Source of the DNA: Candidatus Poribacteria bacterium
GTDB taxonomy: Bacteria; Poribacteria; WGA-4E; WGA-3G
Length of the DNA: 64,000 nucleotides
Direction: 5' to 3'
Assembly: GCA_965198235.1 (NCBI GenBank)
Contig: OZ240248.1
Span: 3,776,001-3,840,000, forward strand
Shown: positions 1 through 64,000 of the stretch, piece by piece
How positions within the stretch are numbered: the stretch's first letter is position 1
How the letters are laid out: each line of letters starts with the position of its first letter
Program-made: the position numbers and the translations under genes
The notes under the pieces: model-generated
Database searches by the model: none
What the model was told of the DNA's origin: nothing
Seen by the model: only the letters and a program-made list of their open reading frames with translations

Positions 1-1
1 G

Positions 2-904
2 AAAGCAAGGTTGATGGCGTGGTATGCTCACCGGTTTGGTAGTGAGTTTCCACTCTCGCAAATGCTCGGTGAGGAGGCTGGTGAAGTCAAAGACTATCTA
101 ACGCTTCATAGGAACAGCACATTGGCAGATGTGAAGGAGACAGCACTCATTTTAGCCAGAGAATCCGCGATGCATACAGAGAGTTTGCAGGAACTCACCG
201 GAACGAGTGACGAGCCGTGGCACAAAACCGAATCTGGAGGTATGGTAGGCAACATTGTTTATGGATTTAACGATGGGTTAACGGCGAACTTCGGTTTAGT
301 TGCCGGTGTCATCGCTGCGACATCGGATGTCTCTACGATTCTTGTGACAGGCATCGTTGGGACGGTCGCGGACTCGCTGTCTATGGGGGCTTCGGGTTAC
401 CTTGCCGCAAAAAGTGAGCAAGAGGTTTATGAGCACGAAATCGAGGTCGAAAGAGAGGAAATCCGTATCATGCCTGACATTGAGGAGGAGGAACTCGCGC
501 TTATTTATGCAGCACGAGGTGTACCGGAAGAACAGGCTCGCGAGCTTGCCAAGGAAGTGATGAGCGATCCAGAAAGAGCACTCGCAGAAAAGGTCCAATC
601 TGAACTTAAAATAGGCGAGTTACATACGACTCCGATCAAAGAAGGATGGATTACAGGATTCGCGACTGCTATCGGCGCCTTCATTCCCGTTGCTCCGTTC
701 CTTTTTACAAGGGGAGCAGCAGCCATCTGGATCTCATTCACGCTCGCGATGTTATCTCACTTTGCTGTCGGCGCTGCCCGAAGTATCTTCACCGGGCGGA
801 GTTTGTTTCGCAGTGGCATCGACATGTTCGTTGTAGGGCTTGGTGTCGCAGGGGTTGGCTACCTCGTCGGTGAGCTTTTAGAACGCTTCTTTTTTGGGAA
901 TTAA
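2..904 (+). CDS. VIT1/CCC1 family Fe/Mn transporter with N-terminal ferritin/rubrerythrin-like segment (5' end runs off window)
   Basis: VYGFNDGL, SMGASGYLAAKSE and FIPVAPF motifs of VIT1/CCC1; frame is open to the window edge. Confidence 0.85.
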   Translation, partial: KARLMAWYAHRFGSEFPLSQMLGEEAGEVKDYLTLHRNSTLADVKETALILARESAMHTESLQELTGTSDEPWHKTESGGMVGNIVYGFNDGLTANFGLVAGVIAATSDVSTILVTGIVGTVADSLSMGASGYLAAKSEQEVYEHEIEVEREEIRIMPDIEEEELALIYAARGVPEEQARELAKEVMSDPERALAEKVQSELKIGELHTTPIKEGWITGFATAIGAFIPVAPFLFTRGAAAIWISFTLAMLSHFAVGAARSIFTGRSLFRSGIDMFVVGLGVAGVGYLVGELLERFFFGN

Positions 905-908
905 AATT

Positions 909-1871
909 ATGCAGAGAGTTTACATTTCGTTATGTTTGATAGCTATTCTTGTGTTCATGGGGTGTGATTCAAAAAGGAAACCTCCTGATGCTTCCGTTGG
1001 TGGGAAACTTCGTGTTGTCACGACGATCGGTATGATTACCGATATTGTTAAAAATGTTGGTGGCGAACGCGTTGAGGTCACAGGATTAATGGGACCCGGG
1101 GTAGATCCACACCTTTATAAGGCGAGTGCGGGTGATGTGCAGAGGTTAACTTCGGCGCAACTCATTTTCTATAATGGACTGCACCTTGAGTCAAAAATGG
1201 GTGACATCCTTGCCAAGATGTCGGGAAACACGAAGACTGTTGCCGTAACAGATGCAGTTGACCGAAGCCTGCTACTAACACCACCGGAATTTGAAGGGCA
1301 ATACGATCCACACTTATGGTTTGACGTAGCACTATGGATGAAAGCGGTGGGGAAGGTTCGTGATACGCTGAGTGAATTCGATTCGGACAATACGCTAATG
1401 TACTGGACCAATGCTGAACGCTACCTCGCGAAACTTACGGAACTGCACGCGTACGTGAAGGCACAGGCAGAACGCGTACCACCTGAACAACGAATACTCG
1501 TAACGGCACACGACGCTTTTAACTATTTTGGGAAGGCTTATGGGTTTGAGGTGCGCGGGCTACAGGGTATTAGCACCGCAACAGAGGCGGGTATCGCCGA
1601 TGTTCAGGAATTGGCGACCTTTATAGCTAAGAAACGCACCCCCGCAATTTTTGTGGAATCCTCTGTTTCGCCGAGGAGTCTTAAAGCAGTCCAAGCAGCT
1701 GTGAACTCAAAAGGTTTTAATGTGGAGATCGGAGGGCAACTCTACTCCGACGCTATGGGTAACGATGGGACACCTGAAGGCACTTATATTGGGATGGTTC
1801 GCCATAATATTGATACGATTGTGACTGCACTCATTGGGGGAACATCCGCCGGTTCTGTGGTGGGGAATTAA
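909..1871 (+). CDS. troA: Mn/Zn/Fe ABC transporter substrate-binding lipoprotein (TroA/MntA family)
   Basis: Lipobox LVFMGC; [21 protein letters not shown] motifs; start chosen at ATG 909. Confidence 0.9.
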
Positions 1872-1873
1872 GC

Positions 1874-2614
1874 ATGCAAGCCTCTGTACCGAAAGCCATT
1901 GAAGTAACCGATCTGACAGTTGCCTATCAAGATCAACCTGTCTTGTGGGATGTCGATTTGGATGTGCCACCAGGGGTGCTTTTGTCGATCGTCGGTCCGA
2001 ATGGTGCAGGCAAAACGACGTTAATCAAGGCGATTTTGGGGTTGGTACGTCCCGCGGCAGGCAACGTCTTGATTTACGACAAACCTTATGAAGCACAACG
2101 TCGGATTGTCGGTTATGTCCCACAACGCGGGACTGTTGACTGGGATTTTCCAACAAACGTCTTAGATGTCGTCATGATGGGACGCTACGGTGCGCTCGGA
2201 TGGATGCGGAGACCCGGAAAGCCGGAACGCGAACTTGCTATGTCCGCATTGGAGAAGGTCGGTATGGAAGCGTACACCAATCGGCAGATCAGTCAACTCT
2301 CTGGCGGGCAACAACAGCGTGTTTTCCTCGCACGCGCCCTTGTTCAAGATGCTACGATATACTTGATGGATGAGCCTTTTCAAGGCGTTGATGCTACCAC
2401 TGAACGCGCGATTGTTACGCTACTTCAGGAGCTCCGAGAAAACGGGAAAACCGTTGTCGTGGTGCATCACGATTTACAGACTGTAACGGACTATTTTGAT
2501 TGGGTAATGCTCTTGAACATTCGCCGGATTGCGAGCGGACCCGTTGACGAAACGTTCACACCTGAAAATTTGCGTGCAACTTATGGCGGTCGTGTCGCAT
2601 TTATGACAAAGTAG
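1874..2614 (+). CDS. troB: Metal ABC transporter ATP-binding protein (TroB/MntB)
   Basis: Walker [17 protein letters not shown] signature, MDEPF, HHDL. Confidence 0.92.
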
Positions 2615-2647
2615 TTGACAGTTAACTGACAACTGATAACTAATAAA

Positions 2648-3586
2648 ATGGAAAATTTGAGTATCCTAACGCATCTTGATTATACACTCATGATTGTTGC
2701 CATCGGTGCTGCCTTACTTGGTGCTGTAAGCGGATCACTCGGCACCTATGCTGTTTTGCGCCGGCAGAGTCTCCTCGGCGATGCTATCTCGCATGCCGCG
2801 TTGCCCGGCGTTGCAATCGCATTTCTGCTGACGGGAAGCAAAACACCTCTGATTCTGGTGCTCGGTGCGGCAATTGCGGGCTGGCTCGGCACGCTGCTCA
2901 TTTTGAGTATCGTGAGGCTGACGCGTATCAAATACGATAGCGCGCTTGGGATCGTGCTCTCTACCTTTTTCGGATTCGGTTTAGTGCTGCATACGCTGAT
3001 TCAGCGTACAGGCAATGCGAATCAAGCCGGATTAGATACGTTTCTCTTCGGACAAGCCGCCACAATTCTGGAGAGTGATATATTGACAATTGGTATACTC
3101 GGGGGTTTTGCAATCATTGTCATGTTTGTCTTTTGGAAAGAGTTGAAACTGTTGATTTTCGATGAAGGTTTCGCTGCATCACTTGGGTTCCCAACCCGCA
3201 TGCTTGACATTCTGTTGACGAGTCTCCTTGTTATAGCGATCGTTCTCGGTTTGCAAGCTGTCGGTGCTGTCCTGATGAGTGCAATGTTGGTCGCGCCAGC
3301 GGTCGCCGCCCGACAATGGACAAATAGGCTCGGTGTGATGATGTTTCTCGCTGCATGTTTTGGGGCACTCGCAGGCGTGAGTGGAACTATTATTAGCAGT
3401 AGTGCTTCACGCATCCCAACCGGTCCAACGATTGTGTTGTGTGCAACAGTTGTGGTAGGCTTCTCGATCGTTTTTGCCTTGAATCGCGGGCTTTTATGGG
3501 ACTGGTTTCGGCACCAACGAAACAAACAGAGTCTAAAAGTGGCAACGGATAGGTTGTTAAAGCAACCGCAACGTGGGAGCGAATAG
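2648..3586 (+). CDS. troC: Metal ABC transporter permease (TroC/MntC)
   Basis: LLGDAISHAALPG motif of ABC-3 permeases; hydrophobic; operon context. Confidence 0.9.
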   Translation: MENLSILTHLDYTLMIVAIGAALLGAVSGSLGTYAVLRRQSLLGDAISHAALPGVAIAFLLTGSKTPLILVLGAAIAGWLGTLLILSIVRLTRIKYDSALGIVLSTFFGFGLVLHTLIQRTGNANQAGLDTFLFGQAATILESDILTIGILGGFAIIVMFVFWKELKLLIFDEGFAASLGFPTRMLDILLTSLLVIAIVLGLQAVGAVLMSAMLVAPAVAARQWTNRLGVMMFLAACFGALAGVSGTIISSSASRIPTGPTIVLCATVVVGFSIVFALNRGLLWDWFRHQRNKQSLKVATDRLLKQPQRGSE

Positions 3587-3592
3587 TAGGAA

Positions 3593-4702
3593 GTGATGCA
3601 AGGCCATCTTGATATCCAACTCATTGCGATTGTCACGGCGGTGGCATGTGCCTTGCCCGGTGTGTTTTTGGTGCTACGGCGGATGACTTTGATGAGCGAT
3701 GCGATTAGCCACGCGATTCTCCCCGGCATCGTACTTGCTTTTTTTCTCACGGAGAGTCTGTCCTCGCCACTCCTGATTCTTGCCGCTGCGGGAACCGGTG
3801 TGCTTACCGTTGTTTTCGTTGAGTTACTGCAACGGACGAAACTGGTGAAAGAGGATGCCGCGATTGGATTGACGTTCCCCGCCCTTTTCAGCATCGGGGT
3901 GATCCTGATTTCCAGATTTGCAGGCAGTGTTCACTTGGATATGGATGCCGTCCTTCTCGGCGAACTGGCTTACGCGCCGCTTAACCGGTTAGGTGTTTTC
4001 GGATACGATTTTGGTCCCGTATCTGTATATGTCATGGGAACGATTCTGCTGCTGAACCTCGCCTTTATTCTGCTATTTTACAAAGAATTAAAGTTAGCAA
4101 CTTTTGACGCAAGTTTAGCTGCCACGTTAGGGTTCGCGCCTACCCTTATCCACTACGGGCTGATGACACTGGTATCCGTAACAACAGTCGGGGCATTTGA
4201 CGCTGTTGGCTCTATATTAGTCGTTGCTCTCATCGCTGGACCCCCTGCTACCGCTTATCTCATGACAAACAGACTCTCGCTGATGCTCACCCTGAGTGCG
4301 ATTATCGGGAGTGTGAACGCTGTGAGTGGCTATTGGCTCGCGTATCTCTTTGATGTTTCTATTGCGGGGTCGATTGCGACAATGACGCTCCTTGTGTTCG
4401 GGTTGATTTTTCTGGTTGTTCCGAACCGTGGACTTATCGCTATCGCGCGTAGGCGGACACGCCAAAAATGGGAGTTTGCCCAAACGATGTTAGTTATTCA
4501 CCTTTTTAATCACGAGGGACTTCCGGAGGCGGAGGCGGAATCAGAGATAGCACACCTCCATGAGCATCTCCGTTGGGATCCCGCATTTGCGACCCAAGTC
4601 GTAAGATACGCATTGAACAACCGATGTGTTTCTCAAGAGGAGACACTGTTAACGCTAACGGAACATGGGCGCACTGTAGCACAGCAGGCACTTGTGCAAT
4701 AG
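3593..4702 (+). CDS. troD: Metal ABC transporter permease (TroD/MntD) with C-terminal soluble winged-helix-like tail
   Basis: MSDAISHAILPG motif; soluble C-terminal ~75 aa ending LTLTEHGR. Confidence 0.88.
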   Translation: MMQGHLDIQLIAIVTAVACALPGVFLVLRRMTLMSDAISHAILPGIVLAFFLTESLSSPLLILAAAGTGVLTVVFVELLQRTKLVKEDAAIGLTFPALFSIGVILISRFAGSVHLDMDAVLLGELAYAPLNRLGVFGYDFGPVSVYVMGTILLLNLAFILLFYKELKLATFDASLAATLGFAPTLIHYGLMTLVSVTTVGAFDAVGSILVVALIAGPPATAYLMTNRLSLMLTLSAIIGSVNAVSGYWLAYLFDVSIAGSIATMTLLVFGLIFLVVPNRGLIAIARRRTRQKWEFAQTMLVIHLFNHEGLPEAEAESEIAHLHEHLRWDPAFATQVVRYALNNRCVSQEETLLTLTEHGRTVAQQALVQ

Positions 4703-4891
4703 CGATAGACTGGCATCCTGAATCAAGAATCGTTTTCTTGAGACATTCTAATATACTGTTAAAAACAAATCTGACAAACATCGTTTTTTGTGGTATCCTA
4801 TATTATATAGTGGTGTCGGTTTTGCAATTTCGGACAAGCCCACCTCATGAAAAAGATTTGACAACTTCATAGGAGTAGTACCACGATTACA

Positions 4892-5116
4892 ATGACGTAT
4901 AAAGAGTATATCGCTCAAATCGTCTATAGCGAAGAAGACGCTTGTTTCATCGGAGATCTTGTAGGTATTCGTGATATAATCAGTTTTCACGGCGATTCTC
5001 TTGAGGAGATTCGTACCGCTTTTGAAGAATCCGTTGACGATTACCTCTTAACGTGTCAAGAATTCAATCGCTCACCACAGAAGCCTGTTTATGCCAAAGT
5101 GGCGACAGCGGACTGA
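4892..5116 (+). CDS. hicB: HicB family antitoxin (orphan)
   Basis: YKEYIAQIVYSEED...ISFHGDSLEEIRTAFEESVDDYL is a typical HicB N-terminal domain; RBS AGGAG upstream. Confidence 0.8.
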   Translation: MTYKEYIAQIVYSEEDACFIGDLVGIRDIISFHGDSLEEIRTAFEESVDDYLLTCQEFNRSPQKPVYAKVATAD

Positions 5117-5170
5117 TAGGGAAATTAGAATACCCCTCTTACGATGGGTATAAAAATAAAGGGAAAAGCC

Positions 5171-7486
5171 ATGAAACGAATCGGTTGGAAATGGTTTTTA
5201 GGAGGCATTCTCCTTCTCAATATGGTATGGATGGCAAGTGCCGATGAAACAGCACTCAAAAATCCTGATGGCTCATGGAAGTGGACCAATCGACTTATCC
5301 ATGAGACCAGTCCTTACTTATTGCTCCACGCGCATAACCCCGTAGAGTGGTATCCGTGGAATGATGAAGCATTAGCGCGTGCGAAGAAAGAAAACAAGTT
5401 AATTTTTCTCTCTGTCGGATACTCCACATGCTATTGGTGCCACGTCATGGAACGGGAGGTCTTCTCAAATCCAGAAATCGCCGCGGTGATGAACAAAAAC
5501 TTTATTAATATCAAGATTGATAGGGAAGAACGTCCAGACTTAGACGAAATCTATATGACAGCGACGCAGCTCCTGATTCAGCGAGGCGGATGGCCCAACT
5601 CTGTTTTCCTCATCCCTAATTTAAAGCCGTTTTATGCTGGCACCTATTTTCCACCGACAGATATGCCCGGCAGACCGGGGTTTCCAACTATCCTTGATGC
5701 GGTGCATGAAGCTTGGGTAACGCGAGAGGCGGAAGTCATTGCAGCAGCAAACCAGATTTCAAGGACGATTGAGATGGCAACGAGTGGCGGGTTCACCGCA
5801 CTCACTACCACACCACTGGATAGATCCCTTACGACTGCTGCATTGGACTATCTCCGGACTACCTATAATCATGCCTACGGCGGATTTGGTGGCGCACCGA
5901 AATTCCCAAGTCCTGCCAATCTTGAATTTTTGCTAAGTGAATACGAGCGAAGATCGGGGTTACAAACCCCTCCCACAGAAAATGAATCGTTGTTGAAGAT
6001 GGTGACGTATACGCTTGATATGATGGCTTACGGTGGGATGTATGACCAGATAGGCGGCGGGTTTCACCGGTATTCTGTTGATGCAAAATGGCTCGTTCCG
6101 CATTTTGAGAAGATGCTTTACGATAACGCACAATTGGCGAAAGTATACCTCCATGCCTATCAGTTAACACAAGAAGATCGCTATCGGCGTATTGCTGAAG
6201 AGATCTTCGGTTTCATTTTCCGAGAAATGACGGCACCTGAAGGTGGATTCTATTCAGCATTGGATGCTGAAACAGATGCCGAAGAAGGAAAGTATTATGT
6301 GTGGACTGCCGATGAAATTCGGAAGATTCTTGGTAAAAAGCGTGCGGCACGTTTCGCTGGTGTTTATGGCGTTGATAAGGGACCTAATTTTGAGGGTAAA
6401 AATGTTCTCTATGTTCCTAAAGGCACAGCGGCGGAGGATGCTCTCAAGGAAGTAGAATCTGCACGAGAGAAACTCTTAACGGCACGCTTTGATCGCGAAT
6501 ACCCCTTGCTGGACACAAAAATCATTGTTAATTGGAACGGCTTGATGATAGACGCGCTCGCTTACGGCTATCAGGTGCTTGGGAAGGAGCGGTATCTTAT
6601 CGCTGCATCGAAAGCTGCCCGATTTATTCTTGACACCCTGAAAAAACCGGATGGTGAATTGTGTCATGCCTATACTGCAGGTGTTGTAAAACGGGATGTG
6701 TATCTTGATGACTACGCCTTTTTTGTCCGAGGTCTGCTTGGATTGTATCAGGCTACGGGTGATAAAGAGTGGTTGAATTCAGCAAGAACGCTGACTGATG
6801 GGATGATTCGACTTTTTTGGGATGACAAAAACGGAGGCTTCTATTACACGAAGGCGGATGCAAAGCATCTGATTGTGCGTACCAAGAAACCTTATGACTC
6901 CGCAATTCCGTCTGGCAACGCTGTCGCTGTCGCAAATCTATTGGCATTTGGGACGGGTTATCGAGATTATGCTGAAGAAACGCTGCGGAGTTTCGCTAAA
7001 TCCATGTCACAAAGTCCCTCGTCCTTCATGTATATGCACTTTGCCCTTAACCGTTATCTGACCGCAGGAGAAGGACTCAGTTCTGCAGCGCCGTCGATCG
7101 TAAGCGTGACCGCTGAAGTTAATGCCCAAAACAAAGGAATATACGATGTGATGCTTCAACTCAACATTGCTGAGGGGTGGCACATTAACGCGAACCCCGC
7201 GGGTCAAGATAATTTAATTCCAACAACTGTTACGGTGGATGCTGATACCCCGTTTGAAATTCTCGATGTAGCGTATCCGAAAGGGAGATCGACACGCTTT
7301 GAATTTAGTAACGAATCCTTGAATGTTTATGAAGAAAGCCTCACGATTCCGTTGCAGTTAAAACAGAAAGCGAATATGAAGCACGACAAAAACGTCCCAA
7401 TTACGCTAAAACTCACCTATCAACTCTGTAATGAAACCGAATGTTTGTTGCCGCAGACATTAGATATTCCGTTAGAAGTGCCGTAG
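5171..7486 (+). CDS. Secreted YyaL/SSP411-like thioredoxin + alpha/alpha-barrel protein with C-terminal DsbD-N-like domain
   Basis: [37 protein letters not shown]...[11 protein letters not shown]; C-terminal GWHINAN and [10 protein letters not shown]; signal peptide. Confidence 0.9.
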
Positions 7487-7556
7487 TTTTTCCCAATTAG
7501 CAGTGAGGGTCCTGCCACAACAGATGTATTTACAAAGGACACCTCCCACAATTTAC

Positions 7557-8033
7557 GGGACTCCCTTAAAAAGCCCAATCCTTTAGGTTTGGGTCCACCC
7601 CAGTAACGTCCGTGCTGGAGTCCAAAATAGATTTGACATTTCGTCAAAAATGTGGTATAATTTTATGTAACTTGCTGGACAATGCTCTGACCCCGCACAC
7701 TTGTGCGGGTGTTGTCCACCACTGTCAGAGGGGGTATAAACAAGTCGCAACTCTCACTGCGAGGCAACCTTGCTAAAAAACATGTATCGGTAGCAGCCCA
7801 TAAGTTTCGTAGACGTGAAATCCGTCACGCAGGATAACTGCTACCCCCCTTTTTCTTTGGCAGGCAGGGATAGTTTCCGTGAAAGTTTCCGCACGATATG
7901 CCCTCTATCCACTTAATTCAGGATAGTGGGGAATTGCCTGCTGGTGGAGCGATAATAAGACGTTCAACCCTTTCAGAAGAACGCAGTTGCTATGAAACCG
8001 AAGCCCACGCCTTTAGGCGTTGGGTGCTATCAC
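7557..8033 (+). mobile_element. Non-autonomous IS200/IS605-family element (no tnpA/tnpB)
   Basis: TTAC target at 7553-7556; left-end AAAG guide + hairpin CCCAATCCTTTAGGTTTGGG (7570-7593); right-end GAAG guide + hairpin CCCACGCCTTTAGGCGTTGGG ending TCAC (8000-8033); both guide/cleavage pairs obey the IS608 pairing rule. Confidence 0.8.
7633..7661 (+). promoter_or_regulatory. Consensus sigma70 promoter with extended -10, inside the IS element
   Basis: TTGACA (7633-7638), 17-nt spacer, TGnTATAAT (TATAAT 7656-7661). Confidence 0.85.
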
Positions 8034-8053
8034 GAATCCTACCCAATTCTGTT
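7668..8053 (+). ncRNA. Putative structured RNA ending in a TnpB omegaRNA-like scaffold plus ~20-nt flanking guide
   Basis: Stems 7676-7685/7709-7718, pseudoknot 7685-7691/7724-7730, 7789-7796/7838-7845, 7858-7867/7934-7943; 3' part GGTGGAGCGATAATAAGAC...GCAGTTGCTATGAAACCGAAGCCC resembles IS605 tnpB right-end RNAs; no credible ORF. Confidence 0.55.
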
Positions 8054-8081
8054 AGTACGCACTACCTTGGGAGGAGCTTGC

Positions 8082-8915
8082 GTGAAAACCTTTATTTCAA
8101 GTTACACTACGATATTTTTTCTGTTAGTGACATGTGTCATTGCATTTGCTGGTGTTGTTGAGGATCCTGTGCTCTATCTCGATGCCTCTGACAACCCTGC
8201 TCATCCGAAGGCATGGGAGAACCTCGGTACCGAAGGCGGTGAATTGCTTGCCGCAGACAAACCAATGGAACTCGAAGAAGGCGAAATTAAAATTCCTACC
8301 CTCGGTATCGTCCAGCCGAACGTGAAGTATTACACCACCACGGATTCCCATCAGACCTTTGGCGGTCCACCCAAGAAAAATACCCCGCTATTTTTCGAGG
8401 ACTGGACCTTGGAGTTCCTCTGTAGGCGCAACGGTGACTTTTTTGTTGAAGAGCATCACTTCGTCGGTTTCCAGAATAGTCCAAGAGAGGGCAAGCAGGG
8501 GATTCGGCTTTGGTTCCGTCCATCGCCTCAGAATCTGGACATCTCTATCCATGCCAAGGGGACTAAGCAAGCCGTTCAACCCCTTAACATTACGCTTAAC
8601 CAAGGTGAATGGAACTGGATAGCAGTCGTCGGTACGAGCGGTAAGTCGATTGTGGCGTATCAAAACGGTAAAGAGGTTAGCAAGCAACCCGGTTTTGATT
8701 TCGATAAGAAAATACCGATAAACGACATCTCTATCGGTGCTAATTCTTGGGATGAACGCCGTCGGAATTTTAACGGTTCAATCGCTATCGTTCGAGTTTA
8801 TGATAAAGCACTGACCGCAGCGGAGATCAACGGGAATATTGATGGCGCGTTTGCTGTTGATCCGGCGGACAAACTCCCGACGACATGGGCACGCGTAAAG
8901 CGCGGCTATGAATAA
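8082..8915 (+). CDS. Secreted LamG/concanavalin-like domain protein with C-terminal V-D-P..KL..TW..K motif
   Basis: GTG start after GGAGGAG; signal peptide; FNGSIAIVRVYDKALTAAEI LamG end; tail AVDPADKLPTTWARVK. Confidence 0.8.
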   Translation: MKTFISSYTTIFFLLVTCVIAFAGVVEDPVLYLDASDNPAHPKAWENLGTEGGELLAADKPMELEEGEIKIPTLGIVQPNVKYYTTTDSHQTFGGPPKKNTPLFFEDWTLEFLCRRNGDFFVEEHHFVGFQNSPREGKQGIRLWFRPSPQNLDISIHAKGTKQAVQPLNITLNQGEWNWIAVVGTSGKSIVAYQNGKEVSKQPGFDFDKKIPINDISIGANSWDERRRNFNGSIAIVRVYDKALTAAEINGNIDGAFAVDPADKLPTTWARVKRGYE

Positions 8916-8966
8916 TAGCGCGCATATACCTCTGGGTCGCGACGCCTTTCTCTCCGCAAAGGTTTT

Positions 8967-8990
8967 GTAGGAGCTACCTCCTGATCGCGA
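8967..8990 (+). repeat. GTAG-type REP, family A (GTAGGAGC...TCGCGA); other copies 11540-11563, 16360-16383, 24895-24985 (interrupted), 55363-55386
   Basis: 24-nt GTAG-footed imperfect palindromes with shared ends. Confidence 0.75.
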
Positions 8991-9106
8991 CCCTTTCTCC
9001 TTTCGATATTGACTCTTACGGAAACAGAAATGTCTGGACCTTACCCTATTCGTCCGTCCCACTACCTTGTTCTGGATGATCGCCTCATTGACGTTGCATT
9101 CCGCCT

Positions 9107-10306
9107 CTACAACGTCCCGGCGTGCGCCCGAATCTTCTGGAACGCGTCTAAAATTTGTTGCATATCGCCTGTGTCCCCTAAGAACATGGAATGTCCAAAA
9201 CTACAGACCTCTTCTCTGTAGACTCGTTCTGCGTTCGGGCAATTGAGCGTGCTATAATCAATCGCCTGGTCCCCAAGGTATTTGCGTGGTAATCCGAGCC
9301 GATCAAACAGTTCGGGGTTGCCGAAAGGACCTTCGTTGTAAATGGGTTCACCATGCGCACCGACCCCACACGGAACACCTTCTGCGCGGAGTGCTTCTAA
9401 GAACCTGTCGCGTGAAACACCGCCGAATTCCTCAGATACAAACCGGAAATCCCAATAGTAGAAACACCATCGCGTGGCACGCGCATCGCGCGGGATCGGG
9501 TGGAGCCCATCTATCGCTTCCATGCCCTTGGAGAGATATGCAATATTCCGTTCGCGCGTCTCTACCTGCTCTTCAAACCGTTCCAATTGATTCAGTAAGA
9601 GCGTCGCTTGGAAGTTGGTCATCCGCATATTCAGCTGTGCGAATTGACCTGCCTTTTCTGCGAGTGTTTCATCGTTTGTCAGCACCATTCCGCCTTCGCC
9701 ACAGGTGAGCGTCTTTCCCATCTGGAAGCTGAATGCGCCGAGGTGTCCGATTGAGCCGAGTCCTTTTCCGCGCCATTGTGAACCGTGTGCGTGCGCACAG
9801 TCCTCAATCACTTTGAGATTGCGTCTTTCAGCAATCTCCATGATCGCGTCCATGTCTGCAGGGTAGCCGCCGTTATGCACAGGGATAATCGCCCGCGTTT
9901 GGGGCGTAATGGCTTTCTCAATCGCATCGGGTGCGATATTATAAGTAAGCGGATCGATGTCAACAATCACCGGCACGGCGTTGACACAGACAGCCGATGT
10001 CCCTGTCGCGACAAAAGTGAGCGCGGGGACGATCACCTCATCACCGGCACTGATGCCAGCAGCCTTTAGTGCGCATTGTAACGCCACAGTCCCGTTTGCG
10101 AGTGGAATCCCGTATTTCGCATCCTGAAACGCCGCGAATTTTTCACCGACTTCATCGACTTTCTCGCGTCGGTTCCACGCACCACTCCGCAAGGTCTCTA
10201 AAAGTGCGTTCTCTTCGGTTTCATCATAAATGGGCCAACTTTTCCCTAAACTTCCTTTGACGATAGGTTCACCGCCATTAAGTGCCAACTTGGTTTCCAT
10301 GTCCAT
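9107..10306 (-). CDS. DegT/DnrJ/EryC1/StrS PLP-dependent aminotransferase
   Basis: NGTVAL, DEVIVPALTF, IEDCAHAHG, FSFQMGKTLTCGEGG. Confidence 0.92.
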   Translation of the reverse strand: MDMETKLALNGGEPIVKGSLGKSWPIYDETEENALLETLRSGAWNRREKVDEVGEKFAAFQDAKYGIPLANGTVALQCALKAAGISAGDEVIVPALTFVATGTSAVCVNAVPVIVDIDPLTYNIAPDAIEKAITPQTRAIIPVHNGGYPADMDAIMEIAERRNLKVIEDCAHAHGSQWRGKGLGSIGHLGAFSFQMGKTLTCGEGGMVLTNDETLAEKAGQFAQLNMRMTNFQATLLLNQLERFEEQVETRERNIAYLSKGMEAIDGLHPIPRDARATRWCFYYWDFRFVSEEFGGVSRDRFLEALRAEGVPCGVGAHGEPIYNEGPFGNPELFDRLGLPRKYLGDQAIDYSTLNCPNAERVYREEVCSFGHSMFLGDTGDMQQILDAFQKIRAHAGTL

Positions 10307-10325
10307 GTCCCCCTTGCTATGTGCT

Positions 10326-10371
10326 GTAGGAGGGGTGTTTTTGCTTGGGTGTTTCCCCCAAGTAACCCCGA
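10326..10371 (+). repeat. GTAG REP family B (GTAGGAGGG..GTAACCCCGA) interrupted by the GGGGAAACACCCAAGCAAAAACAC module
   Basis: Arms match the uninterrupted copies at 5954-5977 and 38945-38968; insert matches those at 24904, 37501 and 55289. Confidence 0.7.
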
Positions 10372-10526
10372 TTTCCCTGATACAGATAGTTTGATTTTAG
10401 CAGTGCCTCCTTTTTTAGTCAACCTCTTTGATTTCGTTCGTATCGTAGTGTTTGTAGTATTCTTCTTGCGGATTTCGTCAGAATTCGCTATAGTAATCTT
10501 CGGAAACCCGAAACAGTGTGTAAACT

Positions 10527-11438
10527 ATGGAATCAGTAAATCGGACACTCACAGCAATAGACGGAATCAAAGTAGGACATGCCACCAATTTAACCGCTCG
10601 AACAGGGTGTACCGTTATCCTCTGTCCAGCAGGTGCAACGGCAGGCGTTGATGTGCGCGGTGCTGCCCCGGGCACGCGGGAGACGGAAGCACTCCGTCCC
10701 GGACGTTTGGTCCAAAAGGCACACGCGGTACTTCTGACAGGAGGAAGTGCCTTCGGGTTGGATGCCGCAAGTGGTGTCGTCCAGTACCTTGAGGAAAAGA
10801 ATGTCGGTTTTCCCGCAGGTTCTGTTCGTGTGCCGATCGTTCCCGCGGCTGTTATCTTTGATCTGGGGGTTGGCAATGCGAAAGTCCGCCCTGACAAAGA
10901 GATGGGGTATCAGGCGTGCATTAACGCGACAGATGAACCCGTAGCAATGGGTGCTGTTGGAGCAGGCACAGGTGCTACCGTCGGTAAAGCCCCCGGCGTT
11001 ACATCTTCTCCGGGTGGTGTTGGCTCGGCGTGTGTCCGTCTCGACTCGGGTTTAATTGTTGCGGCAATTACGGTTGTGAATGCGCTTGGGAATGTTGTGC
11101 ATCCGAGGACGGGTGAGATTCTCGCGGGTGGGAAGGAAAACGGTGATTTCGTAGACATCACAGAGCGGCTCTTGGATGCCAACATAGTTCAGGGAACCAA
11201 TACGACTATCGGTGTTGTGGCTACGAATGCGACACTCACCCCTGCGGAGACGAACCGAGTTGCGGAGATGGCGCACGATGGAATGGCGCGCGCCATTCGT
11301 CCGGCACATACGATGTTCGATGGGGATACACTTTTTGCTCTCGCCACAGGATCGCACACCGGAAGCGGTGTAAACGCTGTTGGTATTCTCGCAGCGGAAG
11401 TCGTCGCGGAGGCGATTGTTAACGCCGTGACCGCTTAA
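10527..11438 (+). CDS. Peptidase family S58 / P1 (DmpA-like)
   Basis: DVRGAAPGTRET, LTGGSAFGL, GAGTGAT, NTTIGVVATNA, HTMFDGDTLF. Confidence 0.9.
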   Translation: MESVNRTLTAIDGIKVGHATNLTARTGCTVILCPAGATAGVDVRGAAPGTRETEALRPGRLVQKAHAVLLTGGSAFGLDAASGVVQYLEEKNVGFPAGSVRVPIVPAAVIFDLGVGNAKVRPDKEMGYQACINATDEPVAMGAVGAGTGATVGKAPGVTSSPGGVGSACVRLDSGLIVAAITVVNALGNVVHPRTGEILAGGKENGDFVDITERLLDANIVQGTNTTIGVVATNATLTPAETNRVAEMAHDGMARAIRPAHTMFDGDTLFALATGSHTGSGVNAVGILAAEVVAEAIVNAVTA

Positions 11439-12838
11439 ATCGATCGTCCTTGCATTGCTTCTGGGATGTCGATACTGAACTCGTTCAGCACTGTTGGGGC
11501 AATATCGTATATACTTTTGGCAGACACGTTTCCTATTTGTCGCGACCGGGAGGTCGTTCCTACATGGGAGTTTGACGCAGATTTGAGAATAAACATTCCC
11601 ATCTCCGCGTGGTTACAATCGTCGGGACCGGTATCGTTTTCGTAGGTATAGATGCTGTTGTATCCGACGCTTCCGACTGAACGCCAAAAGAGGTTGCCGA
11701 AGTAGACGATGAGATCAGGAGCGATGTTTCGACATTCTCGATAAACCTCTTCGGGCTTGAAAACGCGTGTGCCGATGTTATGTCCCTCCTCATCTACGAT
11801 CGCTTCGAGTCGCCCCTTCAATTCATCGCGGATGCTCTCATAATCTTGCGCGCTGACAATTCCATGGGGTTCTCTACCTTCAACATTTATGAAAATTCGT
11901 GCATAGTACCCGCCTTCTCCCCATGCCTTTGTCTGTTGCCAATCTACCATATCCGGTGTCCATCGCGTAATTCCTTGCGGTTCGGTTTTAAGCGTCAGGT
12001 AACCCTGCTTTCGGAGCCATTCGTTGACGCAGATACCTCCGTCCATCCGTTTCGCACCGTGATCGGAGACGACCATGACCGTGGTGTTCTCGTCTACACA
12101 CGCTAACGTCTCTCCGAGTTCGGCATCGAGGATACGATAGTAGTTTCGCATTGTCTCTGAGAACGGCGAGTCCGGTTCATACTTCGGATGCGTTTTATCC
12201 CAAAATCGCCAAAAAGCGTGATGAAGCCGATCTGATCCCATTTCAACCATTGTAAAGAAGTCCCAGTCCTTTGTTTCAAGCAGATAGCGTGCGAGTTTGA
12301 AACGTTCGGCGGTCATTTTGAGAAGTTGTTGTTCCAGTTCGGCGCGTCGGTCGGTCCGAAAATTGGGTATATCGATCATGTAATCGCTTGCGACTTGTGT
12401 GATTTCTCGTGTCAGTCGCCTCGGGAAGGTCCATTGTGAATTGAGATTGGGTGTGAGGAAACTGGTAACCATCCATCCCGGAAACGGTTTCGCCGGATAG
12501 GTGAGTGGCACCCCCAAAACGACCGACTTCTTTTGCGCCTGCCCTAAGAGATCCCAAAGTGTTGGCACTTTGATGGCGTGTGAGTTGGCGATGGTGAGTG
12601 CGTCGTAGGAATAGTCCTTGCGGTTGCGAAATCCGTAGATGCCGAGTTCACCCGGATCGCGGCTGGTCATCATGCACATCCACGCTGGCACGGTGATAGG
12701 TGGGATGGTGCTTTCCAATTCGCCGTAGATGCCTTTTCCCATCAAACGGCGCGTATTGGGCATGTCGGCTTTAAAAGCGTCGAAGACAAGCTCAGGTGCT
12801 GCACAATCCCAACCGATAATGAGGACGCGTTTTCTCAT
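11435..12838 (-). CDS. Alkaline phosphatase superfamily / type I phosphodiesterase-nucleotide pyrophosphatase
   Basis: IIGWDCA, STIPPITVPAW, DRLHH, VSDHG, DIAPT; start at MRKR (12838). Confidence 0.88.
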   Translation of the reverse strand: MRKRVLIIGWDCAAPELVFDAFKADMPNTRRLMGKGIYGELESTIPPITVPAWMCMMTSRDPGELGIYGFRNRKDYSYDALTIANSHAIKVPTLWDLLGQAQKKSVVLGVPLTYPAKPFPGWMVTSFLTPNLNSQWTFPRRLTREITQVASDYMIDIPNFRTDRRAELEQQLLKMTAERFKLARYLLETKDWDFFTMVEMGSDRLHHAFWRFWDKTHPKYEPDSPFSETMRNYYRILDAELGETLACVDENTTVMVVSDHGAKRMDGGICVNEWLRKQGYLTLKTEPQGITRWTPDMVDWQQTKAWGEGGYYARIFINVEGREPHGIVSAQDYESIRDELKGRLEAIVDEEGHNIGTRVFKPEEVYRECRNIAPDLIVYFGNLFWRSVGSVGYNSIYTYENDTGPDDCNHAEMGMFILKSASNSHVGTTSRSRQIGNVSAKSIYDIAPTVLNEFSIDIPEAMQGRSI

Positions 12839-12909
12839 ATTTTTAACTATAAAATTTGCTTGACACTCGCGTTTGACGATAGAATACAACTATCATTCTG
12901 AATTTTTAA

Positions 12910-13710
12910 TCACGGCTTGGTATCGGTATTAACAGGCGATTCGTCGTTGCTAAGGAACCGCTCAATCGTGTTTCTTGTTGCCGGGCGCGTACGGAAATCC
13001 GCAACCCACGGTTCCCGGAAGTACGCTTGCTTTTCACGCGGTAAAGCGGACAGAACTTCAGGCGGAATCGGTAGACGGTGCCAATGTGTTGCGAGATGCG
13101 CGTAGGCGTTTAGCACTGCCACACGCGGTGTCTCCCGTTGCCACACGGGACCGGCGTGACATAAGTTTTCCGTGAAGAAGATTGCACTGCCAGCGGGGCA
13201 TTCGTAGGTCATCAGAAACGGGCTCCGCTTCCCTTCCTCTAACGACATGTGGTCAGGATGCATCACGAAGTTGGATTTGTGACTACCAACTATAAAGTGC
13301 GTCGCACCATCCTTTTTAGAAATGTCTGTTAGTTCAAAGACGACGCGCACCATTCCAGCGTGAATTTGCCCGTTGTTGACGCGATACCCGAAGATTGGAT
13401 CTGCCTGTCGTGGTCCACCACCGTGGAGTTCACCGTGCCTCTGCCCTTTTTCGCGCCAGACAGAGTAGCAGTGCTCTAACCGGATCTCAGGTCCGATAAT
13501 TTCATGTAGGACATCCAGAACTTTGGGGTGATCAATTAGGACGCTCGCGGGACCGCCCGGCGCGGCACGGTGTTCCGGCGGTAAGGATTCTTTGTTGTGA
13601 TGTATCCGGTCGATCTGATCAACGATTGCATCTACTTCATCGCGTTCAAGGATCGCAGGACGAACGAGGAATCCAGTTAAGTCAAATCGAAATTTTTCTT
13701 CATCAGTCAT
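12910..13710 (-). CDS. Phytanoyl-CoA dioxygenase (PhyH) family protein
   Basis: FRFDLTGFLV start, LHGG, GSHKSN, GSAIFFTENLCHAG. Confidence 0.8.
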   Translation of the reverse strand: MTDEEKFRFDLTGFLVRPAILERDEVDAIVDQIDRIHHNKESLPPEHRAAPGGPASVLIDHPKVLDVLHEIIGPEIRLEHCYSVWREKGQRHGELHGGGPRQADPIFGYRVNNGQIHAGMVRVVFELTDISKKDGATHFIVGSHKSNFVMHPDHMSLEEGKRSPFLMTYECPAGSAIFFTENLCHAGPVWQRETPRVAVLNAYAHLATHWHRLPIPPEVLSALPREKQAYFREPWVADFRTRPATRNTIERFLSNDESPVNTDTKP

Positions 13711-13758
13711 AGGTTGATAGCTCCTATGTTATCTTTGTAGTAAAGCATAATTAGAAAA

Positions 13759-15117
13759 TTAGGCCCAACGAGGATTTCTGCCGCCGAACCGCTGCTCGCT
13801 GATGTTCCACAACTCTGATAACCCGAGTTGCCGAATGTGTTCCAACCCGGGTAGACACGGATCATTTATGCGGGTTAGCCATCGTTGGAGTTCCGCTTCG
13901 AGTTCTGCCCGCAAATCTTGTGAGTCCTCATCATCAATGAGATTGTTCAATTGATACGGATCGTTGTCGTTGTCGTAAAGCAACCAGCCTGTTCCGTCGT
14001 AGTGGCGCGCGTACGTATAACGGTGCGTGCGGGCACCACGCCACTCGCGAATACCAAAGTTAAAACCTTCACTTCCGTGCAAGGGGACTTCAAGCAACAC
14101 GGATTGTGGTTCGTTAATTGTATTGCCGAGCATCGCTTCTGAAAGGTCAATACCTTCCACACCCTCTGGAATTGATAAGTCGCATAAGGACAACATTGAC
14201 GGCATGAAATCCACGAGGCTTAGCAGGGTGTCGCGGGTAACGCCTGCTGGAATTCTGCGTGGCCAACGAACCATGAAAGGAATACGACTGGATTCGTCCC
14301 ATGGACGTTCTTTTCTGACATGTCCGTGGCTACCGAGCATATCGCCGTGGTCAGATGTGTAGACAAGGATGGTATCGTCAGCGATACCGATTTCGTCAAG
14401 CGCACCCATCAAACGTCCAAGATTTTCATCCAGAGCTGTGATATGCGCGTAGTAGCCGGAGAGATCGTTCCGTGTCGCGGGTGTGTCTACCGCATTCGGG
14501 CGTAACTGGATCTGTTCTGGTGGATACATCGCTTTGTAGCGTTCCGGCACATGTTCATACGGATTGTGTGGCGGTCCCCAACTTACATAGAGGCAGAAGG
14601 GTTCATCGGCATGATCGCGGCAGTATTCAATAGCTTTGTCGGTCTGGAACTCTGGTTCATAGCCGTCAATCTGGAATCGATTTCCGTCCGAGTCGTGGTA
14701 CGGGGCATTGAAATAGTCGTGGTGGCAATTCCAGCCGATCCAATCATCAAAGCCGAACCGCATCTCAGGTGTAATGAACTTGTCTCTGGGCATGCCGCCG
14801 AGGTGCCATTTACCGATGTAGCCGGTTGCGTATCCGGCTTCTTTGAAGACTTCCGCGATGCCAGTTTCCGTCAAAGGGAGCGGTAGATCGTTGGAGACGG
14901 CTTTGTGGTTCAACGGGTATTTGCCTGTCATCAGGCATCCACGCGCCGGCACACATATCGGGACATTAGTGAAGGTATTGGGAAAAAACATCCCTTCCTG
15001 TGCGAGTTGATCCATCGCTGGGGTCTGCACTTGAGGGTTGCCTGCGCATCCGACATCACATTGACGATGCTGGTCGCCAAAGACGAAGATTAAATTGGGT
15101 TTACGAGTAGTTTCCAT
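13759..15117 (-). CDS. Formylglycine-dependent sulfatase
   Basis: PNLIFVFGDQHR, CVPAR (CxPxR) LMTG, GKWHLG, TSDHG. Confidence 0.93.
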   Translation of the reverse strand: METTRKPNLIFVFGDQHRQCDVGCAGNPQVQTPAMDQLAQEGMFFPNTFTNVPICVPARGCLMTGKYPLNHKAVSNDLPLPLTETGIAEVFKEAGYATGYIGKWHLGGMPRDKFITPEMRFGFDDWIGWNCHHDYFNAPYHDSDGNRFQIDGYEPEFQTDKAIEYCRDHADEPFCLYVSWGPPHNPYEHVPERYKAMYPPEQIQLRPNAVDTPATRNDLSGYYAHITALDENLGRLMGALDEIGIADDTILVYTSDHGDMLGSHGHVRKERPWDESSRIPFMVRWPRRIPAGVTRDTLLSLVDFMPSMLSLCDLSIPEGVEGIDLSEAMLGNTINEPQSVLLEVPLHGSEGFNFGIREWRGARTHRYTYARHYDGTGWLLYDNDNDPYQLNNLIDDEDSQDLRAELEAELQRWLTRINDPCLPGLEHIRQLGLSELWNISEQRFGGRNPRWA

Positions 15118-15136
15118 TTTTTAATTTCTTGCTCCT

Positions 15137-15291
15137 GGGCATCGTTCCACTTCGTTTCACGATGGTTTCTGGTGAATCCCAACGCAATTAAAGATATGTA
15201 CGCTCTTTAAGACTTTCCTTAAAAGCGTTCACAGCACCAGTTGCGTCGGACTTCACTGAAAACTACTGCGGAAAGTAATGGAGCAGTGATC
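15137..15291. repeat. Inverted pair of 13-nt-loop hairpin elements; also 17352-17468, 18508-18541 (single) and 43154-43307
   Basis: Consensus GRAACC-N5-GNAANGWARTGGA-N5'-GCCC with N5/N5' complementary in all seven copies. Confidence 0.8.
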
Positions 15292-15316
15292 AGAGTCCCA
15301 TAGGTAAAAAACAATT

Positions 15317-16354
15317 CTAAATCTGCTGCATCCATGTATAAATTTGGCGAAGTGCACTCTCACTCTTTGTCCACAACGCTCTTTTCAGTGGCGAAATTAT
15401 CTTTGTGTAACTGGCGAAGTCTGTCCGGACGGCGCGATACTGTTCCTTATGCGCAATTAACCCTGTGTTCTCTGGTGGCGATGCGCCGAAATCCACCCAT
15501 TCGTATTGTTCATGACACGCCCGTGTGATGATGTGATGGAAAATCGCGTTGTTAGGACGGTATTTCAGGAACGCTGGCGCAGATGCTTCACACCACAACG
15601 TTACGGTCTTATTGAAGAATAGATAGAGCAGTCCTGCGATAATTGTGCCACGATATGTGGCGATAGCAAGTTTGGCGATTTTCCGCTGCAGGAGTGTCTG
15701 CATAAGCGCGCACGGTTTCGGGGTGCCACCTAACCGTTTTACTGTCATGAGATACATGTCGTAAAAGGTGGATAAAGCCGCTTCGCTATCTGTGTCCGTG
15801 ACTGTCACACCCGATTTCTCTGCCTTCCTGACCGCGCCCCGTACCCGTTTGTTATAGGCGTGCCAGAGGGATTCAACATCTCCGTTCGTTTTCAAAAGAT
15901 GTGTGAAATGGTCCGTTCGTTCGTAGCCCATTTCATCGAAAAGATCGTCGTCCGTCGTGGTGTGATTAGGTGTCAGTGTCCAACGGATTTCACACCATCC
16001 CTTTGCTGCTGCTGCGGCTTCGATGGACCTTATCAGTGTTTCAGGGTTTATTTGCCCTGATTCGATAAGGTGTACACCACCAAATAGATTCCACGGCATT
16101 GAGTGCCATAGACGGATGCCCGGTATTGGTTGAAAGACGAAGGCAGGCAGCCCACCTATCACTGAATCATCTTGATTGATGAGTAGGTAAGTTGGGCGTA
16201 GGGGTTGGGTTACCCAACTCCTACCAAACGTGCTCGCTAATGCATCTCGCCACGCGAGACTTTGAAAGGCAGTCGTATCTGGACATTGCCGAAGAATGGC
16301 ATCCCATTTATCCTGATTTTGAGGGGTCAAAGGGTCTAAGATGTACACATGCAT
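15317..16354 (-). CDS. GNAT/FemAB-like acyltransferase domain protein
   Basis: FQSLAW, KRVRGAVRKAEKSGV, PNNAIFHHII...WVDFGAS...HKEQY. Confidence 0.8.
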   Translation of the reverse strand: MHVYILDPLTPQNQDKWDAILRQCPDTTAFQSLAWRDALASTFGRSWVTQPLRPTYLLINQDDSVIGGLPAFVFQPIPGIRLWHSMPWNLFGGVHLIESGQINPETLIRSIEAAAAAKGWCEIRWTLTPNHTTTDDDLFDEMGYERTDHFTHLLKTNGDVESLWHAYNKRVRGAVRKAEKSGVTVTDTDSEAALSTFYDMYLMTVKRLGGTPKPCALMQTLLQRKIAKLAIATYRGTIIAGLLYLFFNKTVTLWCEASAPAFLKYRPNNAIFHHIITRACHEQYEWVDFGASPPENTGLIAHKEQYRAVRTDFASYTKIISPLKRALWTKSESALRQIYTWMQQI

Positions 16355-16393
16355 ATCTTGTAGGAGCGAGCTCCAGCTCGCGATTCCTTAGAG

Positions 16394-17332
16394 TTATGCC
16401 GCCAGTGCCGCGAACAGTGCCTTAATGTAACCGACAGAATAAGCTAACCCAACATCGCCTTCTAATTTCGGGATGTGATCGGCGTTGATACATCCGTCAA
16501 ACCCGACTTTTTGTAGTTCACGGACGATTTTGAAAGCGTTCATGTCGCCATCGTCAAGGAGGACTTCCTCAAACGCTCCGGCTGTTGCAAGGCTACCGCG
16601 GACGTTCCGTAGATGAACCATGAAGATACGCCCTTTACGTCCGTAGTTGTTGATTTCGTCAAGAACAATCGCACTACCTCCAGCCTCCGCCCGAGTGCCA
16701 CAACAATAGAGATAGCCAACGTTTCTGCTCGGGAAGGTATCAGTGACACGGTGGAAGCCGAGACCGCCGAGGGGTGTATCCGGGTTCGGCACGTCTGACG
16801 GATGGATAGCGATTTTAATGTCGTATTCATCGGCGATAGGTACGAGTGCTCCGTAAATTTCGGTAAAACGTTTCCACCATTCGTCAAGTGCTTCCATCGT
16901 CGGTGTGGATGGTGGATTTTGGGTTGCGGCACGGCTTTCGCCACGGGAGGTATAACCCCCCCTATGTACGGATGAATAACGTGTCATTAGATAGTCAAAC
17001 GTATCACCCCAAAATCTCTGGCGCGCAATAGGCACACCAGCTTCAGCGAAGACCCGGAGGGCATTACACGTGTGCTCTAACTCCTTTTCGCCATCGGGTT
17101 GACCCCGCATAAACTTTTCTGTGATATTCGGAAGCGTCACGCGGTTGATATCAAGTCCCCAGGAACGGATCCGTTTTTTGATTTTCAACAATTCGTCTAA
17201 GTCGGGGTAACCCTGTTCTTCAACTCCGGGAAAAGCATTACCGCCCCCAAAGTCGATACAGTCTGCACCGAGTTGTGTAACCTGTTTGAGATAGCTATCA
17301 GAAAGTCCGCCATCCCAGACTGAAATTTTCAT
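16394..17332 (-). CDS. uxuA: Mannonate dehydratase (UxuA) family
   Basis: IAIHPSD, HLRNVRG, EVLLDDGDMN, ADHIP, AYSVGYIKAL. Confidence 0.8.
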   Translation of the reverse strand: MKISVWDGGLSDSYLKQVTQLGADCIDFGGGNAFPGVEEQGYPDLDELLKIKKRIRSWGLDINRVTLPNITEKFMRGQPDGEKELEHTCNALRVFAEAGVPIARQRFWGDTFDYLMTRYSSVHRGGYTSRGESRAATQNPPSTPTMEALDEWWKRFTEIYGALVPIADEYDIKIAIHPSDVPNPDTPLGGLGFHRVTDTFPSRNVGYLYCCGTRAEAGGSAIVLDEINNYGRKGRIFMVHLRNVRGSLATAGAFEEVLLDDGDMNAFKIVRELQKVGFDGCINADHIPKLEGDVGLAYSVGYIKALFAALAA

Positions 17333-17480
17333 GTTTTAAATGATCTCCTCTGGGCATTGCTCCATTACATTCCGCAATGGTTTCCGGTAAAGTTAGCAAC
17401 CTCTCATAACCTAAAGCGGGTTCTCAACTTAGACGGAGACCGTTGTGGAACGAAGTGGAACAACGCCCATATTCAATAAA

Positions 17481-18488
17481 TTAAAAAGGTAACGAAACGG
17501 GTTGCCCGCTCTCAACAGATTGATATGCAGCCAATGCGATTTCGACTGCGGCACGACCGTCTAAGCCTGTGATAGGTGGCGATGTGTCGTTACGGATTGC
17601 GTCTACGAAGACGCGAATTTCTTCTTCAACCGGTGACGGCACCTTGATATCTGCCACTTTAATCTGTCGTCCTTCACCCTCAAAAGGTTTAATCTGGATG
17701 GCTGCATCGCCTCCCCAGATCTGTGGAAAATAGATGGAACCGCCTTTGCAATCGACGCGTCCGCCATAACCACCGACAGCGGAGACATGACTGGAGTGGA
17801 GCAATCCGACCGCTCCGTTTGCAAACTGCAAGGAAGCAAGCACAACATCTGGATAGTCGCTTTTATCTGGTCCGTATTGTCCGCCGATGGCATAGACAGA
17901 GGCTACATCTCCACAGGTCCAACGCATAAAGTCTATTTCATGGGCGTTGATTTCCATGAGACTCCCGCCAGACTTCGCACGCTCCAGTCGCCATGGTGTG
18001 TGACTGTACCCACTGCGCCATGGGCCCCCGATCCGATGCACCATCATACAGGCGGGTGCGCCGAGTTCCTCGCTCTGCACAATTTCACGAACGACGGAAT
18101 GCGTCCCGTGGTAACGACATACCAAGCCGATCGTAAGTTTGACACCGTTTGCGTCTGCGGCGGCAATCATCGCGTCGCAGGCCTCCAACGTAGGTGCCAT
18201 CGGTTTTTCGGAAAATACATGTTTGCCTGCATTCGCGGCATCGACTGCCATCTGTGAGTGCATAAATGGTGGTGACGCGATTAGGACTGCACGAATCCGA
18301 TCATCGGCGAGTAATTCGTGGTAATTTAGTGTATAGGACACACTAAGGTCTGTGGCAAGTTTTTCAGCCAGTGCTTCTTGCACATCACTGACAGAGATAA
18401 CTTCTATTCCCTCAACAGCATGGGCACTGGTGGCAAGGCTTCTGCCCATGCCACCGCATCCGATAACGCCAACTCCAATCGTTTCCAT
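17481..18488 (-). CDS. Gfo/Idh/MocA oxidoreductase
   Basis: GVIGCGGMG, GKHVFSEKPM, GGSLMEINAHEID; start at METIG after RBS. Confidence 0.9.
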   Translation of the reverse strand: METIGVGVIGCGGMGRSLATSAHAVEGIEVISVSDVQEALAEKLATDLSVSYTLNYHELLADDRIRAVLIASPPFMHSQMAVDAANAGKHVFSEKPMAPTLEACDAMIAAADANGVKLTIGLVCRYHGTHSVVREIVQSEELGAPACMMVHRIGGPWRSGYSHTPWRLERAKSGGSLMEINAHEIDFMRWTCGDVASVYAIGGQYGPDKSDYPDVVLASLQFANGAVGLLHSSHVSAVGGYGGRVDCKGGSIYFPQIWGGDAAIQIKPFEGEGRQIKVADIKVPSPVEEEIRVFVDAIRNDTSPPITGLDGRAAVEIALAAYQSVESGQPVSLPF

Positions 18489-18543
18489 TTTTAATTTATG
18501 GCCTCCTGGGCTGCGCTCCACTTCGTTTCGCGCAGGTTTCCGA

Positions 18544-19443
18544 TTATCTCCGTCTTGCTTTGATATGACCCCAAGTAACGCTCAAATGGCTCGCTGAAGG
18601 ACTGACATCAAGCCCTGTAGCTTCCATGTTGTTCTGAACCTCTGCTGCACTCAGAACGCGATCGTAAATTCGGAATTCGTCAATATACCCCTGAATCGTA
18701 TCGCAATCGCATCCATCTGACCGATCCCCAATGCCGAGGAGAAGCCCTCCCTTTGAAATCTTACCGCCCTTCATGGCGTACTTTTTTTCCTGTTTTCCAT
18801 TCACATAATAGTGAACCGTTTTACCATCATAGGTGCCAGTGAGGTGCAGCCACTCTTCAAGTGGGATGTCCTCCAGTACATTGTCCTGTGCAGCCACCGT
18901 TGATTGGCCACCGGCTCTGACGAAGAAGCCGTGTTGGTTGTCGTCATCGTCATAGTAAAGGCTCGCGACTGCGCTGTTCGTTGGCATATCGTCGAGTGAG
19001 ATAATCCGATTCCAACTGTCATCCAAGGCGTTGACGTAGACCCAACATTCCAAGGAGATCTCCTCCCAATCCCGATCGATTTTCGGTGGGTTTGAATCTT
19101 CAACGAGGAATCGGTCAACACTCCCATCAAAAAGGATGCACTCGCCGACTTTGCAATCGGAGGCGGGTGCGAGTTCAGGGTCCCCCTTAACAGCGGCAGC
19201 GAGTCCTGACAGGAGATCTACCGCCTCGGTTTTGATCTTTACCGTGTCTTTGTCGAAGGACCAATAGGCGATTAAGCCATCTTCAACCGCTCCGACAATT
19301 GCATCGGTAGGTTGGGCATTCCATCCGAGGAACGCGATAAGGAGAAGGGCGAATGCGCGTTTGGCATTCGCAAAGACTGTAAAGAACCGTGAATTTTCCA
19401 CAAAATGTCTGCTCTGAAAACGGGCACCGTTTTTTAGACGCAT
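18544..19443 (-). CDS. Secreted LamG domain protein with C-terminal V-S-P...HL..TW..IK motif
   Basis: GLIAYWSFD, WLHLTGTYDG, GYIDEFRIYDRVLSAAEV; tail DVSPSASHLSVTWGHIK. Confidence 0.85.
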   Translation of the reverse strand: MRLKNGARFQSRHFVENSRFFTVFANAKRAFALLLIAFLGWNAQPTDAIVGAVEDGLIAYWSFDKDTVKIKTEAVDLLSGLAAAVKGDPELAPASDCKVGECILFDGSVDRFLVEDSNPPKIDRDWEEISLECWVYVNALDDSWNRIISLDDMPTNSAVASLYYDDDDNQHGFFVRAGGQSTVAAQDNVLEDIPLEEWLHLTGTYDGKTVHYYVNGKQEKKYAMKGGKISKGGLLLGIGDRSDGCDCDTIQGYIDEFRIYDRVLSAAEVQNNMEATGLDVSPSASHLSVTWGHIKARRR

Positions 19444-19571
19444 GATTCATTTCCTCCTTCTACCTAATACAGGGGTATGAGTGAGCCAAAGGATGGATAC
19501 TTCGGTTCACAATGTAGGTTCGTTAGGACGTGAGGTATAGATGTCTCGTGTTACACCGAAAAGGAACGGGT

Positions 19572-20966
19572 TTAAAACATGTCGCGCATGGCACGTTCAC
19601 GCCGATCCGCGATTTGACGTTCACGCTCCTCATCAGACTGCCGACCATGTGGTACAGCAATGATGGGTCGGTATTCGGCGACTTCGCTCTTGCGCTTGAA
19701 CACTCGGAAGAAGTCGAAACGGGTTAAGGTTGGCGGAATGTTCCCGGGACACAGTGAATGTACCCCAACATGCACCGAATTTCCCATGCCAACGTTGGTT
19801 TGCCCACAGCTTTTCCATTGAATGCCGTCGTCACTGGCGAAAGCGGAGAATTGGTTACCTCTACGTTCCATGCGTAAGAAGAGTTCTCGGACATTTCTAA
19901 GTCCACTGCTACGTCCGCGTAGATTAAATGAGCGTCCGACGTGGCGTTCAAATCGGACATCGCCTCTGAATGCGTGTGGTCCCGAGGTTTTTTCAAGTCT
20001 GAGGAATCGATTGGGATTTTTCCATACCAATAAGCCACCGTGTTCTTTCAGTTGTGGCGAGATTCGCATGCGAGTTTCAATAGCGAAGTCTCCAGCGACT
20101 TCCATGAGGAGACGGGGTGCACTCATATCGCCGCTTCTGCCGTCTGGACCGTGCCAAAGGTCTTGCCCGGGTTCAGTCCGCATTTCCAGATAGCCTTGGC
20201 GTTCTGCCCAGGAACCGCCGCCTTTCGGGTCGTCCCACCGCCATTCCGGACGCATACGGTTTCCGATGAACTCATCTTCAAATACCATCTCTGTGAACTC
20301 ACCAGAAGATGCCCATCCTTCAATCTTCACAGCGGAGATAGAATCTCCAAAGTTTTGGGGGAGTAAATGGAGGTTCGGCAACTCCTTTTTGTATTCCGAG
20401 GGTTCCATGCGTATGGGTAGAGGTGCCCCCTCAAAGTCAGGGTGTTCGTAAAAGACCACCTCCGCGCCATGTCGCGGGAAATCCGGTCCTTTGAAGATGC
20501 GGATTGACGAAATTCGGTCTTCAAACCAAGTACCACCTTGCGCATCCCGTAGGTTGGCGATATCGCGCAGAATGGTGATTTTTCTACCTCGGAATTCGAC
20601 GTGTTCGTAGCAATCCACAATCAGCGGGATAGTCCCCCACTCCGGTCCAACCACCTCCAGCGTGGAACCGAAGTTGATTGATGAGATTCTGTCGGCGAAG
20701 TTGTAAGCGGTGTCGTGCAGGTTCGGATAAAATCCGGGCCCGAGTGCTAACTTTTGACCGCGGAAATGGCGATGCTGGTAAAGGATGACTTTGTAATTCG
20801 GGTTCGACGAGAAGTTCGGACCCTTATAGACACGAACAGAAGAGATATTGTCTTGAAACCCGATGTCTCGTGTAAAGGGAACAGGCTCCACAACATATCC
20901 CATTCTGCCCCGGAAGTTTGTATGTTGGAACACCTCAACAACGAGGCGCGGTATGACGACTGGCAT
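19572..20966 (-). CDS. Beta/gamma-crystallin (four Greek-key motifs) fused to DUF1349/ConA-like domain
   Basis: Four [FY]xHxxFxG...D[NRS]IS[SA][VI] repeats; C-terminal DLW..APRL..GDF.IET..GL.VW..FLRLE pattern. Confidence 0.8.
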   Translation of the reverse strand: MPVVIPRLVVEVFQHTNFRGRMGYVVEPVPFTRDIGFQDNISSVRVYKGPNFSSNPNYKVILYQHRHFRGQKLALGPGFYPNLHDTAYNFADRISSINFGSTLEVVGPEWGTIPLIVDCYEHVEFRGRKITILRDIANLRDAQGGTWFEDRISSIRIFKGPDFPRHGAEVVFYEHPDFEGAPLPIRMEPSEYKKELPNLHLLPQNFGDSISAVKIEGWASSGEFTEMVFEDEFIGNRMRPEWRWDDPKGGGSWAERQGYLEMRTEPGQDLWHGPDGRSGDMSAPRLLMEVAGDFAIETRMRISPQLKEHGGLLVWKNPNRFLRLEKTSGPHAFRGDVRFERHVGRSFNLRGRSSGLRNVRELFLRMERRGNQFSAFASDDGIQWKSCGQTNVGMGNSVHVGVHSLCPGNIPPTLTRFDFFRVFKRKSEVAEYRPIIAVPHGRQSDEERERQIADRRERAMRDMF

Positions 20967-21050
20967 TATTTTCTCCTTTTTTAATGGTTATCAGTTTTAA
21001 CCATCAACTCGCACATTGATAAAAGTGTTAAGGCACGAGTTGATGGTTAA

Positions 21051-21131
21051 GGTTTTCAGTTTTCAGTTAAGAGGTTTCATTTAGAGGTTGCCTCTTGTGA
21101 CTGACGACTGTTAACTGTTAACTGTTAACTA
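21051..21131. repeat. Short heptamer tandem repeats (ACTGTTA/CTGACAA/TTATCGG-like); similar tracts at 2613-2645, 23329-23440, 37441-37490, 55020-55037, 56657-56693
   Basis: Direct reading of 7-nt periodic intergenic tracts, often as converging arms. Confidence 0.6.
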
Positions 21132-22221
21132 TTTTGAGAGCTGCCTCATAGATTTGAGCATATCCACTCCGATCGGATGTGAATACAACGTGCTTGCCAT
21201 CCGGGCTGAAGGACGGGTGTGGATGTGTATGTTGTGGTGCGTAAACCTGAATCGGACCCGCAGCATACGGGAACGGTCCATTCCAATGCTCACCAATAGA
21301 TGAGGCGTTGGGATAGCATAACGTCTGCGGTTCGCCGATACCGTCACGTGGATCAAAAATTTGGATACCAATATCCGGGAAATTAGTATCTGCCACCATA
21401 AGTGTTCCAGCAGAATCGCTAATGGCATGCCATGCGTTGACCGTTGTCACTTGTCGGTCTATTCCGGTATCGACGTTGACACACCTCACACCCCGGGGCC
21501 AATCGACAAAAGCGAGTTCACGCGTTCCTGGAATCCACGTTTCATGTGTGATCCATTCGTTCTTTTCAACGTTACGGGCATAGAGGCGACGGTTTCCACT
21601 TCCGTCGCGATGGATTACCCACAGTCGATCGGTAAGGGGACCCGCATAGTAGAGCAGATTGGGATCATCGGGACAGAATTGAAGGTGTCCGATACTATCT
21701 CTCCGTAAGATGATATCGTGCCCGCCGGTGTCTGTGTCTATAATAGCGAGTGCGGATTCTTTACCGATGTTGAATCTCACAGCCCACCATCGATTATCGT
21801 GACTCAAGGCGGTAGTGCCCATAGCGGCGGCGACCATACCTTCGTCCTGCATCGCCGTTGCGGCGAAATTGACGAGTTCGCGCTCCTCAAGCGTCTCCAA
21901 ATCTACTTTCCATCCGCTTGTACCTGCTGTGAAGAAAACCGCTTTTCCATCGCGCGAGGGATGCACCGACCATTCCGAGAGGTCAGGTCTGTCTGTTAAT
22001 TGGCGAAGTTCACCCGTCGTCCGTTCTTCTGCGAATATCTGGGGTGTCCCTGTTCGGTATGAGACAAATATCAGCCGCTGCATCGCATCGTCATACGCAG
22101 GTATGATGAAGAATGGATGGTGGTGCAACGCGGACGCAGTCGTCACTTGTCGGATCTGTATTCCGGTGCATCGATCATAAAAGGTCCGTGATTCAGGGGG
22201 ATGAACTGTACCTTTCGCCAT
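21118..22221 (-). CDS. Oligogalacturonate lyase (Ogl)-like beta-propeller
   Basis: IGHLQFCPDD, WITHETW, WHAISD, QHTHPHPSFSPDG.VVFTSD. Confidence 0.8.
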   Translation of the reverse strand: MAKGTVHPPESRTFYDRCTGIQIRQVTTASALHHHPFFIIPAYDDAMQRLIFVSYRTGTPQIFAEERTTGELRQLTDRPDLSEWSVHPSRDGKAVFFTAGTSGWKVDLETLEERELVNFAATAMQDEGMVAAAMGTTALSHDNRWWAVRFNIGKESALAIIDTDTGGHDIILRRDSIGHLQFCPDDPNLLYYAGPLTDRLWVIHRDGSGNRRLYARNVEKNEWITHETWIPGTRELAFVDWPRGVRCVNVDTGIDRQVTTVNAWHAISDSAGTLMVADTNFPDIGIQIFDPRDGIGEPQTLCYPNASSIGEHWNGPFPYAAGPIQVYAPQHTHPHPSFSPDGKHVVFTSDRSGYAQIYEAALKIVNS

Positions 22222-22312
22222 TCTTTTAATTTTCCTTGCGGTTAAACGACGTGGTCTGTCTTTGAGCGTCCTATTCTTAAATCCTGCTTCGCAGTGAGAA
22301 CCATTTCATTTC

Positions 22313-23311
22313 TTATTCCTCGAACGCGGCATCAAAGGCAACAGCAGAAGGTTCAAAGTCATAGCCCTTGACGGCACCGCACGATTCGCGTGCACCGTGT
22401 TCTCTGTCCATTCCACTGTCTTCCCACTCAATGGAGAGTGGACCGTCGTATTCCATGGTGTTGAGGGCACGAATAACTTCCTCAAAGTTAATGCTACCAC
22501 GACCGATGGAACGGAAGTCCCAATTTCTCCGGACATCTCCGAAGTTCAGATGTCCGCCGAATACACCCGATAAACGGGGTGTGTCTGCCCACCAGACATC
22601 TTTCATGTGGACGTGATAAATCCGATCACTCAGTCGTTCGAGGAATGCTACATAGTCAACGCCTTGATAGCCGAGATGGCTTGGGTCGTAGTTAAATCCG
22701 AACGCTTCTCTGCCATTGACCGCCTCGATGGCACGTTCTGCAGTAACGATGTCAAAGGCAATTTCGGTGGGATGAACTTCGAGTCCAAATTTGACACCGA
22801 CTTCATCGAAGACATCAAAGATCGGGTTCCAGCGATCGGCGAAATCTTCAAAACCGGCATCAATTTGTCCTGGGTCGTTCGGAGGGAAAGAGTACAGAAG
22901 ATGCCATATTGAGCTACCGGTGAAACCGTTGACAACACTTACGCCGAGTTTCGCGGCGGCACGTGCTGTGTTTTTCATCTCTTCGGCAGCGCGTTCCTGA
23001 ACGCCTGCGGGATCTCCATCGCCCCAGATCGCCTCTGACAAGATGCCTTGATGTCGGCTGTCAATATTATCGCAGACTGCCTGTCCAACGAGGTGATTGC
23101 TGATTGCCCAAACTTTGAGTCCGTATTTCGCGAGTAGATCGTGTCTACCTTGGCAGTAGCTATCGTCTGCGAGTGCCTTGTCAACTTCAAAATGGTCGCC
23201 CCAACAGGCGAGTTCTAAGCCATCATAGCCCCAACCACTCGCTTTTTCTGCTAATTCCTCTAATGTTAAGTCTGCCCATTGGCCTGTAAAGAGTGTTACA
23301 GGTCTTGCCAT
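22313..23311 (-). CDS. Sugar phosphate isomerase/epimerase (xylose isomerase-like TIM barrel)
   Basis: [38 protein letters not shown]. Confidence 0.88.
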
Positions 23312-23450
23312 AGTATGTCTCCTTTTATTGGTTATCGGAAACCATCGGCTATCGGCTATCAGTGAAAAGATGTCTAATTAATCAAACCCTCTTACCGACT
23401 GCTGATAGTAAGGGAAGCGAACGCCCTGACTGCCGATTGCCAATATAAAA

Positions 23451-24623
23451 TTACGCGGGAGGCGAATACCTCACATCGATCCACGCGCGTTGTTTACCAC
23501 TATCCACAGCAGCATTAATAAAATGCACACCACGAGCACCATCTTGAACGGTTGGAAAATCTGTGTCGAATTCAGTTGGAGCTTCGCCCGCGATTTTCGC
23601 TGTTATTGTCCGTGCGGCGTTTACATAAATATTTGCGAATGCCTCAATGAACGCTTCTGGGTGTCCGAAAGGTATCCGCGAGTTGTGCTGGACGACCTCC
23701 GACAAATAATCGTTTCCACGTTTGTAAACCTGTTCGGGACCATCGGGGAAGCGAACATAGAGATAGTTCGGATTCTCCTGTTGCCATTCCAGCGATGCAT
23801 CAGTCCCATAGACACGGATACGCAGATTGTTCTCTTCGCCTACCGAGATTTGTGACGCATAAAGTACTCCACGGACTCCGTTTTCATAATGCACGAGTAG
23901 GTTTCCATCGTCTTCTAACAAGCGTCCCTCTACAAAAGTCGTCATATCCGCACAGATTTCTTCGATGTCGAGTCCTGTGATATAGTGTGCCAAGTTCTCT
24001 GCGTGGGAACCGATGTCCCCGATACATGAGGAAGCCCCGGCTTGATTCGGATCGGTACGCCAGACGGCTTGTTTCGCGCCTTCGTTCTCTAAAAATGTGG
24101 CGAGCCAGCCTTGCGGGTATTCGACGACGATTTTACGGAGTGTTCCGAGTTTCCCCTCTTTCACGAGTTCACGTGCCTGCTTCACCATCGGATAGCCTGT
24201 GTAGTTGTGTGTGAGCGCGAAAACGACATCGTGTTCTTTGACGAGTTGACATAGTGTCTCAGCATCAGCGACCGTTGTTGTCATCGGCTTATCACAGACG
24301 ACGTGAAATCCTGCTTCAATAAAGGTTTTGGCGATATCGAAATGGACGTGGTTCGGTGTCACGATTGAGACGAAATCAATGCGTTCGCCATCGGGAAGTT
24401 GGCTCTCTTTCTCTGCCATTTCTTGATAAGACCCGTAGACCCGGTTTGCGTCAAGGAAGAGTTCAGCACCCTGTTGTCGGGATTTTTCGGGTGATGATGA
24501 GAACGCGCCAGCAACGAGTTCTATTTCTCCGTCAAGTGCTGCGGCTTTCCGATGGACGGCACCGATGAACGCATCCGGTCCACCACCTACCATGCCGTAA
24601 CGGGCTTTCCTGTTCAGTGGCAT
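23451..24623 (-). CDS. Gfo/Idh/MocA oxidoreductase
   Basis: [31 protein letters not shown]; start at MPLNRK after AGGAG. Confidence 0.9.
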
Positions 24624-25041
24624 CTTGCGTGTTTTCTCCTTTGCTTTGTAATCTGGGCTTGCAAGTTTCGCCCTATGAGGATATGTTGATTCCAAGATAC
24701 ATTATCTCATATTTTATGATTTTTTTCAAGTTTTTTGCAGCGTCATTCAGTTCTCCTGTAGAAAGGATCTCCGCGTCCGGCCCTCCTGATCACAATTTCG
24801 TTTAACTTTTCCTGGAAATCTGTTATCATTCTCACAATCGTTTACGAGGGTTCGGGTAGTAGTGCTTTGTCACGTCAACATTGAAGTATAGACATCGCGA
24901 GCATGGGGGAAATCCGAAGAAGCACCCAAGCAATACGCAGAAACACCCTATCAAAAACACCCCAAGCAAAAACACTCGCTCCTACAGGTAGAGGTTAGGG
25001 GCTTGTGCCACCTACCCCATCATTTCAAGCTTGACAAAGCA

Positions 25042-25151
25042 GTAGGTTGGGTTGAACGGACTGAACTAAAACGTTAGCCTCGCCAAAAAACCGGGGGTTC
25101 GTGCTATACACCCACCATCACAGAGATACCGAGTGAAACCCAACGTTCTAC
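25042..25151 (+). repeat. Long GTAG-footed element (GTAGGTTGGGTTGAACGG...GTGAAACCCAAC); copies at 55131-55235 (-), 62359-62582 (inverted doublet), partial 50577-50593
   Basis: Shared 18-nt foot and distal AGTGAAACCCAA arm. Confidence 0.75.
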
Positions 25152-25261
25152 CAAAAACGTTGAATAAATAGAAAACCCCAAAATCCGCGCAATCCGCGAT
25201 TCAGACGATGAACAACAGACAACCGACAACCCATCACAACACACAGGAGACAAAAGACCAG

Positions 25262-27235
25262 ATGAACCCTTTCAAAAAGAAGCATCGGGATTACAAATCC
25301 CTCCTACAGGGCGCGCAGATTCTCGTGACGCTTGCGGTGGCGATAGGCATGTTGTTCAGCATCACCCCCGAAGTAGATGGATTTATGGCGTTTGACCATC
25401 AGTCTCAACTTCCAGAGCATATGAGGAGAAAATTCAACAACCTCATCCGTCGGGTGCATAAGGATCAGTGGGTGATTGGCTATGCATACGCCGATCCTGA
25501 ATGGGGTGAACCTGCCGGGGTCTGCCCACCGGAGGCAAGACACAACGGCGCGGCGATTGAGGCAGCCATCACCGATGCCTTGCGCGCCTGGTTGCAGCCT
25601 GTCAAGGACTTGAACACCGGCAAACCCGTCGTCGATGACTTTCGCTATGTCCCGAACTTCGATGTGAGTAATGTGCCTGAGCTTAAGTTGTATGACCTGC
25701 GAATCGTTTTCTTCTGCGACGTTGACAAATCACGCGCATTGACAGGGTCAAGAGAGGCACATCCGCCACAGATCCACATGCACCGAGGCACAGATGTGGA
25801 CGAACGTTTCGAGTTTACCCTCCTGCACGAGATCGGTCATTCCTTCGGTTTACTGGATACCTATCGGAGACAGGAACTTACGCTCGAAGAACTCAGAGTC
25901 AGCAGGGGTGGCTTGCTTGCAACCATCGGACACCAACCCTCTTCGGTGATGTCCGGGCTGTACATCTCTCGCCCCGGTCCCAGACGCATCGCTCAGGACG
26001 ACGCAAACGGTATCGTTTGGCTCTATAAGTTCTATCACGAAAATCTGCCACTTGAAGATTGTATCTTCCCCGACTACGAGTTGGAGACATCTCCCGATGG
26101 GTGTCGTCCGAAGTCTCCACTCATCTTTGAAATCAAACATGGCCCTGATGAGCGCTTTGCGATCCAAGTTATTGAGCAGGATAGAAACACGGATGTCAAT
26201 GCCAAGGACGAAACGGGGTCAACGGCACTCCACCATGCGTTAGAAAAAGGGTATTCACGGCTGCTGGAGAAACTCTTGGTGCATTCAGACCTTGATGTGA
26301 ATGCGAGGAATGCCGAGGGAAGCACGGCACTGTTCTGGGCGGCAAAACGCGGGTCTTACGGTGTGACAGAGCGACTTCTGAAGCACAGGAAGATTGACGT
26401 GAACATCAGAAACACTGCTGGCACGACACCCCTGAAGGCAGCCGCAGCAGAAGAAAACGATCGCATCGTAGAGTTGCTTTTAGAACAGGAGCCCCGTGAA
26501 TCGGATTGGACAGGGGTTGATAAAACCGCTCCCGCACATCAGCGCTCGGTGTTTTACCTACTCCACGATCCGCGTCCATTGATTTTCCATGCGGGGTATC
26601 TGGGAACAGTCCTCGGGGGAGATGCGTTGTTCATTACACAGAAACGGGAAGACGCTTCCATAGAAAGTTATCTCAGCAAAGGAGACTTCACACTCGTGAG
26701 TCATTCGGGTGTCGTTGCGGAGAGTATCAAGATTCGGGAAATCGCATCGTTTCCCGGTGCGGACGGTGAAACAGGCAGCGTGCTTCTGGCAATCAGAGAC
26801 GTAGATCTCTCAGCGTATGAACCGTTACTGGTCTCAACAGACCCCATTCTCACAGAAACGGATGTCGAACTGCTGACGTATAAGTTTGGGTCGGGTATTG
26901 CGTTGAAAGGGAATGACAAAGATAACGCATTGAATCTTCCACTTCAGGTGCGTGCGTGTGTCTCGGTGCCGCATGTCGGGTTGGGTGCCAAAGGTTTATG
27001 GCAGCATACGTGTGGGCCTCCCAACAGCGTTGCGTCGGGGGCATTGCTATTCGATGAGAAGGACGGGATACTCATCGGTTTCTATACCGAACAGGAGGTC
27101 GAGGAGATTCTTGGAGACGGGCTTCCGCTTGCCAACAGTGTGTCTGAGGCGTTGATACGGCTTGTCGACGCCAAGCCGGTAAGTCCGAAAAACAGATTGA
27201 CGACGACATGGGCGGAAATCAAACAGGAGGACTGA
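25262..27235 (+). CDS. Secreted metzincin metalloprotease + 3 ankyrin repeats + degenerate trypsin-like domain + C-terminal motif (paralog 1)
   Basis: HEIGHSFGLLD and SVMSG Met-turn; DVNAKDETGSTALH ankyrins; tail PVSPKNRLTTTWAEIK; RBS CAGGAGA before ATG 25262. Confidence 0.85.
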   Translation: MNPFKKKHRDYKSLLQGAQILVTLAVAIGMLFSITPEVDGFMAFDHQSQLPEHMRRKFNNLIRRVHKDQWVIGYAYADPEWGEPAGVCPPEARHNGAAIEAAITDALRAWLQPVKDLNTGKPVVDDFRYVPNFDVSNVPELKLYDLRIVFFCDVDKSRALTGSREAHPPQIHMHRGTDVDERFEFTLLHEIGHSFGLLDTYRRQELTLEELRVSRGGLLATIGHQPSSVMSGLYISRPGPRRIAQDDANGIVWLYKFYHENLPLEDCIFPDYELETSPDGCRPKSPLIFEIKHGPDERFAIQVIEQDRNTDVNAKDETGSTALHHALEKGYSRLLEKLLVHSDLDVNARNAEGSTALFWAAKRGSYGVTERLLKHRKIDVNIRNTAGTTPLKAAAAEENDRIVELLLEQEPRESDWTGVDKTAPAHQRSVFYLLHDPRPLIFHAGYLGTVLGGDALFITQKREDASIESYLSKGDFTLVSHSGVVAESIKIREIASFPGADGETGSVLLAIRDVDLSAYEPLLVSTDPILTETDVELLTYKFGSGIALKGNDKDNALNLPLQVRACVSVPHVGLGAKGLWQHTCGPPNSVASGALLFDEKDGILIGFYTEQEVEEILGDGLPLANSVSEALIRLVDAKPVSPKNRLTTTWAEIKQED

Positions 27236-27496
27236 ATGCTATTATAACGCAAGTTGCTACCTATTTATAGACATAGCACCCCTAATGAAGATTAAGAATT
27301 TAATCGGGTAATTTTTACCGATGCCCGGTGCGGTTAGGAAACTGCACCTACCGGGCCTGGTTCCCCAAAATCCTCCTAAAGAACGGAAAACTAAATAGCC
27401 ATAGATTTTCCTACATACATCTTCTGGATTTGTGATATACTATTGCAGAAATCGAAAGTGTTTTGCTGTTTGTAGTGCTATTTGGAGGAGATTTGC

Positions 27497-28465
27497 ATGA
27501 GTACAGAAAGAAAATGGGATGATTCAATTGTCCGTTATCCAGACCCGGCGATTGAGGTGCTGGACCCGCGTTTTGGAAAGTATACGATCGGTAATTCTGT
27601 TGTCGAGCGGTTATGGACAGGGTCGCGCTGGGCAGAAGGACCCGTCTGGTTCGGCGATGGCGGTTATCTGCTCTGGAGCGATATTCCAAACAACCGGATC
27701 CTGAAATGGGAGGAATCCACCGGCGAAGTGAGCGTCTACCGTAAACCGTCCAATTATAGCAATGGACATACCCGCGATCGGCAGGGAAGACTCATCAGTT
27801 GTGAACACGGGGCACGGTGTGTCACGCGAACCGAATATGACGGAACGATTACCGTGTTGATGGACAGTTATGATGGGAAGCCTCTCAATGCTCCAAACGA
27901 TGTCGCTGTCCACCCCGATGGGCATGTCTGGTTTACCGATCCCGGATACGGTATTATGCTCAACTATGAAGGACACATAGCCGAATTTGAATTGCCGACC
28001 TGCGTGTATCGTCTCAACCCGGATACCGGCGCAGCAACCATCGTGATAGATGAACTCGAAAAACCGAACGGTATCTGCTTTTCACCCGATTATGAGAAGC
28101 TCTATCTCGTGGATACTGGGGTTACGCATAAAGAGGGGACACCGCGGCATCTCTTCGTCTACGACGTAATAGACGGCGATCGGCTCGGTAAACAGGAGGT
28201 GTTCTGCGATACGGCTCCCGGTATTGCTGACGGTATTCGGTGTGATGTTGATGGAAACCTGTGGGCAAGTGCGGGTTGGGTTGGCGACGGATACGATGGG
28301 GTGCATGTCTTCGCCCCAGACGGAACACGTATCGGACAAATTCACCTCCCAGAAATTTGTGCAAACCTCTGCTTCGGTGGTGTGAAAAGGAACAGGCTCT
28401 TTATGGCAGGCAGTCAATCTCTTTATTCAGTTTATGTAGAAGCGCAAGGGGTGCCGCTTTTTTAG
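27497..28465 (+). CDS. SMP-30/gluconolactonase/LRE family protein
   Basis: WAEGPVW, WSDIPNNRI, LNAPND, PNGICFSPD, ADGIRCD, NLCFGG. Confidence 0.92.
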   Translation: MSTERKWDDSIVRYPDPAIEVLDPRFGKYTIGNSVVERLWTGSRWAEGPVWFGDGGYLLWSDIPNNRILKWEESTGEVSVYRKPSNYSNGHTRDRQGRLISCEHGARCVTRTEYDGTITVLMDSYDGKPLNAPNDVAVHPDGHVWFTDPGYGIMLNYEGHIAEFELPTCVYRLNPDTGAATIVIDELEKPNGICFSPDYEKLYLVDTGVTHKEGTPRHLFVYDVIDGDRLGKQEVFCDTAPGIADGIRCDVDGNLWASAGWVGDGYDGVHVFAPDGTRIGQIHLPEICANLCFGGVKRNRLFMAGSQSLYSVYVEAQGVPLF

Positions 28466-28567
28466 TCGGGATTACAAATCGCTTTTACGCTTCTGCGGAG
28501 ACAAAAGGATCCCCAACGGTTTCCTATGCTACGGGACACACAGGCTAACAGCCTATGCTACAAAAGA

Positions 28568-29386
28568 ATGAACATGGAGACTCTCGAACATATCAACTGC
28601 CCAATTTGTGAACGGGATGAAACGGAAGAACTTTTCAATAAGGACACCTTATCGGTGGTCGTCTGCAAGCCGTGCCTGTTGCGCTATGTAAATCCGAGAA
28701 TCAATCGTCAGACGCTTGAGGATGGGTATGTTGAGACTTACTATCCGCCGGATAAAGTAGAACGCATCCGGACGGATAGCATGGAATGGTTGCAGATGAC
28801 GGAGCGTCTGGCTGAATTGGAGAAACAGCATCAGCGTAAGGGAAGGCTCTTAGATGTTGGGTGTGGTATTGGGACGTTTCTCCATCTCGCGCGCGAACAG
28901 GGTTGGGAATCCCACGGCGTTGATCCGTCCAAGAGTGGGAGTGCTTTTGCACAAGAGGTCCATCAATTGGATGTAAAGTGCGGAGATGTCTTTGAAGCCG
29001 GGTTTCCATCTGCCCACTTCGATGCGATTACACTCTACCATGTGTTAGAGCATATCTCGGAATTAAATCCCTTCCTCAGCGAGTTACGCCGAATGCTGAA
29101 GCCTCAGACGGGGACCCTTGTCATTGAAGTGCCGAACGGTGAGAGTTTGCAGAGCCGTCTCCAGAAAGCGGAGTGGCCCTATGTCCACCCGCGCGATCAT
29201 CTCTACTATTTTTCTGCGCGTTCCTTACCAAAATTACTTCGGAAGCACGGTTTTCAGAACATTACATTGGGGAAACCGCGGCGCGTTAACCCGATAACTG
29301 GGATCGGTTTCGCACTTCGTCAAACTGCGACTGCTGCCTTAGTTCGGTTCCATTTAGGTACAGTGATTCGAGTGTATGCGAGTTAG
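28568..29386 (+). CDS. Class I SAM-dependent methyltransferase with N-terminal Zn-ribbon
   Basis: CPIC...CKPC, LLDVGCGIG, HVLEH, EVPN; start uncertain (28526/28568/28574). Confidence 0.85.
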   Translation: MNMETLEHINCPICERDETEELFNKDTLSVVVCKPCLLRYVNPRINRQTLEDGYVETYYPPDKVERIRTDSMEWLQMTERLAELEKQHQRKGRLLDVGCGIGTFLHLAREQGWESHGVDPSKSGSAFAQEVHQLDVKCGDVFEAGFPSAHFDAITLYHVLEHISELNPFLSELRRMLKPQTGTLVIEVPNGESLQSRLQKAEWPYVHPRDHLYYFSARSLPKLLRKHGFQNITLGKPRRVNPITGIGFALRQTATAALVRFHLGTVIRVYAS

Positions 29387-29517
29387 TCAGTATGCGTTAC
29401 GATATCGAGCAAGAGTAGCCCTTAAAAAACTGTAATAGGTGCTTTGAACCCTCAGAAAGCCTGTGAAATTAACCAAAAACCGCGATGGACAACAGGCATG
29501 GCGACCAGACTTAATAG

Positions 29518-29991
29518 TTAAAAAAACGATCTCGGTACTTGATAAGAGAATGTTTGAATGACCTCATTCATGAGTAGCCGTTGTGCAATAGTCTCAAGCA
29601 CTTTCGTATTCAGGGTACCAGTGAACCAATATTTATGTCCCGTGCGAACGGTAGTGACACCCGCGATACCTAAATCGGTGATACCTTTGATGGTGCTATC
29701 ACCGACTGCATCCGTAACACCGGGCTTGAATTGCACTTCAAGTGTCCAATCTATCTCGGTACCATTTTCGGTTCCAAAGGCGTAAGCTTGTGTGATAGGA
29801 TCAGCGAGGAGTTCAGTGCCGATTCGGTCAATAGTTTCTGCGTCGAGGGTTCCTTCGATCCAGTAGACTGTGGCTGTGCGCACAGAATCAATACCATTAA
29901 TACCGAGGTCAGCTATATCCTCAAGGATACCTTGTCCAACGGTATCGGGGACTTCAGGTTTATAATAAACTTCAACTTTCCAGTTTTTCAT
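29518..29991 (-). CDS. Tandem PurS-like domain protein (FGAM synthase PurS-type)
   Basis: Two repeats: VYYKPEVPD..LLADPITQ and VQFKPGVTD..LLMNEVIQ. Confidence 0.7.
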   Translation of the reverse strand: MKNWKVEVYYKPEVPDTVGQGILEDIADLGINGIDSVRTATVYWIEGTLDAETIDRIGTELLADPITQAYAFGTENGTEIDWTLEVQFKPGVTDAVGDSTIKGITDLGIAGVTTVRTGHKYWFTGTLNTKVLETIAQRLLMNEVIQTFSYQVPRSFF

Positions 29992-30135
29992 ATTTTTAAT
30001 CATGGGCCTATCTGAACACTTTTTCTCCGTTGTCGAAAAAGTGGTTTTAGGTTAAGTTAGGAATGTTCCTTAACCGAAGATCGTCAAGGACAACGGACTT
30101 GACGATCAGAAGCAATAGTTAAAAAGTGGTAAAAA

Positions 30136-30960
30136 ATGTCAAAAAAACAGATAAACGTCTTGGTTTTCGGTGCACATCCCGATGATTGTGATATTAAAGC
30201 GGGAGGTGTCGCTGCCTTGTATGCGCAACAGGGACATCGCGTTAAATTTGTCTCTGTTACGAACGGCGATGCCGGGCATCATGAAATGGGTGGCGGTCCT
30301 TTGGCGCAGCGGCGAAATGAAGAAGCGCAAGCCGCCGCCGAAGTCGTCGGTATTGAATATGAATTATTGGACAATCACGATGGCGAACTTATGCCGACAT
30401 TAGAAAACCGATATAAGATTATTCGTACGATTCGTGAATTCCGTCCAGATTTAATAATGACCCACCGTCCGAACGATTATCATCCTGACCATCGGTATAC
30501 GTCAACCTTAGTGCAGGACGCTGCATACATGGTTACTGTGCCGACCATCTGTGCTCTCACACCGCATTTGGATAAAAATCCGGTTATCGCTTATTTGAGT
30601 GATGGTTTCATGAAGCCCTATCCGTTCACGCCGGATGTCGTTGTTGGCATTGATGCTGTCGTTGAACAGAAGATTGATATGCTCCACTGTCACGTATCGC
30701 AGTTTTACGAGTGGCTTCCTTACAACAGCGGCACGTTAGATACCGTCCCTGCTGGTGCATCGGAACGGCATGCATGGCTTGCTGAACGCTTGTTAAATCG
30801 TTTCCAAGATGTCGCCGAAAAGCATCGAGATTTGCTAATAGCACGCTACGGCGAAGAAACGGGAGCACAGATCAAATATGCTGAGGCATTCGAAGGGTGC
30901 GAGTACGGTTCCGCACTAACCGCAGAAAATATACCGACCCTCTTTCCATTTTTCAAGTAA
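30136..30960 (+). CDS. PIG-L/LmbE family deacetylase
   Basis: GAHPDD, VTNGDAG, DYHPDH, AEAFE. Confidence 0.9.
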   Translation: MSKKQINVLVFGAHPDDCDIKAGGVAALYAQQGHRVKFVSVTNGDAGHHEMGGGPLAQRRNEEAQAAAEVVGIEYELLDNHDGELMPTLENRYKIIRTIREFRPDLIMTHRPNDYHPDHRYTSTLVQDAAYMVTVPTICALTPHLDKNPVIAYLSDGFMKPYPFTPDVVVGIDAVVEQKIDMLHCHVSQFYEWLPYNSGTLDTVPAGASERHAWLAERLLNRFQDVAEKHRDLLIARYGEETGAQIKYAEAFEGCEYGSALTAENIPTLFPFFK

Positions 30961-30979
30961 GGAGTTTTGTTTTAACGAT

Positions 30980-31240
30980 ATGCCAACGGAACAAGCCAGC
31001 GCCAGGACGCTTATGATGATTGTCAGCGTTATTGGTCTTATCTTTGCGATTGTTATGGTCATTCTTTTTTTTAATGCGGCACCTGCGCGTTCTAATATAG
31101 AGGTGCATCGTGGTTCAGAGGAAGCAGTTGAGTGTCTGAAGTGTCATTTAAGAGGCGATGAAAAATCCCCGACAATGCCACATCTCAATCTCGGTCGGTG
31201 TAACCTCTGCCACGGGTTATCCAAGGAAGATCCACAGTAG
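30980..31240 (+). CDS. Small membrane-anchored dihaem c-type cytochrome
   Basis: N-terminal TM helix; CLKCH and CNLCH haem motifs with PTMPH between. Confidence 0.7.
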   Translation: MPTEQASARTLMMIVSVIGLIFAIVMVILFFNAAPARSNIEVHRGSEEAVECLKCHLRGDEKSPTMPHLNLGRCNLCHGLSKEDPQ

Positions 31241-31257
31241 ATAGTAACCACACTGCA

Positions 31258-32163
31258 CTACGCCACAGCAGTCGAGCGAAGAACGGCTTTTATTCCTACC
31301 CAAGTAACCTTATCTTCTGCCTCGCTGACTACCTCAATACATTGAAACTGATTTGCCTCTAAAACTGACTGGACTTGGGCAAATTCAGCCTCCAAAATCC
31401 CAGAGAAAATGACGATCCCTTCAGGATAGAGCCGCTGTGCACAGAACGGAATCATCGGAAGAATTGCCTTTGTTAGGATATTCCCAATGATGAGATGGTA
31501 TCTGTTTTCTGTTCCCTTGAGCCCATCGCCTTGACATAAACACACCTGCAATGCCACATCGTTTGCCTGAAAATTGGCTGCTGCAACAGGGATTGCTGTT
31601 GAATCAATCTCAATGGCATCAACGTGTTTCGCTCCTAACTTAATAGCAGCAATTGTTAGGATACCTGAACCTGTCCCGATGTCAGCAACGCGATGGTGCG
31701 ATTCGACGGTGCGTTCCAATAATTCGAGGGTGAGTCGTGTGGTTGGATGGTAACCTGTTCCAAATGCCATACCCGGATCAAGTTGAATCAGGATTTCCGT
31801 TTTGTTGTGGGGAACATCGCTCCACGTTGGGGCAATGACAATCCTTCTACCAACACGCTGCGGTGGGAAGGCGGATTTCCATGCCTCTTCCCACTTCTCG
31901 GATTTGACCTGTTTTAAATCAATCGTTGCAGGGTGTGGTTGGATACCCCATGTTGGAAGTTCCGTAAGGAAGTCGCGGAGTTTCTGCATCCGTGCGCTAA
32001 CTCTGTCATCTAAAGGGTAGTGAGCGATGAGGTTTACTGTGGATGCCTCGTTATCCTTGAGTTCAACGCCAGTTGCACTTAATTCAAAGAGAAAGTGCGC
32101 GACGGCTTCGGATGCTTCTTGAGAGGTAGTCACCGTAATTCTTGCCCAGTCCATGTTTACCAC
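31258..32163 (-). CDS. prmA: Ribosomal protein L11 methyltransferase
   Basis: LDPGMAFGTGYHPTT, DIGTGSGIL; downstream of dnaJ. Confidence 0.93.
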   Translation of the reverse strand: MVNMDWARITVTTSQEASEAVAHFLFELSATGVELKDNEASTVNLIAHYPLDDRVSARMQKLRDFLTELPTWGIQPHPATIDLKQVKSEKWEEAWKSAFPPQRVGRRIVIAPTWSDVPHNKTEILIQLDPGMAFGTGYHPTTRLTLELLERTVESHHRVADIGTGSGILTIAAIKLGAKHVDAIEIDSTAIPVAAANFQANDVALQVCLCQGDGLKGTENRYHLIIGNILTKAILPMIPFCAQRLYPEGIVIFSGILEAEFAQVQSVLEANQFQCIEVVSEAEDKVTWVGIKAVLRSTAVA

Positions 32164-32205
32164 GTTTCTGCGTTGGCACTTTCTCAGAAAACTGACCGGT
32201 AGTCT

Positions 32206-33330
32206 CTATTCGGGTTCCTCGTCTTCATGTCTACCGAGCAGCTTATCCCAGAATCCGCCGTGTTCGCTTTGATGGGATTCTCCTCGAAGTTTCGCAAATT
32301 CTTCTAACGTTTTTCGCTGTTCCGTGTTGAGATGCACTGGTGTCTCAATCTCTACCCTCACGACCAGATCCCCTGAATAGGAGCGTCTGTAATGTGGAAC
32401 CCCTTTGTTAGGGATACGCAGTTGGGCACCGTACTGTGTACCCGGTGGAATATGCAATTCTTCATTTTCATCAATACTATCAACTTCAATTTTCCCACCG
32501 AGGGTGGCTTGGACGAACGAGATTTTGGCGGATGTAATCAGGTCGTTTCGGTCACGTTGGAAACGTTCGTGCGGTTCGACATTGATAACGACAAACAAAT
32601 CACCCGGAGGCGCGCCGTTTACACCCGCTTCGCCTTCACCTCGCAGTTGGTACTTGAAACCTGTATCAACGCCTTTGTCAATATTTAACGGAATGTCGCG
32701 CGTGTTTCGAACAACGCCTCTTCCGCCACAGGGTTGGCAAGGTTCTGTAATAATTGCACCTTCCCCACGACATCTCGGACAAGTTCGCGACATTGTGAAA
32801 AAACCTTGTGATTGGCTGATTTGACCTCTGCCGTAACATTGCGGACACGTTACGGGACTCGTTCCTTTTCTGGCACCACTGCCTTCACATGTGGGGCACG
32901 ATTCAATCCGTGGCACTTGGATTGTGACCTCTTTGCCGTGAATAACGTCTTCCAATGTTACGTCGAGGTTATATTGTAAACTGCGTCCGCGTTTGGGTGT
33001 ACGCTGCGTACCACCGCTGAATCCACCGAAGAGGTCGCCAAAGACATCACCGAAAATGTCGTCAAGGTTCACACCAAAACCGCCGAAGTCGCTCCCCATG
33101 CCCTCCAGTCCTGCGTGCCCGAACCTATCATAACGGTCCCGTTTCTCAGGGTCTCGCAGCACTTCATAAGCCTCTGTGGCTTCTTTGAATTTGTCTTCGG
33201 CGACTTCATCGCCCGGGTTCTTATCCGGATGGAATTGTATGGCGAGTTTGCGATAAGCCTTCTTTATTTCGTCTTCGTCGGCATCACGATTGACGTTCAG
33301 AATCTCATAATAGTCGCGTTTTTGCGTCAT
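32206..33330 (-). CDS. dnaJ: Chaperone DnaJ
   Basis: J-domain HPD, G/F region, four CxxCxGxG repeats. Confidence 0.97.
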
Positions 33331-33348
33331 ATATTGCCCTTCCTGAGT

Positions 33349-34200
33349 CTATTCAGTAGTGTCAGTAGCATCCGTATCATCCGATACGTCGTCTGATGCT
33401 TCTTCTTCGGCGGGTCCCTGTGAAACGACAACTTGCGAGGCGCGCAAGACACGGGCATGCAACATATAACCACGCCGAAATTCCTCAATAACTTTTCCCT
33501 CGGGTACATCATCCGATGCTGTGACAAGGAGTGCCTCGTGCTGATTTGGATCGAATGTTTCACCAACTGCTTCTATCGGTGTAAGTCCGTGGATTTTGAG
33601 TGCATCTAATAATTGTTTATGGACAAGTTGCACGCCTTCGTTGAAAGTCGTGAAAGTTGGCGAAGCCTCGCTCGTCTCGCCTTGTTCTGCTACGCTTTTG
33701 ATCGCGGCTTCCAGACTGTCCAAGACCGGGATCATCCCTTCTAAAATTCCCTCATTGGCGAATTTGAGCTGCCGTTGATAATCAGCTTGCAAGCGTTTTT
33801 TGGTATTCTCAGCTTCTGCTGCTGTGCGCAGGAGACGATCGCGTTCCGCCTTGTATTCCTCATGTACCTGTTGCACAGCAGTCTCTACCTCTTTTTCGAT
33901 TTCTGTGTGCAATAAGTCTTCACGTTCTGCTTCGTATTGCTCGCGCACCCTTTGTACGATCGCCTCTACTTCTTCTTTGACTTCCGAAGTGAGGTTGGCA
34001 GCCGTTTCTTCGACTGGCGCGATGCGCTCTTCTATCTCCTTTTTCACTTCCGATTTAACTGTATCAAGTGCCGTCTCCGCGATCTCTCGCATCCGTTCGA
34101 CAAGTGTTTTTTCTTTGCCGTCAGTGGTATCGTTATCAGCAGACGCTTCTGTTTCTGTTTCTTCTCCTGTTTCTATGTGTATCTCTTTAACTTCAGGCAT
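33349..34200 (-). CDS. grpE: Nucleotide exchange factor GrpE with extended, internally duplicated N-terminal coiled coil
   Basis: LLRTAAEAEN.KKR, FDPNQHEA, GYMLHARVLRASQVVV. Confidence 0.92.
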   Translation of the reverse strand: MPEVKEIHIETGEETETEASADNDTTDGKEKTLVERMREIAETALDTVKSEVKKEIEERIAPVEETAANLTSEVKEEVEAIVQRVREQYEAEREDLLHTEIEKEVETAVQQVHEEYKAERDRLLRTAAEAENTKKRLQADYQRQLKFANEGILEGMIPVLDSLEAAIKSVAEQGETSEASPTFTTFNEGVQLVHKQLLDALKIHGLTPIEAVGETFDPNQHEALLVTASDDVPEGKVIEEFRRGYMLHARVLRASQVVVSQGPAEEEASDDVSDDTDATDTTE

Positions 34201-34263
34201 AATGAAGTCCTTTTCTCTTTCTATAGGCGTGCTTGGGAATCACGCTTGTTTTAGTAGTCCATT

Positions 34264-35010
34264 TTAGCCGTGAACGGCGTTAGCGAATGCCCTCATCAGT
34301 TCGAGGGATCCGTTTTCTTCAAGAATGTTACCTGTGACGATGAAGTCCGCACCGGCTTCTACCTTTTTAGCGGCAATTTCTGGGGTGCGGATGCCTCCAC
34401 CGACGATTAGCGGGATGCTGATTTGATTTTTCACTGTTGTGATCATCTCTTCTGGGACAGAGTGCACTGCGCCACTTCCTGCCTCCAGATAAACCATCTG
34501 CATGCCGAGATACTCTGCAGCCAATGCATGCGGTCCCGCAATGTCGGGTTTATCGCGTGGGATGGGCATTGTGCCACTCATAAATTCAACAGCGGTTTTG
34601 TTACCGCCTTCAATCAGCATGTAGCCAGTTGGAATGGGTTTAAGCGCGTGACGTTGTATCCACGGTGCCGCTTTGACCTGTTCGCCAATGAGATAGTTCG
34701 GGTTGCGTCCACTTATGAGACTGATATACAGAATCGCATCAGCGTGGGGGGTGAGGTGCATCGAATCGCCCGGAAATAGCACCAGCGGGAGTTCTGTTTC
34801 CTGCTTAAGGGCTTTCGCGATGAGGTGCAAATCGTTCGTTAAAAAACTGCCACCGAGCAAAATTGCGTCTGCACCCGCCTGCTCTATTTCGCGCGCAAGC
34901 TTGATGCATTTTTCAATTTCACACTGCTCCGGATCAATTAGAACGAAATAACCAGCATGGTGCTTTTTCAATACCTCGTGAAAGTAGTTAAGAACCCAAT
35001 TTGATCTCAA
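34264..35010 (-). CDS. Geranylgeranylglyceryl/heptaprenylglyceryl phosphate synthase (group II-like GGGPS)
   Basis: LIDP, LGGS, LFPG, SLISGRNPNYLIGEQV, YLEAGSGA, VGGGIR. Confidence 0.9.
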   Translation of the reverse strand: MRSNWVLNYFHEVLKKHHAGYFVLIDPEQCEIEKCIKLAREIEQAGADAILLGGSFLTNDLHLIAKALKQETELPLVLFPGDSMHLTPHADAILYISLISGRNPNYLIGEQVKAAPWIQRHALKPIPTGYMLIEGGNKTAVEFMSGTMPIPRDKPDIAGPHALAAEYLGMQMVYLEAGSGAVHSVPEEMITTVKNQISIPLIVGGGIRTPEIAAKKVEAGADFIVTGNILEENGSLELMRAFANAVHG

Positions 35011-35129
35011 ATGCGATTTTCCTTCTGTGCCTATGATAAATCTCGGTTTGAATGCTATGCCCTTTCTGATATTGCGGATTTATGGAGCGCCAGTTATTTT
35101 AAGAATTCTATCATATTTATGGCGATTTG

Positions 35130-36350
35130 TCAAATTCTGTGTTGTCGCGTGAGTTCATAAAGTAGAACACCCGCGGCGACTCCTACGTTGAGTGATGATT
35201 GCCCTGATGCCATAGGGATGCAAACTAATTCCGTGCAGCAGTCACGTGCATCAGCGGAGAGACCTGTATTCTCATTACCTACGACGATAGCCGTGGGTCG
35301 TGTAAATTCCATTTCATGCAGTTGGTTTTTGGCACTTGCTGTGGCACCCAGCACTTGCCAACCTGAGGCACGGAGTACATCAATCGCATCACCGATGTCT
35401 GGTATGTAGAATAAGGGTAAACGACCAACTGCCCCGCGGGAAGCACGGATGCAGTTTTTATGAAAAGGGCTTGCACCTCCACCGCTCAATAGGACGGCGG
35501 TGACTCCTGCCGCGTCTGCTGTCCGTAGCGTCATTCCAAGATTATCAGGATTTCCAATGTTCTCTGCGATGAGTAATATACATCTCGGACTAAAGTGAAA
35601 ATTGAGACTTCCGGACTCCGAAAGGAAGTTGGGGTAGCTGAGATGAACCGAAGCGATTATAGATGGCACGGGTCGCGTCGTCGTAATTGAACCCATCACG
35701 CCATCGTTCACTTGATAAGAGGATAGGTTTTCTGCCGCTGCACGTTTGAGCAAAGCTCTCCCTTCGAGTGTCGCCACAAATCCTGTCGTATGGAGAAGTA
35801 TTTCGATCGGAAGTCCGTCTTCCACTGCTCGTTCTACTATCAGATGTCCTTCGATGATAAATTGGGAGTGTTCAAGTTTCCCTTTCAAAGAGGCTAATTT
35901 GCGAATATGCGAAGCTATTGTGTCCTTCCGTTTTGAGACAGTTCGTTGTTCTGCGTTTGTGCTGCTGCCGCGTTTGATACCCCGATAGAAAGAACCCGTA
36001 CCTGTCTGAACCACGCTCCCCTCTAAAACGTCGTGGATTCTGTTTTCTATCCACTTTTCGCTAAAATGAAATAGACCTGTGTATCGCCTCGGAAAAGCGA
36101 TGAGTAGTTCTCTCAAGCTCCGTTCAGTTGTCGTTGTGAGATGAACTCGGTAGTTACTGTCAGATGTGTCCTCCGGTTCTAACAACATAACCCCATCAAG
36201 CTGCTGCCAGCCTGTAACAAATACCTCGTATGCAGGGTGCCATGTGCCCGTTTTGCAGAAGGTATAATACGCCTGCTTAAAACGGGAAACGGCATCTGCA
36301 TCCAAGCTCTCTTTCTCCAAGAAAGCAATAACCTTATCGTAGTTTATCAT
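35130..36350 (-). CDS. TrmH/SpoU RNA methyltransferase with N-terminal extension
   Basis: NPDNLGMTLRTADAAG, VGNENTGL, IPM...SLNVGVAAG; ATG overlaps upstream stop (ATGA). Confidence 0.88.
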   Translation of the reverse strand: MINYDKVIAFLEKESLDADAVSRFKQAYYTFCKTGTWHPAYEVFVTGWQQLDGVMLLEPEDTSDSNYRVHLTTTTERSLRELLIAFPRRYTGLFHFSEKWIENRIHDVLEGSVVQTGTGSFYRGIKRGSSTNAEQRTVSKRKDTIASHIRKLASLKGKLEHSQFIIEGHLIVERAVEDGLPIEILLHTTGFVATLEGRALLKRAAAENLSSYQVNDGVMGSITTTRPVPSIIASVHLSYPNFLSESGSLNFHFSPRCILLIAENIGNPDNLGMTLRTADAAGVTAVLLSGGGASPFHKNCIRASRGAVGRLPLFYIPDIGDAIDVLRASGWQVLGATASAKNQLHEMEFTRPTAIVVGNENTGLSADARDCCTELVCIPMASGQSSLNVGVAAGVLLYELTRQHRI

Positions 36351-37195
36351 AGAAACGTTCCGAGATAGATTGCGCCGAGTCCGACGAATATATCCCACTT
36401 CATCCAACGTTGAATGGACGCACAACTTTCTCTGGAGGCATCTTGACACAGACGAATTGCCAAACCGATTAGCACCACATCAACACCGATTAAGACGACA
36501 AGCAAGTAGTGCCATGAATACCAACCGAATAAATATGGAATGGGGCTAAACAGAATAACAGATGCCATGAAACCAATGGCTGTCCGGACTGCAATCCGTG
36601 GATTGAGCGTAGCAAGCGTTTTCGCGTTATTTTTCAGGTCCCCTTCTGTGTCCTCAAGGTCTTTGACGATTTCCCGCGCTGTCGTGAACAAAAAGGCGAA
36701 GATTGCTGGAATGAGTGTGCCTTGCACTGAATCTATCGCTACACCGCCAGCAATGAAGGTTAAACCCGTTAATCCGCTGACGACTAAATTGCCGACAAAA
36801 GGGGTGCGTTTCAACCAGAAAGCATAGCTTACAAGTGCAACGAACACAAAGATGGCAATACCTGTAGCATTTCTATTAATAAGAGCCCCCAACCAGATGC
36901 CGATTACGGTAAGTACTATCGCAAAAATTAGTGCATCGGTACGCCGAATGCGTCCAGAAGGTAGCGGGCGCCGCGGGCGATTGATTCGGTCAATGTTGTA
37001 ATCACAGTAATCGTTTATGGCGTTTCCTGCGGAAAGCAAGACAAGCGCGGAGACAGAAACCAACAGAAGTCGGATATTGGCAAGGTTTTCCATGTTCCCT
37101 TGGCTGGCAAACATCCCACCGAGCCATGCAGAGATGAAGGCGATAATTCCGTTAAGTGGACGCGCCAACTCAAGATACGCGATCAATGTCTTCAT
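36347..37195 (-). CDS. UbiA-family digeranylgeranylglyceryl phosphate synthase (DGGGPS-like)
   Basis: LELARPLN, AGNAINDYCDYNIDRINRPRRPLPSGRI, AREIVKDLEDTEGD. Confidence 0.85.
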   Translation of the reverse strand: MKTLIAYLELARPLNGIIAFISAWLGGMFASQGNMENLANIRLLLVSVSALVLLSAGNAINDYCDYNIDRINRPRRPLPSGRIRRTDALIFAIVLTVIGIWLGALINRNATGIAIFVFVALVSYAFWLKRTPFVGNLVVSGLTGLTFIAGGVAIDSVQGTLIPAIFAFLFTTAREIVKDLEDTEGDLKNNAKTLATLNPRIAVRTAIGFMASVILFSPIPYLFGWYSWHYLLVVLIGVDVVLIGLAIRLCQDASRESCASIQRWMKWDIFVGLGAIYLGTFL

Positions 37196-37405
37196 TGTTT
37201 GTGATCGGGACCGTTGAATGATAATCTGTTAGGGGTAACGGATACTGAAGCGCGTTCCATAATACCAGCGTACGGATTGCAATATTGCTTGGACCAGAGG
37301 AGGTACAGTGGAAAAAGAACGCCTGTGCAGAAACCGGATGCGTTGGCGTACAAGTCGAGATGGGTCTTCCCTTTAGATGAAAGAGGTAGGGGCATTCAGT
37401 TCTTC

Positions 37406-37623
37406 TGTAGGAGGGAACTCCGATTCCCGACACTATTGGAAACCATCGGCTATTTTACTGACGACTGACCGCTGACTGCTGATGGCTATTCTGTAGGAGG
37501 GGGGAAATCCGCAGGGAAATCCGCAGAAATACCCAAGCAAAAACACCCCTATCAAAAACCCCAAGCAATCCGCAGAAATACCCAAGCAAAAACACCCCTA
37601 TCAAAAACACTCCGATTTCCGAC
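37406..37623 (+). repeat. Two REP copies (GTAGGAGGG..CTCCGATT[CT]CCGAC): first intact (37407-37431), second (37493-37623) expanded by tandem modules
   Basis: Direct comparison of the two copies; repeat CCGCAGAAATACCCAAGCAAAAACACCCCTATCAAAAAC occurs twice. Confidence 0.8.
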
Positions 37624-37853
37624 TCCTCTCGCAAATCAAGGAAAATCGCGAAAACTATGGTGAATCCTAAAAATGAATAGACAGTTGCTCAGTGAACCAA
37701 CCGCTCACCCCTGCTGGCGAGGATTGTATCCTCGCCTCCCCGCAATGTCCAAGTAATTGTGGGTTTTACCATAAATGACCCTAAAAAGAGGCGCATAGAG
37801 TAGACAAATCCGAGTGTGACTGATAGTGAGACACCCCGTTTCCGGTAATATGC

Positions 37854-38906
37854 CTACGATTCATCCTTCAGTTCTTGAATTTTCGCTTCCAGTTCCGCAA
37901 CCCGTTTTTGGAGTTTAGTGAATTCAGGGAGTAGTTCCGGCAATTTCCGAGTCGCCGCGTGAATTCGTAATTCCTGTTTGTGAGGGCGTGCGGGGAATCC
38001 AGACAGATGACTGCCGGCAGGCATATCCTTTGTAACTGCGGATTTGGCGTAAACAACACTGTCTTCGCCGAGGGTCAGGTGTCCTGCTGCACCTCCATGC
38101 CCCGCAATGTTCACTCGATCACCGAGCGTCGCGCTGCCAGCGATACCGACTTGTGCGGCGAGGCAGCAATCTTCTCCGATGACAACGTTATGTGCGATTT
38201 GGACGAGATTATCCAATTTGGTGCCGCGTTTGATAAGCGTTTCAGAAAGTGTCGCTCTATCAATGGTAGTATTCGCTCCAATTTCAACATCGTCTTCAAT
38301 GACCACGGTTCCGATTTGGGGAATTTTGTGGTGTCGGTTGCTAACAGGTGCGAATCCGAAGCCGTCGCTGCCAATAACTGCACCGCAGTGGATGATCACC
38401 CGGTTGCCGATGGTTACCTCTTCTCGAATACTGACATGTGGATAGATAAGACCATCAGTGCCGATCTTGGTTCCTTCACCGATGTAGGCAAAGGGCTGAA
38501 TAACGGTATCATCTCCAATCTCAACGTTGTCAGCGATATAAGCAAACGCTTGGATTGAGACGCGCTCACCGAGTTTGACGTTCTTTCCTAAAATTGCAGT
38601 CTCATGAACCCCGGGAAGTGCGCGATGGTTTTTGTCCCACGCGAACATTTCTATAACTTTGACGAAAGCCCAGTAGGGGTTCTCAACACAGATAGTAGGC
38701 TTACCGTTACCGTTGACACCGCGGCCAATAATAATTGCGCCGGCTTGTGTTGTCGCTATGGCAGCGAGGTATTTGGGGTTAGCAACAAAGGTAATCTGAC
38801 TTGGGAGTGCCTCTTTGATTCCAGAAACTCCTGTAATTTCAATATCACCGTTCCCAGAAAGATCGCCGTCCAAGCGTTCACAAATTTCCTTAAGCTTCAT
38901 ACGCAT
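37854..38906 (-). CDS. lpxD: UDP-3-O-acyl-glucosamine N-acyltransferase
   Basis: ITFVANPKY, hexapeptide repeats, GSDGFGF, KIPQIG.V.IEDDVEIGANTTIDR, DNLVQIAHNV. Confidence 0.95.
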   Translation of the reverse strand: MRMKLKEICERLDGDLSGNGDIEITGVSGIKEALPSQITFVANPKYLAAIATTQAGAIIIGRGVNGNGKPTICVENPYWAFVKVIEMFAWDKNHRALPGVHETAILGKNVKLGERVSIQAFAYIADNVEIGDDTVIQPFAYIGEGTKIGTDGLIYPHVSIREEVTIGNRVIIHCGAVIGSDGFGFAPVSNRHHKIPQIGTVVIEDDVEIGANTTIDRATLSETLIKRGTKLDNLVQIAHNVVIGEDCCLAAQVGIAGSATLGDRVNIAGHGGAAGHLTLGEDSVVYAKSAVTKDMPAGSHLSGFPARPHKQELRIHAATRKLPELLPEFTKLQKRVAELEAKIQELKDES

Positions 38907-38991
38907 TTAGCCTTAATCCTTTCTCCGTAGATGTGAATGGTTATTCGGGGTTACAAACCCCTCCCACAACTGGAGTTTAGGCAGTGTAGCG

Positions 38992-39537
38992 TTATTCGGA
39001 GTTTTCGTTCATCAAGCCGATTAACTGTTGTGTCAAATCATATTCCTTTTTCACATAAAGTGTGATGAGTCGTTTTTCGAGGATGATGTCAAAATCTTCG
39101 GACTCACCGACTTTGACAATCAGTTCTTGAAGGCTGTTGTAAATCGGTTCCATTAACTCTTGCTCTTTTTCAAGCAGTGCTTGCTGGCCGATTTCGACAT
39201 CACGTTGGTATTCCTGCTGTTTGAGACGAATTTCGTTTTCCAAATCCGCGGTCTGTGCTTTTTCAACGAAGAGTTCTGTTTTCGCCTTCTTTTCCTGCAG
39301 TGCTCTGATATCGTCTCCTAACTGCTGCAACTTCGTTTTCAGGCGTTCGCTTGCCGCTTGGAGCAGTTCGGTTGCATCCGTCGCTTTTTGGGATCCTTCT
39401 AAAACCTGTTGTGTGTTTACGACACCGATTTTGAAAGATTCCTGCCCGATACTTCCCGTACTGAAACAGAAAACTGTGAGACCGATAATTAATAGAATTA
39501 GGTGTGCTTGGCAAGCACCCAACCGAAATGGTTTCAT
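38992..39537 (-). CDS. skp: OmpH/Skp periplasmic chaperone
   Basis: KIGVVN.QQV, coiled coil, FDIILE...YDLT; between bamA and lpxD. Confidence 0.85.
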   Translation of the reverse strand: MKPFRLGACQAHLILLIIGLTVFCFSTGSIGQESFKIGVVNTQQVLEGSQKATDATELLQAASERLKTKLQQLGDDIRALQEKKAKTELFVEKAQTADLENEIRLKQQEYQRDVEIGQQALLEKEQELMEPIYNSLQELIVKVGESEDFDIILEKRLITLYVKKEYDLTQQLIGLMNENSE

Positions 39538-39713
39538 AATTTGAATCCTTACTTTGTCATATAGATGGCAAGCAAATTTCAAGAGTTTGTTGTTACACGC
39601 TGACACAGCGAGCAAAAATAAAAATTATACTTGCCGTGAAAAAAGATCTGCACCTGGATGCTAATAATGTGTGCTGTTAGTACTTTCAATACCTGCCAGT
39701 GCAGGACGTTGTT

Positions 39714-42164
39714 TTAGAAGCCCGGACCAACCGTGAAATGGAATTTGCCAGCGGGTTCGCCGCTGACGCGATCCAAGCCATATCCCCAACCTAATCGAAC
39801 TAACATGCCGAGCATGGTAAACCGAGCCTCAAGACCGAGTCCTTTTTTCATGCTGATTTGGTTGAAGACGTTTGTAGTGCTTTCATCCCATACCTGCCCT
39901 ATGTCAAAAAACAGAGCTGCTGTGAGTTGCTGAGAAATTGGGACACGATACTCAAAGTTTGCAAAGAATACCTTATCACCACCGTACGGATTGATAAAAC
40001 CCGATTCATCTGGATCAGGATAGATTTCCCAATCTTCGTAGCCACGAATGCTATCTACACCACCGAGGAAAAAGCGTTCATAGAACAGGAAGTAAGCATC
40101 GGTGCTTTTACTTCGCATGATACCTGCGCGGCCATGCACGGCGATAACGTGGTTCCACCATCCACTGTAGAACCAACTCGCGTCCGCATAATATTTTTGG
40201 AACTTGTTGTCCGCTCCAAGAATACCACCGGAGTATTCATAAGAAAGTGTATGAAATGAACCCGCTGTTGGGTCAAACAGGGAGGTACGATAATCGCGGG
40301 TGTCCCTTCCGAGAGCGAACAGAATACTTCGTGTGGAGCGGTTGTATAACTCCCGATCAGGGTTGTGTGATTCTACATGTTCATTCCGAAAACGCACGGA
40401 CAAATCAATGTCATGTGCGATGGGTCTTCCGAGTGTTAGCGATGCCCCTCGTCTTGCCCAAACGTATCGGTCGTATAAGTAGTTACTCCCTACACGACGG
40501 TTATAGAGAGCACCGATCGTTCCGTAGTAGCGACGGAAGCGGCGGTTGTCGTAAATCCGGGCATTAAGCCGGGTGGGTGTTCCCAAAATCCAAGGTGTGC
40601 CAAAACTGAGTTCAGCTGTGTGGTGATCCCTGGTGCCTAATTCGCCTTTTAAGTGGACCCGATACGCTTGTCCACGAAAGTTATTTTGTCCGACCTCTGC
40701 GACACCGAAGATACCGCCTTCGCTGCCGTATCCACCTCCGAGACTCAGCATTCCTGTTCGCGGTGTTTCCGCGATATTAACTCTTAACTCCTTTCGATTC
40801 TCTTCACCGGTATCACTCGGAACAAAATCAACAGCACGAATAAAAGAACCCATCTGGAACAAACGTTGCCGCGCTTTGCGCAGGGATTTAACATCTAATA
40901 ACTCATCCGACTTGATGTCCAAAAAATCCAACTCACGTTTGACAACGTGTTCTTTCGTTTTTTCTAATCCGGTAATGATTACCTTGTCGATAATTATGAC
41001 ATCTCCTTCGTTGATTTTCAAGGTAATGTCAACCACGCCGTCCACTTCATTGAAAGTCGGAGTCGGTAGGACTTCTGAAAGTAGGTAACCTTTATCGAGA
41101 TAAGCTTGCTGTAACTTTGCGATTGATTCGTCGAAAGTAGCGCGGTTAAAGACCTCACCTTCTGCGGGGTCGAGCATCCCGCGTATCTTTTTTTCAGAAA
41201 AGAGGTTCTTAGCCCCGGCTTCCACTTCAAGTGTATAGGTTCCGATAATAAATTCGGGACCTTCGTCAACAGTAATGTCAAGCATTAAGCCGGTCTTGTC
41301 CTCTGTGAACCGTTTTTCGTAGCCGATGACCTTCACCTGTGCAAAGCCTCGATCCTGATAGTAATTTCGGATGTTCAGAGATAAATCTTCTTCCTCAAAC
41401 AGCATCTGATCGAAGGGTTTCCCGGTGCGGGTTTTGAGTTTTTTCTGGAGTGTATTCACGGAGATATGTGTGTTTCCAATAAAGTTGATTTCCTCAATCC
41501 GCACCCTCGGTCCTTCGTTTATCTCAAACGTGACTTGGACAGTATTCGCCTCTTCGTCTTTATCTCCAAGGTGGGTTTGGATGCTGGCAAGATAGTATCC
41601 CTTTTCGTGATAAAGTTTTTGTAGCGCTCGCTCGCTTTCCCACCGTCGCCGGTCGCCATAAATTTCTGAAGGACGAAGTATAATCTCATTCTTAACTTTG
41701 CCGGTACTCAAATTTTCGTTTCCAATAATGTTAATTCCAGAGATTTTTGGACTTTCGACGACCTTGTAAATAATTTCTAATCCACCGCCTTCAAACGGCT
41801 TCACGTCTACTGTGAGTTCGGAGAAGAAGCCTGTATCTTTGAAGAGGCTTTTCAGATCTTGCGTGAGGAGTTCTTCAGAGACTTCCTGCTCGACCTGCGT
41901 CTGAATAAGGGTACGCAGCATATCTTCGGAGGAAGTTTTCACACCTTCAAAAGAGATTTTCTTGACGAGGAGCCTCGAATCGCTGACGGGTTTGGTAGTG
42001 TTTGCTGTGGTGTCTTTATCAGACTCAGTTCCCACCTGCTGTTCGGTGGTCGTAGCTGCCTGGGGACCAAATACTGGTTTTTCGGTCTCTTCTGCAAAAG
42101 CGGCGATCGCTGCAAGTCCGATGAATAGGCTTATGAGAATAAAAACGTTTTTTGGCGCACTCAT
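39714..42164 (-). CDS. bamA: Outer membrane protein assembly factor BamA
   Basis: POTRA repeats (ISFEG, INIIGN, INFIGN), FFLGG.DSIRGY, C-terminal F. Confidence 0.93.
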   Translation of the reverse strand: MSAPKNVFILISLFIGLAAIAAFAEETEKPVFGPQAATTTEQQVGTESDKDTTANTTKPVSDSRLLVKKISFEGVKTSSEDMLRTLIQTQVEQEVSEELLTQDLKSLFKDTGFFSELTVDVKPFEGGGLEIIYKVVESPKISGINIIGNENLSTGKVKNEIILRPSEIYGDRRRWESERALQKLYHEKGYYLASIQTHLGDKDEEANTVQVTFEINEGPRVRIEEINFIGNTHISVNTLQKKLKTRTGKPFDQMLFEEEDLSLNIRNYYQDRGFAQVKVIGYEKRFTEDKTGLMLDITVDEGPEFIIGTYTLEVEAGAKNLFSEKKIRGMLDPAEGEVFNRATFDESIAKLQQAYLDKGYLLSEVLPTPTFNEVDGVVDITLKINEGDVIIIDKVIITGLEKTKEHVVKRELDFLDIKSDELLDVKSLRKARQRLFQMGSFIRAVDFVPSDTGEENRKELRVNIAETPRTGMLSLGGGYGSEGGIFGVAEVGQNNFRGQAYRVHLKGELGTRDHHTAELSFGTPWILGTPTRLNARIYDNRRFRRYYGTIGALYNRRVGSNYLYDRYVWARRGASLTLGRPIAHDIDLSVRFRNEHVESHNPDRELYNRSTRSILFALGRDTRDYRTSLFDPTAGSFHTLSYEYSGGILGADNKFQKYYADASWFYSGWWNHVIAVHGRAGIMRSKSTDAYFLFYERFFLGGVDSIRGYEDWEIYPDPDESGFINPYGGDKVFFANFEYRVPISQQLTAALFFDIGQVWDESTTNVFNQISMKKGLGLEARFTMLGMLVRLGWGYGLDRVSGEPAGKFHFTVGPGF

Positions 42165-42227
42165 AATTAGATGTCCTCCTGTATGTTGTAGGCTTGCCAC
42201 GCGTTTGTGGCACGGTATATTATACCG

Positions 42228-43109
42228 TCATACTTCAGCGGTATATATTGGGGTGCCGCAGCTATGTGCGAACTGCCGAAATGCAGCAATTAATTTTTCT
42301 GTCACCTTTCCGGGCTGCCCGTTCCCGATGCCGCGTCGGTCTATTTTCACGACAGGTATAACCTCGGCGGCTGTGCCGGTTAGAAAACATTCATCCGCAA
42401 TGTAAAGGTCGTGTCGTGTAAAAACGCGCTCTTCAACTTGCATTCCAGCATCACGTGCAAGATCGATAACGCTGTTCCGGGTTACACCTTCCAGAATTCC
42501 CATGTGAACCGGTGGCGTGACAAGGACCTCATTCTTTACCCAGAAAATATTGTCACCGCTACATTCAACAACATAGCCTTCTGCATTAAGCATCAAGACC
42601 TCTTCTGCACCCGACTGTTTCCCTTCAATTTTTGCTAATATATTATTTAGATAGTTCAGCGACTTAATGCGTGGATTAATGGCTTCTGAATAATTCCTTC
42701 GAACAGAGGCAGTTACGATTTCCAATCCATCTTCATAGAATTTCTGTGGGTAGAGGGTAATTTTATCTGCAATAATAATGATGCTCGGCGTTGGACATTT
42801 ATCCGGATCGAGTCCGAGATCTCCTACGCCGCGAGTTACAACCAATCGAATATAGGCTTCCGTGAGATGATTGCGACGGAGTGTTTCCAGAACCGTTTCC
42901 TTCATCGTTTCAATAGGGATAGGGATCTGTAACATGATTGATTTCGCAGAATCGTAGAGTCGCTCAAGATGTTCATCGAGTTTAAAGACTCTACCGTTAT
43001 AGGAACGGATGCCTTCAAAAACACCGTCACCGTAGAGCAAACCGTGATCGAACACCGAGACCTTTGCTTCTGCTTTTGGTAAAAATTCTCCGTCGATGTA
43101 AATCAACAT
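42228..43109 (-). CDS. ilvE: Branched-chain amino acid aminotransferase
   Basis: DHGLLYGDGVFEG, KSLNYLNN, LEGVTR, FLTGTAAEV. Confidence 0.93.
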   Translation of the reverse strand: MLIYIDGEFLPKAEAKVSVFDHGLLYGDGVFEGIRSYNGRVFKLDEHLERLYDSAKSIMLQIPIPIETMKETVLETLRRNHLTEAYIRLVVTRGVGDLGLDPDKCPTPSIIIIADKITLYPQKFYEDGLEIVTASVRRNYSEAINPRIKSLNYLNNILAKIEGKQSGAEEVLMLNAEGYVVECSGDNIFWVKNEVLVTPPVHMGILEGVTRNSVIDLARDAGMQVEERVFTRHDLYIADECFLTGTAAEVIPVVKIDRRGIGNGQPGKVTEKLIAAFRQFAHSCGTPIYTAEV

Positions 43110-43319
43110 TTTTTAATTATGGCCTCCTGAGTTTTTTAACTATGGGGCTTTTTGGCCACCGCTCCATTACATTACGCGGTGGTTTCCGATGAACCTCAAC
43201 CCTATTAAGGATCTGAATATTTTTCTCTTTCTTAATTAACTGCACGACTTTAGAATATCAGTTTAGGATGATCAGAAACCTGCCCGTAATGAAATGGAGG
43301 GCAGTCCAGTGCCCCAAAA

Positions 43320-43997
43320 TTAAAAGACCTTTCCGTCAACGAGTTGGATAACCCGATCTACTTGTTGGGCGAGTTCTTGATTGTGGGTTACAATAACAAA
43401 GGTCTGCCCAGATTTGGAGTTTAAATCCCAGAGCAGTTCTAAGACCGCGTCGCTACTCCGCCGGTCAAGGTTACCAGTTGGTTCGTCAGCGAGTACAATC
43501 TTCGGTTGATTAATCAGTGAGCGGGCAATCGCGACGCGTTGCCGTTCACCACCAGACAATTGACTTGGGTAGTGCGAAAGCCTTTCGGATAGCCCAACGT
43601 AGTCCAGCAATGACTCTGCCTCTTTATAAACCATTTTATTATTTGATGATGTAATTAAGGCACCCATTGCGACATTTTCAAGTGCTGTAAATTCCGGTAA
43701 TAAGTGATGAAATTGAAACACAAAGCCAATTTCTTTGTTCCGAAATCGAGCAAGTTCTGTATCGGATAGTGTGAATACATCTTGTTCGTCGTATAAAACG
43801 CTTCCTGCTGTTGGCCTGTCAAGTGTTCCAATAATATGAAGCAACGTGCTTTTCCCTACGCCTGATGCTCCCACGACTGCGAGTAATTCTGACATGTATA
43901 TTTCAAGGTTGATGCCTTGAAGAACAGGCAGTTCCGACTCGCCATCATAGTAGGACTTGTGTAAATCTACGATGCGGATAAGTGTGTCTCTATTCAT
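43320..43997 (-). CDS. lolD: Lipoprotein-releasing ABC transporter ATPase
   Basis: GASGVGKST, FVFQFHHLLPEF, LSGGERQR, ADEPTGNLD; follows lolC/E. Confidence 0.9.
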   Translation of the reverse strand: MNRDTLIRIVDLHKSYYDGESELPVLQGINLEIYMSELLAVVGASGVGKSTLLHIIGTLDRPTAGSVLYDEQDVFTLSDTELARFRNKEIGFVFQFHHLLPEFTALENVAMGALITSSNNKMVYKEAESLLDYVGLSERLSHYPSQLSGGERQRVAIARSLINQPKIVLADEPTGNLDRRSSDAVLELLWDLNSKSGQTFVIVTHNQELAQQVDRVIQLVDGKVF

Positions 43998-45450
43998 GTT
44001 GTAAGGCTTCAACCGGTTTCAGGTTTGCCGCTTGCCATGCCGGGTATAGCGTCGCAAACCAACAGATTAAAAATGAAAGCACATTGATGAAAACAACAAA
44101 GAACCAATTCACCTGTATCGGCAGTTGATTCATCTGATAGACTTGACTTAGCCCAAGATCTGCGAGCGAAATTGGTGTAACAGCACAGTAGAGCACGAAT
44201 CCAATCGCAATGAGCCATAAAAGACTGATTGCGAACATCCATCCCTTACGGCGTGGTATTATTCGCCTCAGAGCAATTAGCACTTGTAGGAAAATTGGCA
44301 CAATGAGTACAACGGCGTACCAGTAAGACGGACGCGCTGAATTGTAACTCAGAAGCCAACAGAGAATAAGTCCCAGAACTGTGCCGAATATCGTTCCAAG
44401 CATCCCGATGACACTCCCTTGAATCATGAAAATCCGCATAATGTTTCCGCGTGAAGTACCGAGTGTCCGTAGTGTCCCGACATCTTTTGTCTTTTCCATC
44501 ACGGTCATGATGAGTGTGCTTGCGATGTTAAAGGATGCGACCAAGATGATAAGTGCTTCAATAATGACAGTTGCTATCTTTTCCAATCGAAGTGCTGAGA
44601 AGAGTGGTGCCTGCATTTCCATCCACGTTCTGGCATCCGGCATTCCTTCTAAGACGGAGAAATGAACTTTATCCTCAATCCGCCGGGCGATCCGAGGGGC
44701 TAATTCCGCATCGGTTAATCGAACGAAGATCGTATTTACCCGATTCTCTTTGTTATACATCTTTTGAGCGGCTTCTAAATGAATAAACCCGAAGTTGTTG
44801 TCATAAACCGCCAGCTCCGACTCATAGAACCCAGTCACAACGAAGTTCGCCAAGTCCGGTATGAGCATCGACTCGTTCACAGGGTGTTTCGCAAGGTTCA
44901 CGATGAGTCGCAGCAGGTCACCTTTAATGACCCCGAGGCGAGCTGCCAAACGTCCCCCGAGTACAATCCCACCTGTGATAGTTTCATCTCTGATGAGTCG
45001 AGCGGCTTCAATAAACTGGGAGTCTTGGAACGCAGTTGAGCCATCCACGAATTTTGAGAAGCCAGTGACTTTGTCTTCCTGAACTGGGTCGATGCCCTTG
45101 ATGTAAATTACGTCCTGAATGGTATTGCTGCGTTCCTGAAAAACAGCACTTTGTGCCCAAACAACAGGTGATGTGGCTACGACTTCGTCAATTGTCTCAA
45201 TTTGTGAAATACGTTTTTGGTAATCACCAAAGAAACTGTTATCGTGCAGGCGGAGGACGACGTGCGCCTCATTTGCGAGGAACCTATCCTTAAGCCCCTG
45301 TTCAACACCGTCTAATATAGCACTTACGAGTATTACTGTTGCCACACCAAGCGCGACACCCCCAATGGAAATAGTACTGATAATTGAAATAAAGGATTGT
45401 TTGCGTCGTGAGCGTAGGTAGCGGGAGGCTACGAACCATTCAAATCTCAT
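43990..45450 (-). CDS. lolC: Lipoprotein-releasing ABC transporter permease LolC/E family
   Basis: FVASRYLRSRRKQSFIS, FNIASTL.M.V.EK..D, YPAWQAA...PVEAL. Confidence 0.88.
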   Translation of the reverse strand: MRFEWFVASRYLRSRRKQSFISIISTISIGGVALGVATVILVSAILDGVEQGLKDRFLANEAHVVLRLHDNSFFGDYQKRISQIETIDEVVATSPVVWAQSAVFQERSNTIQDVIYIKGIDPVQEDKVTGFSKFVDGSTAFQDSQFIEAARLIRDETITGGIVLGGRLAARLGVIKGDLLRLIVNLAKHPVNESMLIPDLANFVVTGFYESELAVYDNNFGFIHLEAAQKMYNKENRVNTIFVRLTDAELAPRIARRIEDKVHFSVLEGMPDARTWMEMQAPLFSALRLEKIATVIIEALIILVASFNIASTLIMTVMEKTKDVGTLRTLGTSRGNIMRIFMIQGSVIGMLGTIFGTVLGLILCWLLSYNSARPSYWYAVVLIVPIFLQVLIALRRIIPRRKGWMFAISLLWLIAIGFVLYCAVTPISLADLGLSQVYQMNQLPIQVNWFFVVFINVLSFLICWFATLYPAWQAANLKPVEALQHE

Positions 45451-45569
45451 ATTTTTAACTTTGGGCTTCTGGGCATCCACCAGCAAGGCGTTGCACATCC
45501 GCCGCATCTTCAAGTGTAAGCGACCGAAGTAGCAGTCTTTCTGTAAGGAGGGGCGGCGCGGTTTTCATA

Positions 45570-47060
45570 TTAACTTTCTGGACGCATCTGTGGAAACAGG
45601 ATTACGTCTCGGATGGAGTATTGATTGGTTAGCAACATTGTAAGCCGATCGATACCGATACCGAGTCCACCCGTCGGTGGCATGCCGTATTCCAAAGCGC
45701 GTAAGTAATCTTCGTCCACCATGAAGGCTTCATCGTCCCCCGCTTCTAAACTGTTCGCCTGCTCAAGAAACCGTTGACGTTGATCAATCGGATCGTTGAG
45801 TTCGCTAAAAGCGTTTCCAACCTCCATTCCGCAGATAAAAAACTCAAAGCGTTCAACGAACTCTGGATTATCGGGCTTCTTTTTTGCAAACGGTGAGACT
45901 TCGATCGGGTGATCCGTTATAAATGTTGGCTGAATCAGTTTCGGTTCCACAAATTTGTCAAAGAGTTCAGCGATTATCTTCCCTTTCGTCTCGTCACCTA
46001 CCAGGTCAACACCGACGTTCACTGCTTTCTTGTATAAATCATCCGCTGAGAGTGGAACGGGATCTATACCGCTGTATTCCCGAACTGAATCCACCATGCT
46101 CAGCCTGCGCCAAGGGGGTGTGAGGTCGAGTTCATGTTCTTGATAATGAATCTTCGTTGTCCCGTGAATGATTTTCGCGGTGTCAGCGATTAGGGTTTCA
46201 GTGAGCTCCATTATCTGGATATAGTCAGCATAGGCTTGGTAGAGTTCAAGCATTGTGAATTCGGGATTATGATCCCTGTCCATTCCCTCGTTTCGGAAAT
46301 CACGAGAGAACTCATAAACACGATCGAACCCTCCTACGATTAGACGCTTGAGGTAGAGTTCATTTGCGATACGCAGGTAGAGTGCTTGCTCCAATGTGTT
46401 ATGATACGTCGTGAAGGGACGAGCGTTTGCACCACCATAAATTGGTTGAAGGACGGGGGTTTCTACTTCAATAAAATTTTGCTCATTAAGCATGTCACGT
46501 ATCGCTTGAACAATTCGTGTCCTTTTAAGGAATACGTCCTTCACCTCAGGGTTCATGATGAGGTCTGCGTAGCGTTGTCTGTAGCGTGTTTGTTTATCTT
46601 GTAAACCGTGCCATTTTTCAGGGAGCGGTCGGACAGATTTTGAAAGGAGATGGACAGCGTCAACAAGGACAGTGAGTTCACCCGTGCGCGTCCGGAAGGC
46701 TGTTCCCTCGGCACCAACAATATCACCCGTATCAAAGCGTCGATATGCTTTGTACGGCTCTGCTCCTACATTGTCCCGTCGGACGTAAATCTGAATTCTA
46801 CCTTCACCGTCTTGCAGGTGTGCAAAACTGCTTTTTCCGTGGTCGCGTTTCGTCATGATCCGACCGGCAATTCGGATCTTCTGAGTTTCGTCAGGTGTTT
46901 CTTTAATGTCAGCAAAGTCTCTATGGATGGCGGAGGTCGTGTGTGTAGGTTCATATTTATGCGGATACGGTTCTACGCCAAATTTGCGAATTTCATCCAA
47001 CTTCTCGCGACGTTGCTGAATTAGGTCCTTTGTTTCTTCCACAGTTCTTCCCCTTTTCAT
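45570..47060 (-). CDS. lysS: Lysyl-tRNA synthetase class II
   Basis: RYRQRYADL, GGANARPF.T, FRNEG, HNPEFT, EYGMPPTGGLGIGIDRL. Confidence 0.97.
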   Translation of the reverse strand: MKRGRTVEETKDLIQQRREKLDEIRKFGVEPYPHKYEPTHTTSAIHRDFADIKETPDETQKIRIAGRIMTKRDHGKSSFAHLQDGEGRIQIYVRRDNVGAEPYKAYRRFDTGDIVGAEGTAFRTRTGELTVLVDAVHLLSKSVRPLPEKWHGLQDKQTRYRQRYADLIMNPEVKDVFLKRTRIVQAIRDMLNEQNFIEVETPVLQPIYGGANARPFTTYHNTLEQALYLRIANELYLKRLIVGGFDRVYEFSRDFRNEGMDRDHNPEFTMLELYQAYADYIQIMELTETLIADTAKIIHGTTKIHYQEHELDLTPPWRRLSMVDSVREYSGIDPVPLSADDLYKKAVNVGVDLVGDETKGKIIAELFDKFVEPKLIQPTFITDHPIEVSPFAKKKPDNPEFVERFEFFICGMEVGNAFSELNDPIDQRQRFLEQANSLEAGDDEAFMVDEDYLRALEYGMPPTGGLGIGIDRLTMLLTNQYSIRDVILFPQMRPES

Positions 47061-47087
47061 TTTATTTTTTAGGATAGACCGTTGCTA

Positions 47088-47515
47088 TACTTTATAGTAA
47101 AGTTTGGACAATTTGTGTCGGTTAGCCATTGCGTTTTTCAGTATCTTCGTATTTTTCTACGAGTTTGGTGTTTCGACGTAACGTGGAAAAAAACCTATTT
47201 ACGTTCGACTCGCGTTAGTATAAACATAGCAAGCCGAAGAAAGTGCGTTTCCATCTGTATCCTTTTTCTATAGACATATCACCCCTACGGGGTGGGGCTT
47301 CCCATATTCAGTGGGTCTCGCCAATACAGATGTTGCTTCTCTTTGCTCCAGCGGAGCAATATGTCTATAGTCCTATGTCTGAAAAATTGTCCAAAGCTTA
47401 GTACTTTATAGTAAAGCCCACAATTATTTGGACACGGAGGACCAGGTTAGCGAGTTTTGGGCAGGCACAAGACCGGCCCCTACAAGTGTTCACTTATTTT
47501 CGGGTTTCACTATAA
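47088..47515. repeat. Composite intergenic repeat region (direct TACTTTATAGTAAAG copies, inverted TATAGACATAT arms, GTAG REP near 47460-47484)
   Basis: Direct reading; related pieces near 27266 and 37751-37775. Confidence 0.55.
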
Positions 47516-47571
47516 TAATATTTTAATAATTATACCTTAGTTTCGTCCATAAAGCAACCAAAAAAGCAGTA

Positions 47572-48676
47572 TTATTTCTGCTGAGCCTTCATTTTGAGGT
47601 AGCTTTCGATGAAGGGGTCTAAAGCACCATCCAACACAGCGTTAACATTACCCGTTTCGACATTTGTGCGCAAATCCTTGACGCGTTGGTACGGGTGCAG
47701 GACGTACGACCGAATTTGGCTCCCAAAGTTAATTTCTAAGCGTTCGCTTCGCTGCTTTGAAAGTTCTGCCTCCCGTTCCGCACGATATTTCTCATGAAGA
47801 CGGGAACGGAGTAATTTCATAGCGATTTCTCGGTTCTTATGCTGCGAACGTTCATTCTGGCATTGGACGATAATTCCGGTGGGTTTGTGTGTAATCCGAA
47901 CTGCTGAATCTGTGACATTGACGTGCTGCCCACCCGCACCGCTCGCGCGATAGAAATCTATCCGTAAGTCTTCGGATTGAATATCCACTTCCACGGTGTC
48001 GTCGATTTCAGGGGTCACGTCGATAGCGGCGAAGGAGGTATGCCGCCGCTTGTTGAAATCGTAGGGGGATAACCGAACGAGCCTATGCACGCCCGCTTCT
48101 GCTTGAAGATAACCGTAAGCCGAAGCACCTGTAACGAGGATTGTTGTGCCTTTGATGCCGGCTTCGTCCCCTGCGGTGAGGTCTACGATTTCGGTCTGAT
48201 AGCCGCGCCGGTCGCACCAACGGAGGTACATACGCATCAACATCCCCGCCCAATCCTGTGCGTCAATCCCGCCAGCACCAGAGTGAATGTTGAGGATTGC
48301 GTTGTTCTCATCAAATTCACCCGTTAGCATTAAGCGGAGTTCCATCTGTTCGAGATCTCGTGTGACAGTGTCCAATCCGTCGGCAATCTCGTTTTGGAAA
48401 CTCCCATCGTTCTCTTCGGTCGCGAGTTCGAGCAGGGTTTGGATATCTTCAACTTTGAGAGCGAGGTCTTCGTACGCCCCAATTTCATCTCGGAGGATGG
48501 AGATTCGTTGGTTAACTTGTTGAACGCGTTGCGTATTGCTCCAAAAATCAGGAGCAATTGTCGCCTCTTCAAGTTCTGTTAATTCTTTTCGTTTTTCAGC
48601 CAGGTCAAAGATAACCTCTGAGTTCTTGGAGGCGGGTCTGCATCTCTTCAGCCTGGTTTTTTAAATCTACAAGCAT
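47572..48676 (-). CDS. prfB: Peptide chain release factor 2 with programmed +1 frameshift
   Basis: ATG at 48676, AGAGGT-TAT-CTT-TGA-C slippery site at 48604-48619; the +1 frame joins the ORF containing SPY and GGQ motifs. Confidence 0.96.
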
Positions 48677-48704
48677 ATTGTTCCTCATGAATAGTCATGA
48701 ATAG

Positions 48705-50390
48705 TTAAGAATCTCTACGACGAACCCACATTATGATTTGACTGCCGAACCATCCAACGCAAATAAGGGCGCAAAGAATCGGAAACCAGTCGCCGTAGCG
48801 GGTATAGAGTGTCTGTTTGTGTTCCGTGGATGAGAGAAGTGGGACGGATGCGATGAGAATTTCCTGAGTGGTGTCAGGTGTAATCATGGGAGTCGTTATC
48901 CTACCAAACTTGTCTACGACGCACGTAAATCCACCATTTGCGCATCGGAACACAGCAATTCGGTTCTCAATCGCGCGGAAAGGTGCCATGGATAGATGCA
49001 GTTCGGGGAAAGCAGTCCCTTTGAACCAAGCATCGTTCGTGAAGATCCCCATCACTCTGGCACCCATTTTTACGGGGCTGCAAAATTCATCTGGAAACAC
49101 CGATTCAAAGCAAATCGAAGCACCGACCTCTATCTTCCGGGTGTTCGTCTTATTTTTAACGTCAAACACCGGTAAAAGGTTTACTGTTTTTCCATGAGCG
49201 AAAGGTTCAAACTGGATAAAATTGGGGATAAAATCCGGCAGGAGGTGTGCCAAAGGCACGTATTCACCAAACGGAACAAGGTGCATCTTCGCGTATGATC
49301 CATGTATCTTTCCATCTGAAGCTATCGAAAGGACGCGGTTGTATATTTCCGTATTTCCTTTTTCAGCATTTTTGGAAAATTGACCTATCGCTTTGTCTGT
49401 TTCTCCCTGGTTAGCCGTACCGAGGAGTATTGGAATCCCTATATCACGAAGCATCTGCGAGAATCTTCTGTAATATGTTGGCCACTCGCCTGTCAATGCC
49501 CTACTTCGTGTTGCAGTTTCGGGCCACACAATTAACTCAGGGCCTTCTCTGCTGGCTTTATGCGTCAACCCGATATAGCGTTGCAGAATTTTTGGAAACT
49601 GACGGAGATCCCACTTTTGAAGTTGCGAGATGTTGCCGGGGATGAGCGCAACTTTTAAGGTTTCGACGTTTGTTTGAGTCGTTGCGTTTGTACCCTGGTC
49701 TAAGGAGTCAGCGTTCTGTAGTTGGAAGATCCCGTAACCGAAACAGAAAATCGTCAGGGTCAGTGGCAGGAGGACGGCACGAATTTCCTGTCGCCATTGG
49801 TGGCGGTTACAAAGCAAGGTAGCGATGCCGGCATTGAAAAGCATGATGACGAAACTGATACCGTGTACGCCAACAAGCGAGGCTATCTGTATTCCCGGTA
49901 GATTGTTCCATTGCGAGTAACCGATACTTCCCCATGGAAACCCCGTTATCATCCAACTCCGCATCCACTCTAATGCTGTCCAGATACATGCAGCGGACAG
50001 AGAAAACAGGACGTTAGAACGCCTCGGCACAAACCTCATCAGCACTGCGAAAGCAGCGAAATAGAGTGCTGTGTATCCCACTAATAGTAAGTACCCCACC
50101 ATTGTAGCAAAGATATTCGCATACGGATAGAGAAGCAGGATGGCGGGAAGCAGACCTGCGAAAAATAGAAAACCCGTTAGATAGCCAATCCAAAATGCCT
50201 TTTTCCAATCTGTTGCTCGCGTTAAGGCAATGAAGAATGGCACCATCGCGACCCAAGCAAACGGAAAGAGGTTTAAATTTGGGAAACTGAGGAACAGCAA
50301 CAGTGCTGAGAGTACCGCAAGTATCCAATGGTGGTAGCGTTTCAAATTTTTAATTTTACCTTGCGGTTCGGTGAGGTGGGTTTGATACAT
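48705..50390 (-). CDS. lnt: Apolipoprotein N-acyltransferase
   Basis: TGFPW..GYSQ, VWPET, KMHLVPFGEY, ICFE, TNDAWF, RAIENR. Confidence 0.95.
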   Translation of the reverse strand: MYQTHLTEPQGKIKNLKRYHHWILAVLSALLLFLSFPNLNLFPFAWVAMVPFFIALTRATDWKKAFWIGYLTGFLFFAGLLPAILLLYPYANIFATMVGYLLLVGYTALYFAAFAVLMRFVPRRSNVLFSLSAACIWTALEWMRSWMITGFPWGSIGYSQWNNLPGIQIASLVGVHGISFVIMLFNAGIATLLCNRHQWRQEIRAVLLPLTLTIFCFGYGIFQLQNADSLDQGTNATTQTNVETLKVALIPGNISQLQKWDLRQFPKILQRYIGLTHKASREGPELIVWPETATRSRALTGEWPTYYRRFSQMLRDIGIPILLGTANQGETDKAIGQFSKNAEKGNTEIYNRVLSIASDGKIHGSYAKMHLVPFGEYVPLAHLLPDFIPNFIQFEPFAHGKTVNLLPVFDVKNKTNTRKIEVGASICFESVFPDEFCSPVKMGARVMGIFTNDAWFKGTAFPELHLSMAPFRAIENRIAVFRCANGGFTCVVDKFGRITTPMITPDTTQEILIASVPLLSSTEHKQTLYTRYGDWFPILCALICVGWFGSQIIMWVRRRDS

Positions 50391-50626
50391 AGAGTACCTC
50401 TCCGTAGAGTCACCCTCCTAGCGCAAGCCTTTATAGGCTTGCGGGACAATGTTACGGGTTTACTGTTTAGTTTTATTTTTAATGCTGTAACCGAAAATGG
50501 TAGCCTGCATTCTCACTGCGAAGCAGGCGCAGGCGGATATAAGAAAAAACCTTCAAGGTGCATCTGGTGTTTTCATCGCTCAACCCAACCTACGCTTGGA
50601 TTTCTATTCTCAAACTCACGTTTACA

Positions 50627-52813
50627 CTAAAAAAGATCTGTCTTCAATAAGTGCGAGACTTTGATAAATACAATCCGCTCAGTGTCTCCTTCTACGGTAC
50701 GATTGTCGTTGTAGACGATAAAAAGATTGCTTTCAGGGCGGTATTCATAAGCGAAGAGCGCGAAGACCCGGCGTTCTTTTTCTAACGTGAATTCTGCACT
50801 GGCTCTCGCATACATACGCTGCGCAAACTGATAGTTCACGACAAAGCGACGCGTCCATTCGGAGAGTTCCCACGCTGTTGCATCGGGTTGTTTTTCATGG
50901 AGCCGCTGCAAGATGAACTCAAAACTGAGTTTGGCAGTCGGACGAATTGTGATTTCGGGACGGAGAAAGAAGGTGTCTTTATTATCACGGACACCGAAAC
51001 GTCCGGTGTTTCGGATCTGCACGTATTTGGGGGGGAACCATCCCATAAAGAACCGCGCGGTTCTATCTGTAAAGGGTTTGTTATCCTCATTAACGTGATA
51101 ATACCATTCGGGCCCGACGAGGAAAAAGAAGTCTTTAACGCTGAGGAGACTGCTAAAACTTGCCCTATGGTTTGTCAATTCACCTGCGTGGTTCGCGAGT
51201 CGTTCGTATTCGACTTCACCGCGAAGCCGTTCAACAGTGCCTTTGTACTGTTTATTATAGCGACTTCTGATCATTAATCCACGTCTACCCACGCGCGGGA
51301 CGAAGCCGGTTTCGGGGTTAAAGTGCTCCCCGATATCTGCGTAGATCGCATCTAACGAGAACACATTTGTCCGACGGGCAAGTTGGACAAAGACAAGGTC
51401 GTCCTCGGTGCTTTCTGCCATATCCAGACCCCCTGCTTTCCATTCTCTTGCGTATTCCAGATTAAGACTCGTAGCGGCGGGGAGTTGAATGCGTGCATCA
51501 AGTCCGCCTGCTCGATCGTAGATGGCACCGCGTTGTTTGTTAACGCCTAAAAACCCGACAGATGACGTTTTTCCAACTTCCCGTTGCAATCGCAAAACGG
51601 AGTAGTTATAGTTCGCGAGGGGCAATTCACCTATTGCTATTTCTCTATCAGGGTTTTCCGATCCCGCAACGGCTCCCACGAAAGCGAGATTGTACTTATT
51701 GAATTTCCCGATGACCTTTCCACCACCGAGCAGCGCTTCGACTTTTCGGCTGTAGAACAGGTCAAGCGGCATTTGAAAGAGTTCGTTTCCCTCGAGGAAA
51801 AACGGGCGTTTTTCAGGAAAACGGAGTGGGATATCGGTGAGATTCACGAGGTCGGGATCCGCCTCAATTTGTGCAAAATCTGGATTTATCGTCAGATCAA
51901 CGGTGAAGTCGGCGATCGGATACCGGATGTCTAACCCAAGGTCCGGTTTCACTGCGGCTGATGTTTCACCATCTCGCGGTTGCAGGACTTGTGGCTTTAG
52001 TGTGCCATACGGTTTGAACTTCACCGGTCGTTTGGTAACCAAACCTGAAATGGGAAGGTCTGTCAGATGTCCGAATTCTGAGACAGCGTACTGGCGTTCA
52101 CCCAAATCTGCCCAGGTCTGTTCTTCGGCGGGTGATTCGTCGTTTCGCCAAAAGTTGATACCCCAGGTTGCTGTTTCCATCCCTTTTGAAAATCGGAGTT
52201 CGGCAAACGGAATGGCGAATTCTGCTGTCCAGCTGTCTGTTCCTTTTGCGGCTTGACCTTGCCAGTCGCAATCCCATGATATGGCGGTGCCGATCATAGA
52301 CTGCCCCGTGCGCCTATTCGCGCCTTCGTTAATCAAGCGTCGATCGGTTTGTGTGCCGAGTGGGTTTAAGGCGAATGCATAACAGTTTCTGCCATCAAGG
52401 AAGGTATCGATTAAAACTTCAACGTGATCATCGGAAAAGAAGAAGGAGTCGCGCCGCGTTAGATTCGCTGCGAGCTTGTTCATGTCGGTCTTAAAGCATT
52501 CAAAGGCGACATAGAGGTTATTGGCATCGTAAGCGAGGTAGATAGTCGTTGGTTGTGTTGCTGGCTCACCCCGCTGTGGTTCAAATTGAATTAACTCACC
52601 GGTTTTGGCACTATTTTGCCAGCAGGTGTCGTCCAATTTCCCATCAATTTTTGGAGGTGTTTCTGTGCGGACTACTTTAATCGCGCGGTTCGTGAGAATT
52701 TCGGGGGCCTCGTCATTCGTGTCTGCAGGCAATACCTTAAGGCTCCACAAACAGAGGATGAGGTAGACTGCTAATATCAAATACGGGCTAAGCCGTGCCC
52801 TAATTGTTCGCAT
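50627..52813 (-). CDS. CBM9-like sugar-binding domain + DUF5916 outer-membrane beta-barrel protein
   Basis: PKIDGKLDD..W, WTAEFAIPF.ELRF, TINPDFAQIEAD, PEKRPFFLEG, FYSR; signal peptide. Confidence 0.8.
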   Translation of the reverse strand: MRTIRARLSPYLILAVYLILCLWSLKVLPADTNDEAPEILTNRAIKVVRTETPPKIDGKLDDTCWQNSAKTGELIQFEPQRGEPATQPTTIYLAYDANNLYVAFECFKTDMNKLAANLTRRDSFFFSDDHVEVLIDTFLDGRNCYAFALNPLGTQTDRRLINEGANRRTGQSMIGTAISWDCDWQGQAAKGTDSWTAEFAIPFAELRFSKGMETATWGINFWRNDESPAEEQTWADLGERQYAVSEFGHLTDLPISGLVTKRPVKFKPYGTLKPQVLQPRDGETSAAVKPDLGLDIRYPIADFTVDLTINPDFAQIEADPDLVNLTDIPLRFPEKRPFFLEGNELFQMPLDLFYSRKVEALLGGGKVIGKFNKYNLAFVGAVAGSENPDREIAIGELPLANYNYSVLRLQREVGKTSSVGFLGVNKQRGAIYDRAGGLDARIQLPAATSLNLEYAREWKAGGLDMAESTEDDLVFVQLARRTNVFSLDAIYADIGEHFNPETGFVPRVGRRGLMIRSRYNKQYKGTVERLRGEVEYERLANHAGELTNHRASFSSLLSVKDFFFLVGPEWYYHVNEDNKPFTDRTARFFMGWFPPKYVQIRNTGRFGVRDNKDTFFLRPEITIRPTAKLSFEFILQRLHEKQPDATAWELSEWTRRFVVNYQFAQRMYARASAEFTLEKERRVFALFAYEYRPESNLFIVYNDNRTVEGDTERIVFIKVSHLLKTDLF

Positions 52814-52859
52814 TGATTTATATCTTCAGAGCCTCCTTTTGGTGTCAAATTATATTACG

Positions 52860-52888
52860 ATTTTAGCGTGTATCTATTTTTCTGTCAA
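52860..52888 (-). promoter_or_regulatory. Putative sigma70 promoter of the DUF5916 gene
   Basis: Minus strand TTGACA-17 nt-TAAAAT. Confidence 0.55.
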
Positions 52889-52917
52889 TATCAAAAAGGA
52901 AAGGGTGCGGAGGCATT

Positions 52918-52986
52918 CAGTTATCGGTTGTTCATTGTCTGAATCGCGGATTCTCGCGGATGCCGCAGATTGCGCGGATTTTAGGG
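52918..52986. repeat. GTCTGAATCGCGGAT + 9-nt CGCGGATTT-type tandem unit; direct copy at 55020-55101, inverted copy at 25173-25230
   Basis: Shared core at 52937-52951 and 55044-55058. Confidence 0.75.
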
Positions 52987-52991
52987 ACTCC

Positions 52992-54989
52992 TCACTCCAC
53001 TCGTTTGATTTCTGCCCAGGTTGTCGTCAACCTGTTTTTCGGACTGACGGGTTTTGCGTCGACAAGGCGTATAAGTGCCTCAGAGACGACATCGGCAAGC
53101 GGCAACCCATCCCCGAGAATCTCATCGCTCTCCTGCGACCTATAGAAACCGAGGATCGTTCCTGTCTTCTCATGAAATAAAATGGAGCCGTCCGAGACGC
53201 TGTTCGCAGGTCCGCAGGTGTGCTGCCAGAGATCCAATGCTCCCAATCCCGCATGCGGCACGGAGACACACCTCCGCACCCGAAGCGGTAATGCCAACGC
53301 CTCACCCTGATCCGCTCCTTTCAGCATAATCCCCGAACCGAACTTATACGTCAATAACTCTACATCCGTCTCCCTTAAGTTCGGATACAATGACAACGCA
53401 AGCGGGGCATACCCCGAGAAGTCTACATCTCGGATTGCCAAAAGCACGCTCCCTGTCTCGCCATTGCCACCCGGAAACGATGCCAACGTCCTCACCTTGA
53501 CATCCTCGGCAACCAACCCATCATACCCCACCAGAGAAATATCATCTTGATCGAGGAACTGCTCTACGCTATTTTCTTCTCGTTGCTGTGCGATGAACAA
53601 TGCGTCTCCACCCAGCACCGTTCCGAGATATCCAGCGTGGAAAAGCCGTGATTGGTCGGGACCCGGCACCAGCAGATAAAACACAGAGCGATAATTCGCA
53701 ATCGAGGTCGCGTCTATCTCCCGCCACGCAGCTTCACGCGGTTCCTGCGTCAGTAGCAACTCCACGATACGTTTGTTTCCCTGTGTTACCGCTTCCTTCA
53801 GGGGTGTGTTGCCACCCGCACCCCTGATATTTACGTCAACCGCCTTGTGCTTGACGAGCCGTTCCGCTGCACCGTAAGACCCACGCGTCGCCGCCCAGAA
53901 CAACGCCGTGCTTCCCTCCGCATCTTTCGCGTTGACCTCAATATCCTTATGCCAAAGAAGCTTCTCCATCAGTTTTGGATACCCTTTCATCGCCGCATAA
54001 TGCAGTGCCGTCAAACCCGTCTCGTCTCTGGCGTTGACATCGGTGTTTTCATCTTCATCGATGACCTTGATAGCCATCATGGCCTCAGTGTTGTGTTTAA
54101 TTTCAAAGAGAAGCGGAGACTTCGGACGACACCCATCGGGAGATGTCTCTAACTCATAATCAGGGAAGATACAATCTTCGAGGGGCAGATTTTCGTGATA
54201 GAACTTGTAGAGCCAGACGATCCCGTTGGCATCATCCTGACTGACGCGGGTGGGAAGAGGAGGCGGGACGTTGCCACCCGCCATCACCGAAGCGGGTTGG
54301 TGACCGATCGTTCTATCCAGTCCTCCCCTACTGACTCTTAATTCTTCCGCCTCTCGCCTCAGTATTATATACGTGTCCCCTAAACCGAAGGCGTGACCGA
54401 TCTCGTGCAGGAGAGCGCCTGAAAATCTTGGATCCACATCCGTGCCCTCACGCATATTAAGTGCTGGGGGGATCGCCATATCCACCCCTACCAACGCAAC
54501 CGATCTCCCAGCCTTGCAGAAGAAAAAGATTCTCAAGTCATATAACTGAAGTTTAGCCGTATCTTTGACGAAAATTCCATTCTTATCCTTGATGAGAACT
54601 TCAGCCCCGTCTCTTATGAAAAAATTCGGCACAAAGCGAAAGTCAGAGACGACGGGTTTGCCGGTATTCAAGTCCCGGACGGGTTGTAACCATGCGTTCA
54701 AGGCTTGGGTGATGACTTCCTCTATCGCCTCACCGTTGTGTCTTGCCTCCGGTGGGCAATCGCCCATATACGCATAGCCAATCACCCACTGATCCTTATG
54801 CACACGACGGATGAGGTTGTTGCGTTTTCCTATGAATTCTTCTCTGGTTCTATGGTCAAACGCCCTAAATCCGTCCGCTGTGGGGGCACTGCTGAACAAC
54901 ACGCCTATCGCCACCGCAAGCGTCAGGAGCATCTGCGCGCCTTGTAGGAGGGATTTGTAATCCCGATGCTTCTTTTTGAAAGGGTTCAT
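52992..54989 (-). CDS. Secreted metzincin metalloprotease + ankyrin repeats + degenerate trypsin-like domain + C-terminal motif (paralog 2)
   Basis: HEIGHAFGLGD, SVMAG; ankyrins; long blocks identical to 25262-27235. Confidence 0.85.
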   Translation of the reverse strand: MNPFKKKHRDYKSLLQGAQMLLTLAVAIGVLFSSAPTADGFRAFDHRTREEFIGKRNNLIRRVHKDQWVIGYAYMGDCPPEARHNGEAIEEVITQALNAWLQPVRDLNTGKPVVSDFRFVPNFFIRDGAEVLIKDKNGIFVKDTAKLQLYDLRIFFFCKAGRSVALVGVDMAIPPALNMREGTDVDPRFSGALLHEIGHAFGLGDTYIILRREAEELRVSRGGLDRTIGHQPASVMAGGNVPPPLPTRVSQDDANGIVWLYKFYHENLPLEDCIFPDYELETSPDGCRPKSPLLFEIKHNTEAMMAIKVIDEDENTDVNARDETGLTALHYAAMKGYPKLMEKLLWHKDIEVNAKDAEGSTALFWAATRGSYGAAERLVKHKAVDVNIRGAGGNTPLKEAVTQGNKRIVELLLTQEPREAAWREIDATSIANYRSVFYLLVPGPDQSRLFHAGYLGTVLGGDALFIAQQREENSVEQFLDQDDISLVGYDGLVAEDVKVRTLASFPGGNGETGSVLLAIRDVDFSGYAPLALSLYPNLRETDVELLTYKFGSGIMLKGADQGEALALPLRVRRCVSVPHAGLGALDLWQHTCGPANSVSDGSILFHEKTGTILGFYRSQESDEILGDGLPLADVVSEALIRLVDAKPVSPKNRLTTTWAEIKRVE

Positions 54990-55532
54990 CTGTTTTTTGG
55001 CTCCTGTGTGTTGTGATGGGTTGTCGGTTGTCAGTTGTTCCTCGTCTGAATCGCGGATGACGCGGATGACGCAGATTGCGCGGATTTCGCGGATTTTGGG
55101 GTTTCTGTTTATTCAACGTCTATAGTGCAGCGTTGGGTTTCACTCGGTCTCTCGGCGATAGAGGCTGTATGGAAGCAGACATCGGTTTTCTTTGACGTGC
55201 TGGCGTTTTGGTTCCGTCCGTTCAACCCAACCTACGGTACTGTTAGCAGCCGGTTTCCATCAGCGGTCAGTAGGAATCGAGAAAGGTCGGGGAAACACCC
55301 AAGCAAAATACCCTTCCACAGGTATTGCAGATGATAACAGATTCTTATGAAAAGTCAAGGGGTCGCGATCAGGAGATCGTTCCTACAAGTTAACCCTCAG
55401 GTATCACCCGATGTAATACGCGTAAACCAATTAAACCCATTTGCGTTTTTAAAGTCAATTGCGTTATTATATTAAGTATCAGACGCATCAAGTTAAAATA
55501 GAATTTAGATCGAAAAGAGGAGTTACAATCCA

Positions 55533-56657
55533 GTGTGCCTTTTTATACGCAAAATCTTTATACTGCTTTTATGTCTTGCCATCTTTTTCCCCGGGGTGGC
55601 GCTTGCGGGACCCGGTCGGACAGGCGCGCAAATCTTGAACCTCGGTGGTGGCGCACGGGCGAGAGCACTCGGCGACGCGTTTTCTGCGATGTCCGGGGAT
55701 GTAACCACGACGCTCTGGAACCCAAGTGGTCTGGCAGATATGCCCGAAAGTAAATTCCGTTCTGGCAGAAAAGCGGCACAAGCCTCAATGTTTTATACAG
55801 ATTACAGCGCGCCTTTCGGAGAAGCAGGGGAAGGGTTATACTATACCTTCATCTCTGGCGCGATGCCACTCGGCGATGCCGGAACTATCGGCGCGACTCT
55901 CCAGATGCAAGGGCAGGGTACGATTGCTGTAACGACTGATTCCCCCGAAGTGCTTCGTGAGGAAAGTCTCGGCACCAACTTCGCGTTGACGTTCTCATAC
56001 GCCGACCGCATCACAGAGTCTTTATCGGCAGGAATCAACGGCAAAATGATTCGGATGGTGCTCGGACGTGAGAATGGAAGTTCTTATGCAGTTGATTTCG
56101 GAATGCAATATCTCCTTCCCTACGACCGCATCCCTACAACCTTCGGTGCCGCAATTCAGAACGTCGGCCCGGGTATCTCTTTTATTGATGAAAACCAAGC
56201 AGATCCCTTACCGCGGTTTTTGCGGATAGGTACTTCGATGAGCCTTTATCGGGCGAAGTATCACCACATTCGCCTCGTCAGCGGTATCACGGCTTATGTC
56301 GATAAATTGGCAGAGGATGAAAACGAATTAGCCGTTGATTTGGACCGGCTTAACGCCGAAAGAGAGGAAAAACTGACCCGAGAGCAACTGCTTTCCGATC
56401 GCGGGGTCGGTATCCGAGCATTTGAGTGGCGACACCTTCAAAAGAATCTCGGTTTGGAGTATTGGCTCGGTAACTTGCTCGCAATTCGGGTCGGCTATAA
56501 AGTTGAACCCGGTATTAACCTACCGAATTTAACGGATTATTTTACCGGGGGTATCGGTGTGAAGGTATACTTATTCAATCTCGATTTGAGTTACGGCCCC
56601 AGTTTCGGTCCGAACAATCAACGACTTATTGAGGCAACAGGGATAATCGTCTTTTAA
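55533..56657 (+). CDS. PorV/PorQ (UPF0164)-like outer-membrane beta-barrel
   Basis: Signal peptide then GAQILNLGGGARARALGDAFSA..D.....WNPSGLA; DPLPR.LR.G; GLEYW; C-terminal F. Confidence 0.8.
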   Translation: MCLFIRKIFILLLCLAIFFPGVALAGPGRTGAQILNLGGGARARALGDAFSAMSGDVTTTLWNPSGLADMPESKFRSGRKAAQASMFYTDYSAPFGEAGEGLYYTFISGAMPLGDAGTIGATLQMQGQGTIAVTTDSPEVLREESLGTNFALTFSYADRITESLSAGINGKMIRMVLGRENGSSYAVDFGMQYLLPYDRIPTTFGAAIQNVGPGISFIDENQADPLPRFLRIGTSMSLYRAKYHHIRLVSGITAYVDKLAEDENELAVDLDRLNAEREEKLTREQLLSDRGVGIRAFEWRHLQKNLGLEYWLGNLLAIRVGYKVEPGINLPNLTDYFTGGIGVKVYLFNLDLSYGPSFGPNNQRLIEATGIIVF

Positions 56658-56806
56658 GTCAGCAATTGGTTATCGGTTATCAGTTATCGGTTAAGAGGTT
56701 TTCGTCAGATCCAAAGTGGTAGCCTGCAACAACGGCGCAGGCGTGTTTAAGAGAGGCACACCAAAGACAGAACCCACGTTATTTCTCCGCAAGGTAAAAT
56801 TAAAAA

Positions 56807-57634
56807 ATGAAATTTAACGCCGAAATTATAATACTTGTGTTAATATTCTCTCTGTTGTCTAATATTTGCCTCGCTGCTGATAGCCTTCAGGCGCGACCGT
56901 TCACAGCTTTCTATCTCGATTCTGCGCTCGGAAGCCGGACGCTCACGGACCAATCCACTGTTGTTATGGAGGCGACCCAAGAGCTCCAGTCCCGGAAATC
57001 TCCAAACGAAGCGTTCCTTTATTCGCTCGTCATTCCCGGTATGGGACAACTCTATACAGGTGCGAAACGTGGTTATCTCTACGCCGCTGCAGAGGTCGGT
57101 TTGCTCGCGACCTATTTTGTTCTCCGAAACAATGCCACAAACACTCGAGAAAACTATCGCGATGTCGTCAGACAAAACGTTACTTTTATCGGTCCAGGCT
57201 CCTTTGAGGATTGGGATCCTATAGAGGATTTTGAACACGCCACACAATATGAAACATGGAACCACGACTATGATACGAAGAAGACCCAAAAGCGTACCGG
57301 CAAGTGGTATTGGGCGGATCTTGATCCAGACCTAAAAAACGAGAAACATAGAGATCTTGAGAAGAGCGATATTACTTCAAAATACCGATTGGAGGCCTTT
57401 AATTTGAGAGAAAAAGCCAACAATACTTTTGAACGCGCGAAATTCTTTTTGGGCTTGGCAATTTTGAACCATGTTGTGAGTGCAGTGGAAGCACGGATTA
57501 CAACCAAACGTTTCAATACCCACTTGCAAAGGACGTTGACACAGACACGAGTCAATACTCTTGAAATAGATTTACAAACTGACATGACGGCGGGGGCACT
57601 CACAGGTGCGCTCGTCCTACGGAAAAGGTTTTAA
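56807..57634 (+). CDS. Secreted/outer-membrane hypothetical protein (DUF5683-like)
   Basis: Signal peptide; KSP..AFLYSLVIPGMGQLY.G; NHVVSAVEA; ends in F. Confidence 0.6.
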   Translation: MKFNAEIIILVLIFSLLSNICLAADSLQARPFTAFYLDSALGSRTLTDQSTVVMEATQELQSRKSPNEAFLYSLVIPGMGQLYTGAKRGYLYAAAEVGLLATYFVLRNNATNTRENYRDVVRQNVTFIGPGSFEDWDPIEDFEHATQYETWNHDYDTKKTQKRTGKWYWADLDPDLKNEKHRDLEKSDITSKYRLEAFNLREKANNTFERAKFFLGLAILNHVVSAVEARITTKRFNTHLQRTLTQTRVNTLEIDLQTDMTAGALTGALVLRKRF

Positions 57635-57646
57635 AAGGGGGATTCT

Positions 57647-58585
57647 ATGCCATTAGAAATATCAAATCTTTTGGACACACTGAATTCGGTTACTGCGATT
57701 CCTATTGTCCCTTTCAACGGAGACAAGATTGATTACACCGGACACGCCAAAAACATTGACTATTTGATGCGCAACAACTATCTTGACGAAGGACGACAGC
57801 GTGTCATTGCCATCGCTGGCACAAGTCTGATCCATCATATCAGCGAAACCGAGCAGCTGCGTCTCATCGACCAAACCGGACGACAAATGGGAGATAACGG
57901 TATCCTCATGTCTGGCATTGTGCCCAATCCGATCCGTCAAGCCGGTCAACTCATTGAAGCACAGTCTGAACTCCATAGACCGCCAGATGTGTATTTGCTC
58001 ATGCCCTTGGCAGGAATCTCAAGCCCAGAGGGTATCTACCAACAGTATATGGAATTCGGTGAGAAATACGGCACTGCTTGTGGCGCACGGTTTCTCTACT
58101 ATTTCCGTCAGAAACGCGATATGGCAGCAGTCATTCGTCTCCTAAACGATTCACCCCATTTCGTCGGTGTGAAGATAGGGACAGGTGAAGGGGATGTTGC
58201 GCCACTCGTTGAGGGGGTCGGGGACAGCGGGATTGTGATGTGGGGTATCGGTGATAGATGTACCCGTCCTGCCCAACTGGGTGCGAGAGGGCATACCTCT
58301 GGTATTGCGGTAGCCTTTGCGCGTGCCTCTGATGAGATTAACAATGCACAACGCCGGGGTGATTACGAGACCTCTGCACGCATTGAAGCCGACATTGCAC
58401 CGCTTGAGGAGGTTCGTTTCATGAACGAGCGGGTCTATAACTATTCTGCTGTCGTTGAAGCGATGATCTTAAGCGGTTTTGACGATATTGCCGCTGGGAC
58501 GGGGGGTCCATTTAATCCGCGTGTTCCGTCAGAGATTCAGGAACACCTCCGCGGCGTGGCGCAAAACTTAAAACGGTATCATTAA
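57647..58585 (+). CDS. Divergent DHDPS/KDG dehydratase-like class I aldolase family protein
   Basis: TAIPIVPF..DKIDY, FLYY, Schiff-base K in VGVKIG, GHTSG. Confidence 0.7.
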   Translation: MPLEISNLLDTLNSVTAIPIVPFNGDKIDYTGHAKNIDYLMRNNYLDEGRQRVIAIAGTSLIHHISETEQLRLIDQTGRQMGDNGILMSGIVPNPIRQAGQLIEAQSELHRPPDVYLLMPLAGISSPEGIYQQYMEFGEKYGTACGARFLYYFRQKRDMAAVIRLLNDSPHFVGVKIGTGEGDVAPLVEGVGDSGIVMWGIGDRCTRPAQLGARGHTSGIAVAFARASDEINNAQRRGDYETSARIEADIAPLEEVRFMNERVYNYSAVVEAMILSGFDDIAAGTGGPFNPRVPSEIQEHLRGVAQNLKRYH

Positions 58586-58744
58586 CGTTTGCAGGCACAG
58601 GTCTTGTGCTGACAGCTGACTGCATTGAGTCTGAAAACTGTCCAAAGTTTAGCAAGGAGTTGGCGCTAATGACAAAATTGTTTAGATCCTTATCAGAAAA
58701 TTGCGTAAGTCCTAAGAACCACTAAAGATTCCTGGAGGAAAATC

Positions 58745-59335
58745 ATGACAACACGGGCAGTTCAAACATATCTCACGCCAGAGGAGTACATCACTTTAGA
58801 ACGCAAAGCGATACCTGATGCTGAAACAGTCAGAAGCGAATACATCAATGGAGAGATTATCAAAATGCCCGGAGCCAGTTTCGCACATAATTTGATGACT
58901 AACAATATCTCTGGTGAACTCCGCGCTCGCTTGAAGGGCAGTGAGTGTGCTGTTTTCGCGAATGACATGCGTATCAGCATTCCCACAGCAAAATCCTATT
59001 TTTATCCTGATGTTGGCGTTGTCTGTGAGGAACCCCGTTTTGAAGACGATGTCTTTGACACGCTTCTGAACCCGATTGTCATCGTAGAGGTGCTTTCACC
59101 TTCAACCGAAGCGTATGACAGAGGTGAAAAATTCGCCCACTATCGCCAAGTCACATCGTTGCAGGAATACGTCCTTGTGGCCCAAGACCAGATTCGTGTT
59201 GAACACTACCGCCGTCAAGAAAGGCAGTGGATTTTTACCGATTTTGAAAAACATGATGCGATTCTGTTGCTTCCTTCCATCCAGTGCGAATTACCCTTGC
59301 GGGAAATCTACGAACGCGTTACATTTTCTGATTAG
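58745..59335 (+). CDS. Uma2/DUF820 family endonuclease-like protein
   Basis: SEYINGEI..M.GAS..HN, YPDV.VVC, VEVLSPSTEAYDRGEKF..YR...SLQEYVLV. Confidence 0.92.
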   Translation: MTTRAVQTYLTPEEYITLERKAIPDAETVRSEYINGEIIKMPGASFAHNLMTNNISGELRARLKGSECAVFANDMRISIPTAKSYFYPDVGVVCEEPRFEDDVFDTLLNPIVIVEVLSPSTEAYDRGEKFAHYRQVTSLQEYVLVAQDQIRVEHYRRQERQWIFTDFEKHDAILLLPSIQCELPLREIYERVTFSD

Positions 59336-59375
59336 AAACGCTACAACGCAAATTACATGAAGTGAGATCTCCACT

Positions 59376-61088
59376 ATGTCGTATGATAGTTTAGCACTTC
59401 GTCTCGTCGTTGAAGAATTGCGTGAAACCCTTTTAGGTGGTACAATTCGACACATCGAACAGGCGAACCCCCATACCTTTTCATTTAGGGTAGGTCGCGG
59501 TGCCCAGACGGATTGGCTGACTTTATCGGCACATTCGTTGCATGCCCGCGCCCACCTCATCCAGAAACCGCCACCCGGACAAAAACAATCCTATCTGGCG
59601 GATTTTCTCACAACACATCTCAGACGTGGCACGATTACTGCGATTGAACAACTCGGTTGGGACCGGATACTCAAGATAATTGTTCAACCCGTTTCCGATG
59701 AACCGATACAGCCGTCCCCTAAAGCCGTTATCGCCGAATTTATGGGCAAACATAGCAATATTATCCTGATCGACGCAACCGACGACAGGATTTTAGAAAG
59801 TCTCAAACGTATTGACGAGACAATGAGCCGACATCGAGAGATCTTGCCCGGTGAAACTTATACTTTGCCACCACAGCAAGAGAAGTTAGATCCACTGATG
59901 CTGGATGAAGCAACGTTCACTGAACTTGTTGATGGACAAAAAGAGGTGGGTTGGCGGCAACTCTTTAACAAAATTGACGGTTTTAGTCCAACACTCGCAA
60001 AAGAGGTTGTCGCTCGGGCAGCGGAAACGGGACTCTGGGAAGCCTATCAACAGGTTATCGACCGTTTCGATGTGGCGCACGTTTCACCGCAACTCCTTAT
60101 GGATGGAGATGAACCGATTGCCGCCTCAGCTATGGTACTTCATCAGTTTCCGCATGCTTCCTCTCAAGCGTTTGACACAATGAGCGATGCGCTCGCCGCA
60201 TACTACGAGGCAGTCACCCTGAAGGAGAATATCGCTTCGGAACGCCGGACCCTCACGCAAGCGTTGACGAAACAGGAGAATCTACTCCAACGAAAAGCAG
60301 ATGGATTGCACGCCGATCTCGGACGGGCAGAGAAAGCGGAGGATTATCGCATTCAGGGTGAGTTGCTTCTCGCCAACCTACACGCTATCACCCGCGGACA
60401 GAAACAGGTAGCGTTGCAAAACTATTACAGTCCTGATCTCGAAATGTTGTCGATTCCGCTGAATCCGGAGCAAAGTCCGTCCGAAAACGCGCAGACCTAT
60501 TTCAAGAAATACACAAAAGCGAAACGGGGACGTTCACGCATCCAGCAGCTCGTTTCGGATATAGAGGCGGATCAGGAGACACTTCGACTGTACGCATCCA
60601 AATTAGAAGCCGCTGATACTCTAAATGCACTGCAGCGTCTACGCAAGGAATTCGTCGCGAACGGCTATCTCAGGGCACCGCAACGCGGCAAGCAGAAACA
60701 GGAAGTAGGCGACGGTCCTTTCCGAAGGTATACCTCTACCAACGGCTTCCAGATGTACGTTGGACGTAACAGTCAGTCTAACGACTTGCTCTTACGCCAA
60801 ATTGCCAAGCCCCGCGATATGTGGCTTCACGCCAAGCAGATTCACGGCTCACATGTCATTATCCGCAATCCAGAGAATCGTCCGGACATTCCGATGCCGA
60901 CGTTGTTACAAGCCGCGCAACTCGCTGCGTACTACAGTAAGGCACATCATGCCAGCAATGTGCCCGTTGACTATACGTGGGCGCGGTATGTCGTGAAGCG
61001 CAAGGGCAACGTCGCCGGTTATGTACATTACACGCGTGAGAAGACGTTATATGTCGAGCCTGCTGTGCCAAAATCGAAGGATAAATAA
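59376..61088 (+). CDS. rqcH: NFACT family ribosome quality-control protein (RqcH/FbpA)
   Basis: EFMGKHSNIIL, AQTYFKKYTKAKR, VGRNSQSND, WLHAKQIHGSHV, VPVDYT. Confidence 0.92.
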   Translation: MSYDSLALRLVVEELRETLLGGTIRHIEQANPHTFSFRVGRGAQTDWLTLSAHSLHARAHLIQKPPPGQKQSYLADFLTTHLRRGTITAIEQLGWDRILKIIVQPVSDEPIQPSPKAVIAEFMGKHSNIILIDATDDRILESLKRIDETMSRHREILPGETYTLPPQQEKLDPLMLDEATFTELVDGQKEVGWRQLFNKIDGFSPTLAKEVVARAAETGLWEAYQQVIDRFDVAHVSPQLLMDGDEPIAASAMVLHQFPHASSQAFDTMSDALAAYYEAVTLKENIASERRTLTQALTKQENLLQRKADGLHADLGRAEKAEDYRIQGELLLANLHAITRGQKQVALQNYYSPDLEMLSIPLNPEQSPSENAQTYFKKYTKAKRGRSRIQQLVSDIEADQETLRLYASKLEAADTLNALQRLRKEFVANGYLRAPQRGKQKQEVGDGPFRRYTSTNGFQMYVGRNSQSNDLLLRQIAKPRDMWLHAKQIHGSHVIIRNPENRPDIPMPTLLQAAQLAAYYSKAHHASNVPVDYTWARYVVKRKGNVAGYVHYTREKTLYVEPAVPKSKDK

Positions 61089-61101
61089 AGGGAATTTTTA
61101 T

Positions 61102-62238
61102 ATGGCTGATTTGAGAAACACGATTGCGCACATTTTTGAACACAAACAACACTTAGCAGGAGTTAATGAGGCGACCACCCAACAATATGTCGTTTTACCG
61201 ATTCTACGCGCTTTGGGATGGGATGATACCAATTTAGCATCTATGGATGTTATACCCGAATATAAGGTGGAGAATAGAAGGGCTGATTATGCTTTACACA
61301 TCCAACGGGAGCAGAATCCTGTGGTGTTGATTGAGTGTAAACGGTGGGATCAACCGATCGGAAAGAACGAGGAACAGATCTGCTTCTATGCCTATAGCGG
61401 AAATGTCCCACTGGCGATAATTACAAACGGTAAACTCTGGCGGTTTTATCTCTCTCGGTGGGAAGCCTCAAGTTTGAGTGACAGGATTTTTTGTGAAACA
61501 GATATTGAAAATCGAGAGGATGCTATCTCCAATTTGGAGAAATATCTTCTGAAGTCGAATGTGGCATCGGAGGAGGCGGAGCTCAACGCCTACATAGCAT
61601 TGGAAGAAAGTGAAGAGACTGATCCTTCAAAATCTAGCGCAGTTAATTCTGTAACTGGCCGTCCTAGTGATATAATTGATAGCACATTATCAAATCAAAA
61701 GGTAACAAATAATCGCAAATCTACGGAAAATGACACCAACGAGGGGACAATAGTGCGGGTTAAAGATTCATTATCCCAAGAACTTAGAAGCAACTATGAA
61801 AAAATATATCCTGAAGAGAGACTCAAGTTGTTTTACAGGGGCGTTGAAGGAGTACAAAATTTGATAGAAGAAAAGGGATGGAGACTAAATCCACCAAAAA
61901 TTTCAAACATGCTTTGTGGTTTTTGGCTAACCGATAAAGGGATTATAGGAAACATAAGAAGGGTATTTGGACTTCTGCCTGATGTTGGTTTTCCCACCGA
62001 GATTGTAGATAGAGATGGTGATTTAATTAAAAAGACGAGGGCTTCTATTCCACCGAGACTCTTTGTCCGGATAACGGAAGAAGAAGCAGAGGCATTGGAA
62101 CGTGAACATGATGGATGTGAATTTTGTGGTATCAGCAAGGATAAATCGGCGGATTACGTCTATTATGATATCCCTGAAAACATATCGGAACTCCTCCCTG
62201 TCCTTGAATTTGCCTATAACAAACATCGCGGGCAGTAA
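61102..62238 (+). CDS. HsdR_N-like (type I restriction enzyme R N-terminal) PD-(D/E)xK nuclease domain protein
   Basis: NEATT...VLPILRALGWD, PEY, ADYAL...LIECK, ITNG..WRFY; visibly AT-richer than neighbours. Confidence 0.75.
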   Translation: MADLRNTIAHIFEHKQHLAGVNEATTQQYVVLPILRALGWDDTNLASMDVIPEYKVENRRADYALHIQREQNPVVLIECKRWDQPIGKNEEQICFYAYSGNVPLAIITNGKLWRFYLSRWEASSLSDRIFCETDIENREDAISNLEKYLLKSNVASEEAELNAYIALEESEETDPSKSSAVNSVTGRPSDIIDSTLSNQKVTNNRKSTENDTNEGTIVRVKDSLSQELRSNYEKIYPEERLKLFYRGVEGVQNLIEEKGWRLNPPKISNMLCGFWLTDKGIIGNIRRVFGLLPDVGFPTEIVDRDGDLIKKTRASIPPRLFVRITEEEAEALEREHDGCEFCGISKDKSADYVYYDIPENISELLPVLEFAYNKHRGQ

Positions 62239-62358
62239 TTCCAATTCGCTCACATCACAAATACCTTCCAAGCCACCCACCAAAATTTGTAGACATCAAC
62301 TTATAATCCTGTTATACTATCCTCACAAACGAATAGGAAGTGAATTTGATGCAAGCAC

Positions 62359-62582
62359 GTAGGTTGGGTTGAACGGAACATCAAAAAGCATGGCATTTGG
62401 CGTAGAAACCTGCAATTTCCAAAATGCTTGAAGTTTCAGAGACATTAGTGAAACCCAATTTTCAGTACTCTGTTGTGAAAGTGTTGGGTTTCACTATGTA
62501 TATTTTAGACGAGAGCCTACTGAAAAGTATCAACTTTCTTGATATTGATACCCTTTCGCCTTCCCCGTTCAACCCAACCTAC
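62359..62582. repeat. REPIN/MITE-like inverted doublet with 18-bp terminal inverted repeats
   Basis: GTAGGTTGGGTTGAACGG ... CCGTTCAACCCAACCTAC; inner IR AGTGAAACCCAA/TTGGGTTTCACT. Confidence 0.8.
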
Positions 62583-62625
62583 AAGACCAGATTACAAATC
62601 TCACGTAACATAGGAGGAATCGGTT

Positions 62626-63354
62626 ATGAAACTGGTTAAATCGGTCCTATTGATTGCACTGCTTTGTGTTGTCAGTCTTTTTTCGGCAGGAATCGCTGTT
62701 GCATTAGAAGAATGGATACATGTTGATATAGAACCGTATTCCAACACGAAGTTGGTTAAACATCAGTGGTGGACGAAGAATCCTGGGGATAGTACGCTTT
62801 CTCGTCTGCCCATCGGTGAGATTGATGAGTTTGAAGGACCGGACGGGAAGGTAGAGTTTAAAATTATAGATGGTGCCATTGTTCTCTTCGGCACCAATGC
62901 AGCGATATGGCCCAAAGCGGTTGAAGACATCGTCATTGGCGGTAAGGCAAAGTTCATCTATTTTTTTCACGCGACCGGATGGGAACAGAACGGCGTTCCA
63001 AGTTACATTTTCGTGATGAATTATCGGACTGGAAAGAAGGAAGAGCTTGAAATGATTTCAGGTTTTAACTCAGATGATTGGTGCCACGAGGATGCCGCAC
63101 TTAAAGACGATAACTCTGTCTGGGGATGGGTAAAGAAGGAAGGCGGTCCTTGTGGACACGCAGGGTTGGTTACCACAAAATGGGAAAACCCGCGACCCGA
63201 TGATTGGATTGAAACGATAGATGCCATCTCGTTGGAATTAGGGTCAGTGCCTGTGATTCCAGCGATTACCTTAGGCGAGGCATCACTCGCAGTTGACCCT
63301 GCCCAGAAATTGGCTGTCACTTGGGGAAGTCTGAAAAGCCCTCGTAGATTCTAA
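62626..63354 (+). CDS. Secreted beta-sandwich hypothetical protein with C-terminal V-D-P..KL..TW..LK motif
   Basis: RBS AGGAGG; signal peptide; IYFFHATGW, WENPRPD; tail AVDPAQKLAVTWGSLK. Confidence 0.8.
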   Translation: MKLVKSVLLIALLCVVSLFSAGIAVALEEWIHVDIEPYSNTKLVKHQWWTKNPGDSTLSRLPIGEIDEFEGPDGKVEFKIIDGAIVLFGTNAAIWPKAVEDIVIGGKAKFIYFFHATGWEQNGVPSYIFVMNYRTGKKEELEMISGFNSDDWCHEDAALKDDNSVWGWVKKEGGPCGHAGLVTTKWENPRPDDWIETIDAISLELGSVPVIPAITLGEASLAVDPAQKLAVTWGSLKSPRRF

Positions 63355-63363
63355 ACTTTCCTT

Positions 63364-63393
63364 GCAGGCGAGGTTTCTAACCTCGCCTGTTTT
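63364..63393 (+). terminator. Putative intrinsic terminator
   Basis: CAGGCGAGGTT-TCT-AACCTCGCCTG hairpin followed by TTTT. Confidence 0.6.
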
Positions 63394-63420
63394 CGTGTTT
63401 CGTGTCCGACTATAATAAAA

Positions 63421-63449
63421 TTGACTTTGTGGGTCGTCTATGCTATAAT
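63421..63449 (+). promoter_or_regulatory. Putative sigma70 promoter of groEL
   Basis: TTGACT-17 nt-TATAAT with TG extended -10. Confidence 0.7.
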
Positions 63450-63509
63450 TACATTAGCGATTTGTAATCGCAACATTTTTAATATCTAATATTGCAACAC
63501 TAAAATTGA

Positions 63510-64000
<491 letters not shown>

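Follow-up and report, generated by a model that had tools for sequence, protein, structure and literature searches.

Within a 64,000-nucleotide stretch of a Candidatus Poribacteria genome (GCA_965198235.1, OZ240248.1:3776001-3840000; hereafter the window, numbered from its first letter), the 477 bp from 7557 to 8033 on the + strand probably constitute a non-autonomous, ORF-less derivative (PATE) of a tnpB-only IS200/IS605 element of Poribacteria. We assign this reading, including the guide-RNA mechanism proposed below, a probability of about 0.7. From its parent the element has kept the promoter, a structured leader, and the whole of the RNA module downstream of tnpB, and a short structured spacer now stands where the ORF was. 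Siblings in four other Poribacteria genomes have the same architecture and carry compensatory base changes.

Ends and boundaries of the element

Reading the sequence directly, we found IS608-type ends on both sides of the element. On the left, the TTTAC flank (7552-7556, +) supplies the cleavage and target site TTAC (7553-7556), which adjoins the element's first nucleotide at 7557 and is the presumed TAM of the cognate TnpB. The left end (7557-7632, +) opens with a 17-nt linker that separates TTAC from the left hairpin and whose last four nucleotides form the guide AAAG (7570-7573); the hairpin itself, CCCAATCCTTTAGGTTTGGG (7574-7593), is the imperfect palindrome CCCAATCC-TTTA-GGTTTGGG. At the right end (8000-8033, +), the guide GAAG (8000-8003) lies directly 5' of the hairpin CCCACGCCTTTAGGCGTTGGG (8004-8024; CCCACGCC-TTTA-GGCGTTGGG, with one bulged T), and the sequence 3' of this hairpin, TGCTATCAC, ends at 8033 with TCAC (8030-8033), nine nucleotides past the hairpin. 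Both imperfect palindromes are thereby subterminal, and they share one orientation on the top strand. The first-pass annotation had described just such a segment, bounded by TTAC and an AAAG hairpin on the left and by a GAAG hairpin and TCAC on the right, and all of its coordinates were confirmed. Its two similar, same-orientation hairpins also held up: a degenerate hairpin pattern matched three times in the 64-kb window (the two + strand hairpins and the near-palindromic reverse of the first), compared with a mean of 0.02 matches in shuffled windows, none of 100 of which yielded three.

The right boundary was fixed by comparison with other genomes. A search of public genome contigs with a degenerate hairpin-plus-AAG pattern returned at least 120 loci (designated below by L and a number), many of them from Candidatus Poribacteria and the remainder from several bacterial and archaeal phyla. 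At least 14 right ends in public Poribacteria loci are related to that of the window and have the common form …GAAG-hairpin-TG[C/G]TATCAC; they are alike up to TATCAC and unlike directly after, with unrelated flanks following TCAC, and this divergence places the boundary at 8033. When positions 5500-10000 were compared by blastn with the loci listed, many alignments stopped at exactly 8033, and several began at 7552 or 7553. Only the element aligned, and never its flanks, indicating that the window's own genome lies outside the loci listed. Related right ends in different flanks thus occur in the family, and the 64-kb window holds no second copy of the element. A blastn search of a plasmid collection in distant mode, with 7540-8060 as the query, gave no match.

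Guide and cleavage sites

In IS608, a 4-nt guide lies 5' of each hairpin, that of the left end being AAAG; cleavage on the left occurs 3' of TTAC, 19 nt 5' of the hairpin, and on the right at TCAA, 10 nt 3' of the hairpin (PMC3201880). The first-pass annotation had invoked the pairs AAAG/TTAC and GAAT/TCAA for IS608, and AAAG, TTAC, and TCAA are all found in PMC3201880; GAAT was not found there. The further claim, that GAAG and TCAC would follow the same rule, can be judged from the hairpins of the loci listed, where N, in a cleavage tetranucleotide T-N-A-C, can be predicted from the base with which the guide begins. Among the matches listed, 99 of 118 hairpins have the rule-conforming T-N-A-C in the expected place, and for 17 of 118 one or more of the three non-complementary tetranucleotides can be found there. 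Again among the matches listed, guide base A goes with TTAC upstream (38 ends; in 38 left-type ends TTAC lies 9-22 nt 5' of the AAAG guide), G with TCAC downstream (32 ends), and C with TGAC downstream (21 ends). Both ends of the window element obey this rule, AAAG with TTAC and GAAG with TCAC, as the annotation had proposed, and the parent elements described below have TTAC or TTTAC at the matching left position.

A sister family of Poribacteria tnpB elements (L001, L020, L033, L062, L063, L088, L099, L105, and L113) has right ends of the form …CAAG-hairpin-…TGAC, in which the altered guide and the altered site conform to the same pairing. The TnpB of this family is about 50% identical to that of L075; its members match the scaffold model described below more weakly (42-59 bits), and the leader is present in L020, L033, and L062.

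One feature of the left end is unusual. Directly 3' of the left hairpin the window has TC (7594-7595) in place of the A-T that IS608 needs, where changing AT to CG abolished the synaptic complex (PMC3201880). Among the matches listed, 36 of 43 left-type ends have A-T at this point, and when compared with the other ORF-less elements the window's left end has an 8-nt gap there. Because it lacks this A-T, the window copy may be poorly mobile today, and we regard its present mobility as doubtful.

Loss of the coding region and relation to tnpB elements

None of the ORFs in 7557-8033 is TnpA-like or TnpB-like, and a Pfam scan of 47 large ORFs from the window detected neither Y1_Tnp nor OrfB_IS605. 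A tblastn comparison of the L075 TnpB with the window produced only a 14-residue trace (7861-7902, E 5.3), and no tblastn match from 12 TnpBs to any of the five ORF-less elements had an E value under 0.027. Agreement of the ORF list, tblastn, and Pfam therefore upholds the claim that the element has no tnpA or tnpB ORF. With IS200/IS605 left and right ends and no transposase or accessory ORF between them, the 477-bp element has the composition of a PATE, and its ends, its adherence to the guide rule, and its scaffold match support the earlier description of it as a protein-free IS200/IS605 derivative. A probable relic of the tnpB start region remains at 7767-7786 (+), where, by eye, ACC-TTG-CTAAAAAACATGTAT corresponds to ACC-ATG-AAAACC of L075.

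Searches for known RNA families were similarly negative. No Rfam 15 family matched positions 6500-9500 at E values up to 1, nor did any match the whole window at the gathering score; seven related loci, searched at E up to 1, gave only a chance miRNA match. No tRNA or tmRNA was found in the window. No group I intron (Intron_gpI) or other ribozyme was found in these searches at E up to 1, and we do not class the element as an IStron.

Elements of about 1.45 kb that encode only TnpB, and that have a left end (TTAC), promoter, and right end of the window's type, are present in Candidatus Poribacteria. In L075, L058, L065, L021, L025, L018, L041, and L059, the left end and promoter lie about 1.45 kb upstream of the right end, and the single ORF between the ends of the L075-type elements (372-375 aa) encodes TnpB, with the Pfam domains OrfB_IS605 and Cas12f1-like_TNB; the L075 protein matches the ISDra2 TnpB structure 8bf8 with an E value of 7e-43. 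L069, an autonomous Poribacteria element with TTTAC, shares its left hairpin sequence exactly with the window and carries both tnpA and tnpB, its TnpA being recognized as Y1_Tnp (Pfam, 2.7e-37). Both kinds of partner that the first-pass annotation had envisaged, (i) TnpB genes with matching right ends and (ii) a tnpA-bearing type, hence occur in the lineage.

Promoter and downstream gene

The promoter is a sigma-70-type TTGACA-17-TATAAT with a TG extension (7633-7661, +) that matches the consensus at 12 of 12 positions. It is the only such sequence without a mismatch in the 64 kb; allowing up to one mismatch, the pattern has four matches in the window, compared with a shuffle mean of 0.21. Over 7553-7662 the window aligns to the tnpB elements across their left ends and promoters, positions 7620-7662 are 90% identical to L025 and L106, and the perfect consensus recurs in L025, L035, and L075. 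By this homology it is the conserved tnpB promoter, inherited from the parent elements. The first-pass annotation had already recognized the internal perfect promoter, which is indeed unique in the window but is no new feature of the element.

The element lies in the intergenic region between a DUF255/thioredoxin gene and a gene for a LamG-domain protein, which follows it in the same orientation. The longest ORF of this LamG gene (7992-8915, +) begins with an ATG at 7992, which still falls within the element's right end, but the likelier start is the GTG at 8082, which has GGAGG 7 nt upstream and is followed by a hydrophobic N-terminus; automatic annotation may thus add a false, transposon-derived extension of 30 residues to the protein. 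Elsewhere in the window, ankyrin-repeat, sulfatase, and LamG-domain proteins are encoded at 25208-27235 (+), 52992-54989 (-), 13759-15117 (-), and 18544-19443 (-). This gene content, taken with homologs of the element that, among the loci listed, come from Candidatus Poribacteria MAGs only, suggests a sponge-associated Poribacteria genome. The gene for release factor 2 (47572-48675, -) occupies two reading frames; the classic site of programmed +1 frameshifting, CTTTGAC (about 48607-48613), lies some 24 codons after an ATG near 48675.

An omegaRNA-like scaffold at the right end

A covariance model, R1, was built from the 3' ends of ten tnpB-linked elements only. Against the window it gave a single match, at 7856-8033 (+; 145.4 bits, E 3.6e-34), which covers model positions 1-160 of 160 and ends exactly at the right boundary, so that the 3' 178 nt of the element form a full-length match. 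Three ORF-less siblings (see below) scored 152 (L040), 137 (L035), and 111 bits (L052). Positions 7860-8033 align with the last ~40 nt of tnpB and everything downstream of it up to the boundary, and the last 13-14 codons of the former gene are still traceable, as a weak match, at 7861-7902. RNAalifold, applied to 13 scaffold sequences, returned 31 pairs, 10 of which show compensatory change. When only the four ORF-less scaffolds are counted, pairing holds in 96.5% of cells, with compensatory change in 10 of 36 pairs, figures favored by the fitting of that alignment to the model.

This module overlaps the 3' end of tnpB and stops at the right-end boundary, as an omegaRNA does, and it has no match to a curated omegaRNA or IS605-associated RNA family. 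By its position and its linkage to tnpB, we interpret 7856-8033, which contains the last tnpB codons and the right end, as the omegaRNA scaffold of this family. The first-pass annotation had placed an omegaRNA at the right end, and the full-length R1 match supports this. The element may express this omegaRNA, as the annotation had proposed, but the predicted RNA would not be a bare omegaRNA, having a leader and a hairpin with a U-rich tract upstream. The 20 nt of flank that follow the scaffold (8034-8053, +), beginning GAATCCTACCCAATTC, would, from their position relative to the scaffold end, hold a putative guide of 16-20 nt. The 16-nt putative guide has no second match with three or fewer mismatches in the 64-kb window, and the annotation's other suggestion, a domesticated guide-RNA gene, found no support.

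A conserved, structured leader

Between the promoter and the spacer lies a second conserved RNA structure, a 5' leader at 7666-7751 (+). A covariance model of it, R2, built from tnpB-linked leaders only, matched the window at these positions (28 bits, E 7.2e-6) and nowhere else in it. With default filters and a cutoff of E 0.1, the same model missed the leaders in the other ORF-less elements; these were assigned by an alignment (A3) and by counts of base pairs, which also bear on the window's leader. In the window, the predicted fold (all +) consists of P0 (7670-7674 with 7741-7745), which begins at the predicted +1; P1 (7677-7684 with 7710-7717); the hairpin P2 (7692-7699 with 7702-7709); a pseudoknot between the P1 loop and a segment after P1 (7685-7691 with 7724-7730); and, by eye only, P3 (about 7718-7720 with 7733-7735).

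Support for this fold comes from covariation. In an alignment of 14 leaders (11 from tnpB elements, three from ORF-less elements), 90.2% of cells are paired, compared with 67% in shuffles; none of 500 shuffles matched the observed figure, and slid controls gave 31-45%. Compensatory changes occur in 22 of the 29 pairs of this alignment. The fold is kept at low sequence identity: 46-59% among the leaders of the window, L035, and L040, and 38-59% when comparisons with tnpB leaders are included. Leaders of ~85-90 nt were found in every tnpB 5' UTR of the family (among them L075 2099-2192, L058 693-783, and L025 3262-3352, - strand), and they have no Rfam match. A full-text literature search returned no account of such a leader, the IStron paper being its only result. 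Judged by eye, the topology has, to our knowledge, no convincing counterpart among HDV-like, pistol, or group I folds.

The 3' strand of P0 is tandemly duplicated just before the ATG in full-length elements (CGCGATA-CGCGATA in L021), which suggests an alternative pairing that could gate translation. That the fold is kept in elements whose ORF is gone speaks for a role beyond control of tnpB translation, and the leader could represent a functional RNA new to TnpB transposons. It might act as a stabilizer of the 5' end, a switch for read-through or attenuation acting together with the hairpin and U-tract of the spacer, a signal for TnpB loading or processing, or a small ribozyme. If the leader governs how the guide RNA is expressed, stabilized, or loaded, it would bear on nuclease regulation in these transposons, and it may then inform the design of compact TnpB expression cassettes. 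We consider this strongly covarying 5' UTR pseudoknot, which survives loss of the ORF, the more useful by-product of the analysis.

Spacer hairpin and sibling elements

The spacer contains a long hairpin (7789-7845), closed in the window by GGTAGCAG (7789-7796) and CTGCTACC (7838-7845) and followed by CCCC and TTTTTCTTT to 7858, T-rich from 7850; the feature as a whole (7789-7858, +) belongs to ORF-less elements only. All five of them have the long hairpin and then a U-rich tract, and, by eye, the outer stem varies on both sides among them. A profile of the last ~160 nt of the tnpB coding sequence, run with nhmmer at E up to 10 against the five spacers, found nothing. A terminator scan did not flag 7789-7858; in our model it may act as a weak terminator or attenuator upstream of the scaffold.

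Four further ORF-less derivatives were recognized among the loci listed, homologous to the window element over their whole length. L035 (OZ246979.1), L052 (JAAXHD010000357.1), and L106 (OX639973.1) have intact ends and no ORF, the L106 locus ending before the 3' part of its element. The fourth, L040 (OX638352.1), has lost the left hairpin and has a weakened promoter, indicating that ORF-less elements of this type do decay. One architecture recurs in the five elements, each from a different genome, and the homologous spacer between leader and scaffold that is common to all of them indicates one diverged lineage and not five separate deletions. Beside the ORF-less L035, OZ246979.1 carries the tnpB element L041, whose right end is the same, so ORF-less and tnpB elements have resided together at least once. 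No homology beyond 12 nt was detected among the flanks of L035, L040, and L017, and there is consequently no sign of a single inherited insertion. The right ends of L017 (1-88) and L035 (2405-2493), in different genomes, are followed by 12 nt of flank of which 10 are identical; this likeness may be coincidental, or both elements may have inserted into a short repeat common to the two sites.

Proposed mechanism and alternative explanations

We propose that the inherited promoter makes a transcript of ~370 nt that would start at about 7668 and run across 8033 into the flank, comprising the leader, the hairpin with its U-rich tract, and then the scaffold. TnpB encoded elsewhere in the genome would bind and trim the scaffold, with the flank GAATCCTACCCAATTC, next to the TTTAC TAM, serving as the guide. 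A Y1 TnpA acting in trans would excise the element and insert it next to TTAC; the empty allele would read ...CAATTTAC|GAATCCTACCC..., and the TnpB complex would cut this empty site, TTTAC|GAATCC..., whereupon recombination with an element-bearing copy would restore the element. Cutting of the empty donor joint, with restoration by recombination, has been published for TnpB elements (PMC10055086).

More tentatively, the ORF-less elements may be a self-propagating, RNA-only lineage and not a one-off deletion product, with the leader possibly a new functional RNA; we think this stronger interpretation somewhat improbable at present. The transcript of such a lineage could have three structured modules: a double-pseudoknotted leader of ~85 nt, a hairpin with a U-rich tail, and the scaffold.

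Several other explanations were weighed against the derivation from a tnpB element. The element might affect its host as a mobile promoter, its consensus promoter reading outward into the LamG gene. Promoter and gene share an orientation, a terminator scan flagged nothing on the + strand from the promoter to 8600, the probable GTG start at 8082 has its GGAGG, and the downstream protein carries a Laminin_G_3 domain (Pfam). Such an effect would nevertheless be a side effect that leaves the conserved scaffold and leader unexplained, and the sibling elements sit in unrelated flanks; it is also compatible with the element being a PATE and does not exclude it. We rate promoter export as having a minor chance. 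Alternatively, the main product might be a leader sRNA of ~190 nt that ends at 7789-7858, the scaffold being transcribed little or only conditionally through attenuation. It is in keeping with this idea that the leader begins at the predicted +1, that its structure is strongly conserved, and that all five ORF-less elements have the long hairpin and U-rich run. The U-tracts, however, are short or interrupted (in the window, CCCC parts the stem from the U-tract), the closing stem has a loop of at least 41 nt, and the terminator scan passed over the hairpin; moreover, a scaffold that was never transcribed would hardly have kept its fold among the ORF-less copies. We therefore consider a short leader sRNA an unlikely main product.

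The element could also be what is left of a tnpB element after loss of its ORF, decaying, without function, and under no selection, its RNA features being an inheritance only. Its single copy in the window, the missing conserved AT of its left end, and the state of L040, with no left hairpin and a degraded promoter, would all fit simple decay. Against this stand the single architecture of five elements in five genomes, leaders (window, L035, and L040) that are only 46-59% identical with helices kept by compensatory changes, scaffolds that are 96.5% paired among ORF-less copies with 10 of 36 pairs compensatory, and a window promoter that is still a perfect consensus; pure decay accordingly seems to us quite improbable. 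The presence of two similar, same-orientation hairpins in an intergenic region might, finally, recall a REP/RAYT-type repeat pair, or chance hairpins around an ordinary small-RNA gene. Many dispersed copies would be expected of such repeats, but the element's two hairpins are the only ones in 64 kb, and they obey the guide and cleavage rule of TnpA. Homology to tnpB elements at either end, in the promoter, and in the 3' module refutes this last explanation, to which we give almost no credence.

Comparison with known systems

Like IS608 of Helicobacter pylori (PMC3201880), the window element has the left site TTAC and left guide AAAG, subterminal imperfect palindromes, and a right hairpin with a bulged T, and the distances from site to hairpin are close (19 and 10 nt in IS608, 17 and 9 nt in the window). 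Unlike IS608, it has TCAC and GAAG as its right site and guide, it lacks tnpA and tnpB, and it is without the A-T that IS608 needs 3' of the left hairpin. The parents (L075 and others) resemble IS1341-type elements in encoding TnpB only, and their RNA module, which takes in the last ~40 nt of the ORF and stops at the right end, has the position of an ISDra2-type omegaRNA; the window copy differs from both IS1341-type elements and ISDra2 in having no ORF, and its scaffold has no Rfam match.

Closest in kind are the PATE-like elements of Geobacillus stearothermophilus, which a preprint (Meers et al. 2023; PMC10055086) reports to "often encode omegaRNAs" and to need TnpB in trans. These too have IS200/IS605 left and right ends and no protein-coding gene. 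They belong to another phylum, whereas the window family is from Candidatus Poribacteria, and in that family conservation extends to the promoter, the leader with its pseudoknot, and the hairpin of the spacer, none of which we found described in PMC10055086. Standalone omegaRNAs, mobilized without an effector or transposase and found beside effector loci, were described by Altae-Tran et al. (2021, as summarized in PMC10691335) and are reported to have been shown to act in trans (Altae-Tran et al. 2023; PMC10691335); the window element is likewise a probable omegaRNA locus with no effector, its own action in trans being putative. A Clostridioides difficile PATE with IStron ends (bioRxiv 10.1101/2023.11.20.567912) is similar in that it lacks an ORF, has ends of the IS605 family, and carries structured RNA on its 5' as well as its 3' side. 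In contrast, no group I intron, nor any further Rfam family, turned up in the present searches at E up to 1, and the 5' module of the window, at ~85 nt, is far below the size of a group I intron.

Since omegaRNA-encoding PATEs and trans-acting standalone omegaRNAs are already in print, the idea of an ORF-less omegaRNA element is not new. The conserved leader and spacer modules may be the new part, with the proviso that supplements of the earlier papers may already show promoters or 5' modules of PATEs. What the window adds is a clean natural example of a probable guide-RNA-only transposon in an uncultured, sponge-associated phylum, with ends, promoter, and scaffold that can be traced to tnpB-bearing parents, and it supports the published view that TnpA, TnpB, and the omegaRNA are separable modules.

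Follow-up and report, generated by a model that had tools for sequence, protein, structure and literature searches.

The window, that is the whole 64 kb stretch of DNA analysed here, contains five genes whose products end in the same short tail (Table 1; cargos 1 to 5). Two of the products are Laminin_G_3 (LamG) proteins, two are zincin (HExxH) and ankyrin paralogues and one has no Pfam family, which agrees with the identities given in the first-pass annotation. The translations end in AVDPADKLPTTWARVK followed by RGYE (cargo 1), DVSPSASHLSVTWGHIK followed by ARRR (cargo 2), PVSPKNRLTTTWAEIK followed by QED in cargo 3 and by RVE in cargo 4, and AVDPAQKLAVTWGSLK followed by SPRRF (cargo 5), exactly as they had been written there. 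Thus all five C-termini have the form V-[DS]-P-x(2-3)-[KRH]-L-x-[TV]-T-W-[AG]-x-[ILV]-K plus 3-5 residues. The open reading frame of cargo 1 has an upstream ATG at 7992; we take the GTG at 8082 as the start because the orthologue P0046 begins at the matching position. The tail of cargo 2 is almost identical in about 100 orthologues.

Table 1. Tailed proteins of the window (cargos 1 to 5), their tails and the barrel gene next to cargo 4
Feature	Position	Strand	Basis or remark
Cargo 1: signal peptide, Laminin_G_3, tail	8082..8915	+	translation, Pfam, signal-peptide heuristic, AlphaFold2 model
Cargo 1 tail: VDPADKLPTTWARVK + RGYE	8856..8912	+	HMM 32.2 bits; last 15 residues pLDDT <50
Cargo 2: signal peptide, Laminin_G_3, tail	18544..19443	-	translation, Pfam, signal-peptide heuristic
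Cargo 2 tail: VSPSASHLSVTWGHIK + ARRR, variant one residue longer	18547..18606	-	HMM 26.9 bits
Cargo 3: signal peptide or anchor, zincin-like HExxH region, ankyrin repeats, family-less C-terminal domain, tail	25262..27235	+	
Cargo 3 tail: VSPKNRLTTTWAEIK + QED	27179..27232	+	HMM 30.5 bits
Cargo 4: zincin (HExxH) and ankyrin paralogue of cargo 3, 67% identity	52992..54989	-	
Cargo 4 tail: VSPKNRLTTTWAEIK + RVE	52995..53048	-	HMM 29.5 bits
PorV/PorQ-family outer-membrane barrel, candidate reader	55533..56657	+	divergent neighbour of cargo 4
Cargo 5: signal peptide, jelly-roll/CBM-like beta-sandwich without Pfam family, tail	62626..63354	+	
Cargo 5 tail: VDPAQKLAVTWGSLK + SPRRF	63292..63351	+	HMM 39.2 bits

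Applied without filters to every one of the 1,216 stop-to-stop frames of the window, the tail HMM matched these five only (26.9-39.2 bits, E 2e-11 to 2e-7), and the best non-cargo frame reached 5.3 bits (E about 1). A six-frame regex search for the core [TVS][TS]W[AGS].[ILVM]K gave exactly five occurrences, all of them 3-5 residues from the stop, and the fixed-spacing motif, written as a degenerate DNA pattern, matched the window four times as compared with no match in 100 dinucleotide-preserving shuffles. The tail was absent from the 44 other window proteins examined. It had been reported as missing from the cytoplasmic proteins, and indeed none of them carries it (HMM, 1,216 frames). Seven exported window proteins also do without it, namely ZnuA, a DsbH-like protein, Skp, BamA, a DUF5916 barrel, the PorV-like barrel and a DUF5683 protein, so that the tail marks five of the twelve exported proteins. 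The motif is confirmed as real and very specific in the window: rather than being equally common at internal positions or in cytoplasmic proteins, it is strictly C-terminal and sits on exported cargo.

Distribution, cargo and conservation of the tail

Searched as a degenerate DNA pattern among 185,579 species genomes, the motif was found at at least 132 loci, of which 122 are labelled Poribacteria (GC 36-63%), nine lie in four MAGs without a label and one is a chance match. A tail HMM, as suggested in the first-pass annotation, had 151 unique matches, and 149 of them are frame-terminal; of 137 unique motifs at loci in other genomes, 135 stand 1-8 residues before the stop. A position-agnostic search of 1.84 billion representatives with the tail profile matched 543 protein clusters, with the match at the C-terminus in 142 of the best 150. 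Because the loci number at least 132 and the 543 clusters carry no taxonomy, the confinement to Poribacteria is a strong tendency in a sample of loci and no complete census. The consensus consists of a short linker, then [LTF]-[APS]-V-[ED]-P-x-x-K-L-[ATS]-T-T-W-[GA]-x-[LI]-K and finally 1-8 mostly basic or polar residues. The DNA pattern fixed several motif positions, which inflates the apparent invariance of the collected locus tails; 134 of 135 tails have a lysine four residues after the tryptophan (W+4) and then 1-8 variable residues, the pattern having imposed this lysine on most of them. All five window tails have the same lysine, and the P0005 family keeps it almost without exception.

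No domain known to Pfam, NCBIfam or the PDB covers the tail. In the window cargos it is free of any listed family match (E up to 10 for NCBIfam and up to 1 for Pfam), it is likewise uncovered by any family in 79 locus cargos and 42 full-length representatives (E up to 0.001), and its profile gave two partial, chance-level matches only against PDB sequences (E 0.24 and 0.64). The portions available to us of the literature on Poribacteria or on a C-terminal 'TTWG' contain no description of the motif.

The proteins that carry the tail are diverse. The 79 locus cargos comprise 46 Laminin_G_3, four CBM9, two CBM_4_9, two 3-keto-disaccharide-hydrolase-like and three PD40 proteins, one DUF3108-like protein, one with a weak lectin match and 20 without a family. 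Among the 42 representatives there are 16 LamG, six Kelch, two PD40 and four 3-keto-disaccharide-hydrolase-like proteins, one each with ankyrin, F5/8-C and DUF4960, and 11 without a family. The window proteins add the zincin and ankyrin cargo, and about a dozen unrelated folds carry the tail. In most cases the cargo is a small binding protein with one domain and about 240-300 residues. A search with a 40-residue tail alignment listed mostly LamG and ankyrin orthologues and gave little information on cargo diversity.

Signal-peptide-like N-termini, called with our own hydrophobicity heuristic and not with a SignalP-type prediction, were found in 79 of 84 cargos, that is in all five window proteins, as had been claimed, and in 74 of the 79 complete locus cargos; the starts of the five that failed look over-extended. 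Tail and export signal therefore co-occur on this heuristic. A lipoprotein signal was rejected, loose lipobox-like matches being present in 7 of the 79 cargos and mostly within the hydrophobic core.

The tail is more conserved than the cargo domains. In 60 LamG cargos with about 17-22% identity, four of the five invariant columns are tail residues, and the P0005 family keeps the tail down to 51% identity. First and second codon positions in the tail are fixed and third positions vary almost freely (four-fold sites have an entropy of 1.7-2.0 bits, and pairwise identity is 0.37); such nearly random third positions place the conservation on the peptide and not on the DNA. In the AlphaFold2 model of cargo 5, the tail block has pLDDT values of 56/52/37 as compared with 92-98 in the beta-sandwich domain, and in that of cargo 1 the last 15 residues, after the LamG domain, stay below 50, so that the tail lies outside the confidently modelled domain in both folds. 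Both models place a low-confidence helix in the tail. Low pLDDT is low model confidence and no proof of disorder, and the models speak only indirectly for a tail that is exposed, flexible and unstructured. A Gly/Asp/Ser-rich linker lies immediately upstream of the tail, and in the locus tails the last residues are variable.

Possible roles of the tail and a candidate reader

The cargo set has lectin-like and carbohydrate-binding proteins, beta-propellers, ankyrin and Kelch proteins and a zincin protease, as would suit proteins that act at the surface or outside the cell on the sponge matrix and the host. Judged from its sequence context, the tail resembles an address label, so far undescribed, that would direct proteins to the surface or the outside of the cell in sponge-associated Poribacteria, and it is probably a new lineage-specific, phylum-level C-terminal sorting peptide of Candidatus Poribacteria. 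The Sec pathway would export the cargo through its N-terminal signal peptide, whose presence rests on the heuristic; the cargo domain would then fold in the periplasm, with the tail predicted to remain exposed and unstructured. An envelope machine may read the tail as a linear peptide, presumably via the invariant tryptophan and the lysine four residues on, and would either move the cargo across the outer membrane or hold it there. The first-pass annotation had proposed such a signal of a poorly described secretion or anchoring system, and this was borne out in part: every bioinformatic prediction tested held, whereas no machinery gene was recurrently linked to the cargo genes among 110 neighbouring frames.

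These 110 frames were hand-picked from the 150 longest among 197 non-cargo frames with a minimum length of 170 residues, leaving out the Enterococcus locus L015, apparent antisense or overlapping frames and the shortest frames, and none of them encodes a PorV/Q, a C25-type peptidase, a sortase or an exosortase. The window itself has a PorV-like gene, which adjoins one of the five cargos only. Its product scores 189.8 bits against NF033709, above the cut-off of 90, and 28.8 against PF19572 (cut-off 27), and stays under the equivalog cut-offs for PorV (NF033710, 100.4 vs 250) and PorQ (NF033711, 71.2 vs 220). Judged by these profile scores, it is a member of the PorV/PorQ family and not PorV or PorQ in the strict sense. 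At least 120 homologues exist, 84-95% identical among the matches listed, and those named are from Poribacteria; in the ESM Atlas, its nearest clusters bear the names PorV or PorQ. We know of no function for PorV/PorQ-family barrels outside Bacteroidota. Within type IX secretion (the T9SS), PorV makes contact with a nearly invariant lysine near the C-terminal end of the cargo signal, according to the accessible parts of two reports (PMC10994853, PMC11285876). By analogy, the stand-alone barrel is the most concrete candidate for the reader of the tail, and a tentative one. A bolder idea is that a 20-residue linear peptide suffices as an outer-membrane export signal in a phylum that has no canonical T9SS, where this barrel or some other envelope machine would read it; this is likewise doubtful at present.

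Much of the same evidence, namely a modular, exposed linear peptide on many binding modules, would also suit a docking or tethering tag that acts after export, plugging the modules non-covalently into a common scaffold, receptor or envelope glycan as dockerins do with cohesins and playing no role in the crossing of the outer membrane. Most cargos are indeed small single-domain binders, and Poribacteria do use a scaffold logic, because cohesin and dockerin proteins adjoin tail cargo in two of the 110 neighbouring frames. Cargos with such a tag would, however, still have to cross the outer membrane, and no other route is evident for them; moreover, the tail has no Dockerin_1 or other Pfam match and no partner family was found. 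We therefore consider docking alone unlikely.

An exposed C-terminal peptide on Sec-exported proteins, preceded by a linker that could offer a cleavage site, might instead be a periplasmic processing or quality-control signal, a site for a tail-specific protease or for a maturation or covalent-attachment enzyme, with the cargo staying in the periplasm. This is distinctly improbable, as the tail is missing from those window proteins that clearly reside in the periplasm or the outer membrane, and lectins, CBMs, Kelch, ankyrin and protease domains are typical of surface or secreted proteins. A degradation signal strongly conserved across 543 clusters would also be odd, and the last residues are variable, unlike those of signals that read the free C-terminus. 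LamG is dominant among the cargo (46/79 and 16/42), as would be expected if the tail were a structural piece of one family, for example a final LamG strand, inherited by descent and without a signalling role, but the tail also occurs on beta-propellers, CBM9, CBM4/9, ankyrin, zincin, F5/8-C and family-less folds, lies outside the confident domain in two unrelated folds and is conserved beyond the LamG domain itself, which leaves this explanation very little room. Least credible of all is a translated DNA or RNA feature (a repeat, a terminator or a mobile-element end) or a microcompartment encapsulation peptide on cytoplasmic enzymes: the recurrence at gene ends and the low-confidence helix would suit them, encapsulation peptides being short terminal helices, but the motif is always in frame with a long open reading frame, the codon-position pattern rejects a DNA repeat, and cargos that are lectin-like and have signal peptides, not cytoplasmic enzymes, reject encapsulation.

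New envelope machinery has repeatedly come to light through C-terminal sorting signals, as with the sortases, the exosortases and the type IX system. Poribacterial ankyrin and Kelch repeat proteins have long been suspected of acting on the sponge host. If the tail is a sorting peptide, it marks a large share of the exported proteins in a whole uncultured phylum (5/12 in the window; 543 clusters) and gives a simple sequence rule for predicting the surface and secreted protein set of Poribacteria, including those repeat proteins. It also provides a defined peptide bait for a receptor search and a concrete, testable link to the widespread PorV/PorQ-family barrels. Export by the peptide alone, if true, would represent either a minimal relative of the type IX system or a secretion pathway of a new kind, and a route that delivers lectins and eukaryote-like ankyrin and Kelch proteins from a sponge symbiont to the host matrix.

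Comparison with known sorting systems

Several known signals could be set aside directly. A dockerin was rejected, as no cargo matched Dockerin_1 while the same model detected true dockerins in two neighbouring genes. The beta-signal of outer-membrane proteins, which ends in an aromatic residue and belongs to the barrel, also occupies the very C-terminus and is recognised in the periplasm; however, the window barrels end in Phe, whereas F, Y or W is the last residue in only 21 of 134 tails. The cargos, moreover, are soluble proteins (beta-sandwiches, propellers and repeat proteins), so that this signal was rejected too. The N-terminal 22 residues of CsgA, which are read by the curli channel CsgG, offer a precedent for a short unstructured peptide guiding a Sec-exported protein to an outer-membrane channel, as the tail would do. 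The CsgA signal is N-terminal, restricted to one cargo family and has a known channel, whereas the tail is C-terminal and is carried by hundreds of families.

The signals of sortases, exosortases and rhombosortases (LPXTG, PEP-CTERM, GlyGly-CTERM) resemble the tail in being short, conserved, lineage-restricted C-terminal motifs on diverse exported cargo, and we take the V-E-P start and the basic end of the tail to resemble PEP...RR superficially. In those signals, a hydrophobic transmembrane helix separates the motif from a basic cluster. The tail has no such helix, as the first-pass annotation had stated: the most hydrophobic 19-residue window within the last 25 residues of 134 tails reached a maximum of 0.81 on the Kyte-Doolittle scale (median 0.01). 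As the NCBIfam models listed at E up to 10 included none for a sorting signal either, a sortase or exosortase signal was rejected.

The closest comparison is with the C-terminal domain (CTD) of T9SS cargo. The CTD is about 70-100 residues long, and the tail, with about 20, is far shorter, just as had been noted at first. In the parts of the reports available to us, T9SS cargo has a Sec signal peptide and a C-terminal signal (PMC12618676), and the CTD is a folded, compact, seven-stranded Ig-like 3+4 beta-sandwich (beta1-beta7) whose integrity is required (PMC11285876); its 'motif C-t.' has a lysine a few residues from the C-terminus and tolerates short extensions (PMC11285876, PMC10994853). The tail cargos likewise have Sec-type signal peptides (by the heuristic, 5/5 and 74/79), the signal is placed on many unrelated cargo types whose genes are scattered, and the lysine near the C-terminus with its short variable extension matches 'motif C-t.' as far as those parts describe it. 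The T9SS was reported in Bacteroidetes only in a 2016 survey (PMC4793230), and the genome studied here has a PorV/PorQ-family barrel gene, the only T9SS-related component seen in the 64 kb window and 348 kb of loci. Unlike the CTD, the tail is modelled with low confidence and directly follows complete cargo domains; being short, without a folded sandwich and without a match to any Pfam or NCBIfam CTD model, it was rejected as a type A or type B CTD. The tail is neither a membrane helix nor a folded domain and fits none of the structural classes of signal used by sortases, exosortases and the type IX system.

Five exported proteins of the window share one C-terminal tail

Translation of the open reading frames gave exactly the tails that the first-pass annotation had read on five proteins and had proposed as a novel protein-sorting signal; all five conform to V-[DS]-P, two or three residues, [KRH]-L-x-[TV]-T-W-[AG]-x-[ILV]-K and a further 3-5 residues. 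A six-frame regular-expression search of the 64 kb window with the core [TVS][TS]W[AGS].[ILVM]K returned exactly five matches, each 3-5 residues ahead of the stop, and the fixed-spacing motif, written as a degenerate DNA pattern, matched the window four times as against zero matches in 100 dinucleotide-preserving shuffles. When we scored the 1,216 stop-to-stop frames of the window, with filters off, against a profile HMM made from 139 tails, the five tails obtained 26.9-39.2 bits and every other frame 5.3 bits or less.

The tail marks a subset of the exported proteins of the window, 5 of the 12 whose N-termini look like signal peptides by a hydrophobicity heuristic, since the seven others lack it (ZnuA, a DsbH-like protein, Skp, BamA, a DUF5916/CBM9 protein, a PorV-like protein and a DUF5683 protein) and so, as had been noted earlier, do the cytoplasmic proteins. 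Four of the tailless seven end in Phe, namely BamA, the DUF5916/CBM9 protein, the PorV-like barrel and the DUF5683 protein.

Equal abundance at internal positions had been named in advance as evidence against a signal, and nearly all matches proved to be terminal. Among the listed stretches of other genomes matched by the DNA pattern (loci), 135 of 137 unique core motifs end 1-8 residues from the stop (mode 3), the two exceptions being a chance match in Enterococcus and one tail extended by 12 residues, and 149 of 151 unique HMM matches in 348 kb of loci reach the end of their own frame. The tail profile, applied to 1.84 billion representative proteins irrespective of position and family, matched 543 clusters at E <= 0.001; in 142 of the best 150 of these the motif lies within 1-8 residues of the C-terminus, while the remaining eight are short, fragmentary ORFs with lengths of 37-119 residues.

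Positions of the tailed proteins (cargos) and of other features in the window and in two loci
Feature	Position (strand)	Annotation
Cargo 1	8082-8915 (+)	Laminin_G_3 (LamG)
Cargo 2	18544-19443 (-)	Laminin_G_3 (LamG)
Beta/gamma-crystallin protein	19572-20966 (-)	464 residues, with DUF1349/GH43_C2 concanavalin-like domain; adjoins cargo 2
Cargo 3	25262-27235 (+)	Zincin-like HExxH and ankyrin
PcrB-family protein	34264-35010 (-)	
UbiA-family prenyltransferase	36347-37195 (-)	
prfB	47572-48675 (-)	Release factor 2
prfB frameshift site	~48611-48605	CTT TGA C
CBM9+DUF5916 protein	50627-52813 (-)	
Cargo 4	52992-54989 (-)	Zincin-like HExxH and ankyrin
PorV/PorQ-family barrel	55533-56657 (+)	
DUF5683 protein	56807-57634 (+)	
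Cargo 5	62626-63354 (+)	No Pfam family
Cohesin and dockerin protein, locus L005	2106-3767 (-)	Adjoins a cargo gene
Cohesin and dockerin protein, locus L058	1-1014 (+)	Adjoins a cargo gene

Conservation of the tail and diversity of its cargo

The tail is a real, non-random feature under strong purifying selection. When 60 LamG cargos of only ~17-22% identity are aligned, tail residues make up four of the five invariant columns, and within the cargo 5 family the tail is kept down to 51% identity, with an invariant Trp, a nearly invariant final Lys and a drifting residue before the Trp. Third positions of the tail codons vary almost freely, with an entropy of 1.7-2.0 bits at four-fold sites and a pairwise identity of 0.37, whereas the first two positions of each codon are fixed, showing that selection works on the peptide. 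In the locus tails a Gly/Asp/Glu/Ser-rich linker precedes [LTF]-[APS]-V-[ED]-P-x-x-K-L-[ATS]-T-T-W-[GA]-x-[LI]-K, in which V, P, K/R, L, T-W, G/A and the final K are forced by the DNA pattern on most sampled tails and the preferences at -12, -11, -9, -6 and -3 are free of that constraint; beyond the consensus Lys come 1-8 residues with an excess of Arg and Lys (mean net charge +0.77). In the AlphaFold2 model of cargo 5, residues 28-221 form a beta-sandwich (block pLDDT 92-98) that Foldseek groups with jelly-roll and CBM-like folds, and the tail blocks score 56, 52 and 37; cargo 1 gives the same pattern, residues 263-277 scoring below 50.

The proteins that carry this tail are diverse. The 79 complete ORFs of the loci comprise 46 with Laminin_G_3, 20 without a family, four CBM9, three PD40 propellers, two CBM_4_9, two 3-keto-disaccharide-hydrolase-like, one DUF3108-like and one with only a weak lectin match, and the 42 representatives that reach 180 residues or more comprise 16 LamG, 11 without a family, six Kelch propellers, four 3-keto-disaccharide-hydrolase-like, two PD40 and one each of ankyrin, F5/8 type C and DUF4960. 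By the hydrophobicity heuristic, the expected co-occurrence with signal peptides holds for 5/5 window cargos and 74/79 locus cargos, and the five that fail have implausibly long N-terminal extensions. Cargos 3 and 4 are paralogues, 67% identical and ~26 kb apart; in both, the ~230 residues that separate the ankyrin repeats from the tail belong to no Pfam family. The crystallin protein next to cargo 2 has no clear signal peptide by the heuristic and bears no tail.

Among the loci, cargo genes often form tandem arrays, with at least four consecutive genes in L039-L042. These four loci lie on a single contig (63-65% GC) from an unlabelled MAG, encode LamG and PD40-propeller cargos of ~290-366 residues, and have the slightly different tail V-S-P-x-G-K-L-G-T-T-W-A-x-L-K-G-x.

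Distribution and candidate machinery

Those homologues that bear a name are from Candidatus Poribacteria, and the source is a diderm because BamA, Skp/OmpH, LpxD, Lnt and LolCDE-like genes are encoded. We scanned 185,579 species, one genome each, with the degenerate DNA pattern and obtained at least 132 loci, where ~70 chance matches would be expected over the full collection by our own arithmetic assuming uniform base composition. Among the 132 loci listed, 122 are labelled Poribacteria, nine lie in four "uncultured bacterium" MAGs, and one is in Enterococcus innesii, the last evidently a chance match since its frame has 15 codons and runs 23 residues to the stop. The listed Poribacteria loci span 36-63% GC, so the tail is not limited to a single clade of this phylum. 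Because the 132 loci are the matches listed, the four MAGs are unplaced and the 543 clusters carry no taxonomy, the tail may also occur outside Poribacteria.

Two further features of this genome were seen in the window. The apparent N-terminal truncation of the prfB ORF is explained by a canonical +1 programmed frameshift site; an AGAGG element resembling a Shine-Dalgarno sequence lies a few bases upstream of it. The PcrB-family and UbiA-family genes are two genes apart; the PcrB family includes geranylgeranylglyceryl-phosphate synthases, and we take the pair to resemble the archaeal-type ether-lipid synthesis genes that are reported from some bacterial phyla.

No recurrent machinery gene was found among 110 neighbour frames of cargo genes; the neighbours are sulfatases, FGE-sulfatase, PhyH, TPR proteins, MocA oxidoreductases and similar. 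The counts in these flanks of L001-L080 include eight TPR proteins, seven PhyH-family dioxygenases and four FGE-sulfatase enzymes. In two Poribacteria genomes, proteins that unite a cohesin with a dockerin domain adjoin cargo genes. Around cargo 4 the window has an outer-membrane-type cluster of the CBM9+DUF5916 protein, the barrel, which adjoins cargo 4 in divergent orientation, and the DUF5683 protein, all with signal-peptide-like N-termini and ending in Phe.

Judged by its model matches, the barrel clearly belongs to the PorV/PorQ family (189.8 bits with NF033709, whose cut-off is 90), while it scores under the equivalog cut-offs (PorV 100.4 against 250, PorQ 71.2 against 220). It is strongly conserved, at 84-95% identity across the 120 homologues listed, several of them named "PorV/PorQ family protein" of Poribacteria, and its nearest ESM Atlas clusters bear the names PorV or PorQ, the commonest phylum per cluster being Bacteroidota, Calditrichota or Balneolota, with few members of known phylum. 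Extracts of a 2016 survey place T9SS in Bacteroidetes only (PMC4793230). This barrel could conceivably read the tail, a minority hypothesis that we regard as improbable and offer as a lead.

Comparison with known sorting signals

The tail behaves as a protein-sorting signal in each testable respect, and it probably serves to send proteins exported by Sec onto the outer membrane or across it, which is the likeliest of its predicted roles. It stands outside all described structural classes of such signals. A match to a characterised domain had been named beforehand as evidence against a new signal. No Pfam or NCBIfam model covers the tail in the window cargos even at permissive thresholds, no Pfam family covers it in the locus cargos or representatives, and a tail-profile search did not find it in any PDB sequence. 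No description of the tail was found in the literature covered, many subscription journals lying outside that coverage. A terminal aromatic residue is inconsistent (21/134 tails), as is a lipobox on the cargo (7/79 loose matches). Sortase- and exosortase-type signals need a membrane helix, whereas the tail, as first described, has none, its highest 19-residue Kyte-Doolittle window being 0.81.

We rejected identity with the T9SS CTD because the tail fails the defining feature of that domain, which extracts of PMC11285876 describe as a compact Ig-like sandwich of seven strands that must be intact for secretion. The two systems are nevertheless alike in that diverse and scattered cargo carries both a Sec signal peptide and a C-terminal signal, and in having a conserved Lys a few residues from the end with a short extension tolerated. 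In T9SS the "motif C-t." is KLIKK in Tannerella forsythia, according to the same extracts (PMC11285876), and the near-invariant Lys is, in the portion of PMC10994853 on substrate-bound structures, the sole conserved CTD residue touching the translocon, where its partner is PorV.

Follow-up and report, generated by a model that had tools for sequence, protein, structure and literature searches.

A family of structure-preserving hairpin repeats at gene junctions in Candidatus Poribacteria

Hairpins between genes in the window

The window, by which we mean the whole 64-kb stretch of DNA analysed, belongs to a genome of Candidatus Poribacteria, uncultivated sponge symbionts known only from metagenomes. 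An earlier note on this DNA had described seven 23-nt hairpins with perfect, mutually different 5-bp stems, and inspection of the window sequence confirmed all seven, with their coordinates, strands and sequences. Six of them form three tail-out inverted doublets whose hairpins lie 101, 63 and 100 nt apart. The four minus copies precede, as the note had recorded, the starts of genes for a sulfatase, a UxuA-like protein, a Gfo/Idh/MocA oxidoreductase and a class IV aminotransferase, with an AGGAG at 14-15 nt from the ATG; the three plus copies point instead at stop codons, those of genes on the minus strand. The hairpins lie in units that we call class A (..AAACC-hairpin-G..CAG..TTAAAAA), of about 60-67 nt, in which a 5' flank, weakly conserved and ending in AAACC, leads into the 23-nt hairpin, and the tail G..CAG-N10-TTAAAAA follows. 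Conservation breaks off abruptly once TTAAAAA is passed, and on the upstream side at about 20 nt. Three further hairpins of the window, related to these but with the loop GACAACGGA, share the scaffold. The features are as follows.

15118..15178, minus strand: class A unit with 5' flank ..CACCAGAAACC, hairpin 15141-15163 (ATCGT / GAAACGAAGTGGA / ACGAT) and tail GCCCAGGAGCAAGAAATTAAAAA, running straight into the ATG of the sulfatase gene (13759-15117, minus strand)
15252..15311, plus strand: class A unit with hairpin 15265-15287 (ACTGC / GGAAAGTAATGGA / GCAGT) and tail GATCAGAGTCCCATAGGTAAAAAA, the inverted partner of the 15141 copy, pointing at the stop codon (15317-15319) of a minus-strand GNAT/FemAB-like gene
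17334..17487, hairpins on both strands: tail-out inverted doublet, hairpins 17356-17378 (minus) and 17442-17464 (plus) 63 nt apart, forming the entire spacer from the Gfo/Idh/MocA stop to the UxuA-like start
18489..18547, minus strand: single class A unit with hairpin 18512-18534 (TGCGC / GAAACGAAGTGGA / GCGCA), forming the whole spacer from the LamG-like stop (TAA 18544-18546) to the Gfo/Idh/MocA ATG (18486-18488)
29476-29524 (plus), 29993-30048 (minus) and 30077-30125 (plus): three sister-type hairpins with loop GACAACGGA or a near variant
43110..43326, hairpins on both strands: tail-out inverted doublet, hairpins 43158-43180 (minus) and 43281-43303 (plus), between the ABC-ATPase stop (43320-43322) and the aminotransferase IV ATG (43107-43109)

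As RNA, the 17334..17487 doublet folds into one long hairpin, and its 17442 arm has a 93%-identical paralogue at genome position C1:3270788. A copy with the TGCGC 5' arm occupies the same place as the 18489..18547 unit in six syntenic loci, complete in L092, L095, L096, L097 and L116 and truncated in L104. The stems of the sister hairpins at 29476..30125 differ from one another and pair, within the same AAACC...G.CAG...TTAAAAA scaffold as class A, and weak R1 matches fall in this region at 29474 and 30012. In the 43110..43326 doublet a second, solo tail remnant (CTCAGGAGGCCATAATTAAAAAA) adjoins the aminotransferase IV ATG.

The loop pattern GNAANGNANTGGA occurs eight times in the window against 0.58 expected, a count reached by none of 100 shuffles; the eighth match, at 59219 (plus), we take as chance because its flanks do not pair and it lies inside a coding sequence. 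In the alignment of the seven, all five stem pairs are 100% paired and each changes on both sides, giving a covariation score of 0.912 compared with 0.305 in shuffles (0/500 reach 0.912), and sliding the stem partner by 1-3 columns reduces pairing to 18-55%. The stem is thus fully covarying, as had been proposed from the sequence alone. A covariance model built from the seven and run on the window with filters off recovered those seven alone, at 47-58 bits, the next best match scoring 15 bits.

A genome-wide family and its structure

We scanned the whole metagenome-assembled genome, which is 96.3% complete, and found the loop pattern 467 times, 223 of them with five of five stem pairs, so the motif is spread well beyond the window. 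Sorted by flanks, the copies comprise about 245 of class A, 92 of class B and 19-28 of a B2 variant, about 355 in total, with about 110 in two scaffolds other than class A. The seven window hairpins belong to this family of several hundred small structure-preserving repeats at gene junctions. Genome-wide, the class A flanks are AAACC and GCCC, in agreement with the GAAACC...GCCC read from the window. In class B a CGTAG tag stands 5' of the hairpin, and about a third of loops contain CGTAG as well; in B2 the hairpin is followed by GGGGTTTTTGC. An intrinsic terminator reading was considered and set aside, the terminator-like look being confined to B2. The same hairpin also occurs beside T-runs, and the 23-mer is found in several scaffolds and next to TTTTTGCTTGGGTGTTTCT-type repeats, with other inserts nested in it.

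Five Watson-Crick pairs are present in 210 of the 242 class A stems, drawn from 29 distinct perfect stems genome-wide, and the paired fraction is 0.982 compared with 0.596 when the 3' arms are shuffled. When copies were collected without selection on their stems, 189/214 still had five of five pairs. We conclude that the hairpin is kept as a structure. The 13-nt loop is conserved, as the earlier note had it, but it is no plain loop, since it is internally paired: positions 4-10 (A-T) and 5-9 (C-G or T-A) pair around a GNA triloop and are flanked by G.A / N.G / A.G oppositions. Positions 5 and 9 covary, with C-G in 150, T-A in 87 and another combination in 5 of the 242 class A copies. By nearest-neighbour DNA parameters isolated 23-mers fold weakly (-1.2 to -4.4 kcal/mol, z -0.4 to -2.7), and a whole doublet folds as one hairpin at -59 kcal/mol (z -6.07). 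The combination of a stem free in sequence with a fixed apical motif is the reverse of classical REPs, whose stems are conserved, and points to a mode of recognition, perhaps an enzyme, as yet undescribed.

Class A copies abut genes at either end. Those facing a gene start number 115, with a median hairpin-to-start distance of 24 nt and 49 of them at 20-28 nt, and another 106 face the end of a gene on the opposite strand (quartile 16, median 24), where the stop codon is the TAA within the TTAA of the tail; 24 lie inside ORFs and 221/245 outside, by a crude longest-ORF gene list, so that distances to gene ends are approximate. TTAA is found at +12..+24 in 201/242 tails. The A-rich tail meets a start codon or, on the other strand, a stop codon. 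Relative to flanking co-directional genes, 99 copies are co-oriented and 92 anti-oriented (p = 0.66), so half of the class A copies would be transcribed as the complement; for the replication strand, in the two parts defined by a weak and unbalanced cumulative GC skew (minimum 0.37 Mb, maximum 4.05 Mb), counts are 88+/107- and 23+/24-. The proposed fusion to ribosome-binding sites survives in part: AGGAG is enriched in start-facing tails (29/115, versus 10/104 end-facing; Fisher p = 0.0027), at 14-15 nt from the ATG where present, but it is a secondary feature, found in only 42/242 class A tails.

By strict pairing we counted 34 tail-out (-,+) doublets and no (+,-) doublets; 14 have the modal spacer of 61-63 nt, and the spacers group into sub-families. 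Under a looser scaffold criterion 80/242 copies have a partner (about 40 doublets) and 162/242 have none, a ratio of singlets to doublets of about 2:1. Doublets measure about 150-220 bp, and their termini, CTATGGGC..hairpin..GGTTTC // GAAACC..hairpin..GCCC..ATAG, are the terminal inverted repeats of a short non-coding unit; at least some doublets were copied as whole units. The copies did not arise in a recent burst: pairwise identity averages 0.60, nearest neighbours have a median identity of 0.83-0.84, no pair reaches at least 95% over the 59-nt unit, and one pair reaches 97% over a 67-nt unit, among some true paralogue groups 93-97% identical over 67 nt.

Hairpins and flanks are nearly independent of one another. 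Copies with identical hairpins have flanks no closer than random pairs, linkage among the three modules is weak (r about 0.1, 0/300 permutations), and identical 23-mers occur in up to 26 contexts, in scaffolds A and B. In-situ purifying selection on a functional site would leave a motif-like conservation of the same kind. The weak module linkage is not accounted for by the reading that we prefer below.

Orthologous sites and the search for a mobilising enzyme

In congeners, the corresponding intergenic sites frequently lack a repeat, are filled by something else, or have insertions nested in them. Upstream of ilvE, the site has no insert in loci L012, L014, L016, L015 and L019 (e.g. GGTTTTTTAAAAATG) and at other loci holds doublets with other stems, nested inserts, or ordinary SD spacers; three other window spacers vary among 29 congeners from 1-30 nt up to 490 nt. 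In two 20-kb syntenic blocks, all G000 class A copies examined (7 copies in 4 spacers) are absent from every retrievable orthologous spacer, and relatives carry hairpins where G000 has none. One clean class B insertion is missing from G000 and G014, present in G071 and G064, and in G018 present with a further element nested in it; it shows no target duplication. The orthologue of the 15141 copy in L090/L109 keeps a tail that is about 85% identical, with the hairpin replaced (judged by eye). The two empty sites that we compared with filled forms consist of a T-run and TTAA: the filled ilvE site has TTAA on both ends and its empty form a single TTAA, with boundaries fuzzy by 1-2 nt, and the second empty site reads TTTTTAAC. 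These two sites suggest that TTAA may be duplicated on insertion.

The strict pattern is all but limited to a single genus of Candidatus Poribacteria. It occurs in 55/56 genomes of that genus, with 193 copies here versus 0-56 in congeners; in the sister genus 3/38 genomes have 1-2 copies, and in genus g10 one of two genomes has a single site with the flanking five bases unpaired. No match was found in three genomes of the family's other two genera (g11, g12) or in 52 genomes outside the family, and a search of one literature collection returned no published account of Poribacteria intergenic, palindromic or miniature inverted repeats.

We looked for a mobilising enzyme among the 6 Y1, 16 DDE_Tnp_1 and 6 DDE_3 transposase genes of the genome, and none is bracketed by the hairpin within 2-2.5 kb on either side. 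Five of the six Y1 genes have no copy of the repeat within 2.5 kb; near the Y1 gene at 119838-120191 (a tnpA with tnpB) three unpaired copies of different kinds lie 1.3 to 2.2 kb away, and its two sister IS copies have no repeat nearby. Among the 22 DDE genes, two lie within 2 kb of a single match each, which for 174125-174568 is a class A copy and for 1280754-1281188 a site with other flanks. A regex search for tail-like termini without hairpins yielded no IS end. Y1 genes are present in 137/151 genomes of the phylum irrespective of the repeat, and their number does not follow copy number (6 genes and 193 copies here, versus 15 genes and 5 copies in G031); G070, the one member of the genus in which the pattern is missing, likewise gave no Y1 match, a single case. 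The genome has three solo Y1 genes, one of which is flanked by a different palindrome, and a REP/RAYT system therefore operates in it; in L006, too, a palindrome other than the hairpin flanks a Y1 gene. The suggestion that the hairpin is the end signal of a mobile unit gains from presence and absence at orthologous sites, genus restriction and tail-out doublets, but no linked transposase was found among the 28.

Probable miniature mobile DNA and the alternatives

We suggest that the hairpins are probably the conserved core of an old, diversified, REP/MITE-like family of non-coding repeats. Their conserved structure, their numbers and placement, the even split between strands, presence/absence polymorphism, genus restriction and nested insertions are best read as the behaviour of miniature mobile DNA and not of a dedicated translation switch. 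Units would enter T-run/TTAA/A-run sequences; in the genomes studied such sequences lie mostly at stop codons or just upstream of starts, so the tail would come to abut a gene boundary in either orientation. As the species of the genus diverged, sites would arise, disappear, be overwritten or take in nested insertions. The propagation machinery would read the hairpin (a 5-bp stem free in sequence, three purine-rich oppositions, 2 bp and the GNA triloop), most likely in folded single-stranded DNA, and the hairpin would be kept because it is read, those lineages that keep it being the ones to leave copies. Once inserted, a unit would become part of an mRNA leader or trailer; where a copy precedes a gene host selection would favour SD-like tails, and some tails may have been co-opted as SD-like leaders.

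MITEs such as Correia/NEMIS of Neisseria, with TA/TTAA targets, offer one close comparison: they have terminal inverted repeats and a short A/T target on both sides, lie next to genes, alter leaders, and vary in presence among strains. The Poribacteria doublets are likewise non-coding, about 150-220 bp, bounded by terminal inverted repeats with an apparent A/T target on both sides, and the units are often beside genes, altering leaders, and polymorphic in presence. They differ from MITEs in that none of the 28 transposase genes (Y1, DDE_Tnp_1, DDE_3) belongs to a parent IS with matching ends, in that each terminal repeat is a free-standing unit also found alone, and in having a covarying hairpin as core.

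It is possible, if on balance unlikely, that the 23-nt hairpin and its sister types (loops GACAACGGA and AACAACGGC) are themselves a self-contained nano-element, installed or exchanged independently at the apex of larger palindromic scaffolds by a hairpin-specific activity that would read the fixed loop and the sequence-free stem. If true, this would explain the near lack of linkage between hairpin type and flanks, the occurrence of the same module in three scaffolds, and the preference of nested elements for hairpin loops as landing sites. A parallel is reportedly provided by the small dispersed repeats (SDR) of heterocystous cyanobacteria, which Elhai et al. (in Genome Research, 2008) are said to have described as 21-27 nt sequences with shared secondary structure and compensatory changes, occurring within mini-transposons and beside tandem short repeats, with nested insertions; the Poribacteria 23-mer, too, occupies several scaffolds, lies beside short repeats and hosts nested inserts. 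It differs from SDR in phylum and sequence, and our search for an empty scaffold with an intact docking site returned deletion products only (e.g. ATCGT-GGA-ACGAT, 8 copies). Compatible with the nano-element is a further reading, in which doublets may persist as the long hairpin joins the upstream stop to the downstream start, keeping translational coupling over 150-200 inserted bases.

We consider it unlikely that the repeats are a genuine REP/REPIN family moved by one of the genome's Y1 (RAYT-like) HUH transposases acting on single-stranded DNA hairpins. The Poribacteria repeats resemble REP/REPIN systems (GI-GIII of Pseudomonas fluorescens SBW25; BIMEs of E. coli) in several ways: PMC3116915 describes REPINs as short extragenic palindromes in hundreds of copies, forming inverted doublets of preferred spacing that fold into long hairpins with compensatory changes, with large copy-number gaps between close relatives and singlets interpretable as remnants. 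The CGTAG of class B, both as a tag and in about a third of loops, likewise recalls the tag of GTAG REPs (PMC3733652), and the clean class B insertion without obvious target duplication, the REP/RAYT system operating in the genome, and the single case of G070 fit as well. However, no Y1 gene is flanked by the Poribacteria hairpin within 2.5 kb, as a RAYT would be, and Y1 gene number does not track copy number. Class A, flanked by AAACC and GCCC, has no GTAG or CGTC tag (class B has CGT-AG), and the TTAA on both sides of its doublets is unexpected from HUH transposition. Singlets, moreover, outnumber doublets, and the Poribacteria repeat is placed tight against start or stop codons.

Quite unlikely is a host cis-regulatory RNA module, a 5'-leader hairpin that binds an RNA-binding protein or gates the ribosome at some 100 or more genes. 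Strong covariation, an invariant loop, the distance of 20-28 nt from hairpin to start in 49 of the 115 start-facing copies, the AGGAG enrichment in start-facing tails and a motif-like conservation with unlinked variable positions would all suit such a module. Metatranscriptome contigs from four runs also contain the elements, one of them (X3) spanning the 17334-17487 doublet, but they give no readable strand, ends or levels and may reflect DNA carry-over. Against the module stand the absence of strand bias, the 106 copies that face gene ends, the absence of the sites upstream of the same genes in close relatives, the functional unrelatedness of the downstream genes, the small share of tails with AGGAG at its 14-15 nt from the ATG, and the recurrence of the same hairpin in other scaffolds and beside T-runs. 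The more specific proposal of a CsrA-like translational control element is not supported: the 96.3% complete genome has no match to CsrA (PF02599), the window has no match to Rfam 15 covariance models at gathering thresholds, and there is no strand bias. Nor does the motif correspond in the window to a family already described in Rfam; at E<=1 on 15050-18650 the only matches were MIR5512 over the doublet (28 bits, cut-off 139) and SNORD57 (20 bits), which is chance level. The likeness to CsrA/RsmA-binding hairpins lies in a GGA in the apical region of a short hairpin near a ribosome-binding site, but here the GGA is at the 3' edge, opposed to G.A, and most copies have no SD. On present evidence we do not propose a new regulatory RNA class.

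The perfect stems might also be a by-product of quasi-palindrome template switching or short-patch conversion among about 400 copies, which would keep the arms complementary and shuffle hairpins between scaffolds. The near absence of linkage between hairpin type and flanks, the 23-mers shared by up to 26 contexts in scaffolds A and B, and the replaced hairpin at L090/L109 agree with this, but it leaves the invariant loop positions and the covarying inner C-G/T-A pair unexplained, and 23-nt conversion tracts seeded by 13 shared bases would be unusually short; we regard it as improbable. The least probable reading is a DNA-level host site spread by selection, such as a short-leader or leaderless promoter or the site of a nucleoid or topology protein, which would tolerate either orientation and accord with position-specific conservation (AAACC, TGGA, G..CAG, TTAAAAA), variable spacers and a sharp end before many starts, but covarying stems would be superfluous for a protein that reads sequence, half of the copies would fire toward convergent genes, into their 3' ends, and orthologous genes do not keep the sites. 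Judged by eye, the conserved blocks did not fit the promoter spacings of sigma-70, sigma-54 or ECF factors.

Spacers between Poribacteria genes consist largely of mini-repeats with hairpin cores, nested in one another and belonging to a few families, whose turnover is far quicker than that of the genes. If the repeats are miniature mobile DNA, as we prefer to read them, the several hundred insertions between stop and start codons amount to a natural experiment on mobile DNA at translation signals, in which the enrichment of SD-like tails in gene-facing copies only makes filtering and co-option of mobile DNA visible. The mini-repeats also affect operon and start-codon annotation, assembly breaks and strain typing; both RNA and DNA contigs end at them.

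Hairpin structure and the genomic family

The earlier note reported seven 23-nt hairpins in the window, and all were confirmed in position and sequence; the hairpin family is real, and the statistics are overwhelming. The 64-kb window has eight matches to the loop pattern GNAANGNANTGGA, where 0.58 would be expected, and 0 of 100 shuffles reached that number; the eighth site (59219, plus strand) is a chance match in a coding region, with flanks that do not pair. The stem covaries fully, as had been claimed: all five pairs form in each of the seven aligned hairpins, every pair varies on both sides, covariation scores 0.912 compared with 0.305 for shuffled partners (0/500), and pairing falls to 18-55% when the 3' partner is shifted by 1-3 columns. 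A covariance model built from the seven, run with filters off, matched exactly those seven in the window (47-58 bits; no other window match above 15 bits), and matched 150 of 150 candidates scored genome-wide (1,896 first-look candidates).

The genome, 5.17 Mb in two contigs (C1 and C2), contains 467 instances of the loop pattern; five Watson-Crick stem pairs form in 223 of them and four in 136. Copies with at most one loop mismatch and at least four stem pairs were sorted by their flanks into three groups.

Hairpin groups in the genome, with copy number and consensus
Class A, ~245 copies: ..TT.A.C..AAACC - hairpin - G..CAG - N10 - TTAAAAA
Class B, 92 copies: CGT-AG..hairpin..CG-GATCTACGGAAAGG ... 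AACCGCAAGGAAAATTAAAAA
B2, 19-28 copies: hairpin then GGGGTTTTTGCTTGGGTGTTTCT

Class A conservation ends sharply past the A-run of the 3' flank, or tail, and fades about 20 nt 5' of the hairpin. Among 242 class A stems on the main contig, 210 are perfect, a single G.T occurs in 10 and a single mismatch in 22, bearing out genome-wide the structural inference made from the window. The perfect stems take 29 distinct forms; random reassignment of the 3' arms lowers the paired fraction from 0.982 to 0.596 ± 0.016, and 189 of 214 copies picked by loop and flanks rather than by stems form 5/5 pairs. The "13-nt loop" is not a plain loop. In the 242 genomic copies, loop positions 4/10 are A-T in 241, positions 5/9 are C-G in 150 and T-A in 87 (five exceptions), and the remaining oppositions are G.A (1/13), N.G (2/12) and A.G (3/11); the element is thus a 5-bp stem, three purine-rich oppositions, two further pairs and a GNA triloop. 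This recognition logic, with apex fixed and stem free, is unusual. Isolated 23-mers fold weakly as DNA under nearest-neighbour parameters.

The AAACC...G..CAG...TTAAAAA scaffold carries alternative apical contents. The canonical 23-mer accounts for 122 of its 144 23-nt fillers; a 13-mer, ATCGT-GGA-ACGAT (eight copies), is explicable by slippage between two TGGAAC words; and about 40 copies have 62-, 65- or 76-mer fillers in which a ...TTAAATGGCATAATTTGTCTTTGCTTTACA... insert splits the loop. Two other nested palindromes also occur in the class A scaffold, there are two sister hairpins of equal length with loops GACAACGGA and AACAACGGC, and the class B scaffold holds the same alternative contents.

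Window hairpins with loop GACAACGGA or a near-variant, in the AAACC...G.CAG...TTAAAAA scaffold
29476-29524, plus strand
29993-30048, minus strand
30077-30125, plus strand

The stems of these three differ yet pair, making them a second covarying hairpin type; a third, with loop AACAACGGC, lies at window position 56726 and elsewhere in the genome.

The class A copies did not arise in a recent burst: compared over 59 ungapped positions, pairs average 0.60 identity, nearest neighbours have a median of 0.83, and no pair reaches 0.95. The 570 pairs with identical 23-mers are no more similar in their flanks than random pairs, and 5' flank, hairpin and tail similarities are weakly correlated (r ~0.1; 0/300 permutations as high). 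True paralogue groups do occur (93-97% identity over 67 nt; one with five members), and one includes the window's arm at 17442, whose doublet, a tail-out inverted pair of units, has a paralogue at C1:3270788. Our reading is an old family of many lineages with occasional recent copying, held with moderate confidence because the motif-like pattern would equally result from selection in situ, an exchange of modules or short-patch conversion. Separately, hairpin copies and flanks on C2 (43.9 kb) are letter-identical to those at C1:797-811 kb (e.g. C2:23183 = C1:798594), so that C2 is either a duplication or an alternative assembly of the region left unresolved.

Placement at gene junctions

The association of the repeat with stop/start junctions is unusually strict. 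Against a crude longest-ORF call of 3,965 genes, which makes gene distances approximate, 115 class A copies face a gene start (median hairpin-to-start-codon distance 24 nt), 106 face the end of an opposite-strand gene (lower quartile 16, median 24 nt), often with its TAA stop within the tail's TTAA, and 24 lie within called ORFs. The tail is always close to a gene boundary; the 5' side is typically at least 150 nt from the other gene. The four minus-strand copies in the window do precede start codons, as the earlier note observed, and Pfam agrees with its gene names (sulfatase, UxuA-like, Gfo/Idh/MocA, class IV aminotransferase), but the three plus-strand copies face stop codons of minus-strand genes. 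The tail AGGAG lies 14-15 nt upstream of ATG. Host selection is visible in the enrichment of this word in start-facing tails (29/115 against 10/104 end-facing, Fisher p = 0.0027); it is present in 17 of 49 tails located 20-28 nt from a start.

Where the neighbouring genes are co-directional, class A has no strand preference (99 co-oriented, 92 anti-oriented; p = 0.66); class B does have one (54:18, p = 2.6e-5). Neighbouring class A pairs are tail-out (-,+) in 34 cases and (+,-) in none, with hairpins 61-63 nt apart in 14 of the 34 and spacers forming recognisable sub-families; a looser scaffold-based test places an inverted partner within 420 nt of 80 of 242 copies. The doublet between the Gfo/Idh/MocA and UxuA-like genes is predicted to fold as one long RNA hairpin (-59 kcal/mol, z = -6.07) with the two 23-mers pairing mutually via G.U wobbles. 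Folded in this way, a palindromic doublet between stop and start would hold both codons adjacent, which may make doublet insertions tolerable in operons.

Three results speak against a dedicated 5'-leader RNA switch, or the translational control element once proposed: class A has no strand bias, 106 of its copies face gene ends, and sister species lack the element in front of the same genes. A search for CsrA in this genome, which is 96.3% complete, found no gene. Rfam gave no match in the window at gathering thresholds; relaxing the cut-off to E<=1 added only a plant microRNA precursor (28 bits), a match due to the long hairpin that the doublet forms. Metatranscriptome contigs (four runs, one study) include the elements, and one of 1,914 nt covers the entire 17334-17487 doublet; these contigs tend to end at hairpins, with many alternative continuations, but show neither strand, ends nor level, and DNA carry-over is possible.

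Orthologous sites and distribution

Comparison with relatives is the decisive evidence. Upstream of ilvE, the aminotransferase gene, we collected 80 loci from other genomes and read the spacer in the first 43 (L007-L049). At L012, L014 and L016 only 2-3 bases (GGTTTTTTAAAAATG) separate the ABC-ATPase stop from the aminotransferase start, and L015 and L019 are alike. The window and several genomes carry a tail-out doublet there, flanked by ...TTTTAA and TTAAAAAATG, and so by TTAA on both sides. Elsewhere the site contains a doublet whose stems differ, a doublet with 39 nt inserted into a hairpin loop, B2-type expansions, loop-to-loop deletions, or an ordinary GGAAGGAAAC-N5-ATG spacer. The three other window spacers range across 29 congeners from 1-30 nt to ~490 nt in length; class A units occupy them in a minority, and in the remaining congeners they hold class B units, tandem arrays or palindromic repeats of other families. 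The lone unit at 18512 (5' arm TGCGC) recurs at six loci, five complete (one with an altered 3' arm) and one truncated, and the 17334-17487 doublet is common to two genomes.

Two further 20-kb syntenic blocks were set against five congeners; in these the genes can be aligned (80-94%) and the spacers cannot. Seven class A copies of the genome under study (G000), in four spacers, are missing from every retrievable orthologous spacer, and relatives have hairpins at places without one in G000. One class B unit of ~100 nt is a clean insertion: G000 and G014 have the empty site (..TTTGGA/TTGCGATAGAGG..), G071 and G064 have the unit with no obvious duplication, and G018 has the unit together with 39 nt nested in the loop. 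For a class A doublet, the sequence GATTTTTAACAAAAGCC is a second empty site.

Of the 56 genomes in the genus, 55 contain the strict class A pattern, at 0-56 copies against 193 here; in the sister genus it appears in 3 of 38 (1-2 copies). In the same family, genus g10 has it in one of two genomes, at a single site whose flanking five bases are unpaired, and genera g11 and g12 in 0 of three; other families and classes of the phylum have it in 0 of 52. The control pattern, read backwards, gave 0-1 matches. G070 (4.4 Mb, 95% complete) is the sole genome of the genus lacking a strict-pattern copy and also the sole one lacking a Y1 transposase match, a single case.

Two junctions deserve separate mention. 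The aminotransferase/BamA-like spacer (window 42200-42228) and most of its orthologues keep a conserved ordinary AGGAGG-N8-10-ATG leader, an example of a repeat-free junction in this genus. In G064 and G041, among the L064/L041-type orthologues of L117 3302-3584, the hairpin seems to supply the downstream gene's start codon, from the 3' arm's last two bases and the tail's first (..ACGAT/G TCC AGA TTC AAT); the common tail variant, G.CCAGATTCAAT, is similar to the first codons of that gene.

Probable mobility and known repeat systems

A non-autonomous mobile repeat is the best-supported account, and the earlier note's "end signal of a mobile unit" is nearer the truth than its translational control. 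The hairpin would be the feature read in propagation, probably as single-stranded DNA; the repeat would insert into T-run/TTAA/A-run sequences at gene junctions, and then be overwritten, deleted or nested into. The hairpin flanks none of the six Y1, sixteen DDE_Tnp_1 and six DDE_3 transposase genes. A different palindrome, GCACCCCGTAGGGGTGC, flanks one solo Y1 gene, so that what looks like a classical REP/RAYT pair coexists with the hairpin family; of 151 genomes in the phylum, 137 have Y1 genes, regardless of the hairpin repeat.

Like the REP/REPIN systems described in PMC3116915 and PMC3733652, the family consists of small extragenic palindromes that form inverted doublets at preferred distances, show compensatory changes and differ widely between relatives; it departs from them in two defining features, as class A has no GTAG/CGTC tag and flanks no RAYT. 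With MITEs the hairpin repeat shares terminal inverted repeats and polymorphism, and probably a TTAA duplication, but no parent IS was found among the transposase genes inspected. Cyanobacterial small dispersed repeats are alike in size, shared structure, nesting and residence in larger elements. No description of Poribacteria repeats was found in the portions of the literature that our search covered. The family occurs in an uncultivated phylum, and its importance would be greater should the 23-mer prove to be a module installed on its own, or should the repeat depend on a new enzyme that reads hairpins.

Several other repeats share these spacers. The palindrome CACCCCGTAGGGGTG (window 47280-47294; locus L006, 1358-1422 and 2012-2076) brackets in inverted pairs the solo Y1 gene mentioned above, at C1:1898763-1899242, and with it looks like a classical REP/RAYT pair separate from the studied hairpin. 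Words like TTTTTGCTTGGGTGTTTCT, in short tandem or dispersed form, lie at window 24918-24957, 37525-37592, 10338-10356 and 55291-55309; in relatives they expand 3' of the hairpin (B2 type) into variable-length arrays. A small perfect palindrome, GGCGAGGTTTCTAACCTCGCC (window 63367-63387), recurs in intergenic spacers here and in relatives. A 60-nt intergenic repeat at L117 378-438 (C1:1547377-1547437) has 98-100% identical copies in four other species of the genus, a cross-species conservation far above that of class A units.

Follow-up and report, generated by a model that had tools for sequence, protein, structure and literature searches.

Two genes that lie close together in a Poribacteria genome probably code for functional members of the archaeal ether-lipid pathway: a GGGP synthase (GGGPS) and a UbiA-family prenyltransferase resembling DGGGP synthase (DGGGPS). 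Both are found in a 64,000-nucleotide stretch of DNA, here called the window, and their sequences support reading the two proteins as the archaeal ether-bond pair. To our knowledge, discussion of bacteria that possess both enzymes has so far concerned the FCB group, with one functional test, that of Cloacimonetes genes in E. coli. The trait known from other bacteria is here extended to one more phylum, Poribacteria.

We propose that GGGPS would form the first ether bond by coupling geranylgeranyl diphosphate with glycerol phosphate, and that the membrane UbiA enzyme would attach the second geranylgeranyl chain to give DGGGP. Passage from DGGGP to polar lipids would probably be via the bacterial CdsA and head-group enzymes. 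For the substrates, the product and its stereochemistry, as for the amount made and the membrane that would bear the lipid, we infer rather than observe.

The two prenyltransferases

The GGGPS gene (34264..35010, minus strand) starts with TTG and encodes 248 aa. A PcrB-family TIM-barrel domain spans the full length of the protein (PF01884, E 4.3e-48; residues 15-242 against profile positions 5-222 of 226), and relatives of 248 aa cover 100% of it. It exceeds the cut-offs of NCBIfam TIGR01769, "phosphoglycerol geranylgeranyltransferase" (226.7 bits against 161.55), and NF003198 (290.6 against 247), and does not reach the narrower GGGPS models NF003201, NF003202, TIGR04146, and TIGR04147. Its top solved relatives, aligned over nearly the whole length, are 4mm1 (E 6.7e-58) and 4jej (E 1.7e-52), which we take to be the Methanothermobacter and Flavobacterium enzymes. 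Together with 6jo3 and 6nke, these are presumably group II GGGPS and match at about E 1e-58 to 1e-44; 2f6u, 3vzx, 1viz, and 4nae, which we take to be group I or heptaprenyl enzymes, reach only E about 1e-7. By these matches the protein stands nearer to group II than to either the group I or the heptaprenyl enzymes, as the sequence-only reading had claimed, and its predicted reaction is the joining of GGPP and G1P to yield GGGP.

Just upstream of this gene, a sigma-70-like promoter match (35105..35133, minus strand; TTGACA, 17 nt, TAGAAT, with a preceding TG) agrees with 11 of 12 consensus positions. Such sites are not above chance across the 6-kb region (7 found, 7.5 expected), so we treat this one as a consensus match only.

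The UbiA gene (36347..37195, minus strand) encodes a protein of 282 aa with a PF01040 domain (E 4.7e-44). The DGGGPS-type motifs noticed in the initial reading, NAINDYCDYNIDRINRPRRPLPSG and REIVKDLEDTEGD, are indeed there, both Asp-rich motifs (NDYCDYNID and KDLEDTEGD) are present, and the protein retains 14 of 14 invariant columns of a 39-sequence family alignment (A1), those motifs included. It has one strong solved relative, the M. jannaschii DGGGPS 6m31 (E 2.4e-36); the next is a chlorophyll synthase at E 3.5e-6. The activity predicted for it is geranylgeranyl transfer to GGGP.

In a DGGGPS-family tree of 113 rows, the protein falls within one Poribacteria clade (SH-aLRT 95), in a family to which 15 archaeal rows and FCB sequences, including one of a Cloacimonetes genome, also belong; because the backbone is not resolved, the tree gives no closeness to the tested Cloacimonetes enzyme. 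An MqnP-like protein and a haem o synthase are encoded by other genes of the same genome; in the tree their branches measure 4.9-5.3 changes per column, well away from the DGGGPS family (4.5-5.3 for the MqnP-like, CtaB, and fourth UbiA paralogs). By the solved-structure matches and this tree, the protein groups with DGGGPS and apart from the quinone, haem, and chlorophyll prenyltransferases; the initial reading had named joining the quinone or haem enzymes as the outcome that would count against it, and the MqnP-like and CtaB proteins are instead far outgroups.

The UbiA protein scores below the curated equivalog cut-off of every NCBIfam DGGGPS model. Its top models are NF009523, "prenyltransferase" (230.2 bits against 269), the DGGGPS model NF009521 (211.5 against 296), and, third, NF009522 (174.9 against 353). 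These scores suit an alternative that we consider possible, though unlikely, in which the pair makes another prenylated glycerol or product: a monoether, a lipid of another chain length, a minor lipid anchor, or an envelope-glycoconjugate carrier, nearer the products of Bacillus PcrB than a bulk membrane lipid. UbiA enzymes switch substrate readily, and many bacterial "DGGGPS" carry other annotations, as far as the accessible text of PMC6431249 goes. The partner enzyme argues the other way, as GGGPS lies near the C20-type group II structures (about 1e-58) and not near heptaprenyl PcrB or MoeO5 (about 1e-7). Further points on both sides of this alternative come from the rest of the genome and from the relatives and are given below.

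Supply and processing of the proposed lipid

The sequence-only reading had called for a search of the genome for GGPP synthase, CarS, and geranylgeranyl reductase, of which only the first has a counterpart. A GGPP-synthase-like gene is present (L025:1339-2403:-). Its best NCBIfam models, IdsA and GGPP_syn, both stay below cut-off, and its best solved relatives are the GGPP synthases 1wmw (E 2.2e-66) and 1wy0. It is the sole short-chain prenyl synthase in the genome, with a chain length that is predicted, and as such it speaks against a product other than DGGGP. The genome also carries dxr of the MEP pathway; with both genes present, the donor substrate could be made. No CarS was found in this genome, the sole PF01864 match turning out to be the bacterial cdsA (PF01148, E 1.8e-60), which lies between frr and dxr.

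Nor does this genome, 96.3% complete, have a PF22578 match that would mark a geranylgeranyl reductase of the type found in the cluster of its relatives. Its best match to TIGR02032 (L018, 132.7 bits against 158.8) was rejected as a reductase; Pfam Trp_halogenase and the NCBIfam halogenase CmlS fit it better, and it shares 23-24% identity with the cluster reductases. Given that the relatives' reductase is missing here, the chains should stay unsaturated, and the most likely product, as predicted from the gene content, would be unsaturated digeranylgeranylglyceryl-phosphate lipids.

The origin of the glycerol-phosphate backbone is less straightforward. A 344-aa Fe-ADH_2 protein resembles G1PDH (L001:904-1938:-); its best NCBIfam model is NF002022 (127.7 bits against a cut-off of 413), and among its best solved relatives are both G1PDH and glycerol dehydrogenases. 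The G1PDH-like gene is found in 49 of the 121 sampled Poribacteria genomes, in none of the 32 of genus g2, which retains the pair, and in two genomes without the pair; coupling of this gene to the pair is thus unsupported by its distribution. Neither GpsA nor PlsY was found in the window genome, and no GpsA was detected in family f1, which invites the question of how that family obtains its glycerol-phosphate backbone.

Tes and Mss homologs are reported in Poribacteria MAGs in the accessible text of PMC11868695. We screened for Tes among 11 ORFs that carry a CxxxCxxC motif and are 400 aa or longer, none of which NCBIfam called Tes; two belonged to no family and had no solved relative, and two were B12-binding radical SAM proteins.

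It is very unlikely, in our view, that the enzymes salvage or break down archaeal ether lipids or isoprenoids from the sponge's archaeal symbionts instead of making lipid de novo. The sequencing runs that contain this stretch, sponge metagenomes and metatranscriptomes, would fit such a role, and a reverse, catabolic role has been suggested for FCB bacteria without G1PDH (accessible part of PMC6431249). The GGPP-synthase-like gene and dxr tell against it, there is no hint of catabolism among the neighboring genes, and the Cloacimonetes homologs run in the synthetic direction according to the available portion of PMC7852524.

Gene neighborhood and conservation in the phylum

Upstream of the UbiA gene, on the same minus strand, lie bamA (Omp85 with five POTRA domains, 39714..42200; PF01103 and PF07244), the skp/OmpH chaperone gene (38992..39615; PF03938, E 2.8e-23), and lpxD (lipid A N-acyltransferase, 37854..38906; PF04613 and Hexapep), so that the pair does stand downstream of lipid A and outer-membrane genes, as had been noted at the outset. 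The downstream neighbor of GGGPS is grpE (33349..34200, minus strand; PF01025), followed by dnaJ (32206..33330; DnaJ domains) and then prmA (31258..32163; PF06325). An Rfam scan of 33000-39000 gave nothing at E up to 0.1. Placement of the cluster within an envelope-biogenesis block behind lpxD would also suit an anchor or a glycoconjugate carrier as the product.

The initial description of a co-oriented pair parted only by a TrmH gene holds for the orientation, all three genes being on the minus strand, and for the single gene between; that gene can be assigned only to the SpoU family. It encodes an RNA 2'-O-methyltransferase (35130..36350, minus strand) of 406 aa, starting from an ATG at 36350 that overlaps the UbiA stop as ATGA, with PF00588 (E 2.1e-35) and PF22435; the N-terminal ~148 residues match no family. 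No single NCBIfam name applies, RlmB being the best and TrmH the next, all below cut-off. We rejected it as a pathway member: it is absent from between the pair in genomes G110 and G106, has no match in the loci of families f4, f5, and f7, and belongs to an RNA-methylase family. It is probably a housekeeping passenger.

Among the 121 sampled Poribacteria genomes, a DGGGPS-like gene is found in 101 and GGGPS in 100; 100 have both, 1 has one alone, and 20 have neither. Where both are present, they are no more than 3 kb apart in 64 of the 100 genomes and no more than 10 kb apart in a further 17 (81 in total). Of 16 Poribacteria-type loci, 15 have lpxD no more than 6 kb from the UbiA gene, mostly as its immediate upstream neighbor. 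Pairing and the place behind lpxD are conserved phylum-wide. Taken alone, shared absence says little, because one deletion removes adjacent genes together. In genus g9, 13 of 14 genomes lack both genes at completeness of 96-99%. The 20 genomes that manage without the pair indicate that its product is dispensable in some lineages, which is again in keeping with a product other than a bulk membrane lipid.

Of the 44 other genomes in the genus, 42 carry the two genes with undamaged reading frames. The dN/dS values are 0.03-0.08 for GGGPS and 0.06-0.15 for the DGGGPS-like gene, similar to those of the neighbors lpxD (0.03-0.09) and grpE (0.05-0.13). On these comparisons the pair is under strong purifying selection and retained by descent. 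Contigs from one sponge metatranscriptome study span GGGPS, SpoU, and DGGGPS, bridging the DGGGPS/SpoU junction; they come from that one study, with DNA carry-over possible and cover partial in runs X2-X4, from which gaps we draw no conclusion.

In deeper Poribacteria lineages, an archaeal-type geranylgeranyl reductase gene stands between GGGPS and the DGGGPS-like gene, frequently with UGA in place of the catalytic Cys codon, and a second UbiA gene comes after lpxD. The reductase carries PF22578, scores 212.8 and 236.7 bits with TIGR02032 (cut-off 158.8), and has as its best model digeranylgeranylglycerophospholipid reductase. With a reductase between the pair, the ancestral cluster looks like a three-step archaeal lipid module. 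The reductase's best model argues against another product; the second UbiA gene adjoining the cluster argues for one. The cluster-type reductase is found in 35 of the 121 genomes of the phylum and in 3 of 44 in the genus of the window genome. Loss of the reductase lineage by lineage predicts natural variation in chain saturation.

The second UbiA gene beside lpxD is likewise absent from the window genome. At its position in relatives is the 658-nt lpxD-UbiA spacer (37196..37853), in which dispersed repeats and a direct repeat are seen and which has 358 blastn matches within the genome, its own counted in. The relatives' gene aligns over its full length in L071, and fragments persist in L078, L138, and L139. 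In the spacer, tblastn gives short colinear traces of its C terminus at E 2e-5 to 4e-4 with a tiny database, and the spacer may possibly hold faint remains of the gene. That the second UbiA gene and the reductase were lost together was considered and is unsupported: they occur in 7/44 and 3/44 genomes of genus g1, with only G084 in common, and in 0/32 and 8/32 of genus g2.

That the two remaining genes are functionless leftovers of a decaying pathway is hardly credible: the reductase and second UbiA gene are already gone from this lineage, the spacer that follows lpxD is full of repeats, and some lineages have lost the pair, but the frames are intact throughout most of the genus, dN/dS (0.03-0.15) equals that of lpxD and grpE, and every invariant catalytic residue is retained.

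Returning to synthesis of an archaeal-type lipid, one can envision a much stronger version, which we put forward tentatively and hold to be rather doubtful: that Poribacteria naturally build a real share of a membrane from archaeal-type diether phospholipids, fully unsaturated in this genus. The pathway, given its place behind bamA-skp-lpxD, would be tied to envelope biogenesis and, as a module of DGGGPS, reductase, and GGGPS, would have passed down vertically from the ancestor of the phylum; the glycerol-phosphate backbone would be supplied in a noncanonical way, since family f1 has no detectable GpsA and the window genome no PlsY. If true, Poribacteria would offer a natural example in which a mixed membrane could be tested. 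The "lipid divide" that separates archaea from bacteria is relevant to how early cells evolved. Poribacteria are abundant as sponge symbionts, in hosts open to sampling.

Comparison with known systems

The Bacillus PcrB, or heptaprenylglyceryl phosphate (HepGP) synthase (PDB 3vzx, 1viz, 4nae), shares PF01884 with the window GGGPS, but the match is only E about 1e-7, and the corresponding model NF003197 gives 36.5 bits against a cut-off of 260. The UbiA protein matches the archaeal DGGGPS of M. jannaschii (PDB 6m31, 6m34, 7bpu) over its full length, residues 2-279 against chain positions 6-279, with both Asp-rich motifs conserved. It differs in having a bacterial host, in falling under the NCBIfam cut-offs, and in being only 33-39% identical to the sampled archaeal homologs.

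The nearest parallel is with Cloacimonetes and other FCB bacteria. Co-occurrence of GGGPS and DGGGPS there, mentioned in the sequence-only reading, agrees with the accessible text of PMC7852524 (Villanueva et al., ISME J 2021) and PMC6431249 (Coleman et al., GBE 2019). As far as those texts go, the likeness includes the same two families in a diderm bacterium that also bears bacterial lipid genes, the lack of CarS with bacterial cdsA as the presumed stand-in, and, in Black Sea Cloacimonetes MAGs, co-localized GGGPS and DGGGPS genes (PMC7852524). In E. coli, without a specific reductase, the Cloacimonetes homologs yielded PG-archaeol with eight double bonds, according to the available portion of PMC7852524; our literature search for lipid or enzyme data on Poribacteria genes found none.

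NCBI places Poribacteria under "Bacteria candidate phyla," outside the FCB group. The phylum is not in the table of Coleman et al. in the accessible part of PMC6431249, and the trees of PMC7852524, as far as its available text goes, may include Poribacteria sequences. Relatives of the window genome hold a reductase within the cluster, often with UGA, unlike Cloacimonetes and unlike the window genome itself. Co-localization of the pair is seen in 81 of 100 Poribacteria genomes with both genes, compared to 0 of 64 non-Poribacteria loci (40 with both flanks complete). Again in contrast to Cloacimonetes, the Poribacteria cluster is placed after bamA-skp-lpxD, which makes this a phylum outside FCB with a phylum-wide clustered pair beside outer-membrane and lipid A genes.

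Gene order and the two enzymes

All long ORFs across 31258-43109 of the window lie on the minus strand, in the order class IV aminotransferase, bamA (39714-42200), skp/OmpH (38992-39615), lpxD (37854-38906), a UbiA protein (36347-37195; 282 aa), a SpoU methyltransferase (35130-36350), a PcrB/GGGPS protein (34264-35010; 248 aa), grpE, dnaJ and prmA. The sequence-only reading, which had the GGGPS and UbiA genes co-oriented with one methyltransferase gene between them, after bamA-skp-lpxD, is thus confirmed on this point. The SpoU start codon shares the sequence ATGA (36350-36347) with the UbiA stop, which sets the SpoU protein at 406 rather than 439 residues. Its N-terminal extension of about 148 residues (35907-36350) has no Pfam match, and most f1 and f2 loci retain a full-length SpoU match between the pair. 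The 119-nt gap ahead of the GGGPS gene contains a sigma-70 promoter match at 11/12 positions, of a kind not enriched regionally.

The 248-aa protein is well above the NCBIfam cut-off for phosphoglycerol geranylgeranyltransferase (TIGR01769, 226.7 bits versus 161.55) and closely resembles solved GGGP synthases (4mm1, E 6.7e-58; 4jej, E 1.7e-52); structures of the A. fulgidus-type enzyme, heptaprenyl PcrB and MoeO5 match at about 1e-7 at best. For the 282-aa UbiA protein, the leading NCBIfam matches, NF009523 plus the DGGGPS models NF009521 and NF009522, each fall short of the cut-off. Its sole strong solved relative is the M. jannaschii DGGGP synthase (E 2.4e-36, residues 2-279), followed by chlorophyll synthase (E 3.5e-6), and it retains 14/14 invariant residues of a 39-sequence family alignment. 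Three further UbiA genes are encoded in the same genome (G000, of genus g1 in family f1): an MqnP-like one, a haem o synthase adjoining a CtaA-like gene, and a fourth that is divergent. Since separate MqnP-like and haem o synthase genes exist, the quinone and haem roles are already filled. The fourth gene (G000:C1:3697024-3697944; L017:1336-2259, minus strand) lies about 79 kb ahead of the window start, adjoins a beta-helix/NosD-like protein, and scores 131.9 bits with NF009523 and 104.8 bits with the DGGGPS model NF009521.

Descent of the UbiA gene and distribution of the pair

A quick IQ-TREE run on the UbiA family (113 rows, 282 columns; L094 omitted as too short, L128 for an internal stop) put all 32 Poribacteria rows in one clade (SH-aLRT 95) together with L068, an untitled locus with Poribacteria synteny, and branching inside the clade matched the family codes. 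The tree thus points to descent of the gene within Poribacteria. Two large FCB clades join the same unresolved backbone as this clade, as do 15 archaeal rows, all from a phylum that has one homolog each in 41/41 genomes. The refuting outcome named in the sequence-only reading did not occur: the UbiA protein of the window stands apart from quinone and haem prenyltransferases, and the MqnP-like, CtaB and fourth UbiA proteins of G000 sit on far branches of 4.5-5.3 changes per column.

Across 121 Poribacteria genomes, including G000 itself (5.17 Mb, 2 contigs, 96.3% complete), matches at E<=1e-20 were found for the DGGGPS-like UbiA in 101 and for GGGPS in 100. Both genes occur in 100 genomes, neither in 20, and UbiA alone in one (G103, in 230 contigs). 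Among the 20 are 13 of the 14 genomes of genus g9, at completeness 96-99%. Such shared absences are weak evidence alone, because one deletion or assembly gap can remove adjacent genes. Where both are present, the pair lies within 3 kb in 64 genomes, at 3-10 kb in 17, at 10-15 kb in 1, on a single contig but over 15 kb apart in 7, and on separate contigs in 11.

A wider search with a 9-sequence alignment, at one genome per species, kept 80 loci: 15 titled Poribacteria, L068, and 64 others. These 64 include Zixibacteria, KSB1, Bacteroidota, Ignavibacteriota, Kryptoniota, Calditrichota, Latescibacterota, Gemmatimonadota, Cloacimonetes, WOR-3 and Chlorobiota, the rest being records titled Deferribacteres or just "bacterium" and one "Halobacteria archaeon." In 15/15 Poribacteria-titled loci the 6-kb flanks of the UbiA gene contain GGGPS; it was not found in those of L068, nor in any of the 64 (both flanks complete in 40). 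GGGPS is encoded elsewhere in the genomes behind three non-Poribacteria loci, at 56% (Cloacimonetes), 47% (Zixibacteria) and 43% (archaeal) identity. The nearest named proteins and loci to those of the window come from "Candidatus Poribacteria bacterium," a phylum that NCBI places under candidate phyla, outside the FCB group.

A reductase and a second UbiA in the older cluster

In deeper Poribacteria lineages (families f7, f4, f5 and f3, represented by G002, G006, G081, G053, G064, G101, G091 and loci L061 and L084), a geranylgeranyl reductase lies between the pair (PF22578, E 1e-20 to 1e-28). The two of these cluster reductases that were scanned reach 212.8 and 236.7 bits with TIGR02032, versus a cut-off of 158.8, and their top model is digeranylgeranylglycerophospholipid reductase. 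In G002 the reductase is fused to a two-cluster ferredoxin; in other relatives a ferredoxin-like piece is just upstream. A second UbiA gene (UbiA2) sits in relatives between lpxD and the DGGGPS-like gene. Because the deeper lineages have UbiA2 after lpxD and the reductase inside the pair, we infer that the older layout is bamA-skp-lpxD-UbiA2-DGGGPS-reductase-GGGPS. Families f2 and f3 (genus g7) carry the SpoU gene as well as the reductase.

Of the 121 genomes, 35 gave a match to the cluster-type reductase, among them 3 of the 44 other genomes of genus g1 but not G000. The suggested genome search for a geranylgeranyl reductase thus came back empty for the cluster type, by PF22578 profile as by tblastn. 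The only tblastn match in G000 to the cluster reductases, a halogenase-like flavoprotein 23-24% identical to them, was rejected as a candidate. UbiA2 occurs in 29/121 genomes and in 7/44 other g1 genomes, each of those seven with one TAA, and was not found in a search of G000. The fourth UbiA was rejected as its ortholog; tblastn with three UbiA2 proteins gave no G000 match at E<=1e-3. In a close relative (L071) UbiA2 aligns over its full length between lpxD and DGGGPS, and fragments lie in the spacers of L078, L138 and L139. The corresponding spacer in the window (37196-37853; 658 nt) has short, colinear, weak matches to the UbiA2 C-terminus, the rest being a dispersed repeat to which blastn finds 358 matches genome-wide, a count that takes in the spacer itself. 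This gap is down to 12-29 nt in close relatives. Contigs from RNA libraries show very high depth at 37366-37793.

At the very position where G002, G101 and G105 encode Cys (PVR-C-AEG), the cluster reductase of other relatives has an in-frame TGA: L131:6973-6975, L132:6885-6887, L135:6677-6679, L061:7969-7971, L084:7421-7423 and, on the minus strand, L136:7174-7176 and L133:7309-7311. A TGA is present in 27 of the 35 matches of the phylum, and in 7/7 loci a hairpin begins about 16 nt past the TGA. G000 has tRNA-SeC and SelA, and SelA was present in 5/5 relatives tested. The TGA-bearing reductase probably contains selenocysteine. A literature search pairing selenocysteine with geranylgeranyl reductase returned, to judge by their titles, only unrelated papers. 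The 44-kb second contig of G000 may duplicate part of the main contig, because two weak SelA-family matches (G000:C2:38166-38921 and C1:813584-814336) have near-identical scores and both lie in open frames of 387 aa.

Lipid pathway and likely product

G000 has dxr and cdsA, together with one long-chain prenyl synthase and one short-chain synthase whose top solved relatives are GGPP synthases (1wmw, 2.2e-66); the GGPP synthase that the sequence-only reading proposed to look for thus has a candidate gene. CarS, sought on the same grounds, is absent by profile search of the genome. A 344-aa Fe-ADH_2 protein, an uncertain candidate, has G1P dehydrogenase as its top NCBIfam model, at 127.7 bits far under the cut-off of 413, and both G1PDH and glycerol dehydrogenase structures are among its solved relatives. 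The gene is found in 49/121 genomes, 40/44 of the other g1 genomes and 0/32 of g2, and also in G049 and G078, which are without the pair. There are three PlsC-type acyltransferase domains; searches of G000 found neither PlsY nor GpsA (PF01210 just 25 bits, PF07479 none). The GpsA C-domain (PF07479), found in 10/10 bacterial control genomes, occurs in 19/81 genomes sampled: f3 13/13, f4 2/2, and all sampled f6, f7 and f8, with none in 53 other f1, 6 f2 or 2 f5 genomes.

With moderate confidence, we think it most likely that the pair would use GGPP and glycerol phosphate to build diether lipids of the DGGGP type, that bacterial CdsA would activate the product next, and that the chains would remain unsaturated in this genus. 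The main rival, in which the pair makes a different prenylated product, we regard as possible, if doubtful. A salvage role seems quite unlikely. That the pair is a relic is very improbable. By Nei-Gojobori comparison of window genes with up to 14 relatives (pairs with estimable dS), dN/dS was 0.03-0.08 for GGGPS and 0.06-0.15 for the DGGGPS-like gene, with lpxD at 0.03-0.09, grpE at 0.05-0.13 and SpoU at 0.08-0.21; judged by these ratios, the pair is not decaying. One sponge metatranscriptome study supplied four runs whose contigs match the window at 95% or higher. Those of run X1 span GGGPS, SpoU, DGGGPS, the DGGGPS/SpoU junction (36172-36759) and the DGGGPS start with 229 nt upstream (36867-37424). 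Such contigs do not show which strand was transcribed or how strongly, and carried-over DNA is a possible source.

As the sequence-only reading stated, the gene trait is already published for the FCB group (excerpts of PMC7852524 and PMC6431249), and Poribacteria extend it. A full-text literature search on Poribacteria with GGGPS, DGGGPS, archaeol, PcrB or UbiA found, in the portions of text returned, no Poribacteria passage on these enzymes; excerpts of a Black Sea study report Tes and Mss homologs in Poribacteria MAGs (PMC11868695), and some Poribacteria UbiA proteins are already annotated publicly as DGGGP synthase. What is added here is the phylum-wide clustering of the pair, the reductase in the putative ancestral cluster, and its apparent loss in this genus. 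Set against excerpts of PMC7852524, Poribacteria are a second case of a co-localised pair, beside Cloacimonetes, and unsaturated chains would be expected here, as in the E. coli strain expressing the Cloacimonetes genes.
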